Below are positions 1-44,239 of a stretch of 44,239 bases of DNA, one piece after another. Below the pieces are notes generated by a model. The model saw only the letters and a list, made by a program, of their open reading frames with translations, ran no database searches and was not told where the DNA came from. Position numbers and translations under genes: made by a program. Source of the stretch: a virus; IMG/VR virus record IMGVR_UViG_3300024520_000013, positions 1 through 44,239 of that record. One strand, 5' to 3'. Each line of letters starts with the position of its first letter. Positions within the stretch are counted from its first letter, which is position 1.

Positions 1-127
1 CCAAAGTATGGCCGAAACGGGAACTTCTTCGGATCCTTCGGGAACTTGTCTTCCTCCTTCTTCGGAGTCGGATCCTTCGGGAACTTGTCCTCCTCCTTCT
101 TCGGAGTCGGCTTCTTCTTGCCCTTCT
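1..127. repeat. Terminal overlap copy 1, identical to 44113-44239; marks circular closure or terminal redundancy of a ~44,112-bp unit
   Basis: Read directly: CCAAAGTATGGCCGAAACGG...GGCTTCTTCTTGCCCTTCT occurs at both window ends with no mismatch. Confidence 0.9.
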
Positions 128-164
128 TCTGTTTGTCCTGCGGTGGTACGTCGGTTCCGCTCAT
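1..164 (-). CDS. 5-prime end of the giant virion protein gene; continues across the junction into 44112..37746
   Basis: The minus-strand ATG at 164..162 lies 4 nt after the TAG of the upstream gene (171..169). The frame MSGTDVPPQDKQKKGKKKPTPKKEE... stays open. 164 nt plus 16 nt (44112..44097) makes 60 codons in frame with the TTG listed as start at 44096. Confidence 0.65.
   Translation of the reverse strand, partial: MSGTDVPPQDKQKKGKKKPTPKKEEDKFPKDPTPKKEEDKFPKDPKKFPFRPYF
31..108. repeat. 2 x 39-bp tandem repeat inside the terminal overlap
   Basis: GGATCCTTCGGGAACTTGTC(T/C)TCCTCCTTCTTCGGAGTC at 31-69 and 70-108, one mismatch. On the minus strand it encodes a duplicated 13-aa unit TPKKEEDKFPKDP. 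Confidence 0.85.
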
Positions 165-168
165 AGGT

Positions 169-1128
169 CTACTTGCGCAGCATCTTCAGTTGTGCGGCTC
201 GCTCCATGTTCAGTTGGTCGATCTTGCGCTTGACGTCGTCGATCAGTTCCTGCTTCGGCTTTTGCCCTTCGAGCAACTCCTCGCCCGCCTTCGCGCGACC
301 CATGATCACCTCCCAAGCTTCGAAGCCACCGACCGGCTTCAGGATCTCCTCCATCTGCTCGTTGTAGTACTTCGCTGCCTTGAACTCCATGTCGAGCGAC
401 TTGATCGACTTGTCGAACTCGATCTTGTCCAACTCCTTCTGCACCTGCTCCAGCTTCCCGTCAAGCAAGTCCCTCTGCTTCACGTCCATGTCCTTGTCGT
501 GCGTGAGTCGGTCACGCATGATCTTGATGGTGTCACCCTTGAGTTCGTTGGCGTCCTTTTTCAAATCGAGCCCGCGATCTCCGAACTCTTTCCGTCGACC
601 CTCCTGCTCGCGCCGGTACTTCATCGTCTCGTCGTACTGTCGACGACCCTCTTCGGTACCTCGGAAGCCTTCGTTGTAGTGCGACTTCGGCGGCATGATC
701 TGGCGACGACGTTGCGCCGCAGACTCCCACGAATCGACATCGTCGAGCGCGCCGTATTCAAGCCCGCGCTTTCCGTCTTTTCGACGCTGCAACATTGAGA
801 AAGTGCCGTCGTCTTCCTTCCGCAGACGACCGGCTTGCGAGGAATACATCTTGTCCTCGTGCAGCATCTTCCGCATCTGGATCTCCTCGATCTTCGCTTG
901 GTTCATCGAGCGCTCGTTGTCAATGCGCGATCGAGAGAGTTTCTGCAGCGCTTCGTACCGTGTCGCCTGCAACTTGAACTGCTCATGCTTCATGTGCTGC
1001 GCAGCCATCTGGCTCAACCCGCGCGCAGCCATGTTCCCCGTCGCGAGAGATGCCTGCATCTTCGCTTCACTTGCTCGTTGCTGCAACGGCAGCAGGAGCT
1101 GATGCGTCTTCATTGCCCAGTCGCTCAT
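169..1128 (-). CDS. Hypothetical virion-internal protein candidate, K/E/R/Q-rich coiled coil
   Basis: 319-aa ORF with a 4-nt overlap to the upstream gene. Its stop is 4 nt before the ATG of the giant gene. Charged, helix-prone composition. Confidence 0.6.
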   Translation of the reverse strand: MSDWAMKTHQLLLPLQQRASEAKMQASLATGNMAARGLSQMAAQHMKHEQFKLQATRYEALQKLSRSRIDNERSMNQAKIEEIQMRKMLHEDKMYSSQAGRLRKEDDGTFSMLQRRKDGKRGLEYGALDDVDSWESAAQRRRQIMPPKSHYNEGFRGTEEGRRQYDETMKYRREQEGRRKEFGDRGLDLKKDANELKGDTIKIMRDRLTHDKDMDVKQRDLLDGKLEQVQKELDKIEFDKSIKSLDMEFKAAKYYNEQMEEILKPVGGFEAWEVIMGRAKAGEELLEGQKPKQELIDDVKRKIDQLNMERAAQLKMLRK

Positions 1129-2480
1129 AGGATTGCCGCCGTTATCAGTTCAGTTGCCGCACCTGCCGCACCTGCCGCACCTGCAGCACCTGCCGCACCT
1201 GCCGCACCTGCCGCGCCACCCGCAGGAAGAGATCCCAGTCCTTGACTCATGGTTCCTTCACCCGCACCAGAGACTGCAGCCTCGGACGCTGCCACTGCCG
1301 CGTCACCACCGAGACCCGGCTGGTAGCGACCGACCTTACCGACGTGAACACCTTCTAGCGTCACATCACCCGCCTGCATCTGATTCAACGCGACCATCTG
1401 ATCGTCCATTGCGAATTGCGCGTAGTCTGCCATCGGAACACCACGCACCGATTCGGTATCCCATACCGATGATGCTGCGAGATCCGACTGCGTGCCCATG
1501 TTCGGCCCGAACGCGTCCGCAGCACCCTGCGGTGTGTACGCCCACGCACCCTGATCAACCGGCGGCAGTCCGGCAGCCTGTGCCGCCTGGATATCCGCCG
1601 CTGCCTGGATACCCGCCTGAATTCCAGGTGGCCCGGACGACGCTTGCATAGAACCCGTAGGTGCTGTTCCTGACCCCGATGGGCCTCTTCCCTGGAGAAC
1701 TCCCCCTCCCCCTCCCCCCTCAGAACTTGGACCCACTCCTTCACCTGGGCGCATCGGTGCCCCACCGGAACCGACGCCTTCCGACTGGCCGCGCACCTCA
1801 CCTCCTAGCACGTTGCCTATCCCGGTCTGCTGCGACCCCGGCAATCCCTCCAGAGCCTGCTGTCCAGGATCGCTCTGACCGGGAAGGCTGTCGACCGCCG
1901 GGGTCGACGTACCGGAACCGGTGGAAGTCTTGGGCGTTGTACCCTTATCTCCCGGCACATCGGACGTGTTCGTTCCTGCAGTGGTTTGCGGCACAGAACT
2001 GAATGGCGAACCACCTACGATCATCCCCTTGATTGCCATCCTCTCCGCATCTTTGCGTGCTTCCGCCGCATGCGTCTCGCGGTACTGCCCGAGCAAGTCG
2101 GGCGCGTCGCGACGACGCTGCACGTTGATGTTCGACATGTTCGAGTAGTAGCTCGACAGCATCGACGCAGCACCACCGGGACGGTAGGTCTGCAGGTTCG
2201 ACAAACCCTCGCGCTGCGTTTGCTGTGCCTCGCGCGCAAGCCGATCGTTACGCCGCGCGGCCATGCGATCGGCTCGAAGTTGCATTCGGAGTCCAGTGTC
2301 CTTATCGGGCATGTCCGGGGTAAAACCCATCTCGTCCATGCTGGCGTAGTTCGGACTGGGGTCGTTCGGATCCTCACGATAGTCTCGGTTATAGTTCGAG
2401 CCGTACCAGTTGGACTGGTGACCAGCCGGGTCGAGCCACCCTCCGGCCTTTTCTTCGATCTTTCTGAAAAAGTTGCCCAT
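1125..2480 (-). CDS. Hypothetical virion-internal protein candidate with a long low-complexity region
   Basis: 451-aa ORF. The central ~200 aa are G/S/P/Q/A-rich and the C-terminus carries a (GAA)n run. Overlap-coupled to both neighbours. Confidence 0.6.
   Translation of the reverse strand: MGNFFRKIEEKAGGWLDPAGHQSNWYGSNYNRDYREDPNDPSPNYASMDEMGFTPDMPDKDTGLRMQLRADRMAARRNDRLAREAQQTQREGLSNLQTYRPGGAASMLSSYYSNMSNINVQRRRDAPDLLGQYRETHAAEARKDAERMAIKGMIVGGSPFSSVPQTTAGTNTSDVPGDKGTTPKTSTGSGTSTPAVDSLPGQSDPGQQALEGLPGSQQTGIGNVLGGEVRGQSEGVGSGGAPMRPGEGVGPSSEGGGGGGVLQGRGPSGSGTAPTGSMQASSGPPGIQAGIQAAADIQAAQAAGLPPVDQGAWAYTPQGAADAFGPNMGTQSDLAASSVWDTESVRGVPMADYAQFAMDDQMVALNQMQAGDVTLEGVHVGKVGRYQPGLGGDAAVAASEAAVSGAGEGTMSQGLGSLPAGGAAGAAGAAGAAGAAGAAGAATELITAAIL
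1156..1218. repeat. 9-bp tandem repeat GCCGCACCT, 6 copies plus one degenerate, in coding sequence
   Basis: Read directly. It encodes GAAGAAGAAGAAGAAGAAGAA near the C-terminus of the 451-aa ORF. Confidence 0.85.
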
Positions 2481-3073
2481 TATCGCTGCACTTCCTTATC
2501 CGTCATCTTGCCTCTCTCGGCATTCTGAATGTTCTGTCCTGGTCTGGCAACACCGGTCACCGCGCCCTGCCAAATCATGGATACCTTCGCCTTCTGATCC
2601 ATACTGCCCGCGCCCGACCATTCGCCGGACTGTTGTTCGTCTGACTCCTGCCACACCGGTGTCACGCCAGTGTCGACCCCCTGCTGATCGGCGACCTTCT
2701 CCATCTCAATCGTGATGATGAGATCCACCATCGTGGCTGCGACCCCACTCGATCGCTCAACCATGCGCGCGTAGATCGGACTCTGGTATCCAACCGTACC
2801 TGACGACTTGTTGAAAAGCACTGGCTTGTCGATGGTCATACCCTCGATCAACCCCTGCACCAAGATCTTGTCTCGCCCATATTCGGTTGGATGCAACAGT
2901 TCCCAGTCCATCACGAGATCCGAACCATTCGTGGATCCGAAATTGATGAACGACACGTTCCGAATCTCGAAGTCCTGATGCGCAGTTCCGACGAAGAAGA
3001 TCGTCGTGCCCGCGCCAGCCAGGGCACCCCATCCTTTGATCTTGTTTTGAAGTCGAAAACTCTGTGCCATCAC
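2480..3073 (-). CDS. Hypothetical virion protein
   Basis: 197-aa ORF starting MMAQSF, with ATGA overlap to the upstream gene and a 1-nt overlap with the downstream start. Confidence 0.55.
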   Translation of the reverse strand: MMAQSFRLQNKIKGWGALAGAGTTIFFVGTAHQDFEIRNVSFINFGSTNGSDLVMDWELLHPTEYGRDKILVQGLIEGMTIDKPVLFNKSSGTVGYQSPIYARMVERSSGVAATMVDLIITIEMEKVADQQGVDTGVTPVWQESDEQQSGEWSGAGSMDQKAKVSMIWQGAVTGVARPGQNIQNAERGKMTDKEVQR

Positions 3074-6000
3074 CCTGTCCGTGCGGCCTGAAAAAGTACA
3101 TCCTTCAATCGGACGTGTGCGTTACCGAAGATCTCGATCTTGATCTTCGAGAGTTCAAAACCACTGCCGAATCCTGTCTCGAACAGTGTGCGCCGATCCT
3201 CCTCTGCGAGTCGCTGTCCCCACTGTTTGCCGACGTAGTAGAAGTTACCCTCCGAGTCTGTCACGGTAATCCTCCCATACTCGAAGAGCGTTTCCGGTGG
3301 ACTCGGATGGTTGTTCTCGACGGTGTGAACGAGAACGACACCGGAAAACGTATCCTGGTTGAATGCGCTCCCGCTGATCATCTTGTAGGTCGATTCGAGT
3401 GTTATCTGCGTAATGCCGACCTCAAGAATATCATTGATACTCCAAGTAACCCCGGTTGGTGTCGGCGTGAGCGTAACCTGTCCCGACGTAGACGCAGCGA
3501 GCGCAGTACCGAACCACAACACGTCGCCGGTTGTCACATCGCGCACCATGAGCTTCGTGTCGATCGTGATATCGTCAACAGCGATACCCGTCGCCTTGAA
3601 GATAGCCTCGCCCGTTGTGTTCGCAGTCGTGCAGATTTCCTGCGTCGTGTTCTGCAGGTGATCCTGCATGCGGTCGTCGAATTGGTAGATGTTGCCGTCC
3701 TCTTCGAGTGCGAACATCCGCCATACACCGGAGCTATCCGGCATACGTTCCAGGTCGACGATCTCCTGGCCCGCTTTCACCTGATGAATCGAGAACGCAT
3801 CGGATGCCGTGTTGTAAGTCAGGATCGTATCGTTCGGCAGTTTGCTGAACCCATCATCCCAGTCCGTGTTCACCGGGTTGATCGGGTCGTTATCAAACAA
3901 CCCGCCACCTGGAGAGGAAGACTGATGGAGGTCGGCACGCACCCCCCACATGATCCGATAGTTTTCTTCGTCGTAGGCACCAATCGATTGCCACATGAGC
4001 CCGTAACTGTCGGTCTTGAAAGTATCCCATGTCTTCTTGATGGAAACTCCAATCCAACGAACCGTACTACCGTCGCAGAGAACGGGACCGTCCTTTGAAA
4101 GCCAACCGAGACCACCGGGAAACTCGACAATCGAATTCGGAGCAATACAACCATAGACGTCACTGATCAACGTCGGTGAAGATCCGAGTGGCGACCGTCC
4201 CCACGAAATCCGATAGGTCTCCTCATCAGTCATAACGATCAACGCATCACGCAGTCGACCAGCAGCACGAATATCCACGCCCTGAAGTCGATCGAATATG
4301 ATTCGATTTATCGCTGGCGTAATGCCGGGATGCTCTTGTTCCGAAAACCAAATCTGTCCCCGCGACATTGCAACCGAGACGTCGAACGGATCGATCGCCT
4401 GTTTTTGGTAGTAGTAGTGACCATCCTCGAACGACCACGGGAATTGGCGAATGCCGAAGCCATTACTATTGATCGTCGATCGTTGAAGCGACCCACCGTA
4501 GGTGGTGGTCGACTCGACGTCATCCTTCTGCTCCTTCAAACGAATTCGCCCGTGCTCCCAATTCTTAGGAGTCTTGGAATCACCAGGATGCAAAGGCATT
4601 CGCGCAACAGACCCTTGATACGCAGACGGCAAACGGTGGCTGGCTGAAAGTGTGCCCGCATCCGCGATCTTGGCCCGCGATTGCGGGAAATGGTTGAACC
4701 GAAGTTCATTAGCAACGGAACCTAATACGACGCTTCGTTTTGACACCTCCCCCTTCATCCGCTGCGAACCAAGATCACCACTATGGGAAATCGGACCACC
4801 ATAGAACGTGACACCACGCACGGTAACTGACCAAGACGCACCCATCGGAGCGTGCTCCAGAGTTGGAAACTGCGGGTACTGATCCCACGAAACTCTTGTC
4901 TGCGTGGTATTTTGTACTGCGAAGTCGAATAGCCATGCTTGAGACGTTGTCGTCTTGAACTTATCGGTAAACTTCTCGATCCAGGCATCCCCGTGACGAT
5001 TAGCATCCACCTGAACCTCGTATATTGGATAGTAACCCGTGTCCGCAGGTGATTCACTCGCACCGGACGTGTAGACAACTATGCTCAATCCCGAACACTC
5101 CGACTCCATCAATCGAGGATCGGAAGCAAAGAGTTCGACGTATGCCTTATTTGCTGCCTTGCCAGCAAGACTTACCTGCCACAACTCACTCGGCAACCCG
5201 ACCTCTCCGGTGTAGCGGTCTCGGTAACCGACTCTGAAGTTGATCTTGTGAGTCGTTGGAAAGTTCGTCCAGGTTTGCGCTACAGTGCCAGTTCTTGCCG
5301 CGAAGATCGAACCCTTCGGCACCCCGAGCTTCCTCGTCCAGCGCACCGTATTGCCGGTACCCTCGAATGCCGCACGTAGGGTTGCTGTGAGAGGACAGCC
5401 AAACCCAGGCACTGCAATAATCAAATCGTCATTGGTGACGTGAAGGTTCGCCTTTCGACGCGCCTGATGACTGAAGATCGTCGGTGGTGTTGGTGGATTT
5501 GAAGCTCCTTGCGGTTGGAAGTTGTAGTAATTGTTATAGAGCGAGTTAACCGGGTTCGGCCAATACTCCCATGGTGTCTCGGTTGCTATACCGGCGAGAA
5601 GATAGTTGAGAGAACCGAGCGACACGAAGGTCGCAAGCGACAGTTTGGCTTCGTTTCTGGGGTCGTGGTGGACCGTGTCGGTAACGACTGCAGGATAGCC
5701 ATTCACCCACTTCAGTCCGTGATACGAGGTGTTTTTGGGTTGGCTTGCCGAATTTAGGTAGGTTCCGACACGAGGAACGAACATTCCACTGGTCGTCGTC
5801 AACTCCGTCGCCGACCCCCATGAAGTCGTGTCGACAGTGAAGGTCAACACCTCCTGCGACTGGACCGTCACCGTCACCGTGTCGATGGCTACGTACGTCG
5901 TGGAGGTAAACGCGAAATCGAGCTTGCAGGTGTAAGTCTGGCCTTTTTTCAGTCCGTGCCCGGTGTACTCGTCCTTCCTAAAGTACGCCGTGACTGTTGT

Positions 6001-6264
6001 GATACCCGATGTGAACCTTATCTGCGGTTTCTTCGATCCGCTGCCAGGGTCACCACCATGCACGGTCATCCGATCGTAGTACTTCGGCTGCGCCGCCTGC
6101 ACGGTACCGGGATACCGAACGATCTCGGTACCGTCTTTGCCGACCACACACCCGAGCATCGTGGTGAACAGACCGGAAGCCGGGGAGACGTCCGTCAGAT
6201 CGACCAGACCTCCCCAGGTTGGACGTTCGCCCTTCAAGGATAGTTCGATGCTAGTAGAGGCCAT
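3070..6264 (-). CDS. Large tail protein at the nozzle/tail-tubular-B (T7 gp12-like) position
   Basis: The ORF track start (6327) would overlap the upstream gene by 77 nt. The internal ATG at 6264 (MASTSIELSL) gives a 14-nt overlap and 1,064 aa. The call rests on size and position only. Confidence 0.6.
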   Translation of the reverse strand: MASTSIELSLKGERPTWGGLVDLTDVSPASGLFTTMLGCVVGKDGTEIVRYPGTVQAAQPKYYDRMTVHGGDPGSGSKKPQIRFTSGITTVTAYFRKDEYTGHGLKKGQTYTCKLDFAFTSTTYVAIDTVTVTVQSQEVLTFTVDTTSWGSATELTTTSGMFVPRVGTYLNSASQPKNTSYHGLKWVNGYPAVVTDTVHHDPRNEAKLSLATFVSLGSLNYLLAGIATETPWEYWPNPVNSLYNNYYNFQPQGASNPPTPPTIFSHQARRKANLHVTNDDLIIAVPGFGCPLTATLRAAFEGTGNTVRWTRKLGVPKGSIFAARTGTVAQTWTNFPTTHKINFRVGYRDRYTGEVGLPSELWQVSLAGKAANKAYVELFASDPRLMESECSGLSIVVYTSGASESPADTGYYPIYEVQVDANRHGDAWIEKFTDKFKTTTSQAWLFDFAVQNTTQTRVSWDQYPQFPTLEHAPMGASWSVTVRGVTFYGGPISHSGDLGSQRMKGEVSKRSVVLGSVANELRFNHFPQSRAKIADAGTLSASHRLPSAYQGSVARMPLHPGDSKTPKNWEHGRIRLKEQKDDVESTTTYGGSLQRSTINSNGFGIRQFPWSFEDGHYYYQKQAIDPFDVSVAMSRGQIWFSEQEHPGITPAINRIIFDRLQGVDIRAAGRLRDALIVMTDEETYRISWGRSPLGSSPTLISDVYGCIAPNSIVEFPGGLGWLSKDGPVLCDGSTVRWIGVSIKKTWDTFKTDSYGLMWQSIGAYDEENYRIMWGVRADLHQSSSPGGGLFDNDPINPVNTDWDDGFSKLPNDTILTYNTASDAFSIHQVKAGQEIVDLERMPDSSGVWRMFALEEDGNIYQFDDRMQDHLQNTTQEICTTANTTGEAIFKATGIAVDDITIDTKLMVRDVTTGDVLWFGTALAASTSGQVTLTPTPTGVTWSINDILEVGITQITLESTYKMISGSAFNQDTFSGVVLVHTVENNHPSPPETLFEYGRITVTDSEGNFYYVGKQWGQRLAEEDRRTLFETGFGSGFELSKIKIEIFGNAHVRLKDVLFQAARTG

Positions 6265-7606
6265 AAAGCTGCCAGGGTGAATCCACGTATCTTGAGTCAC
6301 GCGAGAAGATCCTGTTCGACCGAACACGCACCCGATTCTTCTCGCTAGTCTTCAGTCGATTCAGATATGCCCTCATCCGCAACATCGCGGCTCGATACCT
6401 GGCTACGAGAGAACCCTCCCACCGGGCATCCGCCGAACGCGCCGCAACGCGCAGCGCGGCTGAGATCACGATCACCTCGTCGAACATGCGCGGGATGACA
6501 CACCGGTCGGTGTCGTTGATCAGGTCACCCCATCGCTTGTGGTACTGGACGATGTAGGTACCTCCCCCGTTTGGGTTCTCACCAAGCAAGATGCGAACCG
6601 CGTTCTGCACGGTATAGCCTTCGAGTCGCCACGCGACCGGGACTCGCGATGGCGAATGCATGATCTCCGTGATCATCTCCACCGTCTGTGGGAACTCGAC
6701 CGTCTTGCTGTCCTCCGAGGTGAACGTCATCGTCTCCTCGCGGCGCGTGAACAATGCGAGCTGACCAATCGAAACCATCACTTCCTGTTGCGCCGAGTTG
6801 ACCTGGGCGTTGAGGTAGGCATCCGTCAGGTTGGTATTACCACCACGCGAGATCTCGTCTTTCGTCGCGTTGCGGAGTTGCTCCAGAGTGCGACCCTGAT
6901 GCACCGACAACGAGGGGATGACGTACTTATCGGTCGCCTCCCAGGTATCGACCCCCACTCCCGGCTCGCCGACACCGAATCCCCATGTGCCCGCCGCCTT
7001 GGTCGTCGCGTCGATACCGGAACTAGGACCAAGGTCGAGCGAGTTGACGATCGGGGTCTGGTCGTCATTGACGAACGCTTGCAAGCGCACACCCACGTCC
7101 TCGCTCGTCACCGTGAAGCGGAGATTCTGAAGCCCACCTTGCACCGGGGAGTTCATGTTCGCCGTGACACTGGTGGTGCTCAACAACGTGCGAGTCGCTG
7201 CCGAACGTTCGTAGCGGTACAGCAGAATATCTGCCGTGGTGGCTGTGTCCCAATTGAGCTGGCACTCGTAGCCACCGTTCGCGTCAAACGAAGTCACGCT
7301 GATGGTGTCGTCAAGGCGCGCGTAGAGCGCAACCCAGGCGTCCGCACCATCGGTGTAGCTCACACAACTACAACGAAGCTCCTGCTCCGCAGAGAGTGGT
7401 AGGATGCCGTCGTCCGCAGTCGTCGGATCCTTGAACGCAACAGCGGCACCACTAGTTGCCTGCGCCAACCCGGCGACAACTTGCATCTCGTCGAGCGGTT
7501 GCGGTCCAGAACCCGTGGCATCGATCGGCGTGATCCAATCGTTTTGTGCGAGCGGATCCTCGTCGTCGAACTCAAACGTCTCGGTGATCTGGACCGTATC
7601 TGCCAT
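6251..7606 (-). CDS. Virion protein at the head-tail adaptor position, with an extra N-terminal domain
   Basis: 451-aa ORF between the capsid block and the 1,064-aa tail protein. The N-terminal ~230 aa are beta-rich, the C-terminal ~200 aa helical. Functional call from position only. Confidence 0.5.
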   Translation of the reverse strand: MADTVQITETFEFDDEDPLAQNDWITPIDATGSGPQPLDEMQVVAGLAQATSGAAVAFKDPTTADDGILPLSAEQELRCSCVSYTDGADAWVALYARLDDTISVTSFDANGGYECQLNWDTATTADILLYRYERSAATRTLLSTTSVTANMNSPVQGGLQNLRFTVTSEDVGVRLQAFVNDDQTPIVNSLDLGPSSGIDATTKAAGTWGFGVGEPGVGVDTWEATDKYVIPSLSVHQGRTLEQLRNATKDEISRGGNTNLTDAYLNAQVNSAQQEVMVSIGQLALFTRREETMTFTSEDSKTVEFPQTVEMITEIMHSPSRVPVAWRLEGYTVQNAVRILLGENPNGGGTYIVQYHKRWGDLINDTDRCVIPRMFDEVIVISAALRVAARSADARWEGSLVARYRAAMLRMRAYLNRLKTSEKNRVRVRSNRIFSRDSRYVDSPWQLYGLY

Positions 7607-8097
7607 CAGTCATCTCCGAAATAGCAACCGTGCTTCTTCAACATCCGCTTCGTGTCCTGCGTCCAGATGTGCCGATTGCTCTGCGAGTTCTGCACCGTAC
7701 GGAACATCTCGGCTGGAACCGAACCAACGAGGCGAAGCTCGCCATCCTTGCGACGTGAACCACCTCGGGCCCGCTTTGCAGCGAGAGCCTGCCTGCGCTT
7801 GTCGCGCACAGCCTCGGACATGATTGCTTCCTGCTGTTCAGCAGTTCGCGGGTTGCCGTCGATCGTGCCTTGGATCAGAGTCTTCTTCGATTCGTCGTAG
7901 AGCTTGAAACCCTTCTCACCCATGTAGTGCCGCCTGCGCGACGACGCCATAGGCGGAGTCTCCACCGGACCACGCCAATCGTGTTCGGTGCGTCGCGTGC
8001 CACAACCTGGGCAACGCGGTTTCTGCAGCGGACCTTTCGAGATGGGACGTGATGCCGACCACCCGTTTCCGCACTTGCATGTGTAGTGGTAGATCAT
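7606..8097 (-). CDS. Zinc-ribbon protein with a basic central segment
   Basis: The N-terminus YTCKCGNGW...PRCPGCG carries two Cys pairs, followed by the K/R-rich stretch RDKRRQALAAKRARGGSRRKDG. Confidence 0.6.
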   Translation of the reverse strand: MIYHYTCKCGNGWSASRPISKGPLQKPRCPGCGTRRTEHDWRGPVETPPMASSRRRHYMGEKGFKLYDESKKTLIQGTIDGNPRTAEQQEAIMSEAVRDKRRQALAAKRARGGSRRKDGELRLVGSVPAEMFRTVQNSQSNRHIWTQDTKRMLKKHGCYFGDD

Positions 8098-8106
8098 GTG
8101 GTGAAC

Positions 8107-8148
8107 GAGCCGAAAGACTCCCCTTCTCAGTAGAGAGTCTTCCGGCTC
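8107..8148 (-). terminator. 14-bp stem-loop just downstream of the major capsid gene (terminator, attenuator or RNA stabiliser)
   Basis: GAGCCGAAAGACTC (8107-8120) pairs with GAGTCTTCCGGCTC (8135-8148) apart from one G-U position. No U-tract follows on the minus strand. Confidence 0.35.
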
Positions 8149-8157
8149 AGACCTCGA

Positions 8158-9177
8158 CTAAGCGGCTTGATCCCACCCGCCGGTGCATGCGAGCATGTTG
8201 TCGCACTTGATGCCCGATTCGATCACGCACAGACCCTTCGTCGAATCGCCGTCCTTGGCGATCGGGACGTGGCCGAGACCACGCAGGATCATGCGGTGGA
8301 ACCGCTCGGGCTCGATGACGATGAACGCATCTTCGAAGACCACCGACGTCGGTCCGCCGGTCGCATTCCAGGACACGCTGGTCGTGCCGTCCATGTAGCG
8401 ATCGAGGTTGATCGCGATCTCACCGAAGTCGGACTCGAAGAAGTCGATGGTTTCACCCCACGCCTTCGACGCCACGCTGATGTTTCGCCGACTCGTGCCG
8501 TTAGCGTAAACCATCGCCATGGCCGAGATGATCCGCTTCATCTTCGCGCCGCAAAGCGCGACGGACCCACCGATGTTCATGCCGTTCGTGTAGCCGTTCT
8601 GCAAGATGTCGTGCAGATCGTCGCGCGTCATGTCGGCACCGGAACCGTTCTGGAAAGTCGGCTTGTAGCTGCCGTACGTACCTGTCGCGACGCCGGAGAT
8701 CGGCTCGTCCCAGAACGTCTGCAGACCCCACGCCAGGACACCGGTCGGAATCCGCGCCACTGCGGTAGTGACCTCTGCGGCTTCGTAGCCCCAGTGGTTG
8801 TTGAACTCGGCCTGCTTCATCGTGGCGACCGACTGCTTCCACAACTGGTAGTTGTAGGCATCGTCGTAGCCCGCCTCGGTCACGACACGACGAGTGTCTG
8901 CAACCTGCACGGTGTTGGTGTTGATTCCACAACCGGCTTTCAAACGCACGACCTCCGCACCTGCGGCGTAGGACAGCGTTGCGTTTTCCGCCACCGATGC
9001 AACGGCAGTCGGAGTTGGCAGCTCATCAACTGCCCAGTCAAAGTAGACGTCGTGACACGACTCCTCATCCAGCAAGCTGGTGAGGGGCAGATCGGTCGGC
9101 GTCATGATCGTGATCACGTCCGACAGATCCTCTCGGACCACGGTCGAGTCGTAGGTTGCGCTAAACGTTGCTCCCAT
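8158..9177 (-). CDS. Major capsid protein (HK97 fold)
   Basis: The N-terminal motif VVREDLSDVITIMTPTDLPLTSLL is typical of this capsid family. 339 aa, sitting directly after a scaffold-like gene. Confidence 0.85.
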   Translation of the reverse strand: MGATFSATYDSTVVREDLSDVITIMTPTDLPLTSLLDEESCHDVYFDWAVDELPTPTAVASVAENATLSYAAGAEVVRLKAGCGINTNTVQVADTRRVVTEAGYDDAYNYQLWKQSVATMKQAEFNNHWGYEAAEVTTAVARIPTGVLAWGLQTFWDEPISGVATGTYGSYKPTFQNGSGADMTRDDLHDILQNGYTNGMNIGGSVALCGAKMKRIISAMAMVYANGTSRRNISVASKAWGETIDFFESDFGEIAINLDRYMDGTTSVSWNATGGPTSVVFEDAFIVIEPERFHRMILRGLGHVPIAKDGDSTKGLCVIESGIKCDNMLACTGGWDQAA

Positions 9178-10006
9178 GATATTTCCTCGTCAGCGGAGAT
9201 TGCTTTCTCATCTCCGCGATGAAGTTGACAGCCTTCCTCTTCGCCTCTCCGTAGCTCTTCGCACCGAGCATCTCCTGCCGAGCTTCCTCGACAGTGTCCT
9301 TGTTCGGTGGTTGAGAACTCTTGGAGGAAGAGGGACCGGCAACTGCGTGAGTCGCGGGCACCGAGGAAACACTCCCCGATGTACCCTCCTCCGAGAACAA
9401 GTCTGGCGAGCGAGTCCGAGCGAGCATGACCGTCTCTTCCATGGACAAGCCGTTGGCATGTTCCTGGATATTCACGATCGCGCCCGCCTGCTGAAGGCTG
9501 AAGCCCTCCGTCTCCATCAATTCGAGCTTCGCCACCATTCCGGCGAGAGCAGCGTTTGGTTCTTGAGACTTGGGTTCCTTCGTCTGACTTCGCTGCGCAG
9601 TTTCCCGAGCAAGCCAAACCATCTTGGCTTCCTCATCGAGATCGCCCCAACCTTTGGGACGCTTGCCGCCTACGATGTCCGCCAGCTCGCGCTGACTCTC
9701 GTGTTCGGCAACCTGTTCACGCAGGGTTGCAAGCTCCTTGTCGCGCGACGCCAGTGCCGCCTTGGCTTCAGTGTTCTGTGCCAAGACTTGCTGCAATCGT
9801 TCGATGGGAACTCGCTGTTCGCCTCCGCTCTCGGGCTTCTCCGCTTCCTGTCGCGACGCGACAGCATTCGGATCGGACTGTTGAGTTTCAGCCGCAGGCT
9901 TTGAGGCGGAAGATTCCTCGGTGCTACTTCCTTTCGGTTGCTCGCCTGCGGGACTCCCGCTGACCCGGCGGACTGCTTCCATTCGGGTTTCAGGTTGGTC
10001 ACTCAT
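9161..10006 (-). CDS. Scaffolding protein candidate
   Basis: 281 aa, acidic and A/E/Q/S/K-rich, helix-prone. Lies immediately upstream of the capsid gene and overlaps it by 17 nt. Confidence 0.6.
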   Translation of the reverse strand: MSDQPETRMEAVRRVSGSPAGEQPKGSSTEESSASKPAAETQQSDPNAVASRQEAEKPESGGEQRVPIERLQQVLAQNTEAKAALASRDKELATLREQVAEHESQRELADIVGGKRPKGWGDLDEEAKMVWLARETAQRSQTKEPKSQEPNAALAGMVAKLELMETEGFSLQQAGAIVNIQEHANGLSMEETVMLARTRSPDLFSEEGTSGSVSSVPATHAVAGPSSSKSSQPPNKDTVEEARQEMLGAKSYGEAKRKAVNFIAEMRKQSPLTRKYHGSNV

Positions 10007-10096
10007 GGTTCACGACTCCAATTCATACGTGGGTGCATCGCGGTAGAAGGAAACCGTGGTCGCTTGCGATGAAGCTCGACCCCGACTGGGTGTTGG

Positions 10097-10264
10097 CTAC
10101 CGGCGGATGTTCGCTTTCCGTGCCGGTGCGCCGCTCTTGACTCCGATCTCGTCACGCCCGGTCACGTTCCGACCGGCGCGAGGGGTGCTGCGAACACGGG
10201 TCTTGTCGCCCTCCGTCCGCACCTTCGCTGCTGCGTTGACTTTCGTCGAACCTCGTTTCTTCAC
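10097..10264 (-). CDS. Possible small, highly basic protein (55 aa), below the ORF-track length cutoff
   Basis: A GTG start overlaps the TGA of the upstream gene (GTGA). Translation VKKRGSTKVNAAAKVRTEGDKTRVRSTPRAGRNVTGRDEIGVKSGAPARKANIRR. It fills an otherwise empty 254-nt gap. Confidence 0.3.
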   Translation of the reverse strand: MKKRGSTKVNAAAKVRTEGDKTRVRSTPRAGRNVTGRDEIGVKSGAPARKANIRR

Positions 10265-10593
10265 GTCTTCTTCTCCTGCGCTTGGAGCGCTCTAGAGATC
10301 TTGTTGAGTTCCTCGTTCACCCGTCTCTCGGATGTCCGCAAGTCCTCGATGATTTCGATCCGGCCAAACACCTTTCCGGCCTTGAACGAATCGAAAGTTT
10401 CTGCGCGGATCATGTCGCGGTAACGCGACTCGTCCGTCTTCGCGCGCGAGTCCAGGAAAGCCTGGAAGTCCTCGTTCTGCATGAAGCGCGCAACACGCGA
10501 GAGCTGCGCGTGCCTGCTGGTCATCGCCGCAGTATTGTCCACCAGCTTCTCTTCGCGCTCGGCGCGTTCGACTTCATCGAGAAACGTGTTCAC
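10261..10593 (-). CDS. Hypothetical protein, helical
   Basis: 110-aa ORF with a 4-nt overlap to the portal gene stop. Confidence 0.55.
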   Translation of the reverse strand: MNTFLDEVERAEREEKLVDNTAAMTSRHAQLSRVARFMQNEDFQAFLDSRAKTDESRYRDMIRAETFDSFKAGKVFGRIEIIEDLRTSERRVNEELNKISRALQAQEKKT

Positions 10594-12911
10594 TGCTGCG
10601 CTCCGTTGGTGTTCTGAAAGATCCCAGGCTGACGATCCATCGATGCCATCTGACCTTGCCCCGCCATACCCGGCGTCTCACCGGGAGTGGATCCTGGTTG
10701 CCCGAACATCGCGCCCTCGCCCGGTTGCACTTGTCCATTCTGCGTACGCTGATTGCCGGTGGTACCTCGGTTCGGATCGAGAGGTTGCTGCGGCTGCGCG
10801 AAGGGCATCTGCTGGTTCTGTTGCTGCTGCTGCTCCTGCTTCCGAGCCGCAGTGCGCTGCTGCTGCAACAGGCTGACGTGCTCTTCGTAGTGCTTCGCGA
10901 GCAGCGCTCGAATCTCCGGGTCGTACTCGTCGATGTTGTCCATCGCAGGCAACATCGCTTCGAGGTGTTCCTCGTGATCGTCCTGATCGTCCACCTCGAC
11001 CTCCTGCCCCTGCAGGATCATGATCAACTCCTCGTTTTGCGTCAGCAGCTCGTGCATCGGAGTTGGAATATGGATCACCTCCTCGCCGCTAATTGCGCCG
11101 ACCATGTCGTCCCACAACAGCCGCGCCATGCGAAGCTGATCGAACGCACCCGGATGCTGCTGCATCATCGGAGCCATCAGGTTCAGGTACTGCATGAGCT
11201 GCGTTGCTCGCAGATCACCGGAGTGGAGCGAACCGAGTGCGGTGAATGTGAAGTCCACCTGGGTCTGCAAGACTTCAGGATCCACTTCCTCGTAGACCTT
11301 GAGACCCTTCGCCCCCTTGCCCAACACGCGGAACTCCATCGAGTTCGTGACGTACTGGGTGTTCATGGCATGCCACTGTTCGAGCATGTCGTTCAGCCCC
11401 ATCGTGTAGGACTGGATGTATGCACGGAGCCGTCGCGACGACTCGGACAACTTGTTCGTTGACTCGGTCGCTGTGTTGCTGTTGTCCACGCCACCGAGCA
11501 CGCGCGTTCCGCCCGACACCTCTTCGATGTCCATCGAGAGGATCGAGTCGGCGTACTGCATCTCGCCCATCGTGGACTTGAGCGAGACTTCACTAATGCC
11601 GCCGGGGTTCGCCACCGGAATGATCGCACCCGGCTCGATCTCCCACAGGTTGCCGGGAAGGTCGTCGGTGTCGGACACGAAGAGGAAAGGCGACAACGCC
11701 AGCTTGTGCGACTTCAAGGCCAGATCGCGGTGCTGGTTCATTTCCAACTGCGGTCGGATGGCGTTGTCGAGGGGCGCGATCGAGAAGAAGTCGAACGCAT
11801 CGCGGTTCGCCCTGGCGCAGGCGTATGGCCTGTGCTTATCGTCGAACGGGTTCTCTTGAATGCGGATGGGAACTTGAAAGTTCGCCACCGTGATCACGCA
11901 CTCGCGCGTGAACCCTTCGTCGTAGAGGTCGAACAAGCCCCAGATCTCGGTGACGTAGAACTCCTTCGGTCCGCCTTTGACCTCCCGGCGTCCGTAGTTG
12001 ATCTCGTGCTGTCCAGTATCCCGATCTTCCTTGTACCACGAATTGTAGTCGTGCCGCTCGATCATCGAGCTGTCGGCCAGTTCCTCCCAATTTTGGAACA
12101 CACCCTCACGACCCATCGAGGCAATCTGGTCGAACGTCATCTTGGTAACGTCACCAACGAACTTCGAGTTCGGCACGTCGGTAGCTTCCATGTCGATGAC
12201 GAAGTCGAATGGATCAACGAGTCGTTGCCTCGGCCCGTTGAACACCACTCGCTCTTCTTCCTTCAGCGACGTCTTCAGCTTTGACTTACCGGCTTCTCGA
12301 ATTCTCCTGTGCGTACGCTTGATGCGCTTCTCGCACTTGGTCTCCCACCACGTCTTGATCGCACAGAACCCGTAGGTCAACATCGTGCGAATCGCGGGCT
12401 GCACCGACATGCGGAAGCGATCCTGTTCGAGCTGCCACGTCAGGAACGCGGTAATCTTCTGGGTCTGCTTCTTGTCGGCATCCTCACGACCGTGCGTCGT
12501 GAACCACTTCTCGTAGGAGAGCACCTGCTCCTCGATGCGCGGGACCATGCGCTCGACAGCTTTGTACATCTCGGCGACCTCGCCTTCGCCTTGCCCTCCC
12601 TTCATCCCGTCCATGAGTCGACGGACTAACGCCCACTTCCGGAACGTGTCGTTGTTCTCCTCTTGGAATCTGCGAAGTGTACTCGTCACAAATTCCGTGG
12701 CTCGCTTGTCGAGCACATCGTTCGTTCCAGCGAGGTTGCGATACGGAACCTGAATCTCGTTCCACGCACGCAACTGATCCGGCGTCGGGTTCGGGGTCAG
12801 CGTGACCGTCTTCGTCTTCGACCTGACGCCCGACTGCGTTGTGGTGGAAGCACCGTCCCCGGAAGGCGCACGCTTCATGACGTTCTCGGCGTTGCCAGTC
12901 TTGACAGTCAT
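10590..12911 (-). CDS. Portal protein candidate with a Q/G-rich C-terminal tail
   Basis: 773 aa, between the terminase and the scaffold/capsid genes. The last ~100 aa are low complexity (QEQQQQQNQQ...GQGQM). Confidence 0.75.
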   Translation of the reverse strand: MTVKTGNAENVMKRAPSGDGASTTTQSGVRSKTKTVTLTPNPTPDQLRAWNEIQVPYRNLAGTNDVLDKRATEFVTSTLRRFQEENNDTFRKWALVRRLMDGMKGGQGEGEVAEMYKAVERMVPRIEEQVLSYEKWFTTHGREDADKKQTQKITAFLTWQLEQDRFRMSVQPAIRTMLTYGFCAIKTWWETKCEKRIKRTHRRIREAGKSKLKTSLKEEERVVFNGPRQRLVDPFDFVIDMEATDVPNSKFVGDVTKMTFDQIASMGREGVFQNWEELADSSMIERHDYNSWYKEDRDTGQHEINYGRREVKGGPKEFYVTEIWGLFDLYDEGFTRECVITVANFQVPIRIQENPFDDKHRPYACARANRDAFDFFSIAPLDNAIRPQLEMNQHRDLALKSHKLALSPFLFVSDTDDLPGNLWEIEPGAIIPVANPGGISEVSLKSTMGEMQYADSILSMDIEEVSGGTRVLGGVDNSNTATESTNKLSESSRRLRAYIQSYTMGLNDMLEQWHAMNTQYVTNSMEFRVLGKGAKGLKVYEEVDPEVLQTQVDFTFTALGSLHSGDLRATQLMQYLNLMAPMMQQHPGAFDQLRMARLLWDDMVGAISGEEVIHIPTPMHELLTQNEELIMILQGQEVEVDDQDDHEEHLEAMLPAMDNIDEYDPEIRALLAKHYEEHVSLLQQQRTAARKQEQQQQQNQQMPFAQPQQPLDPNRGTTGNQRTQNGQVQPGEGAMFGQPGSTPGETPGMAGQGQMASMDRQPGIFQNTNGAQQ

Positions 12912-12975
12912 CGAACACCTTCCGGGGTAGCACCGAGGTCACCGGGAAGGGGTGGCAACCTCTGCACAAGGGATC

Positions 12976-13191
12976 TCATTTGCTGCTTCCTGATTTTTGG
13001 AAGCGTGGCCGGTCGTCGTGCTTCGGCTTGTCGAAGTGTTCGAGCAACTTCCAAAGTCGCTGCTCGTTCAGGAACAACTTGCGCGTGATCCACATGTTGG
13101 CTTTGTCGCGCTGCATCGTCCTGCGCAAGATCGCGATGTCCGCATGGATCTCTCGCAACTCACCCGCCACTCTGTTCTGCGTTTTGCTCAT
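12976..13191 (-). CDS. Hypothetical small protein
   Basis: 71-aa ORF between the terminase and portal genes. Confidence 0.5.
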   Translation of the reverse strand: MSKTQNRVAGELREIHADIAILRRTMQRDKANMWITRKLFLNEQRLWKLLEHFDKPKHDDRPRFQKSGSSK

Positions 13192-13200
13192 CTGACCGGA

Positions 13201-14889
13201 TCAGGGGGACTGACCATATCTGGTTATCCAACTCTGACCGTTGGGATTGTGATCACGCCCTCGATAGACGTCAACCATCTGTTGTCGCCCGTTGACGACC
13301 ATTTCGATTGGCACGACGTTGCCTTGTCGAACACGCTTTTGACGACGTTTCATCTCGCGACGACGGTTGCCCGGTGAGCAGATGCGTTGCTTCTTGTGGT
13401 CGGTCGCGTCGATGTCAGCCAGTGCATCGGCCATGTCGTTCTTGCCGTACACCGGGAAGCGAACGAACTCCAAGACCAGCTCACCGTCGGGCAACACGCT
13501 GCCGTCCTCGCACTTATAGCCTTCCGGATCGAACAACGTGCGCGTCTGACCGAGGTCGTGGAACACGCGCGGCAACGTGTCGACGAAGAAGATTGCCTGC
13601 CGTTGGAAGCGACCCTGCAGTCGCTGGATGCGCTGCTTCTTCGAGTCGTCGTTCACTCCGCGCGACACCTCGACGAGATTCACGCGCATCTTTCGATCGC
13701 GCGCGGACGCAAGAATCATGGCATGGAAGACCGAGTTCATGCAGATCCGCTCCATGAGGATCTTCTTCACGTTGACCCTCGACTCCCACCTCTCCTGCAT
13801 GTTGAGCAGCTCGCTGACGAACTCGTCGGGCGACATGTGCCCGACGAACGCGTCGAGCACGTATGCGTTGTCCTGCGAATCGAGTCCGACCAAGATGCCA
13901 GTTGAGTAGCAACCTTCCTCGCGCACCGACGTCGCAGTGTCCGTCAGGATGTAGCACGAGAGATCCTTCATGAAGTTCCCGAAGTGCATCGCGGTGAACT
14001 GCTCGCGGAAGAAGACCATCGACGCACTCGATAGGCAGACGTTGAGGTACTGCGACGAGAACTTCGCCTCGTCGTCCATCAACTGGAGCTGCTGCATGAG
14101 GAAGTCTTCGTCGAGGTGTTCGAACCGCGCCTCGCCAACCAGACTCACCGCGCCGCTCTCGCTCTTCTCCAACTGCATGCCGCAGTCGATGATCTTCATG
14201 TCGAAGCGCTCGGCGAGGTTGTTGATGATGTAGCCGTAGAGATCGTCGTCGTGATACCTGGTACCCACTGCCATCAACACACCACCGGGATCGAGCAGCG
14301 GGAAAAGCATCTGGAAGCAGTCCCGCACTTTCTGCAGACCATCCTTTGTCTTGACGTTCTGATCGCTTACGAGGTCGTCGATGATGATCACGTCGTAGTG
14401 ACCACCAACCACGACCTTGTCCACGCCGAACGCGGAGATGCTCGGCTCCTTCTGCCAGTCGTTAGTGCGCGACAGAGCGATCTTCTCGCGACTCCACGGT
14501 TTGCCGCGCAAATCGCCCCAGACCTCCCGCAACTTCGAGTTTGTCTCAAAGTGCTGTCGGATGGCTCCGACCGTCTGTAGAGCGTTTGTGTAGGTCTCCA
14601 TGCCGTACAGCACCCGGATGTTCGAGTTCTGCAGGAGGCGACGAATCGCGTACGCCTGGAGGATTGTCGTCTTGTAGGAACCACGCGGAGCTTCGAGATG
14701 CTTGAACCGCGTCTCCGGGTTGTCCACGAACTCGACCATCTCCTGGTGCGCTCCGTCCGGACGGATGCCACCGGGACGAGTAACCTCACCCGTCTCTGTA
14801 TGCTTGTCGAAGTCGAACCCCAACACGTTGCGCGCGAGGAAGCCGGTGTCGGTTTCCGCGCGCAGCTTGAACCGGCTGCGCAGTGTCAT
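13201..14889 (-). CDS. terL: Terminase large subunit
   Basis: Walker A-like PRGSYKTT, Walker B VIIIDDLVSD and the nuclease-side GTRYHDDDLYG. I moved the start to the ATG at 14889 (MTLRSRF), which shares 1 nt with the upstream TGA. Confidence 0.9.
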   Translation of the reverse strand: MTLRSRFKLRAETDTGFLARNVLGFDFDKHTETGEVTRPGGIRPDGAHQEMVEFVDNPETRFKHLEAPRGSYKTTILQAYAIRRLLQNSNIRVLYGMETYTNALQTVGAIRQHFETNSKLREVWGDLRGKPWSREKIALSRTNDWQKEPSISAFGVDKVVVGGHYDVIIIDDLVSDQNVKTKDGLQKVRDCFQMLFPLLDPGGVLMAVGTRYHDDDLYGYIINNLAERFDMKIIDCGMQLEKSESGAVSLVGEARFEHLDEDFLMQQLQLMDDEAKFSSQYLNVCLSSASMVFFREQFTAMHFGNFMKDLSCYILTDTATSVREEGCYSTGILVGLDSQDNAYVLDAFVGHMSPDEFVSELLNMQERWESRVNVKKILMERICMNSVFHAMILASARDRKMRVNLVEVSRGVNDDSKKQRIQRLQGRFQRQAIFFVDTLPRVFHDLGQTRTLFDPEGYKCEDGSVLPDGELVLEFVRFPVYGKNDMADALADIDATDHKKQRICSPGNRRREMKRRQKRVRQGNVVPIEMVVNGRQQMVDVYRGRDHNPNGQSWITRYGQSP

Positions 14890-15140
14890 CAGATGATCTG
14901 ACCGGGTTGCGAATCCTTCATCCGCTTGACGACGTGCTTGCCGCCCCTCCATCCGAGCAGACCCACGAGCAACGACCCGGCACCGATCGCTGCCGCGACG
15001 TAGTTGCCGGATGCCGCGTCGGCCACGATCTTCGGGACCTCGATGGCAACACGCTCGATCGCCTCGCTACCACCGACAGCATTCGGGAACATCTTGCAGC
15101 CAGCGAGGAACGGAACCACCAACAGAACACACCGCATCAT
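14889..15140 (-). CDS. Small membrane protein with a lipobox and a C-terminal TMD (holin or spanin-like lysis candidate)
   Basis: I moved the start to ATGATG at 15140, preceded by GGAGGTGG. The sequence MMRCVLLVVPFLAGC... contains the lipobox LAGC. A second hydrophobic segment AAAIGAGSLLVGLLGW is followed by the basic tail RGGKHVVKRMK. Confidence 0.55.
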   Translation of the reverse strand: MMRCVLLVVPFLAGCKMFPNAVGGSEAIERVAIEVPKIVADAASGNYVAAAIGAGSLLVGLLGWRGGKHVVKRMKDSQPGQII

Positions 15141-15385
15141 CCACCTCCTAGAACAGGGCTGTAGCTGGCGATCACGTTGCCGAGCATCGCCCCGAGCGCT
15201 GCGGCTACTCCAGACAGCCACATGACCTTGCGCTCCAGGGCTCCAAGACGCCGACCGGCGGACTCGAAACGCAACTCGACCTGATCGTTCAACTTGTGCT
15301 GGCTTTCCCAGTACGCGTTGATGCGACCGTCGTGCTCGCGGGTCCAGGCCTCCAGCTCTCGAACTCGATCGTCGATCTCAGCCAT
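15137..15385 (-). CDS. Coiled-coil protein with a C-terminal TMD (XhlA-like architecture, lysis-associated candidate)
   Basis: 82 aa. The N-terminal helix RVRELEAWTREHDGRI is followed by the C-terminal hydrophobic segment WLSGVAAALGAMLGNVIASY. ATGA-coupled to the next gene. Confidence 0.5.
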   Translation of the reverse strand: MAEIDDRVRELEAWTREHDGRINAYWESQHKLNDQVELRFESAGRRLGALERKVMWLSGVAAALGAMLGNVIASYSPVLGGG

Positions 15386-15409
15386 CGAGCTGATGATACT
15401 GCCTAGGAC

Positions 15410-15435
15410 CCCGATCTGGTTAGTCCCAGATCTGG
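15410..15435. promoter_or_regulatory. CCCGATCTGG (15410-15419) plus palindromic CCAGATCTGG (15426-15435) in a divergent intergenic region
   Basis: A copy of the recurrent intergenic motif, sitting between the minus-strand start at 15385 and the plus-strand start at 15488. Confidence 0.5.
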
Positions 15436-15487
15436 ATAGTCAACAGGAATCCGTCTACCCTGACCCCAACTCCAGGAGGATTCCAAG

Positions 15488-16162
15488 ATGACCAGATTTC
15501 ACCACCTCAGTCGAAGCATAGCAGTCGACACAATCTCAGCGGCAGACCCAGTCGTGGTCACCACTACAACCGATCACGGTCTTGTTGAAGGCGGCATGCT
15601 TTTGATCAGCGGCGTCGTCGGCGATATCAACACCATCGTCCACAACCCGGTACGTGGTAACCCCCAACCGGTCAACTACACCGTCGTCAGCGACACCACG
15701 TTCTCACTGCAAGATGTGGACGGCACCGACCTCGACACCACCGGTCTCACCTACACCAGCGGTGGAACCGTTCTGATGGACGACCCGCTCATCGAGTGGG
15801 ACAACCTCAAGGCAATCACTTTCGATCCGATCGATGTGACACAAGGGTACGACAAGGCCGGTGTCGGGCTCACCCCCGCACTCATCATCGCCATCGACGC
15901 GAAAGATCCGGTCGTCACCGGAGCGAAAGACGTGCAGCTCACGCTCTACTCACGACCGAGCCCTAGTCAAGAGTGGCGACTTACACGGGCGGCAATCGGA
16001 TTTGGGACAACCGGATTGGGCTCCGCAAGTTGGCTCACCCTGAACGGCCGCAGCGTACTTCACCTTGTGGACGAGTATGCTCTCCCCAACATCCAATTCC
16101 GCTCGCTGGCAGTAGGCTTGGGAACGAATCAGTACAAGGTCCAGGTGGTCACCAGCGGTTAG
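15488..16162 (+). CDS. Fiber/decoration-like structural protein candidate
   Basis: The N-terminal segment ISAADPVVVTTTTDHGLVEGGMLLISGVVGD...YTVVSDTTFSL resembles the small beta-barrel module common in phage fiber and decoration proteins. Confidence 0.5.
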   Translation: MTRFHHLSRSIAVDTISAADPVVVTTTTDHGLVEGGMLLISGVVGDINTIVHNPVRGNPQPVNYTVVSDTTFSLQDVDGTDLDTTGLTYTSGGTVLMDDPLIEWDNLKAITFDPIDVTQGYDKAGVGLTPALIIAIDAKDPVVTGAKDVQLTLYSRPSPSQEWRLTRAAIGFGTTGLGSASWLTLNGRSVLHLVDEYALPNIQFRSLAVGLGTNQYKVQVVTSG

Positions 16163-16488
16163 CCGTTCTTGATCTCAGCGATCTCCTCGTCGCGGAGACC
16201 TAATCGCCGCACAGAATGCAAGCGGTGTAGGACAGTGTTCATCGCTTCAATCAGTTCTACCGCACCCTGAGCGTAGGGCTGCGGCAGGTACATTCGCATC
16301 GTGAGCAGATCGCTCTGCACCTTCTGCAACATCATCTCTGCCGTCTTCGCACGCACCGTCATCGTGTCGTGCGCGAGCGCGATCGAGTCGCGCGCGGAAA
16401 CCAGCTTCTTGCACGTCTCGCACTGCGGATTTTCACCGGTAACGAGCGTGCCGGGGGGCATCTCGATCCCTCCCTTCGAGGTCGTCAT
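16159..16488 (-). CDS. Hypothetical protein
   Basis: 109-aa ORF, last gene of a 4-gene minus-strand operon. It contains a single CETC pair. Confidence 0.5.
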   Translation of the reverse strand: MTTSKGGIEMPPGTLVTGENPQCETCKKLVSARDSIALAHDTMTVRAKTAEMMLQKVQSDLLTMRMYLPQPYAQGAVELIEAMNTVLHRLHSVRRLGLRDEEIAEIKNG

Positions 16489-16725
16489 CTATCCGCCCTC
16501 CCACATCTTCTTGAATTGCTTGGGCTCGATCTCCTGGCACTTCGTGCGCTTGTCGCAGTCCTGGCACACCGCGTAGTAGTAGCCCTTGTCGCGCCCTCCC
16601 CCGGTGCTGGTCACGTTGTAGCCGAAGCAGTGGCCGCAGTGCGGACGCACGTACGACGTGACGACGGGATTGGTATATGGCCGTTTCTTCGCCGTCCTGC
16701 TTTTCTTCTTCTTCGTTACCACCAT
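16489..16725 (-). CDS. Small zinc-ribbon protein
   Basis: 78 aa with a basic N-terminus and the Cys pairs CGHC ... CQDC..C. Confidence 0.55.
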   Translation of the reverse strand: MVVTKKKKSRTAKKRPYTNPVVTSYVRPHCGHCFGYNVTSTGGGRDKGYYYAVCQDCDKRTKCQEIEPKQFKKMWEGG

Positions 16726-16765
16726 GGTTCCTCGTTGACCGCGCCATCCCCTCCCAAGGGACTGC

Positions 16766-16775
16766 CCCGATCTGG
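16766..16775. promoter_or_regulatory. Recurrent intergenic motif CCCGATCTGG
   Basis: Lies in the 66-nt gap between two minus-strand genes, flanked by GGGACT on both sides. Confidence 0.5.
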
Positions 16776-16791
16776 GACTCGCCAGAAGTTA

Positions 16792-17241
16792 TCACTGATG
16801 TGGTGGCTTTTCCTGCCCTGGTTCGGTTTTCTCCTCGAAGCTCCGCAAATCGAGTCCAAACTCGTCGCGCACTTGCTCCTCAACTGTCACGTCGATGTGA
16901 TCCTTCAGCACCGCGAGACCCGCAGGGTCTTGAGGGTTCACGCCGTGAATCGAGTAAAACTCCTCGACCGACATCACGTCCATACCCCACGCACTGTGGT
17001 GCGGACAGAACGTCGGCCACTTGATCTTGGGGTTGGTCAACTTGCCGCACCACGGCGCGACATCGAACCGCGTTTCGTACACCGAACACAGACCACCCTT
17101 CAGGAAGGGACACGAGTGGCTGGAGTACACCGCCACGTCGTTGATCACCGCTTGGAAGTAGCAGCACCGGCCCAGGTCGGGGCACGCGCTGCACTCGCCA
17201 AGATCAATCGTAGCCGGTGACGGTTCCGGAGGGCTTATCAT
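16792..17241 (-). CDS. YkgJ-like cysteine-cluster protein (putative Zn/Fe-chelating domain)
   Basis: ECSACPDLGRCCY followed by CPFLKGGLCSVYETRF resembles the CxxCxxCC ... C..L.G..C.IYE.RP pattern. Confidence 0.5.
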   Translation of the reverse strand: MISPPEPSPATIDLGECSACPDLGRCCYFQAVINDVAVYSSHSCPFLKGGLCSVYETRFDVAPWCGKLTNPKIKWPTFCPHHSAWGMDVMSVEEFYSIHGVNPQDPAGLAVLKDHIDVTVEEQVRDEFGLDLRSFEEKTEPGQEKPPHQ

Positions 17242-17590
17242 CTTCGATCACCGGGTCCGCGATGGCTTGCTGCTCGATCTCCGCACTCGACCGCATCAGC
17301 GGCACGGGCTCGCAGGCGACGGGCTCGGGCACACCCACTCGCAAGGTCTCGCACTCGTCTTCGATCCACCCGGCGCGGAACTTCACTGGAGCGGGGCCAC
17401 GAACCGCGAGCGACGTCTCGAACGAACCGTTGTCGATGAACATCGCGTGGCAAGGTCCGTCAACCCAGGCATGGTAACCATCTTCCAAATACCCGCCGGT
17501 GCTCGCTCCACACTTGCAGGTGGTGACCGGCTCGTCTGCGAGCTGGAGCTGTCGAACGTCGTGACATGCCGTGCAGTAGAGGAGTTTCAT
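17204..17590 (-). CDS. Zinc-ribbon protein
   Basis: The N-terminus reads MKLLYCTACHD...TTCKCG. 128 aa, first gene of the minus-strand operon. Confidence 0.55.
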   Translation of the reverse strand: MKLLYCTACHDVRQLQLADEPVTTCKCGASTGGYLEDGYHAWVDGPCHAMFIDNGSFETSLAVRGPAPVKFRAGWIEDECETLRVGVPEPVACEPVPLMRSSAEIEQQAIADPVIEDDKPSGTVTGYD

Positions 17591-17637
17591 GGACCCGGAA
17601 TCTACTGGCTTGCACCTCGATCCGCCAGCGGGTAAGA

Positions 17638-17647
17638 CCCGATCTGG
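17638..17647. promoter_or_regulatory. Recurrent intergenic motif CCCGATCTGG
   Basis: About 48 nt upstream of the minus-strand start at 17590; followed by GAGTCCCC...GGGGAGTCCC. Confidence 0.5.
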
Positions 17648-17826
17648 CGAGTCCCCGCTTTGGGGAGTCCCTAGGGCGCTGCCGAGCGCGATTCAGAATG
17701 ACCAGGAACGCCCGTTCGCCAGTAGCCGACGGGGCATCCGCACTCTTCCGATTCACCCCCTCCCTAACCTAGGTCGCTCGGCAGCGTCCCACTTTTTCAA
17801 CATGGCGAGGAGAACAGGTCGGTCGG

Positions 17827-18405
17827 TTGCAAGAGCACGTCAAGACGGCATCGTTCCCGTTCCATCCCTCGATCGGAGACTGGCTCGCCGCCGGTGGTGA
17901 CCTCACCGTAAACGGCCAGAGCTTCACCGCGAACACAACACGAGGCGACCCGAAGAGCGGCGACGAGTCCGCCGTGTTCGAAGCGTTCTTCAACCTCGGC
18001 GAAGGTGCGTGGGTGAAGGGCACGGTCACCTACTACCCGAACGATCCGATCGCGGACTGCTGGTTCATGCTCGGGTATGGGCACGAGGGATGGAGCGCAC
18101 CGCACGTCAAGCGACAGGACGTGTTCGTCGTCGATGCGAAGTCTACCGTATCGATCGTGCAACTCGACAAACTGAAGTACGGCGAGGTTCTGAACACGCA
18201 AACCACGCTGCCGCGACACTTCACCTACGACTTCGACAAGGGAGTGATCTCAAAGACGAAGAGGACGTCGTCGGGCGATCGCGACATTCATAACCTGGGC
18301 GAAGGCATCGACACCGGCGAAGAAAAACCAGGACCAAACTACGAACCAGACCCAATACTCGACGACGACGACCTCGACCAACCTCCACCAGAACTATATC
18401 CATGA
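17827..18405 (+). CDS. Hypothetical protein with an acidic C-terminal tail
   Basis: 192-aa ORF with a TTG start per the ORF track, beta-rich, ending ILDDDDLDQPPPELYP. Confidence 0.5.
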   Translation: MQEHVKTASFPFHPSIGDWLAAGGDLTVNGQSFTANTTRGDPKSGDESAVFEAFFNLGEGAWVKGTVTYYPNDPIADCWFMLGYGHEGWSAPHVKRQDVFVVDAKSTVSIVQLDKLKYGEVLNTQTTLPRHFTYDFDKGVISKTKRTSSGDRDIHNLGEGIDTGEEKPGPNYEPDPILDDDDLDQPPPELYP

Positions 18406-18602
18406 CCAAAACACTGTATGGGCGAGACAACTGCCCCATCTGCAAAAAGACCGCCGACTACCTTCACCCATATCACGATCGGAAAGGTTACTACTCCGGG
18501 CGGGCTTGTTCCGACCGTTGCGCACGTTCATTACCGGGCCAAGGGGAGATGTGGAACTACGAGCCGGACCATGGGGAAGACGACGAAGGAGATGCGTGGT
18601 GA
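18402..18602 (+). CDS. Small Cys-containing protein (CPIC motif)
   Basis: 66 aa, LYGRDNCPICKK..., with ATGA overlap to the upstream gene. Confidence 0.5.
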   Translation: MTKTLYGRDNCPICKKTADYLHPYHDRKGYYSGRACSDRCARSLPGQGEMWNYEPDHGEDDEGDAW

Positions 18603-18748
18603 GGCGAAAACCGAAACCTCCTGACACTTTTCCCGTGGCCCCGGCAACGGCTCCCGATGAGCCCGCGAACCACCTTCTTCTTCCCGAAAGCCGGGGCCTC
18701 GGGACCTTTCGCACACCCGTAGTCACTCTCACGGAGAGGGAGGGATGA
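18596..18748 (+). CDS. Possible small ORF bridging two genes
   Basis: A GTG start overlaps the upstream TGA, and the stop overlaps the ATG at 18745 (ATGA). About 50 aa and Pro-rich, so weak. Confidence 0.2.
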   Translation: MVRRKPKPPDTFPVAPATAPDEPANHLLLPESRGLGTFRTPVVTLTEREG

Positions 18749-19191
18749 GTCTCGTGCTGCAACCGCTCAACCTGGATGAGGCGAAGCTCTTCGTCAAGCG
18801 CCACCATCGCCACCATGAGCCGCCGCTGTCTCACAAGTTCTCGATCGGTGTGAACGACGGAGAGACTGTTCGCGGCGTAATCATCATCGGGCGCCCAGTG
18901 TCGCGAGTTCTTGACAACGGTTGGACGGTTGAAGTAACCCGGTGCTGCACTGATGGCGCGAAGAACGCCGCGTCAATGCTCTATGCGGCAGCGTGGCGCG
19001 CAGCTCGATCAATGGGTTACCGAAGACTCATCACCTACACGCTCGCGACTGAGCCCGGGACGTCCCTGATCGCCGCGGGATTCCGCGTGTTGTACAAGAC
19101 CAAACCCAATCGGTCGTGGAACGCTCCAGGCCGACCACGGGTCGACAAGCACCCACTCGGCGCAAAGCTGCTATGGGAGAGGGAGGCTTGA
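18745..19191 (+). CDS. XF1762-family protein (GNAT-like fold)
   Basis: FVKRHHRHHEPP..HKFSIGV...IIGRPVSRVLDNGWTVEVTRCCTDG..NAASMLYAAAWRAARSMGYRRLITYTL matches my memory of this prophage family. Confidence 0.65.
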   Translation: MSLVLQPLNLDEAKLFVKRHHRHHEPPLSHKFSIGVNDGETVRGVIIIGRPVSRVLDNGWTVEVTRCCTDGAKNAASMLYAAAWRAARSMGYRRLITYTLATEPGTSLIAAGFRVLYKTKPNRSWNAPGRPRVDKHPLGAKLLWEREA

Positions 19192-19197
19192 ACGACC

Positions 19198-19389
19198 TTG
19201 CTGACCCCGGCTGAGTACGAAAGTACAGGATACCCCGAGCTCGGATGCTGCGAGGAACGGCTGCGGTTGCTCGCCGACAAACTCCGCCTCACCAGGGAGG
19301 TGGCTTCCCTCACGCGGCTGTACGGACTCCTGAAACTCCAGGTTGAACTCATTTACTCGGAGAAGGATGACATCACGAAGGACAACTGA
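19198..19389 (+). CDS. Hypothetical small protein
   Basis: 63-aa ORF with a TTG start, helical. Confidence 0.4.
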   Translation: MLTPAEYESTGYPELGCCEERLRLLADKLRLTREVASLTRLYGLLKLQVELIYSEKDDITKDN

Positions 19390-19404
19390 AGCAAACCCCT
19401 TCAA

Positions 19405-20076
19405 TTGACGACGATCTATCTATCAAGCCCCGGATCCCAATTGCGAGCGGACTACTGCCGGAACCTTCCGGTGCTCATGTCGTTCGGGGTCTACCGGAAG
19501 GTCGGATGGGTGGAGAAGTACGTCCCGTCGTTCTCAGGTCTGCTCATCGATTCGGGAGCTTACTCCGTCCTGACCACCGGGACTGAGATCAACGTGGACG
19601 AGTTCGCCGAGTGGGCGCAGAGATTCCCGCACGCAGATGCGGTGGCGGCACTGGATGACATCTCGGGGGACTGGGAGCAGGGACTCCGCAACTGGGAAGC
19701 GCATCCGTGGATGTTCCCTACGTTTCACGACACCGACCCTTGGGAAGCTCTCGCCGGTATCTTGGAGAAACATCCCAAGTGGATCGGGCTTGGAATGAAA
19801 CCGCCGAGAACGTCTGCACGATGGCTAGACGAGACTCTGGAACGGATACCAGATCAAATCCACATCCACGGGTGGGAGTTGCGAGCGTTCACGGATCGCC
19901 ACCGCATCGACTCGTTCGACTCAACCAACTGGTTCCGCGACTCATGGGCGGTCAAGAACGCATATCCCTGGCTAACCCCTGCCGAGTCCTTGGAGATCAT
20001 CGTCAAGCGATACCAGCGCGAACACCGAATCATCAAAACAAGGAGCACAACGCCATGTCTGTTCGATACCCAGTGA
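19405..20076 (+). CDS. dpdA: DpdA-like (TGT-family) DNA transglycosylase candidate
   Basis: LLIDSGAYSV and IDSFDSTNWFR resemble the two catalytic-Asp motifs of TGT/DpdA. There is no Zn-site cysteine cluster. The gene overlaps queE by 22 nt. TTG start per the ORF track. Confidence 0.55.
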   Translation: MTTIYLSSPGSQLRADYCRNLPVLMSFGVYRKVGWVEKYVPSFSGLLIDSGAYSVLTTGTEINVDEFAEWAQRFPHADAVAALDDISGDWEQGLRNWEAHPWMFPTFHDTDPWEALAGILEKHPKWIGLGMKPPRTSARWLDETLERIPDQIHIHGWELRAFTDRHRIDSFDSTNWFRDSWAVKNAYPWLTPAESLEIIVKRYQREHRIIKTRSTTPCLFDTQ

Positions 20077-20666
20077 ACGAGATCTTCTTCTCGATCCAAG
20101 GCGAAGCGCACTTGCGCGGCTTCCAGATGGCATTCCTTCGCCTAGCCGGTTGCTCGGTCGGATGCCCAGAATGCGACACAAACTACGCGGCAAAGTCCAC
20201 CCACGATGCGCGAGACCTATCCTTCCGAGTTCTGGAGGAGATTCCCTCATCAGTCAAGGACAGGTGGGTGTGGATCACCGGAGGAGAACCCACCGATCAC
20301 GATTTGGTCCCGCTGATTCGCGAACTTCGCGCCCGTGGATTGTCGGTCGCCGTCGCCACCGCTGGGCACAAGCGGTTCACCCCAACGGTTGACTGGTTGT
20401 CTGTCTCACCTCACAAGGCTGAAGACTTCTCCCAACGCTACGGACACGAGATCAAACTAGTAGACGGACTCCACGGGCTTGACCTCGACGAGTTCGTTGG
20501 CGAACACCGCGACGGATACACCGACTTCTGGTACCGCTACGTGCAACCGCTGTCGGTGGACGGGGTGGAGCAACCCGACAGTCTGGCCCGATGCATGGAC
20601 TTCCTTGACCGGCACCCGAATTGGGCGCTCTCCCGTCAAGACCATCTCGCTATAGGAGTGCGCTGA
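20055..20666 (+). CDS. queE: 7-carboxy-7-deazaguanine synthase QueE (radical SAM)
   Basis: The ATG at 20055 follows AAGGAG. Signature elements are NEIFFSIQGEA, LAGCSVGCPECDTNY, ITGGEP, SVSPHK, YVQPLS and a C-terminal WALSRQDHLAIGVR. The longer ORF-track start at 19707 is a spurious extension. Confidence 0.9.
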   Translation: MSVRYPVNEIFFSIQGEAHLRGFQMAFLRLAGCSVGCPECDTNYAAKSTHDARDLSFRVLEEIPSSVKDRWVWITGGEPTDHDLVPLIRELRARGLSVAVATAGHKRFTPTVDWLSVSPHKAEDFSQRYGHEIKLVDGLHGLDLDEFVGEHRDGYTDFWYRYVQPLSVDGVEQPDSLARCMDFLDRHPNWALSRQDHLAIGVR

Positions 20667-20691
20667 TCTAACTCCAACAGGGCCGACTGAC

Positions 20692-21087
20692 ATGACAACC
20701 GAACCGCAACCTATCCCAACCTTCGACTACACCAACTTCGTCGCCAACAAGACCATGACCATAGTCTCGTGTGGCACCGTTGTCCTTCGTAAGGAGTTCA
20801 ACGTTGAGGGGTTTGCTTCTACACCAACGCTGAACGCAAACGACGTAATCACGCTCTGCAAAGGCTACAGTGGGTTGATGGCTGCGCTGGAGCTCCAAGC
20901 TAGCGCGCTAGAAGAACACGACGGGCAGAACTGGGACATCTTGGCGACTGTGCTGTCGGAGTGTGCCCGCGCCGCCATCGCCAAAGCGATGGACCAGCGC
21001 ATCGCCGAGCTGGTGGCCGAAGCCAAGCGACTGGAGCGTGAAGCGCCATCCCACCGGAAATCTGATGGACCGCTACGACCTGACTGA
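20692..21087 (+). CDS. Hypothetical protein
   Basis: 131-aa ORF. Confidence 0.5.
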   Translation: MTTEPQPIPTFDYTNFVANKTMTIVSCGTVVLRKEFNVEGFASTPTLNANDVITLCKGYSGLMAALELQASALEEHDGQNWDILATVLSECARAAIAKAMDQRIAELVAEAKRLEREAPSHRKSDGPLRPD

Positions 21088-21355
21088 CCTGACAACCGGG
21101 CTCGACCACAAAGCCACACCAAACTACGGCAACGGCAAGTGGGTGTTGGCCTCCGATGCCTTCGCTTGGGTCGACGAACTCACCGCAGACATCGCGCACC
21201 TGCAGCACGAGGTGGACGCGGTGAAGGCAGACTACGAGCGTGCCACCTACCGCTCCTACCAAGACCGTCCCTTCATCTGCGTCAGACCTACGCCACTAAA
21301 GCTGGCAGCAGATTCGGAACGTGCGCAAGGTGAGGGCCCCACGAAAGATACATAG
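21065..21355 (+). CDS. Hypothetical protein
   Basis: Internal ATG at 21065 (MDRYDLTDL), 96 aa, overlapping the previous gene by 23 nt. Confidence 0.5.
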   Translation: MDRYDLTDLTTGLDHKATPNYGNGKWVLASDAFAWVDELTADIAHLQHEVDAVKADYERATYRSYQDRPFICVRPTPLKLAADSERAQGEGPTKDT

Positions 21356-21406
21356 GATAGGGGGCCCCATTGGTCGCTCCCCCCTTGCTCAAATCGGCAT
21401 TTTTTC

Positions 21407-21416
21407 CTCGATCTGG
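21407..21416. promoter_or_regulatory. Variant of the recurrent motif (CTCGATCTGG)
   Basis: Sits at the start of the 633-bp non-coding region, just after a T6 run. Confidence 0.4.
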
Positions 21417-21541
21417 GCGTGGCGGGACGGATCCAGTATCCTGTGCGCCATTCGATCCTAATCCCTTCGCGTAGTGTGGGTTATGTCGGTGGTTCGATAC
21501 CCTTGGGACCGTTGCAAGGGACCAATTGACGAGATGGCAGT

Positions 21542-21582
21542 ACGTGGCAGCTACGTGGCAGCGACGTGGCACTTACGTGGCA
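21542..21582. repeat. Four ACGTGGCA iterons with an exact 11-bp period, plus one degenerate copy upstream
   Basis: Copies begin at 21542, 21553, 21564 and 21575. AGATGGCA at 21532 is a 6/8 match. Confidence 0.85.
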
Positions 21583-21690
21583 GCTATAACAAGGGAAGCG
21601 GACTAGACTAACGTGCTTTGTTAGGGTGTTCGTGGCACTTGCCAGAAATATAGACACACCACACCGTGTTTCCGTATGCACGTTTCTGTG

Positions 21691-21706
21691 GTGTAAGCGC
21701 TTACAC
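21691..21706. repeat. Perfect 16-bp palindrome GTGTAAGCGCTTACAC
   Basis: Read directly. It is preceded by ACACCACA...TGTGGTGT, an 8-bp inverted repeat with a ~23-nt spacer. Confidence 0.85.
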
Positions 21707-21732
21707 GAATCGCCTATACGGGTCTGTACGTA

Positions 21733-21768
21733 CTGTACATGCCATGTACAGTACAAGTACAAGTACAA
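21733..21768. repeat. 9-bp inverted repeat CTGTACATG-c-CATGTACAG followed by (GTACAA)x3
   Basis: Read directly. There are seven GTAC tetramers within ~45 bp, and this is the most AT-rich patch of the region. Confidence 0.85.
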
Positions 21769-21814
21769 GCCCCGTGGGTATGGGCAATTAGGCGTTCTGG
21801 CCGAGTGCCACGAA

Positions 21815-21847
21815 CCCGCCACCATCCCGCCACCATCCCGCCACGAT
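21815..21847. repeat. Three tandem 11-bp units CCCGCCACCAT (third copy CCCGCCACGAT)
   Basis: Read directly; period 11 bp. Confidence 0.8.
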
Positions 21848-21988
21848 TGCGCCATTCGAGACCATCCGTTCGCACCCTTCGCGACGTTTGCCGGTTGACA
21901 AGCTCTTGCCACCGATCGCGCTGTTGGTCGAGAATGTCGGCAATGGACGCGAACCACATCTGGTGAGTGCCACAACCTACGAAACCGA

Positions 21989-22213
21989 ATGAACCGAAAC
22001 CAACGAGACGAGCCCGTTACGGATCGCCCTCTGCCAGGGCGAATCTACTCACTTACCGGCGGCCCCGGTGTCCCTTGCATCGCGAACGGCGATAGCTGGC
22101 GCGAGTCCGATCTCGGCGACGCCGACGAATTCCACGCAAACGAACGTGCAAAAGTTCTCGCACGCCGAGCTGAAAAGGACGCACGACGTCACATACGCGA
22201 GGAGGGAATCTAG
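21989..22213 (+). CDS. Hypothetical protein
   Basis: 74-aa ORF, the first gene after the iteron region. Confidence 0.45.
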   Translation: MNRNQRDEPVTDRPLPGRIYSLTGGPGVPCIANGDSWRESDLGDADEFHANERAKVLARRAEKDARRHIREEGI

Positions 22214-22214
22214 C

Positions 22215-22871
22215 ATGGTACGCAAAACGAAAGCGGAACGGCAAGCGGACGAGAACCGCGCGCGAATCGTGCGCCACCTGGAAACGTCTGGTGTCATCGA
22301 TTCCATGATTGCATTCGCCGAGAAACATGACGACTGGCGCGAACAAATCGACGCGCACAATTACGGTGAACGTCTCGGCAAGATCCCGCGCGATTGCACC
22401 GGTGTCGTGCGCCAGATTCGAAACAACATCACTGCGAACGTGATGGAAGAGTGGCCGAACCTCGCAACTCTTTCGCGATTCGTCCGCATCGCGATTTGCT
22501 TCGATGGTGACGCGTTCCGCCAGCCTGGACCGTGCGCCGAGATTGCATCGCTACTCCGCCAGATGGCGGAACGGTTCGAAGCCGAAACGGATCTCGAATT
22601 GATCCCGCAGTGGTATGGAACGTGGCGCGATGCAAACGGCAACGCATGCGCAAACGTCGATATCGAAACAACGGAAGCGAACGGGCAGAACCTAGGACGC
22701 ATCGCGTCATCCGGTACCGGTGGTATTGTCGATGGGCTTGTGGCTGCGCTGGAGACGCTGCTGTTTGGTGTCACCGAAGACGTATCCAACAACAATGGGC
22801 GCGTCGACTTGCCCGCCCTCGAGGACACTGCCCGCGCCGCGCTTGCCGCCGCCAAGGGGGGAGACCGATGA
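22215..22871 (+). CDS. Hypothetical protein
   Basis: I moved the start to the ATG at 22215 (MVRKTKAERQ), right after the upstream TAG. 218 aa. Confidence 0.55.
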   Translation: MVRKTKAERQADENRARIVRHLETSGVIDSMIAFAEKHDDWREQIDAHNYGERLGKIPRDCTGVVRQIRNNITANVMEEWPNLATLSRFVRIAICFDGDAFRQPGPCAEIASLLRQMAERFEAETDLELIPQWYGTWRDANGNACANVDIETTEANGQNLGRIASSGTGGIVDGLVAALETLLFGVTEDVSNNNGRVDLPALEDTARAALAAAKGGDR

Positions 22872-22931
22872 CACGTCCAGACTACGAACCTATCACCGCT
22901 CGTGTTGAATCGTCGCAGGAGGACAGCAGCA

Positions 22932-23120
22932 ATGAATAGCTTTGCCCGGATGCAGGGTCTGCTGAAGGATGCGAACGGCGCACCCTACGCGCCCACATCG
23001 GCCGAGCTTGACGCGATCGCCGAACGACATTTGGTCACGGTACGCGAACGGGCCGAGCTTGCCAACGGACAAGGGGTGCTACCCGGTCCCGGTTTCGTCA
23101 AGGGTGGCGACGATGGCTAG
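22932..23120 (+). CDS. Hypothetical small protein
   Basis: ATG at 22932 preceded by AGGAGGA; 62 aa. Confidence 0.45.
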   Translation: MNSFARMQGLLKDANGAPYAPTSAELDAIAERHLVTVRERAELANGQGVLPGPGFVKGGDDG

Positions 23121-23802
23121 ACTCGGAATCGTTCTGTACCGGGGTCCGTCAAAATTCTCCGGCGAGACCATCGAAGCTATCGCAACGGAAAGCGAGAACA
23201 AGAAAACGCGCGGAATGCTGGTCATACACATTCTGCCGACGATCGACGTTGCGAAAGCGGACCGACCGCACCTATCGGTATGTCCGTCCGACTGCCCGTT
23301 TCACAAAGCGTGTTATGTGAACTGGTCACAGTCCCCGCCGATGGTGCAACGATGGCATAGTGGAAAACCCGTCTGGACACCGCGCGCGGTTCGCGACGTT
23401 GCGCGCGGTCGATCGATTCGCATCGGCGCGGAAGGTGATCCATGTGCAGTTCCCGTTGGCGTCTGGCGAAACGTGTTGTCGGATTGCGCATCCTGGACGT
23501 CCTATACGCATGCATGGCGCGATGGTCGCAACCGCTACTATCGCCCCTTCTCAATGGCTAGCGTCGAATCACCAGCGCAAGCTCTCGAAGCGATAGCGAA
23601 AGGGTGGCGAACCTACCGAGTCCGACCGCGCGATACCGAGACGATGGCGGGAGAGATTGACTGCCCATCGTCGCGCGGTGTTCTGTGCGCATCATGCGGA
23701 TTGTGCAAGGGCGAACACGAAACCGCCCCGACGATTTCGATACCGGCGCACGGTGGCGCGGTGTCCGCTCGTGAGGCGAACCGTATCGCGCTTGCCGTCT
23801 AG
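23113..23802 (+). CDS. Cys-rich hypothetical protein
   Basis: ATG at 23113 (MARLGIVLY), overlapping the upstream stop. 229 aa with scattered Cys (CPSDCPFHKACY, GDPCAVP, CPSSRGVLCASCGLC). Confidence 0.55.
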   Translation: MARLGIVLYRGPSKFSGETIEAIATESENKKTRGMLVIHILPTIDVAKADRPHLSVCPSDCPFHKACYVNWSQSPPMVQRWHSGKPVWTPRAVRDVARGRSIRIGAEGDPCAVPVGVWRNVLSDCASWTSYTHAWRDGRNRYYRPFSMASVESPAQALEAIAKGWRTYRVRPRDTETMAGEIDCPSSRGVLCASCGLCKGEHETAPTISIPAHGGAVSAREANRIALAV

Positions 23803-23820
23803 GACGTTCGAAAGCTCGAA

Positions 23821-23855
23821 GGGCCCCACGTCGCAATCTGGCGAACGTGGGGCCC
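23821..23855 (+). terminator. 11-bp perfect stem-loop after the Cys-rich gene
   Basis: GGGCCCCACGT (23821-23831) pairs with ACGTGGGGCCC (23845-23855) across a 13-nt loop. The following U-tract (GATTCTGT) is weak. Confidence 0.4.
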
Positions 23856-23875
23856 GATTCTGTACGAGTCATCGG

Positions 23876-24034
23876 TCCAGGTTCGCCCGTCCAGGTTCGC
23901 GCGGTTCGCTTCCCGTCTCGCTGGCTACTCCGCGCGCCACGTTCGCCCGTGAGCGATTCGCGCCACGTTCGCGCATGATTCCGCGAACTATTTTTGGGGC
24001 CCGTACAGAGCATTCTAGGGCCCTTCTCGCGAAC
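23876..24034. repeat. Cluster of GTTCGC/GCGAAC hexamers (about 5 direct, 2 inverted within the span, plus 1 inverted copy at 23841-23846 in the upstream hairpin), embedded in longer repeats
   Basis: TCCAGGTTCGC(C/G)CG occurs in tandem at 23876-23903. GCCACGTTCGC(C/G)C occurs at 23936 and 23962. GCGAAC occurs at 23983 and 24029 within the span and at 23841 just upstream of it. Confidence 0.75.
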
Positions 24035-24142
24035 GCATCCGGGAGACGCTAGCGAGAGCCCGAAACAGCCACACCACGCCCAACCCACGCCCCCCCCTCG
24101 ATTCACGCCTAGACGCCTGCGCAGAGAGGGAGGCGGGCTCAG

Positions 24143-24175
24143 TGGCACGGGAACTGGATTGGCACGGGAACTGGA
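24143..24175. repeat. Direct repeat TGGCACGGGAACTGGA x2 with a 17-bp period
   Basis: Copies at 24143-24158 and 24160-24175. Confidence 0.85.
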
Positions 24176-24268
24176 CTGGACCCTAGGTAGGACGGACTGT
24201 GGAACTAAACGGTTCTAGCGAGTTGCCCCCTAGCGTGTTCGTGAGGATAGTTCTGTCTTTCTGAGGCC

Positions 24269-24631
24269 TTGCAAGGAGACCTACAACTGAATGCAAAACG
24301 CGCACTGGAATTGCTCGTCAAGGCGATCGAGGCTACGAGCATCGACCCAGAGATCAAAGTTCACCCTGCGTTCACACAAGCGAAACGATTTCTGCCGGTG
24401 GAGCTGGCCGACGCCAAGTTTGTGTGCAGCAAGTGCGGCGACACAGACGTCGAGATCTTCATGGGTGCATGGTTGCCCGCGAACAAACCGTTTGCTGAGT
24501 TGATCCACGGCACAGACTGGCAGTGGGATCACGAAGTGCCTACCGGCTACACCGAGAAGTCGAAGGGGTACTGCACCAAGTGTGAGGACAACGTGATCGT
24601 CCACGAGAAGGAGGTTGAGAACCCAGATTAG
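24269..24631 (+). CDS. Zinc-ribbon protein
   Basis: CSKCGD ... CTKCED pairs. The start is uncertain: TTG at 24269 per the ORF track, but AAGGAGA lies inside it, so the true start may be a few codons downstream. Confidence 0.5.
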   Translation: MQGDLQLNAKRALELLVKAIEATSIDPEIKVHPAFTQAKRFLPVELADAKFVCSKCGDTDVEIFMGAWLPANKPFAELIHGTDWQWDHEVPTGYTEKSKGYCTKCEDNVIVHEKEVENPD

Positions 24632-24657
24632 TGCGGAGAAGGGCACTAAAACTCTTC

Positions 24658-24684
24658 GGAATCTGGTTGCGAGAACCAAATCTG
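24658..24684. promoter_or_regulatory. Two ATCTGG half-motifs (GGAATCTGG, CAAATCTGG) followed by GTAGTC, resembling the 15410-15440 element
   Basis: Compare CCGATCTGGTTAGTCCCAGATCTGGATAGTC (15411) with GGAATCTGGTTGCGAGAACCAAATCTGGGTAGTC (24658). Both lie upstream of plus-strand genes. Confidence 0.4.
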
Positions 24685-24791
24685 GGTAGTCTGGAACGCG
24701 GTTCCGACTGCTTCGTAATCGTGAGGGATTCATTCTCCCGTAGGCATGAGTGCGAGGTGGTCGGGACCATCACCCAACCACAAGGAGGTTC

Positions 24792-24950
24792 ATGGCCGCA
24801 AAGAAGAAGACTCGCGTGAAGTTGCTCGCACACTGCTGGCGATGCGGGGGGCCGATCTACATCGGCGACAAGACTACGGGTTGCGTTGACACCACCGCAC
24901 CAGACAATCGCGTGCGTCACTTCTCCTGCGCACCGTGGATATCCAAGTGA
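24792..24950 (+). CDS. Small zinc-ribbon protein
   Basis: ATG at 24792 preceded by AAGGAGG. The sequence is MAAKKKTRVKLLAHCWRCGG... Confidence 0.55.
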   Translation: MAAKKKTRVKLLAHCWRCGGPIYIGDKTTGCVDTTAPDNRVRHFSCAPWISK

Positions 24951-25381
24951 TGCAGCAACTCTACATCCTCGACGAGAACAAGCGACCCAAGGAAGCGTCG
25001 CGCCTCGAATGGCACAAGTGGATGGACAACGTCGAGAACCGACGCGTCGCACAGACCGAGTTGCACGCGCCGCTATTCGACGAAGACGTGTTGGTCGCGA
25101 CGGTGTTCACCGGAGTGCCATGCGGAGACGGTTTGCACCTCTTCGAGACGTTCGTCATCGGATCGAAATATGAGCACGATGATTTTTCTCAAACCCACCC
25201 AACGTGGGACGTGGCGGCAGCTATTCACGATTCGGTCGTTGCCGAACTGGCGCGGGTCGGGCTCACCGGCGATGGCGATAGCGCGGGCAGCGAATGCTTC
25301 CCGTTCGACGTAGCAGACCGTGCGAGCACTTGGAACGGCAAGTCGGAGGCCAAGGGACATGGCACCGATCCCGGCACATAG
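24950..25381 (+). CDS. Hypothetical protein (common small phage family)
   Basis: The ATG at 24950 overlaps the upstream TGA (TGATG). The sequence MQQLYILDENKRPKEASRLEWHKW...VATVFTGV...LFETFV resembles a widespread phage family of unknown function. Confidence 0.55.
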   Translation: MQQLYILDENKRPKEASRLEWHKWMDNVENRRVAQTELHAPLFDEDVLVATVFTGVPCGDGLHLFETFVIGSKYEHDDFSQTHPTWDVAAAIHDSVVAELARVGLTGDGDSAGSECFPFDVADRASTWNGKSEAKGHGTDPGT

Positions 25382-25420
25382 AGCCAACTCATTCGGCCCT
25401 TCTCCGGGCGTTATCGTAGC

Positions 25421-25430
25421 GCCGATCTGG
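25421..25430. promoter_or_regulatory. Variant of the recurrent motif (GCCGATCTGG) between convergent genes
   Basis: Read directly in the 82-nt gap 25382-25463. Confidence 0.4.
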
Positions 25431-25463
25431 AACATCGTCCCCTTGCGACCCGTAGCGCATTGC

Positions 25464-25805
25464 TCATTCGTCCATTCCCTTCCTCATCCAATTTGGTTCG
25501 GCAGACGCGCCGCTCATCTTCTCTTTGTGCGACAGCATTCTATCACCGACATCGCGCAAGAACTTCTTCAGCCCCATGTCCTTGTTATACGCCTTCGTAG
25601 AGAGTTCCATCCACAGTTTGATCCCGCGCTCCTGGACCTTGATATCGTCGGACTCGACCATCCGAGTGATCGCATCCATGACCGGAGCGAGCGTATCGCT
25701 GATGGTCTCGTGCTCTTTCGAGAGACGCCGCGCAAGCTCGCGGATCGCGACGTCGATGTCACCGGAGAGGGCAGCTAGTTGGTAAACCGGTTCTCTTTCT
25801 GCCAT
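25464..25805 (-). CDS. Hypothetical helical protein
   Basis: Start at the internal ATG 25805 (MAEREPVYQ), giving 113 aa and a 31-nt overlap with the primase gene end. Confidence 0.45.
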   Translation of the reverse strand: MAEREPVYQLAALSGDIDVAIRELARRLSKEHETISDTLAPVMDAITRMVESDDIKVQERGIKLWMELSTKAYNKDMGLKKFLRDVGDRMLSHKEKMSGASAEPNWMRKGMDE

Positions 25806-28564
25806 CTCTCGCGGTGCATCCTCTCCACTGCAGCGAGCAGCAACTTCGCCAGCTCCGGTTTGCAGATCAGGACTCTCGGTCCCGACGTCTTGCGATCGAC
25901 TGCCATCTCGTTCTGAATCAGGTACTTCTTGATTTGAATCCACAGTTTGTTGCTCCACAGTTTTGCCGTGCCCGCGTTGAGGCACACCGCGACCAGGGAA
26001 CCCTGGAACTCGACGGCGTTAGACTCATAGTCCGGATGTTGTCGCGTGCCACTGATCGGCTTGAGATACCCGATCGTGATCGCGTTGTGTGATGCCTTGT
26101 TCGGCACGAGGTGTCCCGTGTGCTCGTCGAGCAGCGTGGCCTTGCCCGCTGCGATGTTCGCCTCGATCTCGGCAACCATCTCGTTCGCAACGCCACCTTC
26201 GGAGAGCGCATCGCTCTGCACGTTGAAGAGCGTTCGCACGACGCGCCCGTCCCACGTCTCGGTGATCTCGTCGTGCAGCATCTCGTCCATGCCATCCGTC
26301 ACGTCGCGACACCAGTCTGCGAACAGATGCAGCGTCGCGCTGAAGAGCGACACCCGCTCCCACACCCGGTGCATGTTGTTCGCCTCGTTCCGCCAGTTGA
26401 TACTCTCCTCGTCGAACACCTCGCCGACCTTGCGCTCGCACTCGCGGAACAGGTTGGTGAACCTGTCCTCCACCTCGCCGCGCAACCGCATGCACCAGTT
26501 GATCCACCCCGACATCACGTACGGCAGCAAGTGCCGCTTATCCATGGTGCGGTCGTGCGGAATCTTCCACTCGTCGGCACCGGGACCAGGGCGGAGTCGC
26601 GGCACGTCGATGATCAGCGAGCGCGCCAGCAGAGACTGGTCGCCAGCCGGGAGTTGCTCGCACGTCACCACCGGGATCGAGTGTCCAGCCTGCGAGGTGC
26701 GGAGTTTGCCGGTCTGATCCAAGCGACCGCGCCCGGTGCCCTGGGCGACCGAGTGCAGCACCCGCATGATCTGCTGCCGAGCCATCTCCGACTGCGCCTC
26801 CCACTGGAGATCATCGACCACGATCGAGGCATCCCCTACAGCCTCCAGAACGCGCTCTACGGACAGCGGAGTGCTCGACCATGAAAGCAGACTCTGATGG
26901 TTCCAGAAGTCTCCATAGAGGCTCTGACCCACCTTCACGCGCGTCGTCTTGCAAGCCATGGTCTGGCCGCGCACGAACATCAGGAATCGCGACTGCTGCG
27001 GAGCGAGCAGGCGACGCACCGGAGCGAGGATCGCGCCGACGATGATCGGTGCCATCACGTCGGGATAGTGCGATCGGTAGGCTGACTCCCACAGCAGCTC
27101 GACACCCTCGCGGACCTTCCTCGGATCCGGATGCGGAAGCTTCATCTCGTCGAGGATGTTGTGCTCGGACACCATCCGCATCTTCGTGTTCGCCTTCGGG
27201 TTGTCGTCGTCGTACAGCACGTCGGGCGTGAAGAACTCCTTGCACTCCTTCGAGGGGAATCCCCACAGCCACCCGGTGTCGCGATTTGTGTAGTCGCCGC
27301 CGGTCGTCTCCTGGATGTGCATCCACATGTCGTCGGCGTCCTTCGGGTGGAGCTGCCACTCCGAAGTGCCGCCGGGAGTCGCCGCGATCTCCTTCTCGAA
27401 CTTCGCGCCCTGCTCGTGAGTCACGGTCAAGTGCCGCCCATCCTTGTGCGTTAGCTCGACCACGTAGCTGCGCCCCGTCGAGACGCCACCTTCGAGGATC
27501 AGACCCTGCTCGATGATCTTGCCGGTGAACGTCGCGATCCGCATCTCGCCGCTGCGCGTCTCACGCCACACACACCCGTCTGCCGTGAATACCCCGTTGC
27601 ACTGGATGCTCGGTCCAGTTGCCACCGGGCAGGCTGCGACCAGCGCTTCCCACGCGGTTATGCGCTCCTCGGTCGAGTGCCGGTACAGGTAGTCCGAGAT
27701 GTCCTTGTCCTGTTCGAGCTTCACCGTGCGGATCACCGCGACACCGATCTTGCGGAGGTCGTTCCGCATCTTGGCTTCCGCCTTCTTGCCGGGGTCGTCG
27801 TTGTCGAAGCAGATAATCACTTCGCTGCCCTCACCGGTAGGAATGAACCCTGCCGGGAAGTGCTTCGTGCGCAGCGTCGCGCAGCCCCCGGTGGTCGTGA
27901 TCGCGTTCACGCCGATGGACAGCAATGCCAGACAGTCGGGCTCGCCCTCGCAGATCACAAGCGGACGTCCCGCGACGTGGTAGTCGGCGACCAGCCACAG
28001 CGGATACGCGATCATCTTCGCGAACCGTACGCTCATCTTGTTGGAGTTGTCCGAGTCCCTGTAGGGCACCGTCTTCACGTTCGTGATCCGACCTTCCACG
28101 TCCAGAACCGGAAAGCGCAGACGTTCGTTCGCCATGCCGATGTGCGCGTGCTCCCAGAGCTTCTCGGAGATCGCGTGCCGTTCGAGGTAGTCGCGCGCCT
28201 CAGCACCATCGCCGGTGAGCAGGTTGCGCGCCCACTCCTCGACCTTCTTCCCATCCGGCAACACCGGTTGTTGTGCCGTCTCCTCCGACACCCGACCGCG
28301 CAACTCCTTGTACGCGTCCTCCTCGGCCATGCTCATCCGCACCGCGTAGAGCTTCTCCAGGTGACCGTTTCCGCACTTCGTGTGGCAGTTCCAGAACCCG
28401 TTGTTCGCGCGGACCGTGAACTCGGAGTCGCCCCCGTGAAACGGGCACCCCTTGACGAGGAACAGATCTCCGTCAGTCGTCTCGCGTCGCCCCCGTACTT
28501 CGACGCCCATCTCGCGCAGAATGCCGTCCACGTCCTGCCGATCCCGCCACTTCATGTCCGCCAT
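25775..28564 (-). CDS. DNA primase (CHC2-type zinc finger plus TOPRIM) fused to a P-loop NTPase/helicase-like domain
   Basis: CPFHGGDSEFTVRANNGFWNCHTKCGNG (zinc finger); ICEGEPDCLAL and ICFDNDDPG (TOPRIM); GQTMACKTT and IVVDDLQWE (Walker A/B-like). Confidence 0.85.
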   Translation of the reverse strand: MADMKWRDRQDVDGILREMGVEVRGRRETTDGDLFLVKGCPFHGGDSEFTVRANNGFWNCHTKCGNGHLEKLYAVRMSMAEEDAYKELRGRVSEETAQQPVLPDGKKVEEWARNLLTGDGAEARDYLERHAISEKLWEHAHIGMANERLRFPVLDVEGRITNVKTVPYRDSDNSNKMSVRFAKMIAYPLWLVADYHVAGRPLVICEGEPDCLALLSIGVNAITTTGGCATLRTKHFPAGFIPTGEGSEVIICFDNDDPGKKAEAKMRNDLRKIGVAVIRTVKLEQDKDISDYLYRHSTEERITAWEALVAACPVATGPSIQCNGVFTADGCVWRETRSGEMRIATFTGKIIEQGLILEGGVSTGRSYVVELTHKDGRHLTVTHEQGAKFEKEIAATPGGTSEWQLHPKDADDMWMHIQETTGGDYTNRDTGWLWGFPSKECKEFFTPDVLYDDDNPKANTKMRMVSEHNILDEMKLPHPDPRKVREGVELLWESAYRSHYPDVMAPIIVGAILAPVRRLLAPQQSRFLMFVRGQTMACKTTRVKVGQSLYGDFWNHQSLLSWSSTPLSVERVLEAVGDASIVVDDLQWEAQSEMARQQIMRVLHSVAQGTGRGRLDQTGKLRTSQAGHSIPVVTCEQLPAGDQSLLARSLIIDVPRLRPGPGADEWKIPHDRTMDKRHLLPYVMSGWINWCMRLRGEVEDRFTNLFRECERKVGEVFDEESINWRNEANNMHRVWERVSLFSATLHLFADWCRDVTDGMDEMLHDEITETWDGRVVRTLFNVQSDALSEGGVANEMVAEIEANIAAGKATLLDEHTGHLVPNKASHNAITIGYLKPISGTRQHPDYESNAVEFQGSLVAVCLNAGTAKLWSNKLWIQIKKYLIQNEMAVDRKTSGPRVLICKPELAKLLLAAVERMHRERWQKENRFTN

Positions 28565-29009
28565 GTTCCCTTCCTATCTGTCGTTCCACGTTCGTGAACA
28601 GACGAAGCGCGAGTCGCTCCGCATAGAATGCGTTGTCGCAGGGCATGAAGTGAACTCCGAATCGAAACCCGAGGGCGAGCATCGAACCGATCGGAACGGC
28701 TGGCGGGACCACACCGGGGTAGCGGTGCTTCGCCATGTCGTCGATGTCCGATTCGATGAATACATATGCTCGCCTGACGTTGTCTCGCAGTCGCTCCAGT
28801 TCGCGAACGAATCGCTCCCTGCCCCGCGTGACGGTGGCGACGAAGTCGGCGAGTGTCTTGCGCTCGATTACGATCACTTCCTCCAGTCCGTCCAGCGAGT
28901 AGTCACCCTCCCCAAGCTTGCACCGCACCTGATCGTGTCCTGCAAACGCCCACGGCGTTTGCTCCCTTGTATCGACAACGATCCGGCGCGAGAGCCGGGG
29001 TTCGGTCAC
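28473..29009 (-). CDS. ERCC4/XPF-type nuclease domain protein
   Basis: VVDTREQ, GDYSL and VIERKTLADFVATV. GTG start directly after the upstream TAA. The 3-prime end overlaps the primase gene by 92 nt. Confidence 0.7.
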   Translation of the reverse strand: MTEPRLSRRIVVDTREQTPWAFAGHDQVRCKLGEGDYSLDGLEEVIVIERKTLADFVATVTRGRERFVRELERLRDNVRRAYVFIESDIDDMAKHRYPGVVPPAVPIGSMLALGFRFGVHFMPCDNAFYAERLALRLFTNVERQIGREHGGHEVAGSAGRGRHSARDGRRSTGATRDD

Positions 29010-29294
29010 CTAATTTGTTGAACCACCGACCGTGTACGGACCTTCGTCGCCGATAGCGGTTGTCCAGTCGTTTGTGTTCGTGTAGTGGAGCCCAGACCGT
29101 AGTTGATTTGTCGCCGCTTCATTTGTGACCCCCAGTGTGTAGTTGCCGTAGCTGTACCACGGTCGGTAGTTCGAGTAGTGGTAGTGGTGCTCGACGTGTT
29201 TGCCGATCGCTGTCGTCTTGCGCACCTCGGTGATCTCCTGTTGGAGCTTCTTGATCTCGCGCCGCAGCGCTGCCATCTGGCCCTCGATGTTCAT
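29010..29294 (-). CDS. Hypothetical protein
   Basis: The ATG at 29294 overlaps the upstream TGA (TGATG). 94 aa, with a coiled-coil N-terminus and a Y/H/N-rich C-terminus. Confidence 0.5.
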   Translation of the reverse strand: MNIEGQMAALRREIKKLQQEITEVRKTTAIGKHVEHHYHYSNYRPWYSYGNYTLGVTNEAATNQLRSGLHYTNTNDWTTAIGDEGPYTVGGSTN

Positions 29295-30151
29295 CAGTCT
29301 TTGATCTCCCCGCCGAATTCGGCTTGGCATTCGCGCCAGTAACCGCACCAGCGCTTGGAGCAGAGAAAGTTCGTTCGGTTCGGCATCCATGCCCCCGACT
29401 CGATGTTCTCCGCGATGTTGATGTGTGCGCGCGCGAGCATTCGTTTGAAGCCCTCGCGCTCCGTTTGGTCCGTCGTGCGGATCAGTGCCGGGTCGCTTTC
29501 CGGCGTCTGGATCTGCGGCGTCTTCGACTTCACCGCGACGTGGAAGTGGACGTCGTTGGGATTGACGCGCAGCTTCTTTAGTTCTTCGTCCTCAGCCGCA
29601 GCAACGCCGTACCCTACGGCTTGCGACGAGTCCTTCACCTTCGAGGCACCCCAACGACGTCCGGATGTCTTGTTGTCGGTGATGACGTTTGCACCCGAAT
29701 CGGGCAGCTTCTGCACGAAGTCCACGTAGCCCATGAAGTCGAACGAGCGCTGCCCGTAGTCCACCGGAACATGAAATTGCATCTGCGTCGCGATCGGATG
29801 CGTCGGCACCGCGCACTCGTCGCGCCATGCGTGGATCAACTGAACACCGGTGTCCATGAGCTTGCCCTTGTCCTCGCCCTTCCAATCCTCGACGTCTTCG
29901 GCGACCTCGTCGAACTTCGCCGCGAACCGATCCATGCACGACGCAGCGGTCTCGGTCACGCCCGTCTCGATCTTCACGTCGTAGACGTCGTTCTTCGTGA
30001 CGTCGTCCGCCTGCCCAAACGCGAGAGCACCGGTCGGCGGGGACTTCTCGCCCATGATGTAGCGACGGAAGAACGCGTAGCCGCAGCGGTGATACATGTC
30101 GTACTTCGAGCACGACATTGTCGCGAGAGTCTTTTCTTCGTTGCTGCTCAC
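29294..30151 (-). CDS. PD-(D/E)XK nuclease, Cas4/RecB-like exonuclease
   Basis: SCSKYDMYHRCGYAFFRRYI, GYVDFV, ITDNKTS and a C-terminal Cys cluster FLCSKRWCGYWRECQ. The start is either the GTG at 30151 (GTGA-coupled) or the ATG at 30118. Confidence 0.75.
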   Translation of the reverse strand: MSSNEEKTLATMSCSKYDMYHRCGYAFFRRYIMGEKSPPTGALAFGQADDVTKNDVYDVKIETGVTETAASCMDRFAAKFDEVAEDVEDWKGEDKGKLMDTGVQLIHAWRDECAVPTHPIATQMQFHVPVDYGQRSFDFMGYVDFVQKLPDSGANVITDNKTSGRRWGASKVKDSSQAVGYGVAAAEDEELKKLRVNPNDVHFHVAVKSKTPQIQTPESDPALIRTTDQTEREGFKRMLARAHINIAENIESGAWMPNRTNFLCSKRWCGYWRECQAEFGGEIKD

Positions 30152-30612
30152 GAGGTCACCAGCGTCCCGACCGGGGTGGTCACACCACATTTGATTGCTT
30201 CCGTGGGCTGATCAAGCACGATTGAGATGCGCTTGATCATCGCGGGCTTGATCGTCAGTGTGCCCTCGACCACCACCTGTTTTTCGCTGCCCTTCTCGAT
30301 ACGCACCTGATGGAAGTAGGCAAGCGTCGGTGGATCACCGGTGCCGTTCGCGACGACGTCGAGCGTCGATGTGTCGGCTTGCAAGAGATCGACGTCCAGG
30401 ATCCCCGAGACGGGTGTTACCAGCGTCACCCCCGAACCGATCTCCTTGTACACCTGCCATGAATAGTCATCTACGGCAGGCTGCACCACGTAGTGGATCT
30501 CGGCACCGGTCAATCCGGTGAGGTCCACTGCTACCGCATCGGTGTCTTGAACAGTAAATTGGAAGGTGATGTCGTCACCCTCGTAAATAGTTTGGTTGAC
30601 GGTAGTAGCCAT
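30148..30612 (-). CDS. Ig-like/beta-sandwich structural protein candidate
   Basis: TIYEGDDITFQFTVQDTDAVAVDLTGLTGAEIHYVV is the pattern seen in phage baseplate and fiber Ig-like domains. Confidence 0.5.
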   Translation of the reverse strand: MATTVNQTIYEGDDITFQFTVQDTDAVAVDLTGLTGAEIHYVVQPAVDDYSWQVYKEIGSGVTLVTPVSGILDVDLLQADTSTLDVVANGTGDPPTLAYFHQVRIEKGSEKQVVVEGTLTIKPAMIKRISIVLDQPTEAIKCGVTTPVGTLVTS

Positions 30613-30827
30613 TAGATTGGATCGACGGATTGCGTTTTTTCGATATCGTAAGTGGTGGCCGTGTTCTGCTGCACGTCGAATACCGTGGTCTTCGACTGCT
30701 CGACGTCATATTCCACGTCCGCGATGATTCGCACGATGTGTCCACTCCATCCATCCGGTATTGCTGCCACTTGGACAGCCCCGAATGATCGGCCAAGATT
30801 CTGCACCGCTCCGAAGGATCTGCCCAT
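30612..30827 (-). CDS. Hypothetical small protein with a duplicated N-terminal octapeptide
   Basis: MGRSFGAVQNLGRSFGAVQ...; TGATG-coupled to the tailspike gene. Confidence 0.5.
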   Translation of the reverse strand: MGRSFGAVQNLGRSFGAVQVAAIPDGWSGHIVRIIADVEYDVEQSKTTVFDVQQNTATTYDIEKTQSVDPI

Positions 30828-32122
30828 CAGCTTGTGAGTCCCACGCCCTCGGTGTCAATTAGTAGCCCACCATTCGCGTCAGAGTTCAGCGAGAAGTCAT
30901 CGCCGGCCGCGTCAGAAAACGGGTCGGCTGTGAGAGGGATATCATCACTATGCGCTGTGATGTTGTTCCGCTGGCCGGACGTGTTGTTGTAGTAGGCATT
31001 CGGGCCGATAAATAGCGATGCATTATCCGAGTAGGTGTAATTGATTCCGTAGCCGCCGTTGCTGACAAATATGCAGTTTTCCACGGTTACGCTCGCCTTC
31101 TCTGGCTGGCTTCCAGAGTGGCCGAGAATCCGAAGTCCATCTAGCGTGTTGTTGTAGAAGGTGCAGTTGTAGAATTGATGGACCGTTGCATTCGTAGCTG
31201 TGACTTCAGCACCATAGGTATCGCATCCGCTGAATATGCACTCAATGAAGATCGGACCACCTTGCCCAGCAGAAGCACCGTTTACCCCCGCGAACCCATT
31301 GTCGCTTCCCTGGAATCTACACCGCCGAAGTGACCCACCGTAACCGCCAGACCAGTAAAATGGCTGGCGGGCCATGTTGCGGAAAATGCAATCTACAGCG
31401 GTCCAGTAGCATCCGCCATCGGCGTAGATTCCGTAACCTAATCCGCCCTCGCAAATGCAATCCCTTACCACCGAGCCCTGACCGCGCTCCGTTGCCGAGA
31501 ACCTAATCCCACCACCGAATACCTGTAGCGTGTGGAGAGTTGTCAGGGTGAGACCTAATAGATAGACCATCGGCACGTCAATTTGAAACGTCCACATGTG
31601 ACCGGCGGCGTGCGATCGGATGACGGGTGCAGCACCAGGCGCAGCCTGGAATGTCACGGGTCCATCCGTGATGGTCCCGCCCACCGGATTGTCGATGGCC
31701 TCCGACACATCGTAGGTCCCGGCCTCGAATTCAAAAGTCCACCCGGCCAGCATATCTTCCCAGTCGTTATTGGTGGACTCGCTATCTAGCGTCTGCCGCT
31801 TACCTCCAACCGCCCACGACTTGGCTGCGAAGTCAGCATCAAAAGCGGTATTCGTCACGATAGCCGTGCAGGTCGCCGCGCCTCCCGTGAAACTCGCGAT
31901 CGAAAATAGGTGCCGTTCGCCCGCATTCGTTTCGCACCATAGCGCATCGCTACCAGCGTCGTCCGCGACACCCGTGAAGTCGACGGTTTCGTTCAACGTC
32001 AGCGTCGTATCGAGAGCCACCCCCTCGGCATTCGTACCAGTCACCGCCGTCGCTGGCCCAGCACCACTCGCGGCGGTATCGCTCCCGGTTGACGCGTTGT
32101 AGACGATTGTCGGACGTGCCAT
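30827..32122 (-). CDS. Right-handed parallel beta-helix tailspike / polysaccharide depolymerase candidate
   Basis: The N-terminus TIVYNASTGSDTAASGAGP is followed by repeated C/N ladders (DCICEGG, VDCIFRN, RRCRFQG, IECIFSGC, YNCTFYNNT, ENCIFVSNGGYGI) and a C-terminal DPFSDAAGDDFSL. Confidence 0.8.
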   Translation of the reverse strand: MARPTIVYNASTGSDTAASGAGPATAVTGTNAEGVALDTTLTLNETVDFTGVADDAGSDALWCETNAGERHLFSIASFTGGAATCTAIVTNTAFDADFAAKSWAVGGKRQTLDSESTNNDWEDMLAGWTFEFEAGTYDVSEAIDNPVGGTITDGPVTFQAAPGAAPVIRSHAAGHMWTFQIDVPMVYLLGLTLTTLHTLQVFGGGIRFSATERGQGSVVRDCICEGGLGYGIYADGGCYWTAVDCIFRNMARQPFYWSGGYGGSLRRCRFQGSDNGFAGVNGASAGQGGPIFIECIFSGCDTYGAEVTATNATVHQFYNCTFYNNTLDGLRILGHSGSQPEKASVTVENCIFVSNGGYGINYTYSDNASLFIGPNAYYNNTSGQRNNITAHSDDIPLTADPFSDAAGDDFSLNSDANGGLLIDTEGVGLTS

Positions 32123-32131
32123 GACGATGCC

Positions 32132-32443
32132 CTACAGTAGACGCACTACGGGTACCAGATTGACAGCGCGTTTCCCAGCCACGGCCATCGTCGTGTCGAT
32201 GTTCTGTAGTAGGGTAATGAAATTCGTCAAGTCCAGTTTCGTCACCGGGCGCGTGCTTGAGTTCTGGTCGAGGATCGTGTCCGAATCGGCGGCGGCCACT
32301 AGCGCCGCATTGGTGGAGACACCAGCATCCCAGGCGGCGATGGCTGTCTGCTGGTTGTCGTCCACTGTCTTCAATTGCTCCGCTATGGGTCGGATGACGG
32401 ACTCGACGAAACTGAGAACCTGGGGATCGGTGATATCTGCCAT
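32132..32443 (-). CDS. Hypothetical structural-module protein
   Basis: 103-aa ORF directly upstream of the tailspike gene. Confidence 0.5.
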   Translation of the reverse strand: MADITDPQVLSFVESVIRPIAEQLKTVDDNQQTAIAAWDAGVSTNAALVAAADSDTILDQNSSTRPVTKLDLTNFITLLQNIDTTMAVAGKRAVNLVPVVRLL

Positions 32444-32464
32444 GATTAGCCTACGAATCTGAAG

Positions 32465-32710
32465 TTACCGAAAATACGCGATGGTCCCGCCAATCGCCGA
32501 ACCGACTAAAGCACTGACGGCAAGCACAAGTCGCATACCGGTCTTCGCGCTGTGAACATCCTTGGATATGGATTCGATCAGAAGTCGTATCACCCTCAAC
32601 TCGTCCTTGAGTTCACGAATCGTGAGCTGTTGCGTTTTGCTGTAGACCTCCAAGCTTGCAAGACGACTCGCGTGGTCATCGCTCCGTCTTTCCTTGCCGT
32701 CCCAGCTCAC
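32465..32710 (-). CDS. Coiled-coil protein with a C-terminal TMD (second XhlA-like architecture)
   Basis: 81 aa. Helix LASLEVYSKTQQLTIRELKDELRVIRLLIESI followed by the hydrophobic segment LVLAVSALVGSAIGGTIAYF. Confidence 0.5.
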   Translation of the reverse strand: MSWDGKERRSDDHASRLASLEVYSKTQQLTIRELKDELRVIRLLIESISKDVHSAKTGMRLVLAVSALVGSAIGGTIAYFR

Positions 32711-32711
32711 G

Positions 32712-33137
32712 TTAGAAACCGTTCGCCCCCACGCGACTCAGACCGGTCGCGTGAATGTCGTAGCGGAAGTTCGAGCTAGTGCTCGATTGCGACCCTCCGA
32801 AATCGATGTGGAAGCAGAGAATGTCGTCCGCGTCCACCCCCGTGTCCTTTCGGATCACCATCATCCCTGCCGTGATCGTGACGGTCGACCCAAAGTCGAT
32901 GTTGTCACAGTCGAGGTCGGCGACGGATGATGTGATCGTGAGCGAGGGGTTCGTGATCACCTGCTCGGCATAGTCCGTGTCCGAGATCTCGGCCGAGATG
33001 TGGGTGTAGTTCGTCTCCGTCGCGACGAACGCTTCAGCCGTATGCAGGGTGCATGTGAACTTGTCGTTCAGCCAGTCAATGTTCCCCTGCTGCAGCTCCG
33101 AGTAGTACGTGTCGTACACGCTGACCGTGATTGCCAT
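32712..33137 (-). CDS. Hypothetical fiber-module protein
   Basis: I moved the start to the ATG at 33137 (MAITVSVYD), preceded by GGAGAAGAGG. 141 aa. Confidence 0.5.
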   Translation of the reverse strand: MAITVSVYDTYYSELQQGNIDWLNDKFTCTLHTAEAFVATETNYTHISAEISDTDYAEQVITNPSLTITSSVADLDCDNIDFGSTVTITAGMMVIRKDTGVDADDILCFHIDFGGSQSSTSSNFRYDIHATGLSRVGANGF

Positions 33138-33173
33138 CCGCCTCTTCTCCTGCGCGCCTGACCGCGCGTCTCT

Positions 33174-33437
33174 TGGGACCAATCCCTGGGACCAATCTTG
33201 GTCCCAGGCGGCGCGTTTGGTCCCAAATGGGAACCTGACCGAAAACGCGCTACGTGACCTCTCGCTGCCGCCGACGACGTCGACAGCCCGATTTGCTCAC
33301 TGGTCCCACATCCCCGCTGTGCGGATTTAGGATCCTGTGAGTATAAAAACTCTTGCGGGTTCAAGTCCCGCCTCTCGCACCACTTAGCTCGCTGGGCCGC
33401 AGCCGCACTAGCCTGTGGGACCATTTTGTGGGACCAA
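33174..33437. mobile_element. attP: seven TGGGACCA arm-type sites flanking a tRNA-derived core
   Basis: Direct copies at 33174, 33187, 33416 and 33429. Inverted copies (TGGTCCCA) at 33199, 33218 and 33301. Copies 2 and 3 form TGGGACCAA-tc-TTGGTCCCA. Confidence 0.75.
33355..33382 (+). other. tRNA 3-prime fragment (T-arm, acceptor strand and ACCA) serving as the attP core
   Basis: GCGGG-TTCAAGT-CCCGC-CTCTCGC-A-CCA. The upstream 17 nt cannot fold into an anticodon arm, so this is a fragment and not a full gene. Confidence 0.8.
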
Positions 33438-33466
33438 ACAGGCCAAATCGTGGTAGTGTCCTGGGC

Positions 33467-34519
33467 ATGCCTACGAGAAAGAAGCTTCCCACTGGTGTCG
33501 TCCAACACGGCGACAAGTTCCGCTACCGCATCACGATCGACGGCAAACGCCGGAACTCGTCGTGCTTCGGTACTCCCGAGCAAGCTGCCCTGGCACGCTC
33601 GGAAGCCACCGGTCTGGCGAAGGCTCGACCGGCCAAACGGGCGACCCTGCAGGACGGGTTCGACCGGGTGATCGACCGTGGCGGCATCCGCCCCGGCACC
33701 CTCGAATTCTACCAGGACGTCTTCGCCAAGATCGTGAAGATCATCCCCGCCGACACCGGTCTGCTCGCCATCGCCGAGCCGAAGCTCCTGGCGTTCCTGA
33801 AGCGTCGCGAGAACGAGACCGGCATCCCGACGATCGTCAAGGAGCTGGTCATGCTCGGGCGGATCTTCAACGTCTGCGTCGAGGACGGGCTCGTCGAAAC
33901 CAACCCGGTCAGACCATTCCGAGCGAAGTACCGGAACCGGCTGAAGACCCGGAAGAAGGATCCCCGGTGGGTCAGCCTGGGGGAGTTCGAGGAGGTCTTC
34001 GCCAGGATGGCTGAATGGGCCCCTGTGAAGCGTCACGCGAACCGGTGCGGAGATCTCGCCGTGGACGTGCTCGTCCCGCAGATTCTCTTCTGCACCGGTC
34101 TGAGGCGCGCTGAACTGGGTAGGCTCAAGGTCAAGGACATCGACCTCGCCGATGGCGTGATCTACCCCGAAGGCAAGTGCAGCGACGCGACCGTCGCGAT
34201 CCCGAAGCGTCTGCGCCCCTACCTCGTCGCACACCTCAAGACGCTGAAGCCGAACGAGTTCATCGTCCCGCAGCGGAAGGGCGACAGGGACGGTGCCGCT
34301 GTGCGTCGCGTCTTCCAGCGCTGGCAGCAGCGACTCCAGATCGACTGGACGCCGCACGCGCTGCGCCACGGGCTTGGTAGCCTCCTGGCCGCGCAGGGTG
34401 CGAACACGAAGACGATCATGCGTGCGCTGCGCCATGAGACACCGGAAATGAGCCTGCACTACCAGTCCATGACGGACGAGTCCGTGCGGAACGCAGTAGA
34501 CGACGCTCTCGCCGGGTAG
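33467..34519 (+). CDS. int: Tyrosine integrase
   Basis: ATG at 33467 (MPTRKKLPTG). Catalytic landmarks TGLRRAEL, HALRHGLGS and LRHETPEMSLHY. The longer ORF-track start runs through the tRNA fragment. Confidence 0.95.
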   Translation: MPTRKKLPTGVVQHGDKFRYRITIDGKRRNSSCFGTPEQAALARSEATGLAKARPAKRATLQDGFDRVIDRGGIRPGTLEFYQDVFAKIVKIIPADTGLLAIAEPKLLAFLKRRENETGIPTIVKELVMLGRIFNVCVEDGLVETNPVRPFRAKYRNRLKTRKKDPRWVSLGEFEEVFARMAEWAPVKRHANRCGDLAVDVLVPQILFCTGLRRAELGRLKVKDIDLADGVIYPEGKCSDATVAIPKRLRPYLVAHLKTLKPNEFIVPQRKGDRDGAAVRRVFQRWQQRLQIDWTPHALRHGLGSLLAAQGANTKTIMRALRHETPEMSLHYQSMTDESVRNAVDDALAG

Positions 34520-34521
34520 TC

Positions 34522-34779
34522 TCACGCGCCCTTCCTCTTGGCGCGGCGACGCGCCTCGCCCTCGATCTCGCGCCAAGTGCGGTCGTTCTCTTCAGGGCTG
34601 ACCGCAATCGTGTTCTCCTCGATGAACCGGTGAACGAGATCCTTCCGGAAGAACCACTTCGCGCCGACTCTCAGTCGCGGGACGAACTTGCCCCGCTGGA
34701 CGAGATTCTTGAGCGCATCCCTCGACATCGGTAGCAAGTCGAGCACTTGGTCGAGAGAGTAGTGTTCCGGTGTGCCCAT
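34522..34779 (-). CDS. xis: Excisionase-family HTH DNA-binding protein
   Basis: YSLDQVLDLLPMSRDALKNLVQRGKFVPRLRVGAKWFFRKDLVHRFI. Convergent with int, 2 nt apart. Confidence 0.75.
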   Translation of the reverse strand: MGTPEHYSLDQVLDLLPMSRDALKNLVQRGKFVPRLRVGAKWFFRKDLVHRFIEENTIAVSPEENDRTWREIEGEARRRAKRKGA

Positions 34780-34857
34780 CGCCGGGTGATTCTAGCCAAG
34801 GGGGGACTGACCAGAATAGGGTCTTCGAAGGAAAAAGCGGACCCACCACCGGTGGTG

Positions 34858-35046
34858 CTATCGGGTGACCCAGAACACAATCACTCCGACCAGCAAGTGC
34901 GTCGCGAGGAGCACCAATGCGAGCAAGAATCCCGAGACGCGCGGGGGGTAGGGTTCCGCGCGCGGCCGGAGAGGTGCGGGAGTGTAGCCGGGTTCGGGAG
35001 TTAGGTCCGACCTCGTTTCTCTCTTGCCGTTACGCGCCGCCGCCAT
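34858..35046 (-). CDS. Possible small membrane protein
   Basis: 62 aa with a Pro-rich N-terminus and the C-terminal hydrophobic segment FLLALVLLATHLLVGVIVFW. Overlaps the upstream gene by 46 nt. Confidence 0.35.
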   Translation of the reverse strand: MAAARNGKRETRSDLTPEPGYTPAPLRPRAEPYPPRVSGFLLALVLLATHLLVGVIVFWVTR

Positions 35047-35612
35047 TTCTTCAGCTCCCCTTCGATAGCTTGATTGATGGTCGCCCAGGTGCGCGAAAAA
35101 TCGGGACAGATGTTGGCGAGGTGGTCCTGCACCATCTCCAGTTTGGTCTCAAACTCTTCCTCTCCGATTGGTTCCAGCGACGGACTCAACTTGCAACCCA
35201 CCGGGAGTTGCCATGACTCCGCGACTTGAACACGGTCGAGCAGATTTGCAAGACCCTTTTCGTTGCGCACATTGAGCAGGAACCCAATGAAGTGATGGTC
35301 GAGGAACAGGCCAGCAGGCAACAAACGCTTCGACCGGGAAGTCTTGCTGTTCGCCTCGCTCGGCAGGATATCGTAGATGCTGCACTTCGCCGCCTTGGCG
35401 ATCGAGGCGATGGCATAGCAATTCGGTGTCGAACGGTTCTGCTCCCACTTCTTGTAGCCAGAGAGCGAGATTGACTCGCTCCACAACTCCTCGTGGATTG
35501 CACAAACGCGCTCGAAGAACTCGTCCTGGTTGAGCTTCGGGATCAGCACGTTTCGCACTGCCCGGATCCGCCCTCCCAGGTCGTACGGGATAGTGATCGT
35601 GGTAGGCTTCAT
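35001..35612 (-). CDS. XRE-type HTH protein (repressor candidate)
   Basis: LGGRIRAVRNVL...ISLSGYKKWEQNRSTPNCYAIASIAKAAKCSIYDIL. I prefer the ATG at 35612 over the TTG at 35633. Confidence 0.6.
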   Translation of the reverse strand: MKPTTITIPYDLGGRIRAVRNVLIPKLNQDEFFERVCAIHEELWSESISLSGYKKWEQNRSTPNCYAIASIAKAAKCSIYDILPSEANSKTSRSKRLLPAGLFLDHHFIGFLLNVRNEKGLANLLDRVQVAESWQLPVGCKLSPSLEPIGEEEFETKLEMVQDHLANICPDFSRTWATINQAIEGELKKWRRRVTAREKRGRT

Positions 35613-35652
35613 GGAACCCAGAGAATGCCTCAAGATTCCAGAAAAGTCCCGC

Positions 35653-35662
35653 CCCGATCTAG
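35653..35662. promoter_or_regulatory. Variant of the recurrent motif (CCCGATCTAG)
   Basis: Lies between the SSB-like gene stop and the HTH gene start, flanked by AGTCCC and GACTCCC. Confidence 0.45.
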
Positions 35663-35669
35663 TGACTCC

Positions 35670-36122
35670 CTAGAACGGGATCGAGGTGTGGACCTTCTTG
35701 TCCGGTGGATCAACCTTGCCAGGACGTGCCGTGGTGACCTCTGGGCGACGCTCTCCCTGGAACTCTTTCCCCATCACCACCGTGATATTCGCCCCCCGGT
35801 CGATCAACTCCTCCGGGTTGAACTCCGACCCAGATGTCACACCGAGCGCGGTGAGGGTTTCGCGCCGCTTCTTGATAACCATCGGGTGAAGATCATCGGG
35901 GTGGTCGAACGAGAGGAACTGCCGCACTCGCGCACCGTCGTAATCGCCGCCGACGATCGCCCAGGTCAGCCACACCGCATCGTAGGGGTTGCCGCTCTTC
36001 TTGCTCGTCAACTCGCGCGTCTCCACCGAGTAGACGACTGCCGCGTAGTCACCGGGCACGCAGCCCGCGATGTCTTGGTCGAGTTCTTCGTTCGTTCGTT
36101 CGCTGTCGTGAAACTTCACCAT
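35670..36122 (-). CDS. SSB-like protein (single-strand DNA binding candidate)
   Basis: 150 aa ending in ...TSIPF, an SSB-style IPF tip. Lies immediately downstream of the Sak4-like ATPase with a 1-nt overlap. Confidence 0.5.
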   Translation of the reverse strand: MVKFHDSERTNEELDQDIAGCVPGDYAAVVYSVETRELTSKKSGNPYDAVWLTWAIVGGDYDGARVRQFLSFDHPDDLHPMVIKKRRETLTALGVTSGSEFNPEELIDRGANITVVMGKEFQGERRPEVTTARPGKVDPPDKKVHTSIPF

Positions 36123-37009
36123 CAGATTGTCACCGTTTGTTCTTGTCGCTGTTTGTTGAGTACTTCGAGAATGGATGTTGCTTGGTCTGGCGAGAGGTCT
36201 TCGAACTGCGAGACCCCACGCGTGCGCAAGCCTTCGCGCACGTCGTTGTGTTCGAGCTTCAGCACATCGACCAGCTCCTGGAACTCGGCCACCTGCTCGT
36301 CGGTCGCGCGCGGTTTCGGCGCGGATGCCTGGAACGACGATGGGAACGTGTCGAGGAAGACCTTGTGCAACGGCTCGCTGAGAACCGTTCCTTGCGGCAG
36401 CTCGGCGACACGACTCTTTGCCACCGTGGAGCGGAACGTGCTGCCGCGTGACGACATGTTGATCACGAGATCGAACTCGTGTTCGAATCCTTTCTGCCCC
36501 TCTGGGATCACACCGACTCGTCGTCGCTGATCACCCGCGCCCTCCCACTCTTCCTTCGCGCGCGCCGTGCAGATCACCGGGATCTCAAGTCGTCGAAGGT
36601 CGGCAGTGAATCTGCGGTGCAGTCGCTTGACTGTGCCCCACGCATCTTGATCGAGCGCTGACTCGAACTGCTGCTTTCCCTTCTTGGCGTGCTTGAACTC
36701 TTCGATCTGGTCCTGCAGGTTGTTGTACCAGGGAGTCGTCGAGTCACAGAAGAGGAGGCGGCACGGGTCGCCACTAGGGCAAGTCGGATCAGAGAGGAGA
36801 TCCTTCACAACCGCATGCGCCTCCATAATCGATGGGCAGTGGTCCAGCTTGCCACCGGGATACTGGAACTTGAAACGCTCGTGGTAAAGACGGCAGGAGC
36901 GCTCCGAGTCGAGCACGATGCCGTGTCCGCCGAGCTGGTGGATGAGGTTGACACCGACCCAGGACTTCCCGGTACCGCTGCCACCGATGAGGAGTGCGTT
37001 GAAGCTCAC
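36122..37009 (-). CDS. Sak4-like/RecA-family AAA ATPase (recombination)
   Basis: Walker A ALLIGGSGTGKS and Walker B RLLFCDSTT. 295 aa, with a typical pairing to an SSB-like gene. Confidence 0.7.
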   Translation of the reverse strand: MSFNALLIGGSGTGKSWVGVNLIHQLGGHGIVLDSERSCRLYHERFKFQYPGGKLDHCPSIMEAHAVVKDLLSDPTCPSGDPCRLLFCDSTTPWYNNLQDQIEEFKHAKKGKQQFESALDQDAWGTVKRLHRRFTADLRRLEIPVICTARAKEEWEGAGDQRRRVGVIPEGQKGFEHEFDLVINMSSRGSTFRSTVAKSRVAELPQGTVLSEPLHKVFLDTFPSSFQASAPKPRATDEQVAEFQELVDVLKLEHNDVREGLRTRGVSQFEDLSPDQATSILEVLNKQRQEQTVTI

Positions 37010-37082
37010 GAGACCCCCATCAGGATTGTGCCATCAACTCCAACTTGACCGCTTGTCGTCTGCAGTTTCGTTTCGCTTTCAC

Positions 37083-37520
37083 TCATGAGGGTTGCTCTTT
37101 GTGCGTTCGAGCTTCTTGAATTCGGGTTGCGAAAGAATGCCACTCACCGCCGCCATCAGGATTGACGTCGAGAGTCGCGAGGGTCATCAACTCTTCGGTG
37201 ATCGGGCGCACCGACTGATCGGGCATCTCCAGGTTCTTCACGAGTAAGCGCGCCAACTCCCACGAGAACTTCTGGATGTGGCGTCCGTCAGCCGCCTTCA
37301 CGCCCGTTCTGAGCTTGTAGAACGGAGCTTCGGTGAAACCGCACGCCTTCGCGATGCGGCGCGGAGAGACGCGATGGTGAACGTGTGCCATCCACCGGAC
37401 GAACTGTTCGAGTTGACTGGTGTCGGAGACGGGCTTGCCGTCCACGATCCTGCCGGGGATCCAGTTGGGGACAGGTTCCTCGAAGAGCCGCAGATTCAGC
37501 CGAACGGTCGTCTCGCCCAT
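37083..37520 (-). CDS. Hypothetical protein with a possible HTH
   Basis: 145 aa. SPRRIAKACGFTEAPFYKLRTG is HTH-like. First gene after the late operon ends. Confidence 0.45.
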   Translation of the reverse strand: MGETTVRLNLRLFEEPVPNWIPGRIVDGKPVSDTSQLEQFVRWMAHVHHRVSPRRIAKACGFTEAPFYKLRTGVKAADGRHIQKFSWELARLLVKNLEMPDQSVRPITEELMTLATLDVNPDGGGEWHSFATRIQEARTHKEQPS

Positions 37521-37556
37521 GCCGGGGATTGTAGCGACGAACGCAGCCAGGACTCA

Positions 37557-37566
37557 CCCGATCTGG
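37557..37566. promoter_or_regulatory. Recurrent intergenic motif CCCGATCTGG
   Basis: About 40 nt upstream of the minus-strand start at 37520. On the minus strand, TACAAT lies 9 nt before the ATG. Confidence 0.5.
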
Positions 37567-37745
37567 TTCTTCCTTTGCTGGGGTTGTTCACACCGGTGGA
37601 ATCGTGTTCAATCCTGTGGATGAGGATCCTTGGCAAAATCATCGGTGCCACTTGCGACATCGTTGGCCCCATCGGCAGCTTCGTCGTGCTCGCGATCGTC
37701 GGATGCGGTACTGCCTACCTCTTCATGTCGTCGTAAGGGTAGAGC

Positions 37746-40700
37746 CTACTTCACCTTCTCGGCCTTGCGGTGCTTGGCGGACTTGACGTCGCGACTCTTC
37801 TGAATTTGATCCTCGATCCCCTGCAATTCCTTGCTGATCTGCAGGAACTTCCAGCCAGCGGTGAACTGGTTGTGCTCTTCCAGCATCGAGTCTGCGAGCT
37901 TCGTGACTGCCGCCAGAGAGAACGTCTTCTCGTTACTCGTCCACCCCTCGTACCGCTTCGTCAGAGTTTGTTTCATGTCGCGCCGCGTGACACCGAGTCG
38001 GTTGAGTGCTCGCGCCGCCTTCTTCAACGGATGCTGATTCGCATCACCTGCCTTCCACTCCTTGAGCTTCGCCTTCAGATCTTCGGCACTGTCCGCACTG
38101 GTCAGCGCGTTCCACATCTGATCGTAGTAGCGCTCTCGCGCCGCCGACATCGCTTGCGTCCAGGCCTTGTGCGGATTCGTGTTGGTGTAGATCGCTTCGC
38201 GAGCACGACGCTTGAGCCTGTCTGAGTCGGGCTTCTCCGATGGCTTGAGGAATCCAGGGATGACCCCTGACAACCACGTTCGGATGTTGTGCTGCAGACC
38301 AGGTACGTTGTAGTGACCCGATGCCGCCTTGTGCAGCGAGTCCTCGAAGTGCTCGCGCACGTAGTGCGGACGCTTGGCCCTGCTCAACGGCAGCGTGCCC
38401 CACCACGAGTTGCCGCCGGTCCAGAGCGGCAAGAACGTCTTGCCCGCCGCAGCGACCCGCTCGGGAATTCCACTTTCGCCACGACCCTCGGCCTTCACCC
38501 ACTCGGGCTTGATGCCGATCTGAGAGTGAATCAGGCCACTCTGCTCCGCGATCATCCGCACCATTGGCGCCGCCTTGCTGAACCACGTCTGGTGCCACCT
38601 GTCGATCCAGTGCCCGACCTCGTGGTACTGCTTGCCGAGCATCACGTACAACTCTTGTCCGGTCTCCTCATCGTACCCGATGAAGATGTGCCCCTCCTTG
38701 CCCTCCGTGTTGTTCCACCACGCATAGCTCGGCATGAACAGCCCGCTCTCCTGCGCGCTCTTCGCTGCCGCCATGCCTTCCTTCGACTCGGGTCCGTGGG
38801 TCTTCAGCCACTTCTTCTTGTCGTCGTCGGACAGCGACTCGATGAGCGCATACTGCAGAGCGGTGTTGACCGCGATCTGCATGAAGGCGACGCGAGCGAA
38901 GTAGGCACGGGCGTTGTGACTCGTCTCAACCAGCTCGCCCTTCAAGTGCTCGGGCATCTCTTCGCCACGCAACTTGTAGCCAATCTCCTTCACCTTCCGG
39001 CCACCGGCGGCGAGCGGTTCGCCTGCCACACCCCACATGGCGCGACCAGCGATCTTCAAGTTCGAGATCGTCCAGTCCGGTGAGAGCATACCCCACTGCA
39101 GGAACCGCAACCGACTCTCGCTCATGCGCCACGCAGTCTCCCAAGCTTGACCACCAAACGCATCGTTGACGAACGACGCCGCCTTGCGCTTGAGTCGTGC
39201 GCGACCATCAGCGGTGCGAGCACGCTCGGGATACCGGATCTCCAACTCGGTCGAGATTCGGTTGTAGGCGTCGAGCTTCGCGTAGGTGTGAATGTGGTCC
39301 CACAGGATTTTGTCGGTGCCGTGCTTGATGGTCTTCGCGATATCGGTGAACTGCTTGAGACCGACCCCCTTGATGCTGCCGATCTTGCCGAGTGCCGTGA
39401 GCAGATCGAACACCGCATTGTGATCGATGTCAGACGTGACACCAATCTTCAGGTTGTGCATCACCGCATCCTCGGCGATCTTCGTCTTCAGCATCAACCG
39501 ACGACCTTCGAGGAAGTTCGCAACCGGGTTCAGCTTGCCACCGGAGAAGAACGCTGACTCGAAGCCGACCGCGACGGCGTGGAAACCGGAGAGCGACAGT
39601 TCCATCGACTTCTGCACACCACCGAGTGCTTTCGCGAACCTGAAGATGTTGTCCTTCGTCGGGTTCGACATCACCTTTCCGAGCGGACCCTTGCCTTCCG
39701 CTGGTCGAATGCCCGTGCCCTCGATCAGATCGCGATGGACGATGTACTTCTCGATCTTCGGCGAACCCTTGTGCGTGTAGGTGAACGCATTGCCTCCCTC
39801 GAACTCGACGTACTGACCCGACTGCATGGCAAGCTTGCCCATCTTGCTGTCGGTGGTCATCATCGCGCGGAACGACTTGACCGGCTTGATCTTCGCGAGA
39901 TCTTGGCGGTACTTCTCCAGCCTCGCACGCGCATCCGTGTACCGAGGATTCGGTTCGCTCCCCTTTACAACGTCAACTGCCTGGACCTTTGGAAGCTCAC
40001 GCTTCAACCAGTGGTTGACTGCATCAATCGCCTCGCTTTTGGATTTACCAGCATCGACAAATCGCTCCGTGCCTTGCACTCCCGGCTCGATGAGAAGATC
40101 GCTCGTCTTGCGATCCAGCACCCACTTATCACCGGACTGCTGAATTCGAAACCGTTTGCCACCGACTTCAGCATTCCAGCCGTTGCCGGTCTCAACGAAA
40201 TCCGACTCTGCAAGCTCACGTCCTCGGGGAGACTCCAACCACTCCTTCCCGACAATCTGTCGTGTCTCCGGAGTCTCGCCAAGTTCGCGCTCTAGATCGG
40301 CGATCTCCCGTTTCAACCATGCGCGCCGTCCACCTGGAGGTTGCTTCTTCTTGTTCTTACCCGGTGATGCTGGCTCGGGTGTGTACGGATCGAATCCTTC
40401 CGGCAGCTTGAACTCCACACGCATCAGGTCGCCGACCAGACGACGGTTCGCCTGGATGGTCCCGTGCTGCGTTTCGTACAGTTCCAAGATCCGGTGAAGC
40501 TGCTGCTCACGCGGAATCAGATCGTGTTCGCGGATGCCTTCCGCCAAGGAAGCGATCTTGCGCTCCTTCGTGAACTTGTCCTTCTGTGCAAACCGTGCGG
40601 TTGACCATGACCTCGCACGCTTCGTCGAGCCCGGTGATCCTGCGAGATCCCAGATGTGCGTGACGTACTCGTCGATAAAGCGTTCGGCGGTGAGTTGCCC

Positions 40701-43700
40701 CGACTCGACCTTCTCCTTGAACATCTTGTTGAACACCGGACGAATCTCTTCGAGCAACTCGTGCGACCACGCGCCCGCTTTCTTGTGCAGACGCTTCATC
40801 ACGTCCGGTAGCTGGTCGATCAGGTCAGACCCCGCGTGCTCTTCGATCAGCTTGTCGATCTCCTCGATCTTCTTCTTCGCAGCTACCTTGCTAGCCTCGT
40901 CAAGGCCTTCCATCTCCTTGACCAGCTCGAATCGCTGCTGCTGCATGTTCTTCTTGACGCGCAACCACTCCTTGCGGCTCTTGTCGTGACGCGGGTTGCC
41001 CGTGCCTTCAAGTGCGAATGCCAGCTCTTCGAGTGAAGCCTTGTCCACCAGCTTCGTCACCGGATCACGGAAGCGCTCCTTCAACTTGTTCGAACGGATC
41101 TTCGCCTTCATGCGAACCAGTTCGACCTCGCCAGCCCACTGCGCCACGCGATCACGACCCACCTGCTCCTCGACGGATGTTGTCTCACCGGTGAAGGCTC
41201 GCATGAGTGCGCTTTGCCGTCCACCGGATCGCTCAACGTGCTTCTCTGCTGACGCGAATGTTGCTCCCTGATCACCCGCCTTCGGATCGTGAAGGACTTC
41301 CGTTTCACCACGAGCTGCTTGCTCGGTGCGCAGTGTGTCCATCTCGCGGAACACTTCGCCGACACGCTCGATCTCCTTGTCCGTGAGTCGCTCCCCCTCG
41401 GGAAGATCACGGTTGCGCACACGCATCCAGTACTTCCACTCCGGTGTGGACCCTCCCGGATCGCGTTTCGGCTTGTCGGTGAGCGGAGGTTTCTGCGACT
41501 CCGTCATCTTCGTTTCGCCTTCGAGCGGAGCAGCGTACTCCTTGCCCAAGACACTGAGGCGCGGCTCGGTCATCAACACCTGCAGCGCAGCCTCTTCCTT
41601 CGGGTTCAGCTCCTCCTTAAGTTCGCGTGCTCTAACACGAGCGTGTTCCTGACGGGACTCCTCCTGTTTGATCTCTAGTTCCGCACGGCCACGCACCTCC
41701 GCGATCTGCATGGCTTCCGCCAGGATCGGGACCGACTGAACCTGTCCCGACAAAGCCTTGCCCATCGCGCGGATCCAGTCGCCGCGAGCTTCTGCTGTCT
41801 TGAGGTTACCCACGAACTCCAACAGCATCGGGTTCGGCTGCGAGAATCCCGGAGCCCTGGGATCTTGCGGCGAAGGTTCCTGATCACCACGGATCGCGTC
41901 ATAGAACTCCTTGACGAAGGGGTCGTCGTAACGGTGGCGACCGAGCACGTTGAGCGCGGAGCGCAACACGTTCGCGTCACCCTTGTTCAGCGATTCGTTC
42001 CCGAGCTGGTGCTGCTTCAGCCAGTCACCCCAGATGCGAGCGAACGGTTGCACCGAATCCTCGATGTGGTGCATCTCCATCTCGGCGGGAACTTCGTGCC
42101 ACTCCTTCCACTTGGCGTTCTTCTCCAGCCCCTTCCGCATCGCTCGACCGCGAGAGATCGAGTAGTAGCCATGCATCGGATGGAACCATGTCCCATCTGC
42201 CGCTTCCGTCCATCCAAGCCTGCCGAACTCGGCGGGGTCGATGTCCAACACGCGGTTCTGCAATGCATCTACAAGCGACTCGGCGTTGATGCGCTCGACG
42301 AGTCGCTGCGCTTCCTCACCGGAGTAGGCGCGCTTCTCGATGTCGTACTGCTTCGACATGCGCGACGACGGTCGCAGGATGTATCCCTCGTCCGTTGCCT
42401 CCAGACTGAACCGACCACGACCAGGATGGCGGAACGTGGACGTGTTGCCCTTCGTCGAGACCTTCCAGTTGTTCAGCGACAGATCGATGATCGGCTGCGC
42501 CTGATCGCGATGCGGAAGCTCCAACGCTTCGAGAGCCTTGCCGACCTCGGTGTGCGGTTCGCGCAGCATGCGCGCCTGACTCGGGAGCAATCCCTTCGCT
42601 GCGGCCATGCCGACAGCAGTGCCGAACAGTTGCTGCCAACCCTCCTTGATCTTCTCGAAGTCGGGCTTGTCCTTGTTGTACTCCTGCAGCATCGGCCACC
42701 ACGTATGCCAGTCGAGTGCGGCAAACCCGGTGCCCTCGGTCAACCCCGCCAGCATGCGCGCAGACACCTGCGGGAAGTCCATCTTCAGCAGACCCTGCAT
42801 CTGCTTCTCCCCGATCTTGCCCAGCGCGAAGTAGAACGGTGCGAGTGCGGTCGAAATACCGGCATCAAGGATTCGCTCCTCGATGCCACCTGGACCTTCG
42901 GGAGCTGCGAGTCCTGAGTAGATGCCAAATGCGAGAGCCTTGTTCGGCTGCAAGAGTCTACGCATCGTCTGCCGGATCTTCGGCTCGTGCCGAATCATGT
43001 CCATCGTCGCACGCAGCGCAACGTCACGCGAGTTGATCGCGGCGAGTTGCGCGGGACCGAGCCCCATCGCACGTCCGATAGCCTGCGTCCGAGAGCGAAT
43101 GTACTTCTGACCGAGCATACCGACGCTCTTCTCGATCTTCGCAATCGCCCCGGCAGGGCCACCGGTGATGAACCCGACCATGTGTCCGGTACCACGCGCA
43201 CCTGCACGGGTCCACTGCCAGTGAGTGCCTGCCTTCTCCTCGACCTTGACCCGCCACTCGTCGAACCGCTTGCGACGTTCGAGAGCTTCAGCGATCTCTT
43301 CTTCGAGCGTGCCGTCCTGGCCCGCCTTCGACAACCACGTCAGGAAGCCATCAATCCGGTGCGCTGGTCGCTCGACCATTTGAACACGGTCGAGTTGCGG
43401 CACCAGATCTTCGATCTCAGCATCACCGAACAGCAATCGGTAGCCACCTCCGACAAGCGAGTCCGAAGTGCGCCACCACTTCATGTCCTTCGCGCCCCGA
43501 TCCAGGCCATCCGCAACCCAGTTGTGAATGTTCGCGATCAGGGAAATGATGCTCCCCTCTCCGTATCCTTCGACACCTTCGACGCCAACCGTCATGGCAT
43601 CGCTGACCCAACCCGTCATGAGCTGCTTCACGCTCGGATCTTTCGACCCGTAGTACAACTCGTTGCGCTCGTCGTGCCAGTTGTTCACCCAGTTGTAGAT

Positions 43701-44239
43701 CTTGCGCGTGAGTGTGAACCCCCACGGTCGCGGTGGCATGATCTTCTTCTTACGCAAGTCGTCGAAGTACGGCTTCGCGAAGATGTAGTCGTCGTGCTGC
43801 TGCGACGTCATCTTGGCAAGAGCGTCTTGCTCCCACTTCTGAGTCGGACGGTGCCCACCACGATTCCACTGGTTCGTCGCCAGTGTGCCGCCCTCGAAGT
43901 TGTATTCCGCCACCCCGGTGGTTGGCGGGAACTCCGAAGGCTTCGTAAAGTCGATCGACTCCTCTTCCTTCTTCGGGAACAACTCCGAACCACCAGGATC
44001 ATCGGGGAAGCGACGTGGCGGCTCCGCGTACTCGGTCCGTCTGCCTGCGTTGTCCGCGTGCGCTTTCAGCGTGCCGCCACTGAACGTGTAGTCCAACGCA
44101 TCGCCACCACTACCAAAGTATGGCCGAAACGGGAACTTCTTCGGATCCTTCGGGAACTTGTCTTCCTCCTTCTTCGGAGTCGGATCCTTCGGGAACTTGT
44201 CCTCCTCCTTCTTCGGAGTCGGCTTCTTCTTGCCCTTCT
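37746..44239 (-). CDS. Giant virion-internal/ejection-type protein, ~2,176 aa once joined across the junction (T7 gp16-like position)
   Basis: The ORF track gives 2,116 aa from a TTG at 44096, but the frame is open upstream to the window end. It is the last gene of the late operon, after three internal-protein candidates. I could read no catalytic motif. Confidence 0.8.
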   Translation of the reverse strand, partial: KGKKKPTPKKEEDKFPKDPTPKKEEDKFPKDPKKFPFRPYFGSGGDALDYTFSGGTLKAHADNAGRRTEYAEPPRRFPDDPGGSELFPKKEEESIDFTKPSEFPPTTGVAEYNFEGGTLATNQWNRGGHRPTQKWEQDALAKMTSQQHDDYIFAKPYFDDLRKKKIMPPRPWGFTLTRKIYNWVNNWHDERNELYYGSKDPSVKQLMTGWVSDAMTVGVEGVEGYGEGSIISLIANIHNWVADGLDRGAKDMKWWRTSDSLVGGGYRLLFGDAEIEDLVPQLDRVQMVERPAHRIDGFLTWLSKAGQDGTLEEEIAEALERRKRFDEWRVKVEEKAGTHWQWTRAGARGTGHMVGFITGGPAGAIAKIEKSVGMLGQKYIRSRTQAIGRAMGLGPAQLAAINSRDVALRATMDMIRHEPKIRQTMRRLLQPNKALAFGIYSGLAAPEGPGGIEERILDAGISTALAPFYFALGKIGEKQMQGLLKMDFPQVSARMLAGLTEGTGFAALDWHTWWPMLQEYNKDKPDFEKIKEGWQQLFGTAVGMAAAKGLLPSQARMLREPHTEVGKALEALELPHRDQAQPIIDLSLNNWKVSTKGNTSTFRHPGRGRFSLEATDEGYILRPSSRMSKQYDIEKRAYSGEEAQRLVERINAESLVDALQNRVLDIDPAEFGRLGWTEAADGTWFHPMHGYYSISRGRAMRKGLEKNAKWKEWHEVPAEMEMHHIEDSVQPFARIWGDWLKQHQLGNESLNKGDANVLRSALNVLGRHRYDDPFVKEFYDAIRGDQEPSPQDPRAPGFSQPNPMLLEFVGNLKTAEARGDWIRAMGKALSGQVQSVPILAEAMQIAEVRGRAELEIKQEESRQEHARVRARELKEELNPKEEAALQVLMTEPRLSVLGKEYAAPLEGETKMTESQKPPLTDKPKRDPGGSTPEWKYWMRVRNRDLPEGERLTDKEIERVGEVFREMDTLRTEQAARGETEVLHDPKAGDQGATFASAEKHVERSGGRQSALMRAFTGETTSVEEQVGRDRVAQWAGEVELVRMKAKIRSNKLKERFRDPVTKLVDKASLEELAFALEGTGNPRHDKSRKEWLRVKKNMQQQRFELVKEMEGLDEASKVAAKKKIEEIDKLIEEHAGSDLIDQLPDVMKRLHKKAGAWSHELLEEIRPVFNKMFKEKVESGQLTAERFIDEYVTHIWDLAGSPGSTKRARSWSTARFAQKDKFTKERKIASLAEGIREHDLIPREQQLHRILELYETQHGTIQANRRLVGDLMRVEFKLPEGFDPYTPEPASPGKNKKKQPPGGRRAWLKREIADLERELGETPETRQIVGKEWLESPRGRELAESDFVETGNGWNAEVGGKRFRIQQSGDKWVLDRKTSDLLIEPGVQGTERFVDAGKSKSEAIDAVNHWLKRELPKVQAVDVVKGSEPNPRYTDARARLEKYRQDLAKIKPVKSFRAMMTTDSKMGKLAMQSGQYVEFEGGNAFTYTHKGSPKIEKYIVHRDLIEGTGIRPAEGKGPLGKVMSNPTKDNIFRFAKALGGVQKSMELSLSGFHAVAVGFESAFFSGGKLNPVANFLEGRRLMLKTKIAEDAVMHNLKIGVTSDIDHNAVFDLLTALGKIGSIKGVGLKQFTDIAKTIKHGTDKILWDHIHTYAKLDAYNRISTELEIRYPERARTADGRARLKRKAASFVNDAFGGQAWETAWRMSESRLRFLQWGMLSPDWTISNLKIAGRAMWGVAGEPLAAGGRKVKEIGYKLRGEEMPEHLKGELVETSHNARAYFARVAFMQIAVNTALQYALIESLSDDDKKKWLKTHGPESKEGMAAAKSAQESGLFMPSYAWWNNTEGKEGHIFIGYDEETGQELYVMLGKQYHEVGHWIDRWHQTWFSKAAPMVRMIAEQSGLIHSQIGIKPEWVKAEGRGESGIPERVAAAGKTFLPLWTGGNSWWGTLPLSRAKRPHYVREHFEDSLHKAASGHYNVPGLQHNIRTWLSGVIPGFLKPSEKPDSDRLKRRAREAIYTNTNPHKAWTQAMSAARERYYDQMWNALTSADSAEDLKAKLKEWKAGDANQHPLKKAARALNRLGVTRRDMKQTLTKRYEGWTSNEKTFSLAAVTKLADSMLEEHNQFTAGWKFLQISKELQGIEDQIQKSRDVKSAKHRKAEKVK
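44113..44239. repeat. Terminal overlap copy 2, identical to 1-127
   Basis: Same 127 nt as the window start. Confidence 0.9.

Follow-up and report, generated by a model that had tools for sequence, protein, structure and literature searches.

An 18-bp two-part unit repeated in the intergenic gaps of a temperate phage as a putative operator of a phage-encoded regulator

The genome and its recurring ten-mer

The window, i.e., the whole stretch of 44,239 nt that was analysed, is a complete, circularly assembled phage genome of about 44.1 kb. The phage is temperate and has no cultured relatives. Its lysogeny genes and sites comprise an integrase gene, a gene for an Xis-like HTH_17 protein and an attP with a tRNA-Leu fragment. 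Its virion genes, with a SU10-type portal and capsid, are podovirus-like. The gene map was taken from public gene calls on identical contigs. According to this map, 10.8% of the genome is non-coding, including a gene-free gap of 859 nt at 21356-22214.

A first-pass annotation had drawn attention to a ten-mer, CCCGATCTGG, that recurs in intergenic gaps. We find exact copies at 15410, 16766, 17638 and 37557, all four on the plus strand, and the variants it listed at 21407, 25421 and 35653. The palindrome CCAGATCTGG at 15426, the ATCTGG pair at 24658-24684 and the GGGACT/AGTCCC flanks are likewise present as described, and every listed copy or variant falls outside the genes of the gene map. With at most one mismatch, the ten-mer yields 13 matches compared to 4.4 expected, a number reached by 0/100 shuffles; the pattern CCNGATCNGG yields 6 matches compared to 1.2 expected. 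Two figures had to be corrected. The core CGATCTGG matches coding DNA three times (36703, plus strand; 11720 and 34336, minus strand) and not once, and shuffles give an expectation of 2.85 for both strands together instead of the claimed 0.7 per strand. Many dispersed ten-mers reach 4 or more copies in this genome, about 20 of them in coding DNA. The significance of the pattern thus lies in its non-coding location, not in its copy number.

Consensus, statistics and positions of the 18-bp unit

The ten-mer forms positions 9-18, i.e., the 3' half, of an 18-bp unit GGGACT-NN-CCAGAT-cK-GG. We count about 17 copies of this unit, nearly all of them non-coding and spread over at least 10 gaps. The part GGGACT-NN-CCAGAT is asymmetric, with a one-sided outer GGGACT box, while positions 9-18 are near-palindromic in about half of the sites (6 sites carry the 10-bp core CCnGATCnGG). 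This bears on the constant orientation that had been claimed. The ten-mer does keep to the plus strand (5/5 asymmetric cores, p about 0.06), but the 18-bp unit does not: 7 copies are on the plus and 10 on the minus strand. That is, the apparent single orientation arises because the core is near-palindromic and is not a property of the element.

For the 14-mer core with at most 2 mismatches, we obtained 16 matches in the genome (3.64 +/- 1.88 expected; 0/100 shuffles at 16). Twelve of these are in non-coding DNA, where 0.47 +/- 0.72 are expected and the maximum in 300 shuffles was 4. The remaining 4 are in the 39 kb of coding DNA, which is about chance. Non-coding enrichment is therefore about 25-fold. 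A position weight matrix (PWM) of the unit holds 17.6 bits of information and finds 17 matches of at least 11.5 bits (1.85 in shuffled sequence), with a leave-one-out score of at least 11.8 bits for 12/14 sites. An unbiased seed scan of the non-coding DNA ranked the unit motif first, with the attP arm repeats below it.

The units and associated elements are as follows (scores are PWM bits).

13206..13223, plus strand: unit D, GGGACTGACCATATCTGG, 23.9 bits, within the final codons of the TerL gene
13196-13205: CCGGATCAGG, beside unit D, covering the stop codon of TerL together with the gap preceding gene 12976-13191
15410..15427, minus strand: unit C, GGGACTAACCAGATCGGG, 25.7 bits, holding the ten-mer at 15410; at -42..-25 of the leaderless-type promoter of gene 15137-15385
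15426..15443, minus strand: unit C', TTGACTATCCAGATCTGG, 19.3 bits, head-to-tail with C at 16 bp; it includes the perfect palindrome at 15426 and overlaps a possible -35 of the divergent plus-strand gene 15488-16162
16758..16775, plus strand: unit B1, GGGACTGCCCCGATCTGG, 22.0 bits, holding the ten-mer at 16766; its gap is flanked by genes 16792-17241 and 16489-16725, with no recognisable -10 close by
16774..16791, plus strand: unit B2, GGGACTCGCCAGAAGTTA, 18.6 bits, head-to-tail with B1 at 16 bp
17627-17640: GGGTCTTACCCGCT, degenerate third unit of the A1/A2 array
17638..17655, minus strand: unit A2, GGGACTCGCCAGATCGGG, 24.7 bits, holding the ten-mer at 17638; located at -65..-48 of gene 17204-17590, inside the divergent control region 17591-17826
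17654..17671, minus strand: unit A1, GGGACTCCCCAAAGCGGG, 18.3 bits, head-to-tail with A2 at 16 bp
21634-21651, plus strand: weak unit in the gap 21356-22214, 12.5 bits (1.7 bits leave-one-out)
21954..21971, minus strand: unit GGCACTCACCAGATGTGG, 24.0 bits, in the same gene-free gap
24658-24668 (approximate): second half AACCAGAT, forming with the next unit the half-site pair noticed earlier
24676..24693, minus strand: unit CAGACTACCCAGATTTGG, 18.3 bits, in the gap 24632-24791
30825..30842, minus strand: unit GGGACTCACAAGCTGATG, 16.1 bits (9.3 bits leave-one-out), where the beta-helix gene meets gene 30612-30827
33443..33460, minus strand: weaker unit GACACTACCACGATTTGG, 13.2 bits, outside the training set; it covers the -10 (TAGTGT) of the integrase promoter within the right arm of attP
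34803..34820, plus strand: unit GGGACTGACCAGAATAGG, 21.8 bits, at -41..-24 of the leaderless-type promoter of the Xis-like HTH_17 gene
35653..35670, minus strand: unit F, GGGAGTCACTAGATCGGG, 20.2 bits, corresponding to the variant listed at 35653; at -58..-41 of the XRE-like gene 35001-35612
35662-35679, plus strand: inverted partner overlapping unit F, 17.5 bits
37549..37566, plus strand: unit E, AGGACTCACCCGATCTGG, 22.2 bits, holding the ten-mer at 37557; at -46..-29 of the leaderless-type promoter of gene 37083-37520
37557-37574, minus strand: weak inverted partner of unit E, 11.5 bits

Head-to-tail arrays with a 16-bp period thus occur at three loci (15410/15426, 16758/16774 and 17638/17654), and TRF reports the C/C' pair as a period-16 repeat at 15409-15441. 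Overlapping inverted unit pairs are present as well. The two other ten-mer variants, CTCGATCTGG (21407..21416, plus strand) and GCCGATCTGG (25421-25430), score below 9 bits, are without the extended motif and may be chance matches.

The sole near relative, L001, covers 4.6 kb only and has a TerL that is 83% identical. Its 500 nt of non-coding DNA hold four units, located in homologous gaps. Their cores CCAGATCAGG, CCGGATCGGG and CCTGATCAGG show that core positions 3 and 8 vary freely, and the B site is inverted relative to its flanking genes. A weaker unit at 4492 of this relative is homologous to unit D, and a TACGAT lies 8 nt before the ATG homologous to 15385. In a 56% relative that was also checked for units, none were found.

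Promoters, candidate binding proteins and the proposed regulation

Leaderless-type promoters were called where a TAnnnT hexamer lies 7-9 nt before an ATG; these calls were made from sequence only. The respective -10-like hexamers are:

15393..15398, minus strand: TATCAT, 7 nt before the ATG at 15385
17599-17604, minus strand: TAGATT
33454-33459, plus strand: TAGTGT
34789-34794, minus strand: TAGAAT
37528-37533, minus strand: TACAAT

All predicted leaderless-type promoters (5/5) come with a unit, and in four (genes 15385, 37520, 34779 and 33467) the unit lies over the -35/spacer or the -10 region. The TAnnnT feature is found in 5/49 genes compared to about 1.2 expected, which is a rough estimate and a caveat on the operator reading. 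The distance from ten-mer to -10-like hexamer varies (11, 23 and 33 nt), in agreement with the first-pass annotation. Relative to the downstream gene, the unit is on the same strand for 15385, 17590 and 35612 and on the opposite strand for 16725, 13191, 37520, 34779 and 33467.

What is observed is the motif itself, with its statistics, placement and conservation in one relative; from this we infer that the units are probably binding sites of a phage-encoded, sequence-specific regulator, i.e., operators and perhaps roadblocks. This is a familiar kind of phage gene control, and a repressor network is to be expected in a temperate phage that has integrase and HTH_17 genes as well as an attP. The earlier preference for an operator or factor-binding site over a fixed promoter box is likewise favoured for the predicted binding, given the variable -10 distances, the use of both orientations, the arrays and inverted pairs, and the promoter overlap. 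At the promoters of 15385, 37520, 34779 and 33467, the sites would act as operators because they overlap the -35/spacer or -10 region, such that bound protein could block RNA polymerase. Units without a recognisable promoter (16758/16774, 13206 and 30825) might be roadblocks to read-through or, alternatively, extra anchoring sites that aid cooperative binding. The 16-bp head-to-tail arrays and the overlapping inverted pairs would allow cooperative occupancy. Against the operator reading, a 16-bp period places adjacent units on opposite DNA faces, which is unusual for cooperative arrays.

Sequence-based candidates for the binder are the HTH_17 Xis-like protein, the XRE-like 203-aa protein (a candidate repressor) and a 145-aa protein. 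Among DNA-binding proteins of regulator size, only the 85-aa HTH_17 (excisionase/MerR-type) protein (34522-34779, minus strand) has a family match (E = 2.8e-8), and its gene adjoins the integrase gene 33467-34519. Two other proteins had been proposed to carry an HTH. For the 203-aa orphan encoded at 35001..35612 (minus strand), this stands as far as weak, sub-threshold XRE/RstR-like similarity over residues ~11-119. The protein collection searched held no homologues of it, PDB sequences gave no match at E up to 10, and its structure model (pLDDT 37) is unusable. For the protein of 37083-37520, the profile searches returned no HTH family match.

Alternative readings and related systems

A special case of the operator reading, with the binder named, is that the units are sites of a dual-purpose recombination-directionality factor of the P2 Cox/186 Apl kind, i.e., that the HTH_17 protein occupies direct-repeat arrays at attP for excision and at promoters for the lysis-lysogeny switch. 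Its family match and its place beside the integrase fit, as do the unit in its own promoter and the one in the right attP arm over the integrase -10. Cox and Apl are also small HTH/winged-helix proteins encoded beside the integrase, with direct-repeat site arrays at promoters and att (PMC7498355, PMC3936717), and Apl binds att and pR-pL via direct repeats (PMC7498355), comparable to the three head-to-tail loci seen here. However, the period is 16 bp here and one helical turn there (PMC7498355), the only attP unit is weak (13.2 bits), many units are single or inverted instead of in direct arrays, and about 17 sites in at least 10 gaps go far beyond the loci of these systems. We thus regard this reading as unlikely.

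It is quite improbable that the unit is the core promoter of a phage-specific RNA polymerase (single-subunit) or of a phage sigma factor. A conserved asymmetric sequence of about 18 bp confined to gaps would suit such a role, GGGACTCACCAGATCGGG superficially resembles the T7-type promoter CGACTCACTATAGGGAG, and a 2176-aa protein without detectable homology could conceal an enzyme. That protein, however, has neither a PDB sequence match nor a DxDxD motif, and no gene of the phage has an RNA polymerase or sigma family match (own scans and precomputed Pfam on the public contigs). Furthermore, about half of the units are oriented opposite to the gene downstream and would, as promoters, yield antisense transcripts, distinct -10-like boxes are found at no fixed distance from the units, the start codon distance varies too, and 16-bp tandems with overlapping inverted pairs are unlike promoters.

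The stretch from 13.2 to 17.7 kb, around the terminase gene and its small upstream neighbours, accounts for 8/17 units, and such clustering might hint at another role. Packaging and replication sites typically carry tandem repeats, and the units might accordingly serve DNA packaging (small terminase, pac) or replication initiation and not transcription control. This is very improbable given that units also sit, 20 kb off, on the promoters of the integrase, the Xis-like, the XRE-like and the first replication-module gene, and that better origin candidates exist elsewhere, namely 11-bp iterons at 21535-21586 and box repeats at 23837-23978.

An RNA element (processing site, attenuator or terminator component) in minus-strand transcripts had been named as an alternative, and in minus-strand operons the sense strand indeed reads CCAGATCGGG at each of the five asymmetric ten-mer cores. 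Folding of nine sites gave z-scores from -2.5 to +0.8 in differing structural contexts with no common or conserved secondary structure, and neither an Rfam match nor a terminator-like hairpin was found at the units. With 18-bp units on both strands and an inverted B site in the relative, we consider an RNA element hardly credible. A chance or compositional artefact, for which ten-mers with 4-5 copies are indeed not unusual in this genome, is refuted by the non-coding enrichment (no shuffle among 300 came near), the high leave-one-out scores and the retention of the motif in the diverged L001.

Among known systems, Cluster A mycobacteriophage repressors bind an asymmetric 13-bp site that recurs, in more than 20 copies, at promoters or in short gaps between genes, and the orientation of these stoperators strictly follows the direction of transcription (PMC9283540). 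As for L5 gp71 and the TipsytheTRex repressor, we find a short asymmetric multi-copy site in a temperate phage (13-14 bp there, 14-18 bp here) at promoters and short intergenic spaces, and its two parts are compatible with recognition by two DNA-binding modules, as in Cluster A. In contrast to the orientation-locked stoperators, our units occur in both orientations to transcription, in about 17 copies (12/16 14-mer matches non-coding), and partly as 16-bp tandems or overlapping inverted pairs. The Cluster A repressor L5 gp71 combines an N-terminal HTH with a Stoperator domain; a homologue of such a repressor was not detected here (the 203-aa candidate is without a PDB sequence match), and the virion genes are podovirus-like (SU10-type). 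A tentative extension, to which we give a modest chance only, is a genome-wide operator-plus-roadblock network that would have evolved in an uncultured, podovirus-like temperate lineage independently of mycobacteriophage stoperators, and in which one small protein, possibly the HTH_17 protein as both excisionase and global regulator, would read the two-part 18-bp site in either orientation and assemble on the 16-bp arrays with neighbours on opposite DNA faces.

Cluster O mycobacteriophages carry a 17-bp dyad repeat, TGTTCGGNNNCCGAACA, in more than 30 copies (PMC4351075). It is likewise a short genome-wide, mostly intergenic motif in phages with leaderless-mRNA promoters. It is, however, a perfect dyad with 1/3 of its copies coding, whereas the unit described here is two-part, asymmetric and essentially non-coding. 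With lambdoid OL/OR, the units share a near-palindromic core, CCAGATCTGG, that lies over core promoter elements where promoters diverge (15386-15487). They differ in extending beyond one or two control regions beside a repressor gene, and in a core of only 10 bp with an asymmetric outer box, compared to lambdoid dyads of 14-20 bp for a dimer. The lambdoid-type overlap with core promoter elements is observed at 4/5 of the sequence-predicted leaderless-type promoters.

Extent and orientation of the repeated unit

A pattern scan located all exact copies of the ten-mer CCCGATCTGG listed in the first-pass annotation (15410, 16766, 17638 and 37557, all on the + strand). It also recovered the 21407, 25421 and 35653 variants and, at 15426, the perfect palindrome CCAGATCTGG. 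Every exact copy lies within the non-coding 10.8% of the genome. Allowing for at most one mismatch, 13 matches are found compared to 4.4 expected, and 13 is reached by 0/100 shuffles. For the 8-mer CGATCTGG, there are 9 matches (2.85 expected); only one coding match had been noticed by eye, where the scan finds three (36703 +, 11720 -, 34336 -). Four copies of the ten-mer are as such not unusual, since about 20 dispersed coding 10-mers with 4-5 copies are present in the genome. What is unusual is the non-coding placement of all exact copies. For 10-mers, a maximal-order Markov k-mer test gave no information.

Using every non-coding 10-, 12- and 14-mer as seed of an unbiased scan, we found the motif family to rank first in non-coding DNA. 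The scan also shows that the flanks noticed earlier next to the ten-mer belong to the motif. That is, the unit is GGGACT-NN-CCAGAT, with the following four positions (cKGG) conserved too (18-mer form: GGGACTAACCAGATCGGG), and each of the four exact ten-mers corresponds to positions 9-18 of such a unit. With up to two mismatches, the 14-mer has 16 matches versus 3.64 ± 1.88 expected, and 16 is reached by 0/100 shuffles. In non-coding DNA, 12 matches are observed versus 0.47 ± 0.72 (300 shuffles), and coding DNA holds 4 matches in 39 kb, i.e., about chance level. The respective PWM (18 columns) amounts to 17.6 bits. Leave-one-out PWM scores are at least 11.8 bits for 12/14 training sites, and three non-coding sites outside the training set are recovered (33443, 35662, 37557(-)). 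Sites with at least 11.5 bits number 17 in the genome versus 1.85 in shuffled genomes. The motif is a real and statistically robust feature. The ten-mer variants at 21407 and 25421, while present, have no outer box and score below 9 bits; they may be chance matches.

The single orientation described previously holds for the ten-mer but not for the units. The copies at 15410 and 17638 belong to - strand units, reading CCAGATCGGG, and those at 16766 and 37557 to + strand units, reading CCCGATCTGG. Since both words are mutual reverse complements, the ten-mer seems single-oriented though the units are not (7 + and 10 - overall). Five asymmetric cores share one absolute orientation (p ~0.06), to which we give little weight because core positions 3 and 8 are freely variable in the near relative contig L001. 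Methylation motifs were dropped as a definition of the sites: roughly half of the units lack GATC, and only 7/14 contain GANTC. The first account of the motif is corrected in extent, symmetry and orientation. As a lesson for the method, a longer asymmetric unit may first be noticed by eye through its junction, as a short near-palindromic repeat; an apparent strand bias of a short repeat needs checking against the full unit.

Placement of the units in the genome

Positions 1-127 are duplicated at 44113-44239. Given these identical window ends, the assembly is circular with a genome of ~44.1 kb (~44,112 bp); its G+C content is 59%. Gene calls were taken from public contigs identical to the window, and sequence variation is absent among identical contigs of other samples. 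The genes include an SU10-type portal and capsid, the large terminase and a primase/helicase. The phage is temperate, as given by its integrase, HTH_17 excisionase-type gene and attP. Genes run on the minus strand except for the integrase, the lone gene 15488-16162 and a + strand block (17827-25381), which codes for Mom-like, DpdA/TGT-like and QueE-like DNA-modification proteins. With this module (18745-20666), 7-deazaguanine and/or Mom-type modified bases may be present in the phage DNA. Around the attP core, eight arm-type repeats TGGGACCAAT are found in both orientations (33174-33438).

Modification and integration features (coordinates, strand where applicable, description)
18745-19191, +, Mom-like protein
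19477-20076, +, queuine tRNA-ribosyltransferase/DpdA-like protein
20055-20666, +, QueE-like radical SAM protein
33138-33466, attP, with a 62-nt tRNA-Leu(UAG)-like 3' part from anticodon arm to CCA at ~33321-33382
33467-34519, +, tyrosine integrase
34522-34779, -, 85-aa HTH_17 excisionase-type gene, adjoining the integrase

Several units are arranged head-to-tail with a 16-bp period, namely 15426/15410 (site C), 16758/16774 (site B) and 17654/17638, the latter with a degenerate third unit at 17627. Tandem Repeats Finder independently reported the period-16 array at 15409-15441. Within such arrays, the CGGG/CTGG closing the ten-mer consists of the linker and the initial Gs of the unit that follows. 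Two further pairs (35653/35662 and 37549/37557) are overlapping and inverted.

Next, we related the units to gene starts. Five genes, named here by start codon position (15385, 17590, 37520, 34779, 33467), lack a Shine-Dalgarno sequence and have a TAnnnT hexamer 7-9 nt ahead of the ATG. This feature is found in 5/49 genes versus ~1.2 expected (a rough estimate), and all five genes come first after a gap. In the L001 homologue of gene 15385, TACGAT is kept at the equivalent place. The layout suggests leaderless transcripts and a host where these are common. Leaderless mRNAs have been described for SigA-like promoters of actinophages (PMC4351075), to which the five predicted promoters may be likened, as an analogy only. 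A unit is present at 5/5 of these predicted promoters, with a strand that matches the gene's at some and is opposite at others.

Units at predicted leaderless-type promoters (positions from the A of the ATG)
15385: units at -42..-25 and -58..-41
37520: unit at -46..-29
34779: unit at -41..-24
33467 (integrase): unit at -24..-7
17590: units at -65..-48 and -81..-64, weak unit at -50..-33

Other units lie in gaps or at gene ends where no -10 is recognisable (16758/16774, 13206, 30825), or in the large gaps without genes within the + strand block (21634, 21954, 24676). At the sites, a consensus scan gave no sigma-70 promoter and no terminator. The lone + strand gene 15488-16162 (224 aa; 225 aa in L001, where it is conserved) lies inside the packaging/structural module, has a strong GGAGG ribosome-binding site and is divergent from the double unit 15410-15443.

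Putative operators and comparison with known systems

Judged from sequence, the variable position, both orientations, the arrays and the -35/-10 overlap fit protein-binding operators, not a core promoter. This supports the reading preferred in the first-pass annotation, i.e., an operator or factor-binding site. Its alternative, an RNA element, is not supported: nine folded sites show no common structure and Rfam gave no match. As for a core promoter, none of the genes has a family match to RNA polymerases or sigma factors. Based on the operator-like features, the missing polymerase/sigma match and the missing RNA support, we take the sites to be putative operators of a phage regulator. In its simplest action, such a regulator would block RNA polymerase at the early promoter 37520, the late promoters 17590 and 15385, and those of xis and int, and intra-operon copies of the unit might serve as roadblocks or cooperative anchors.

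Only one regulator-sized DNA-binding protein, the candidate binder HTH_17, is backed by a family match. The 203-aa protein (35001-35612) has only weak XRE/RstR-like matches, and its AlphaFold model without alignment (pLDDT 37) is too poor for a fold search. No family match was found for the 145-aa protein (37083-37520). The 224-aa protein (15488-16162) was rejected as repressor, as it shows no HTH and no family match and is apparently beta-strand rich.

The closest known system to the dispersed units is the operator/stoperator network of Cluster A phages, whose repressors bind as monomers via two domains to asymmetric 13-bp sites, of which more than 20 are found at promoters and in short spaces between genes (PMC9283540). 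The orientation rule that defines Cluster A does not hold for the units here, and a PDB sequence search with the 203-aa candidate (E up to 10) gave no homologous repressor. The units would work like the Cluster A network but are not a member of that system. Dual-function excisionases of the Apl/Cox type likewise use direct repeats and bind at att as well as at promoters; their sites are one helical turn apart (PMC7498355), compared to 16 bp here. The 17-bp repeats of Cluster O are a further precedent for a dispersed phage motif lacking a named binder. As putative operators, the units add one more case to a familiar type of phage regulation; otherwise, gene control here is ordinary for a phage.

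The motif provides a testable regulatory map of ~17 sites and five promoters for a lineage without cultured relatives. Should all sites be read by one regulator, the dispersed-operator strategy, best known so far from Cluster A actinophages, would have a second and independent case, with different rules (orientation-independent, 16-bp arrays).

Relatives and further repeats

No isolate has a TerL more than 24% identical to the one here, and megablast of 23 kb versus isolated phages gave no match. TerL scans of viral_contigs and metagenome_contigs came back empty, as did a profile scan of genome_contigs with TerL; no prophage relative that would point to a host turned up. The 28-nt tRNA 3' end of attP gives no pointer to the host either, since it matches more than 120 genomes from many phyla and none shares the AT-rich variable arm.

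The only near relative is L001, a 4.6-kb contig (run ERR2752162) with 83% identical TerL. It holds four units in 500 nt of non-coding DNA (17.5, 16.9, 12.1 and 8.0 bits); these occupy the homologues of the B and C gaps, and an extra GGGACTTATCAGGG is located in a gap with no counterpart in the window. The most conserved stretches of the C gap between window and L001 are TTGACTnTCCAGATC and CCnGATCGGGGT. The B unit of L001 is inverted relative to its flanking genes, which argues for orientation-independent function. In the distant relative L002 (JGI 3300030329 contig, TerL 56% identical), the motif was not found. A turnover this fast is in keeping with a regulator-operator pair. Instead, the gaps of L002 hold GC-rich CCCCCG...CGGGGG hairpins, a (TA)n tract (~8853-8866) and five copies of the 6-bp repeat GCCCCA (3513-3542).

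For the sites at 34.8-37.6 kb, a comparison of the L001 type is impossible given neighbouring proteins without close homologues: none was found for the XRE-like protein, and the sole homologue of the AAA_24 protein (42%) is on a 1.9-kb contig. Exact GACTNNCCAGATCGGG yields at least 119 single matches in viral_contigs, which are background, not signal. The 29-base C-site pattern has no matches in metagenome_contigs.

Further repeats are found in two gaps. The 859-nt gene-free gap 21356-22214 is dense in repeats and possibly serves as a replication origin or as another control region. In the 508-nt gap 23803-24310, boxes of the CCACGTTCGCC type occur at least six times, in direct and inverted orientation (23837-23978).

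Repeats within the two gaps
21517: attP-arm-like TGGGACCAAT, gap 21356-22214
21535-21586: 11-bp tandem TGGCAGCTACG, 4.8 copies
21746-21769: GTACAA repeat, 4.2 copies
21807-21844: 11-bp tandem GCCACCATCCC, 3.5 copies
24143-24179: 17-bp tandem TGGCACGGGAACTGGAY, 2 copies, gap 23803-24310

At the end of the structural module, a giant minus-strand protein of 2176 aa spans 37746-44239 and continues to ~164. It lacks a DxDxD motif as well as any sequence match in Pfam, PHROG or PDB. A role as internal or ejection protein is possible, as is an enzymatic domain. A 39-bp tandem repeat (2.3 copies) within the identical window ends (29-117 and 44141-44229) codes for the repeated KKEEDKFPKDP segment at the N-terminus of the giant protein. 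Finally, a 9-bp tandem TGCCGCACC (sense strand GGTGCGGCA) with 6.7 copies is located at 1155-1214, close to where gene 1125-2480 ends and a short way upstream of gene 169-1128.

Follow-up and report, generated by a model that had tools for sequence, protein, structure and literature searches.

The window analysed here, i.e. the whole 44,239-nt stretch of viral DNA, encodes on its plus strand a predicted minimal DpdA-type DNA guanine transglycosylase of 223 aa (19405..20076, TTG start), followed by a 203-aa QueE, the radical-SAM 7-carboxy-7-deazaguanine (CDG) synthase (20055..20666, +). Both ORFs and their overlap of 22 nt, as described in the first-pass annotation, were confirmed at these positions. 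A Shine-Dalgarno sequence for QueE (AAGGAG, 20041..20046, +), read from the sequence, lies within the 3' end of the DpdA gene, which suggests that DpdA and QueE are translationally coupled. Upstream on the same strand, a small ORF of 63 aa without PHROG or Pfam match (19198..19389) shares the frame of the DpdA gene, from which it is separated by a TGA plus five codons; it shows no conservation among relatives, and no counterpart was found in the closest one (locus L021). It is preceded by the gene of a putative DNA-modification protein, Mom-like and of GNAT type (148 aa; 18745..19191, +), which matches phrog_1384 (E 1.2e-36) and shares 58% identity with gp66 of Burkholderia phage phi1026b. The match of this protein to the Pfam Mom model PF25680 (E 1e-4, 22.4 bits) stays below the cut-off of 27.1, and only the first ~109 of the 202 model positions are matched by the shorter protein. 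The gene is missing at the other 46 of 46 loci of the DpdA family described below and is probably an independent second modification gene rather than a conserved part of a DpdA-QueE cassette.

The identity of the downstream gene product as QueE, proposed earlier from its motifs, holds. TIGR04508 matched the protein over its full length with an E-value of 2.4e-29, the score of 102.7 bits being under the curated cut-off of 240, and the top five NCBIfam places were all taken by QueE models. Phrog_2076 was matched at E 1e-21, and the PDB matches consisted of QueE chains only, namely 6NHL (E 8e-20), 4NJG (E 2e-17) and 5TGS. The motifs EIFFSIQGE (residues 9-17), the radical-SAM cysteines C33-x3-C37-x2-C40 followed by DTNY (41-44), ITGGEP (74-79), SPHK and LSRQDH (192-197) are all present. 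They include the substrate-binding residues Q15-G16-E17, the SAM residues G76-G77-E78 and the LSxQxH signature from L192 to H197, which, like the three cysteines, all align to the Burkholderia multivorans QueE 4NJG in an alignment over residues 3-200.

For the upstream protein, the previously suggested TGT/DpdA-like identity is borne out by a match to phrog_887, annotated as 'queuine tRNA-ribosyltransferase' (E 1.3e-11), and by the profile comparisons given below. No match was obtained with Pfam and NCBIfam, including the Pfam TGT model PF01702; the Pfam result is uninformative because annotated phage DpdAs likewise miss Pfam TGT. Automatic gene calls place the start 24 codons downstream, giving 199 aa, while the TTG start is backed by the N-terminus M.VYLxSP, which is kept in 62 homologues. 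The protein carries the motifs LLIDSGAYS (residues 46-54) and FDSTNW (171-176), and across 63 sequences of its clade the residues D49, S50, G51, A52, D84, H108, H155, D172 and S173 are invariant, with residue 53 being either Y or F. In Salmonella DpdA, Asp95 acts as general acid/base, Asp130 in base recognition and Asp256 as nucleophile, with an aromatic gate four residues past the first of these (PMC10164549). In the Salmonella structure 7UI4, the DCGAF motif is the aligned counterpart of D49 with Y53, and the SIDSTT motif that of D172; these residues also align to the matching motifs of the CAjan and CRB2 DpdAs. In a bridging profile, D49 and D172 align to the motifs of the mutagenised Asp95 and Asp256 (PMC10164549), and the spacing of 35 residues between D49 and D84 equals that between Asp95 and Asp130. 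The putative roles read from these alignments are general acid/base for D49, aromatic gate for Y53, base binding for D84 and nucleophile for D172.

AlphaFold2 modelled the 223-aa protein with a pLDDT of 91.7 and a pTM of 0.86 as eight strands alternating with helices, i.e. a (beta/alpha)8 barrel, and the best fold matches of this model in BFVD were predicted phage DpdA structures (TM up to 0.74, E 1e-10). A fold search of the PDB returned generic TIM barrels only, at a TM of ~0.5, with TGT and DpdA absent from the top 50, and the family profile (A1) found no match among PDB sequences. A bridging profile (A3), to which distant relatives had been added, matched 7UI4, the structure of Salmonella DpdA (E 3.6e-7), and hhalign comparisons matched the DpdAs of CAjan (94.9%, E 4.6e-8) and CRB2 (E 1.8e-13). 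Profile and fold similarity to TGT/DpdA, on which the first-pass annotation had made its proposal depend, was thus found for 19405..20076. Two further assignments were tried and rejected: DpdA3 membership, as hhalign against phiST CGPG_00065 gave a probability of 0.1% (E 0.5) and tblastn yielded no matches to Cellulophaga or Campylobacter phages, and membership in the archaeal virus type DpdA4 (DUF6610), as Pfam PF20314 was not matched at E up to 1.

The sequence does not contain the zinc site CXCX2CX22H; as had been pointed out, zinc-site cysteines are missing, C18 and C217 being the only cysteines and neither of them conserved. This feature is less distinctive than it had appeared, since the CxCxxC motif is also missing from the three annotated phage DpdAs of CRB2, Dp-1 and RHph_X3_2, so that the zinc site marks bacterial DpdA and TGT rather than phage DpdAs. 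In the model, helix 8 follows directly after strand 8, leaving no Ins8. As Ins8 supplies much of the DNA-binding surface in bacterial DpdA (PMC10164549), DNA binding by this bare barrel is an assumption.

The window represents the complete, circularly permuted genome of a temperate phage. Independent assemblies of 44,133, 44,239 and 44,253 nt are mutual circular permutations, in which a 2176-aa ORF spans the ends of the window, and the gene order of the DpdA-QueE module is identical in several independent assemblies (L010-L012). The source samples are JGI 3300024517 and 3300024518 and ENA ERZ27250134. Near-identical DNA was not found among GenBank phages. The window contains no tRNA genes and no riboswitches or other RNA families, and a promoter and terminator scan gave no signal above shuffled expectation. 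The tRNA gene taken as attB ends in GCGGGTTCAAGTCCCGCCTCTCGCACCA. Within the gene set of the whole genome, no PHROG or Pfam match to QueC, QueD, FolE or QueF was obtained, and six-frame hmmsearch with three-sequence profiles gave best E-values of 0.5 or worse for these families (positive controls, 7e-65 and 2e-106). The absence of QueC, QueD, FolE and QueF is real because the window is the entire genome; the first-pass annotation was right in finding the first three of these nowhere in the 44 kb, and QueE is the only synthesis gene of the FolE-QueD-QueE-QueC set. A DpdB-like gene was likewise not found in the window.

Sequence comparison places the 223-aa protein in a tight and populous clade of ~225-aa proteins, predicted to be bare TIM barrels that keep the catalytic Asp residues and lack the Ins8/zinc module. 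The clade comprises at least 399 homologues (clusters at 90% identity), and clustering at 50% identity reduces these to 44. A tblastn search of 50,697 GenBank phage records detected no member with an identity of 40% or above, no PHROG family is specific to the clade, and a genome collection yielded a single match, located on a 10.5-kb contig that belongs to a Blastocatellia MAG.

When 47 distinct loci of the clade were compared, DpdA had QueE as a neighbour in 25 cases, QueD in 10, QueC in nine and FolE in none. QueE, QueC or QueD adjoins DpdA in 31 of the 47 loci and no other gene recurs, while the remaining 16 have no pathway gene nearby. QueE without any other synthesis gene is the most frequent non-empty pattern (13/47 loci, among them L035, L039, L057 and L060; nine of the 13 are flanked on each side by 2.5 kb or more of sequence), the DpdA-QueE pairing recurs in both gene orders, and QueC occurs without QueE in three loci. 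Within 4 kb on either side, no conserved partner beyond QueE, QueC and QueD was found, and other neighbour clusters considered as partners turned out to be shadow ORFs or to be confined to close relatives. A replacement of QueD by DpdL in relatives was also rejected, as the QueD-like neighbours examined retain the Cys of CxxxHGH. In the closest relative, L021 (DpdA 73%, QueE 86% identical), QueC follows directly after QueE. Neighbour gene content changes fast and flips between near-identical DpdAs: locus L032 carries QueC, QueD and QueE, whereas L026, whose DpdA is 88% identical, has none of these within ~9 kb on either side. That the module is an unusual, isolated case is not supported, given that partial gene sets are normal in the clade, that the QueE-only layout is its commonest non-empty pattern and that partial systems have been published, including 76 phages with DpdA alone and phages lacking only QueC (PMC6884629, PMC10516641).

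The best explanation is that DpdA and QueE form a horizontally mobile cassette of two genes in a temperate phage. The analysis shows what the two proteins are, that the catalytic residues are conserved, that the genes are closely coupled, that further pathway genes are missing and that the layout recurs; what the host contributes, which base is inserted, that DNA and not RNA is the target, and the protection from restriction are what we infer. With slightly better than even confidence, we propose that the host supplies CPH4 and QueC, that the phage adds capacity at the radical-SAM step, and that DpdA puts preQ0 into DNA and thereby renders it resistant to restriction. According to this scheme, CPH4 would be made by host FolE and QueD during infection, and phage QueE, alongside host QueE, would turn CPH4 into CDG, allowing more flux through the slow radical-SAM step, before host QueC would convert CDG into preQ0. 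After replication, phage DpdA would exchange guanines in the phage DNA for preQ0, D172 acting as the nucleophile and D49 as the general acid/base, and the modified DNA would resist host restriction; a minor share of the inserted base may be ADG or CDG. There is precedent for such a route, as the dpdA of CAjan is essential for dPreQ0 and restriction resistance, and DpdA-only phages with preQ0-making hosts are known (PMC6884629). Moreover, a DpdA without phage synthesis genes must use the host pool, which points to one common substrate in the clade, most simply preQ0. One weakness of the host-dependence reading is that it leaves the choice of QueE as the limiting step unexplained.

The first-pass annotation had offered host dependence side by side with a second reading, in which the short DpdA itself inserts CDG. 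In this case phage QueE would provide CDG in excess, and DpdA, by preference or promiscuity, would put it into phage DNA without any need for QueC, resulting in dCDG-containing DNA. We consider this second reading fairly unlikely. It would account for the lack of QueC in the genome and for QueE being the most frequent partner in the clade; in addition, dCDG is natural in STSV-2, the synthesis pathway of DpdA3 phages ends at CDG (PMC10516641), and a DpdA2 put CDG into DNA in E. coli without queC (PMC10516641, Table 2), so that extra QueE could also yield dCDG. However, QueC is located directly after QueE in the closest relative and occurs at nine family loci, three of them without QueE, so that many clade members clearly act downstream of CDG. 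The QueC-bearing and QueE-only groups are not separated by any active-site residue, as the residues that distinguish them are peripheral only, in a comparison that phylogeny confounds. CPH4 would still have to be supplied by the host, hosts with QueD normally have QueC too, and similarity to DpdA3 was not detected. Taken together, the comparative evidence favours host dependence over CDG insertion. A wider form of the same idea, in which the bare-barrel clade without Ins8, zinc site and partner ATPase would be a new DpdA subfamily that writes dCDG into DNA in QueE-only phages, appears distinctly unlikely to us; if true, dCDG as main modification would be seen for the first time in viruses of bacteria, namely in these abundant uncultured temperate phages, and the 223-aa type would be the smallest known DNA base-exchange enzyme.

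It is also quite improbable that the cassette has no role in phage DNA modification and instead boosts the precursor pool of host queuosine-tRNA to the benefit of translation, acts on RNA, or lies idle, as in mycobacteriophage Orion, because its host lacks the pathway. Phages with preQ0 genes have been proposed to raise Q in tRNA, and Orion, which carries DpdA only, shows no modification (PMC6884629); the absence of the Ins8 DNA-binding module from the short protein would fit such a role as well. Yet Ins3 and Ins8, the tRNA-binding elements of TGT, are equally absent, and all phage DpdAs tested to date act on DNA. The large size of the clade and the invariance of the catalytic residues in at least 63 diverged sequences argue for selection for activity, and DpdA and QueE, tightly and repeatedly paired in either gene order, look like parts of one pathway. 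That the Mom-like acyltransferase decorates the inserted deazaguanine to give a further, undescribed derivative is highly improbable, for although its gene lies on the same strand ~200 nt upstream within one tightly packed gene block, and methyl and formyl decorations of dPreQ1 are known in phages (PMC10516641), the other 46 family loci all lack it, the 148-aa family is widespread in phages without a DpdA match in our search, and there is no QueF to make the amine for acylation.

With host-dependent preQ0 insertion as the preferred reading, the clade is a large branch of a known anti-restriction system, so far undescribed and seen in metagenomes only, in which DpdA plus QueE is the commonest layout with synthesis genes. 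The presence of DpdA serves as the signature of 7-deazaguanine DNA in viruses, and as the clade has no member at 40% identity or above among the GenBank phage records searched, lacks a PHROG family specific to it and is missed by Pfam, surveys will undercount such phages. The mix-and-match of neighbours, with QueE first, QueC and QueD about equal and FolE never, reveals which host steps are worth supplementing for phages. The 223-aa barrel, which has kept the catalytic residues and lost the bacterial DNA-binding module, shows how far the enzyme can shrink and is a useful minimal scaffold to study and engineer DNA base exchange.

Compared with known systems, the window DpdA shares the TIM barrel and the aligned acid/base and nucleophile Asp motifs with bacterial DpdA of the Dpd restriction-modification system (7UI4; PMC10164549). 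The bacterial enzyme of ~410 aa, however, contains Ins1, Ins2, Ins3, Ins8 and the CXCX2CX22H zinc site and needs the ATPase DpdB (PMC10164549), whereas the window DpdA lacks zinc site and Ins8, has no room for the other insertions and is not accompanied by a detectable DpdB-like gene. The DpdA3 systems of Cellulophaga phage phiST and Campylobacter phage CP220 resemble the window in having a short DpdA (259 aa) and QueE without QueC, with CDG discussed as the base, but these phages encode FolE and QueD as well, in some cases also DpdL, and exchange all of their G (PMC10516641). Partial pathways are likewise found in the Group 3 DpdA-only phages and in Mycobacterium phage Bipper, which lacks only QueC, the rest presumably being supplied by the host (PMC6884629); the window differs from these in retaining QueE alone, a combination not singled out in the 2019 grouping, and in its shorter DpdA of a different clade. 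The DpdA1 phages, including Escherichia phage CAjan and the Mycobacterium phages Rosebush and CRB2 (PMC6884629), share with the window the motifs DSGA[FY]S and (S/C)DS, the position of DpdA beside QueE and a barrel that is homologous throughout, up to the nucleophile motif. DpdA1 proteins comprise 306-329 aa, whereas the window protein ends ~50 residues past the nucleophile, without the C-terminal region. The role of DpdA1, the post-replicative exchange of G for preQ0 as a protection against restriction, is the one that we would also expect of the window DpdA.

The two genes singled out by the first-pass annotation, a DpdA-like gene at 19405-20076 (+ strand, 223 aa, TTG start) and a QueE gene at 20055-20666 (+ strand, 203 aa, ATG start), were found as described, with an overlap of 22 nt. 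The upstream product carries both aspartate motifs (LLIDSGAYS, residues 46-54; FDSTNW, 171-176) and is devoid of zinc-site cysteines, its only two cysteines, C18 and C217, being unconserved, while the downstream product displays the QueE signatures EIFFSIQGE (9-17), C33-x3-C37-x2-C40 followed by DTNY, ITGGEP (74-79), SPHK and LSRQDH (192-197). Automatic calls start the DpdA-like gene at M25 (199 aa); the TTG start is supported by the first 24 residues, which align to an N-terminal stretch, M.VYLxSP..Q, that is conserved in 62 homologues. An AAGGAG ribosome-binding site lies 9 nt upstream of the QueE ATG, within the 3' end of the DpdA gene. As no obvious Shine-Dalgarno sequence precedes the TTG, and an upstream 63-aa ORF (19198-19389, +) shares the DpdA reading frame across a gap of TGA plus five codons, re-initiation or coupling with this ORF is suggested.

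Assignment of the 203-aa protein to QueE is regarded as secure. QueE models occupied the top five NCBIfam ranks, the best being TIGR04508 (full length, E 2.4e-29, 103 bits and thus below the curated cut-off of 240), and PHROG 2076 ("QueE-like radical SAM domain") matched with E 1e-21. Sequence matches in the PDB were exclusively QueE enzymes, namely those of E. coli (6NHL, E 8e-20), B. multivorans (4NJG, E 2e-17, covering residues 3-200) and B. subtilis (5TGS).

The 223-aa protein matched nothing in Pfam or NCBIfam; since Pfam TGT is likewise missed by CRB2, Dp-1 and RHph_X3_2 DpdA, all accepted phage enzymes, and by phiST DpdA3, the Pfam result carries no weight. The kinship with TGT/DpdA on which the first-pass annotation had staked its assignment was found in both profile and fold comparisons. 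PHROG 887 and PHROG 7068, both "queuine tRNA-ribosyltransferase", matched with E 1.3e-11 and 2.6e-6, tblastn retrieved annotated phage DpdAs at 24-35% identity, and profile comparison recovered the DpdAs of CRB2 (98% probability, E 1.8e-13), RHph_X3_2 (98%, E 1.6e-13) and the genetically validated CAjan (94.9%, E 4.6e-8). An AlphaFold2 model built from the family alignment (pLDDT 91.7, pTM 0.86) predicts a complete small TIM barrel of eight strands alternating with helices. Among predicted viral structures, its top match was a 223-aa family member, followed by phage DpdAs from Arthrobacter phage Mufasa8 (E 1e-10, TM 0.74), Microbacterium phage Megan, a mycobacteriophage and Vibrio phage nt-1 (DpdA2, E 3e-5); the PDB fold search returned generic TIM barrels, with TGT/DpdA absent from the top 50. 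The family profile alone matched no PDB sequence. Once distant relatives were added to the family alignment, the sole significant PDB match was 7UI4, the Salmonella Montevideo DNA-guanine transglycosylase (E 3.6e-7), with DSGAF aligned to DCGAF and SvDST to SIDST. In the Salmonella enzyme these motifs hold the general acid/base Asp95, the gate Phe99 and the nucleophile Asp256, and mutagenesis showed both aspartates to be essential (PMC10164549). Their aligned counterparts are D49, Y53 and D172, and D84 matches Asp130, 35 residues from the first aspartate in both proteins; D49, D84 and D172 are invariant across the clade. Membership in DpdA3 (hhalign against phiST CGPG_00065, E 0.5) and in DpdA4 (no DUF6610 match) was rejected.

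No QueC, PTPS/QueD, GTP cyclohydrolase, QueF or precursor transporter was detected in PHROG and Pfam scans of the window's gene set. A six-frame search with QueC, QueD, FolE and QueF of three complete-pathway phages (RHph_X3_2, CRB2, Dp-1) gave E 0.5 or worse, the positive controls QueE and DpdA reaching 7e-65 and 2e-106, so that the proposed lack of QueC-, QueD- and FolE-like ORFs in the 44 kb is borne out. The genome is complete: independent assemblies of 44,133, 44,239 and 44,253 nt differ in circular permutation, and an ORF of 2176 aa (37746-44239 joined to 1-164, − strand; no PHROG or Pfam match) runs unbroken across the window's ends in two other assemblies (L013, L016), identifying the window as a circularly permuted complete genome. 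Module gene order was identical in several independent assemblies, and no near-identical DNA to the module region was present among 50,697 GenBank phage records.

Elsewhere in the genome, a Mom-like, GNAT-type putative DNA-modification protein of 148 aa (18745-19191, +; phrog_1384, E 1e-36) is encoded upstream of the DpdA gene at a distance of ~200 nt, so the phage may encode two distinct DNA-modification functions next to each other; the protein is 58% identical to gp66 of Burkholderia phage phi1026b and has homologues annotated "acetyltransferase" in M. abscessus prophages. An ORF-poor stretch of ~700 bp (21355-22068) contains three short tandem arrays, TGGCAGCTACG (11 nt, 4.8 copies, 21535-21586), GTACAA (4 copies, 21746-21769) and GCCACCATCCC (3.5 copies, 21807-21844), all of them iteron-like, which could indicate a replication origin or a regulatory region. 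A cysteine-rich 277-aa protein (22969-23802, +; phrog_2554 of unknown function, E 2e-47; DUF7227 weakly) has a homologue ~6 kb from the short DpdA of another locus, L023 (E 8e-19). Major capsid and portal proteins (8158-9177 and 10590-12911, both −) belong to the SU10 (Kuravirus-like) type (PF17236, E 7e-47; PF23899). Just upstream of a tyrosine integrase (33353-34519, likely start near 33467), with an excisionase-like HTH gene at 34522-34779 (−), lies a fragment of a tRNA 3' end (33355-33383, +; GCGGGTTCAAGTCCCGCCTCTCGCACCA) that comprises the T-arm, the acceptor strand and CCA. This fragment is a probable attP core for the integration of a temperate phage into a tRNA gene and could serve as a handle for finding the host.

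Database searches with the 223-aa protein yielded at least 399 clusters of ~220-230-aa proteins, all unnamed and none with a Pfam domain. Across 1.84 billion cluster representatives, a profile search delimited a tight short clade of 44 clusters at E <= 1e-30, grading into 595 at E <= 1e-10 and 3250 at E <= 1e-3, where relatives are longer (250-330 aa) and alignment stops near query residue 180-190. Pathway genes were sought within ~10 kb either side of DpdA at 52 loci (47 distinct DpdA sequences) drawn from IMG/VR, metagenomes and a single MAG. Counted over the 47 distinct loci, QueE was the only pathway gene in 13, the window included, and nine of these have 2.5 kb or more of flanking sequence on either side; QueE was joined by QueD in six, by QueC in five and by both in one. 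QueC alone and QueD alone occurred in three loci each and no pathway gene in 16. Some of the loci with a single pathway gene or none are contigs that end close to the DpdA gene. FolE was found in none. In those QueD-like neighbours that were examined, the catalytic Cys of CxxxHGH is retained, which makes them QueD and not the decarboxylase DpdL. No further recurring partner emerged when all ORFs within 4 kb were clustered all against all.

DpdA and QueE occur in either order, always abutting. The closest relative, L021, shares with the window only DpdA (73% identical) and QueE (86%) over ~10-20 kb, so the pair acts like a cassette that is mobile. The set of pathway genes can change between closely similar DpdAs: the enzymes of L032, which has QueC, QueD and QueE, and of L026, where ~9 kb on either side holds no pathway gene, are 88% identical. 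The slot beside the short DpdA holds QueC or QueD in L021 (11199-11804, QueC directly following QueE), L004 (10663-11277, QueC adjoining a Lar-like restriction-alleviation gene) and L007 (9007-9411); such loci resemble small anti-restriction islands whose content is interchangeable.

Clade enzymes differ little between gene-content groups, and not at the active site. For members with no synthesis gene, only QueC or only QueE, the simplest reading is a common substrate supplied or completed by the host pathway, most likely preQ0. Insertion of CDG itself by the short DpdA is a less likely alternative, for which three observations speak: dCDG occurs in nature, synthesis in DpdA3 phages ends at CDG, and CDG was inserted by a DpdA2 in queC-deficient E. 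coli (PMC10516641). With preQ0 as substrate, phages would add whichever synthesis steps raise flux: the host would provide CPH4 (through FolE and QueD) and QueC, the phage QueE would add capacity at the radical-SAM step, and DpdA would swap G for preQ0 in phage DNA after replication, by analogy with CAjan, where this exchange was shown genetically (PMC6884629).

Compared with bacterial DpdA, the 223-aa protein lacks all additions to the barrel, chiefly Ins8 with its CXCX2CX22H zinc site, and compared with DpdA1-type phage enzymes it lacks their ~90-120 C-terminal residues. The first-pass annotation had interpreted the module as an unusual, stripped-down anti-restriction system; both gene identities and the missing pathway genes stood, but the unusualness was not supported, as QueE alone is the commonest non-empty pattern (13 of 47 loci) and partial pathways are already on record, with 76 phages carrying only DpdA and QueC missing from Bipper, phiST and Campylobacter phages (PMC6884629, PMC10516641). 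The principle of a partial phage pathway is therefore known. Our literature search found no description of the short clade. What is new is the clade itself, a populous and metagenome-only group of minimal DpdAs, together with its most frequent combination among loci with any pathway gene, which is QueE alone.

Follow-up and report, generated by a model that had tools for sequence, protein, structure and literature searches.

A probable replication origin with opposed 11-bp iterons in a 44-kb temperate phage genome

The repeat region found between two plus-strand gene blocks of a temperate phage genome is a real, non-random and conserved cis element, and it is probably the vegetative replication origin of this phage. 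It would be an iteron origin of the SaPI type, unusual in its location 3.9 kb from the initiator gene. This reading is favoured by the opposed iterons around the DNA with the lowest GC content of the genome, by a helicase of predicted Rep/Cch fold encoded in the same phage, by the same layout in a second contig (L035), and by similar arrays beside primase-helicase genes of three unrelated elements. The initial annotation of this DNA had proposed either an iteron origin or a repressor array; the origin is the prediction favoured here, and the regulatory reading has been weakened.

The phage genome

The window, i.e. the whole stretch of 44,239 nucleotides analysed (IMG/VR record IMGVR_UViG_3300024520_000013), opens and closes with identical sequences of 127 bases (1-127 and 44113-44239), so that it represents a circularly closed assembly of a phage genome of 44,112 bp with a GC content of 59%. 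The length of the overlap is that of a typical assembler k-mer. Structural genes recognised by Pfam include those for an SU10-type major capsid protein and a portal protein. A minus-strand recombination and replication block carries genes for Sak4-like, DUF669, PD-(D/E)XK and ERCC4 proteins and for the 929 amino acid primase-helicase discussed below, and elsewhere a tyrosine integrase is encoded with an excisionase-like neighbour. The plus-strand block 17827-21355, which ends at the gap containing the repeats, resembles a DNA-modification module: it includes an XF1762-family/Mom-like protein (18745-19191), a DpdA-like transglycosylase (19405-20076) and a QueE-like radical SAM protein (within 19707-20666), the 7-deazaguanine gene set being directly upstream of the gap.

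The phage belongs to an almost orphan temperate lineage, in which most genes have no homologues. Several of its proteins gave no homologue at all, the search of positions 20000-24000 detected no DNA-level similarity to cultured phages, and the gap showed no DNA similarity to plasmids. An ORF of 2116 amino acids (37746-44096, minus strand) located between the structural and the replication blocks matched nothing in Pfam, in PHROGs or among PDB sequences. A 39-bp tandem repeat (2.3 copies with a match of 94%; 29-117, equal to 44141-44229) is found in the short interval that separates the stop of the gene 169-1128 from the start of this large gene. Near the integrase and the excisionase-like gene, an ORF of 210 amino acids (35001-35633, minus strand) has a weak match to the RstR phage-repressor family (E 0.002) and is a candidate lysogeny repressor.

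A gene-free gap with two opposed iteron arrays

All repeat elements are in a gene-free gap (21356-22214) flanked by the two plus-strand gene blocks. The initial annotation had described 633 bp of non-coding DNA (21356-21988). The non-coding nature of this DNA holds, including the claim that no credible ORF covers it, since no ORF of the gap has coding-like GC3 (codon-position GC); its extent does not, as the gap probably continues to 22214, for a length of 859 bp. In an identical 6.9-kb contig whose genes were called independently, the interval between 21355 and 22215 has no gene assigned to it. There is also no match to a tRNA in the gap, nor to any Rfam family even at E values up to 10.

Within 555 bp (21419-21973) twelve boxes with a GTGGC core are present. 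Six cores are on the plus strand (21419, 21544, 21555, 21566, 21577 and 21632) and six on the minus strand (21807, 21818, 21829, 21840, 21908 and 21969), and every plus box is to the left of every minus box, so that two 11-bp-phased arrays face each other. The ACGTGGCA boxes on the left and the CCCGCCAC units on the right are one box family with the GTGGC core on opposite strands; the earlier reading had not recognised the CCCGCCAC units as reverse complements of the GTGGC boxes. Shared by the boxes is an 8-bp conserved unit, in strict 11-bp phasing.

From left to right, the first element is an outlying plus box, CGTGGCGGGAC (21417-21427), of the same type as the units of the right array. The left iteron array (21531-21585, plus strand) is composed of five 11-bp units, GAGATGGCAGT, ACGTGGCAGCT, ACGTGGCAGCG, ACGTGGCACTT and again ACGTGGCAGCT, and tandem-repeat analysis gives it a period of 11 and 4.8 copies. 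An inner left box, TCGTGGCACTTGCCAGA (21630-21646, plus strand), follows 55 bp (5 x 11) beyond the last unit of this array and forms an inverted pair with 21803-21824. The right iteron array (21803-21850, minus strand) has four 11-bp units, ATCGTGGCGGG, ATGGTGGCGGG, ATGGTGGCGGG and TTCGTGGCACTC, and further to the right are two more minus-strand boxes, CGGTGGCAAGA (21904-21916) and the outlying GTTGTGGCACTCACCAGA (21959-21975), the latter being the mirror partner of 21630-21646. The individual repeats listed in the initial annotation are all found: the four ACGTGGCA boxes at 11-bp spacing (21542, 21553, 21564 and 21575), which are the only copies on that strand in the whole genome, the degenerate fifth unit (GAGATGGCAGT at 21531), the additional GTGGCAC (21632) and GTGCCAC (21805 and 21967) copies, and the tandem 11-bp units of the right array (21807-21844, period 11, 3.5 copies).

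The clustering is far beyond what chance would give. From the genome average 1.7 boxes are expected in place of 12 (Poisson 2.5e-7), the richest 555-bp window in any of 200 Markov-simulated genomes held 9 cores, and no other 555-bp window of the phage genome approaches the box density of the region. Pairs of same-strand cores exactly 11 bp apart number six, all inside the two arrays, against a simulated mean of 0.18. The heptamer CGTGGCA occurs six times in the region and three times in the remaining 43 kb, there as scattered single copies (7514, 12433 and 17446), and GTGGCACT has four copies in the region and none elsewhere in the genome.

An 11-bp period and an array of five units are also features of a plasmid centromere. 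The parC site of plasmid R1 consists of two sets of five 11-bp direct repeats flanking the parMR promoter and works with ParR and ParM; by analogy, a small adaptor protein could segregate the phage as a plasmid prophage from the repeats described here. The period, the arrangement in two sets and the five units of the left array are alike in both. The phage arrays, however, are inverted relative to each other, whereas the R1 sets are direct, and no ParM, ParA or ParR-like domain was detected in any ORF scanned. Moreover, the phage integrates, as judged from its integrase, its excisionase-like gene and an attP in tRNA-derived sequence. A partition site is thus highly improbable.

The spacer between the arrays

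The spacer between the two arrays is about 220 bp long (21586-21802). It makes up most of the 200 bp with the lowest GC content of the whole genome (21570-21769; 47% versus 59%), which is the proposed melting region. The AT-richness is modest, the GC content being 47% in these 200 bp and 40% in the best stretch of 40 bp.

Two palindromes are present in the spacer. The perfect 16-bp palindrome GTGTAAGCGCTTACAC, already noted in the initial annotation at 21691, occupies 21691-21706; its centre, 21698.5, is no more than about 5 bp away from the point midway between the two arrays. The second element had been described as a 9-bp inverted repeat running into three GTACAA units. Both parts exist and both are longer: the arms measure 12 nt (21730-21741 and 21743-21754), giving a 25-bp palindrome (21730-21754) with 1 nt between the arms, and the GTACAA tandem repeat (21746-21769, plus strand) has 4.2 copies. 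As single-stranded DNA the 25-bp palindrome is predicted to form an 11-bp hairpin (dG -9.4 kcal/mol, z -4.3), and none of 200 shuffled sequences folds as well.

Conservation of the layout

The conservation of the repeats in related DNA had been named as a check on the initial proposal, and the layout is indeed conserved in L035. This metagenomic contig, reached through a 55% identical homologue of the DUF7227 protein encoded at 23113-23802 in the phage, is otherwise unrelated to the phage, the DUF7227 gene being the only gene in common. Its 960-bp gene-free stretch follows the same plan: five plus boxes (619-668; GTGGC or GTGAC core followed by A/G-G) and five minus boxes (889-939), spaced 11-12 bp, with about 230 nt between the two sets. 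An imperfect palindrome is found at the centre, together with a GTAC-rich hairpin (-8.5 kcal/mol, z -2.6), and the 11-mer GTACAGTACAA, which in the window is contained in the GTACAA repeat, is identical in both. The rest of the spacer is poorly conserved. The L035 contig is too short to cover its replication genes. The exact three-box iteron pattern was absent from IMG/VR.

These data bear on the proposal that the region is the gene of a structured non-coding RNA, or else the phage attP, which taken together we regard as extremely improbable. For an RNA one may cite the palindromes, which can fold into hairpins. Against it, there is no Rfam match at E values up to 10, the spacer as a whole does not fold unusually well (z -1.6), and it is the sequence between the arrays which is poorly conserved in L035; layout and boxes being kept and the spacer not, the pattern is the one expected for protein-binding sites and not for RNA. 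An attP was taken seriously since tyrosine integrases, too, have arm-type sites which are phased repeats inverted between the two arms, and the layout of a lambda-type attP likewise comprises inverted arm-type repeats around a central inverted repeat. Lambda-type attP sites have a core identical to the host attB, often the 3' end of a tRNA, and arm-type repeats, and are usually next to int. Unlike such a core, the box region gave no tRNA-like match, and it is excluded as attP because the true attP was found beside the integrase.

That site, the probable attP at 33165-33445, is directly upstream of the integrase ORF listed as 33353-34519, whose real start codon is probably downstream of 33353. 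It includes a tRNA 3' end, GCGGGTTCAAGTCCCGCCTCTCGCACCA (33355-33382), and seven TGGGACCAA arm-type repeats in both orientations (33174, 33187, 33198, 33217, 33300, 33416 and 33429); perfect copies of TGGGACCAA number five genome-wide, all of them at attP. A separate observation is that next to the left iteron array, on its left side, TGGGACCGTTGCAAGGGACCAA (21504-21525) agrees with the attP repeats 33174-33195 at 17 of 22 positions and keeps the 13-bp spacing of this pair. The likeness could be due to chance, or the integrase might bind here at the origin.

When sequences were scanned for the pattern of phased GTGGC arrays, four further loci with arrays on both strands were detected, and in three of them (L141, L075 and L144) the arrays are less than 400 bp from a gene for a D5/SF3-type primase-helicase. 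In a metagenome-assembled contig of Pseudonocardia (L141) a Prim-Pol/D5_N/DUF5906 gene is followed, 6 bp beyond its stop codon, by the arrays, which have a low-GC centre. An AT-rich phage contig (L075) has four plus four AACCTGTGGCA units on the two sides of a centre of very high AT content; a PriCT_2/D5_N gene follows about 350 nt downstream, and a terminase gene is also close. The third locus (L144) has three AAGTGGCTAGA units and inverted pairs with an AT-rich centre, upstream of a DUF5906/Pox_D5 gene. The fourth, of Gordonia (L139), has 9-bp repeats beside a resolvase, with no helicase among the five ORFs tested. The GTGGC core shared by these loci carries no weight, because GTGGC was the query. 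What does support the view that a layout of this kind would be an origin is the recurrence of primase-helicase genes next to it. Four of the six matches of the convergent-array scan (L136, L137, L138 and L140) were discarded as chance or one-sided matches in very GC-rich genomes. A different type of element was noted in a 12.7-kb IMG/VR contig (L067), whose inverted terminal repeats (1-180 and 12520-12697) include the 11-bp unit GGTCGTGGCCA five times; the contig may represent a linear element whose ends bear repeats.

The same loci are relevant to a further possibility, i.e. that the region is a pac-like packaging site in which the small terminase subunit binds the repeat clusters flanking a cleavage region. 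The pac site of phage P1 has repeat clusters on both sides of a central cleavage region, which the clusters flanking the centre of the phage region resemble, and the assembly of the contig as a circle is compatible with headful packaging. Yet pac sites are usually in or beside the small terminase gene. The terminase genes of this phage (13201-15385; large terminase recognised by PHROGs) are about 6 kb away, on the strand opposite to the gene blocks flanking the gap. In the three other elements, moreover, the similar arrays adjoin primase-helicase genes and only L075 has a terminase gene close by. A packaging site is therefore very improbable.

Promoter and operator evidence

The most serious alternative to an origin is an operator array, in which a regulator would coat the phased boxes cooperatively and switch the downstream plus-strand operon (22215-25381), possibly by looping. 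Lying between two gene blocks on the same strand, the gap must hold a terminator and a promoter; the 11-bp phasing would suit cooperative binding by a regulator, and the element is upstream of same-strand genes in both the window and L035. Only one sigma-70-like match (21906-21935) is present; its first hexamer overlaps with the box at 21908, and the box at 21969 is just downstream of the match. That match, however, is at chance level (one found, 0.7 expected). None of the genes flanking the gap has a DNA-binding domain match, twelve boxes over 555 bp around a low-GC centre exceed what an operator needs, and the similar arrays in other elements adjoin primase-helicase genes.

In addition, the recurrent intergenic motif of this genome is a different one, the GTGGC cluster being limited to one locus. 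The 10-mer CCCGATCTGG is found at 15410, 15426 (as CCAGATCTGG), 16766, 17638 and 37557, in gaps between likely genes and partly as 16-bp tandem pairs; the degenerate pattern with which these sites were found has nine matches, about one being expected. CCCGATCTGG may serve as the operator of a repressor or as a promoter element, and a nearly identical sequence, CTCGATCTGG, is located at 21408. Thus cis functions other than the origin are accounted for elsewhere, by the attP at 33165-33445 and by the operator-like CCCGATCTGG at five intergenic sites. On this evidence we consider the operator array rather unlikely as an explanation of the whole region, which may nevertheless have a regulatory role, alone or in addition.

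The primase-helicase and other candidate binding proteins

The proposed initiator is the 929 amino acid primase-helicase encoded on the minus strand at 25775-28564, with a DnaG-type primase, a DUF927 helicase and a C-terminal domain. Pfam recognises Toprim_2 and DUF927 in it, PHROGs a primase, and NCBIfam gives a weak Cch1 match. Sequence profiles against the PDB have weak matches to the SCCmec helicase Cch (5dgk, E 6e-4) and to SaPIbov1 Rep (8tch, E 0.03). With the AlphaFold model (pLDDT 83.5) as query, the best Foldseek match is again 5dgk (E 1e-13, 630 columns) and the second 8tch (E 8e-12, 619 columns of a 487-residue chain), followed by DnaG primases which match the N-terminal part of the protein. 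The model thus points to an initiator helicase with the fold of SaPI Rep and Cch. In the C-terminal part of the model, residues 855-905 have a helix-helix-strand-strand pattern and are a candidate for a winged helix. The primase had been named among the possible binding proteins in the initial annotation, and the primase-helicase is the likely candidate.

The Walker A motif of the helicase (residues 533-540) is unusual, reading GQTMACKT with a cysteine at the expected second glycine. It is kept in a 76% identical relative (P0020), and distant relatives have the canonical G-x-S-G-x-G-K-T. The 2.4-kb contig of the close relative ends before the region. In four relatives with about 30% identity (L032, L142, L143 and L145) the gene order ERCC4-primase is that of the phage, and these contigs either stop before a comparable gap or have no arrays. 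A metagenome scan with the primase alignment returned a single contig, short and irrelevant.

The two early proteins encoded downstream of the gap, also suggested as binders at first, are poor candidates. For the product of 22215-22871, a comparison with 5.8 billion proteins gave no homologue, and phage records did not contain one either. That of 23113-23802 is the DUF7227/phrog_2554 protein, the only conserved neighbour of the gap; it has conserved cysteine clusters and no DNA-binding match. Seven cysteines are invariant in the family alignment A4 (C57, C61, C67, C184, C192, C195 and C198), which suggests metal or iron-sulfur clusters, and the model of the protein (pLDDT 84) matches no structure in the PDB. 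As a binder of the boxes the DUF7227 protein was rejected: its gene occurs at other loci (L002-L007 and L036-L039) which have no GTGGC arrays, so it is probably a mere neighbour.

Comparison with known origins

The closest known systems are the SaPI origins (SaPIbov1, SaPI1 and SaPI5 Pri-Rep). These have six to twelve iterons, placed in two halves of opposite direction on either side of a central AT-rich region, on which two hexamers are thought to load (PMC9371898). The iterons are bound by the C-terminal winged-helix domain of the self-loading Rep helicase (PMC9371898; PMC7581432), which in some cases is fused to a primase (PMC9371898). With twelve boxes the phage region is within this range of iteron numbers, and six plus boxes to the left and six minus boxes to the right of the lowest-GC 200 bp reproduce the divided arrangement. 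There are also differences. The SaPI origin is directly downstream of rep, whereas in the phage the right array ends at 21850 and the stop of the helicase gene is at 25775, a distance of 3.9 kb with the genes 22215-25381 in between. The SaPI iterons measure 5-6 nt, in contrast to the 8-bp conserved unit and strict 11-bp phasing found here; perfect palindromes are present in the phage centre, whose AT-richness is modest; the phage primase is of the DnaG type; and the carrier is a 44-kb temperate phage and not a satellite.

In SCCmec, the helicase Cch is a DUF927 protein and a relative of SaPIbov1 Rep (PMC7581432). The available text of PMC7581432 defines no origin for Cch itself. A putative origin is described for Cch2, which through its C-terminal domain binds direct repeats in an intergenic origin with three AAGTG iterons directly downstream of its gene (PMC7581432). 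Cch has in common with the phage protein both DUF927 and the best structural match (5dgk), but neither Cch nor Cch2 has a fused primase.

In the satellite phage P4 primase, helicase and origin binding are functions of one protein, alpha, which recognises octamer repeats (TGTTCACC) in both orientations. The phage described here resembles P4 in having primase, helicase and, as proposed, origin binding in one protein, and in the two orientations of its repeats. P4 also needs a second repeat cluster (crr) in cis, several kb away, whereas the phage genome has no second GTGGC cluster. Classical iteron origins of plasmids and lambda have direct iterons of 17-22 bp in one orientation and DnaA boxes. 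The phage units, in contrast, are of 11 bp and form two opposed sets, and no DnaA-type site (TTATCCACA with up to one mismatch) is present in 21300-22250.

The core origins of SV40 and papillomaviruses have dyad-symmetric sites around a central palindrome, thought to direct two opposed SF3 helicase rings. They differ in belonging to eukaryotic viruses, in having the origin-binding domain N-terminal to the helicase, and in being much more compact. A comparison with this type of core origin has also been drawn in PMC7581432.

Two traits of the phage region are unusual within the known kind of origin, i.e. the distance from the initiator gene and the strict dyad symmetry around a perfect palindrome. 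A more far-reaching interpretation would see in it a remote dyad-symmetric origin like the core origins of eukaryotic DNA viruses, in which opposed Rep/Cch-type rings nucleate on the palindrome with the arrays as loading platforms, and in the GTGGC-core iterons a recognition code common to DUF927/D5-type initiator helicases across high-GC Actinomycetota elements, AT-rich phages and this phage. We think this unlikely to be correct.

Proposed mechanism and implications

If the region is a SaPI-type origin, initiation could be envisaged as follows. The 929 amino acid primase-helicase would recognise the GTGGC-core boxes via its C-terminal domain. Boxes that follow each other at 11 bp are turned to almost the same side of the helix, which would allow several protomers to bind next to one another. 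As the left and right boxes face each other, two helicase rings are proposed to assemble in opposite orientations, flanking the low-GC spacer 21586-21802. The spacer would melt or extrude hairpins and the helicases would load themselves; the fused DnaG-type primase would then make primers and a host DNA polymerase would extend them, the latter being invoked because the phage ORFs that were scanned gave no polymerase domain. GC skew, which had been suggested as a check, gave a weak local sign change near 22000 but no decisive inflection, the skew following the direction of transcription.

If confirmed, an almost orphan lineage of temperate phages would gain a defined pair of origin and initiator, and the self-loading helicase origin known from SaPI and SCCmec would be in use by full-sized phages outside the staphylococci. 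It would also follow that an origin need not adjoin the gene of its initiator. With the box pattern, origins of this type could easily be searched for in phage contigs from metagenomes, and the origin and initiator pair could serve as a compact replicon for the host of the phage.
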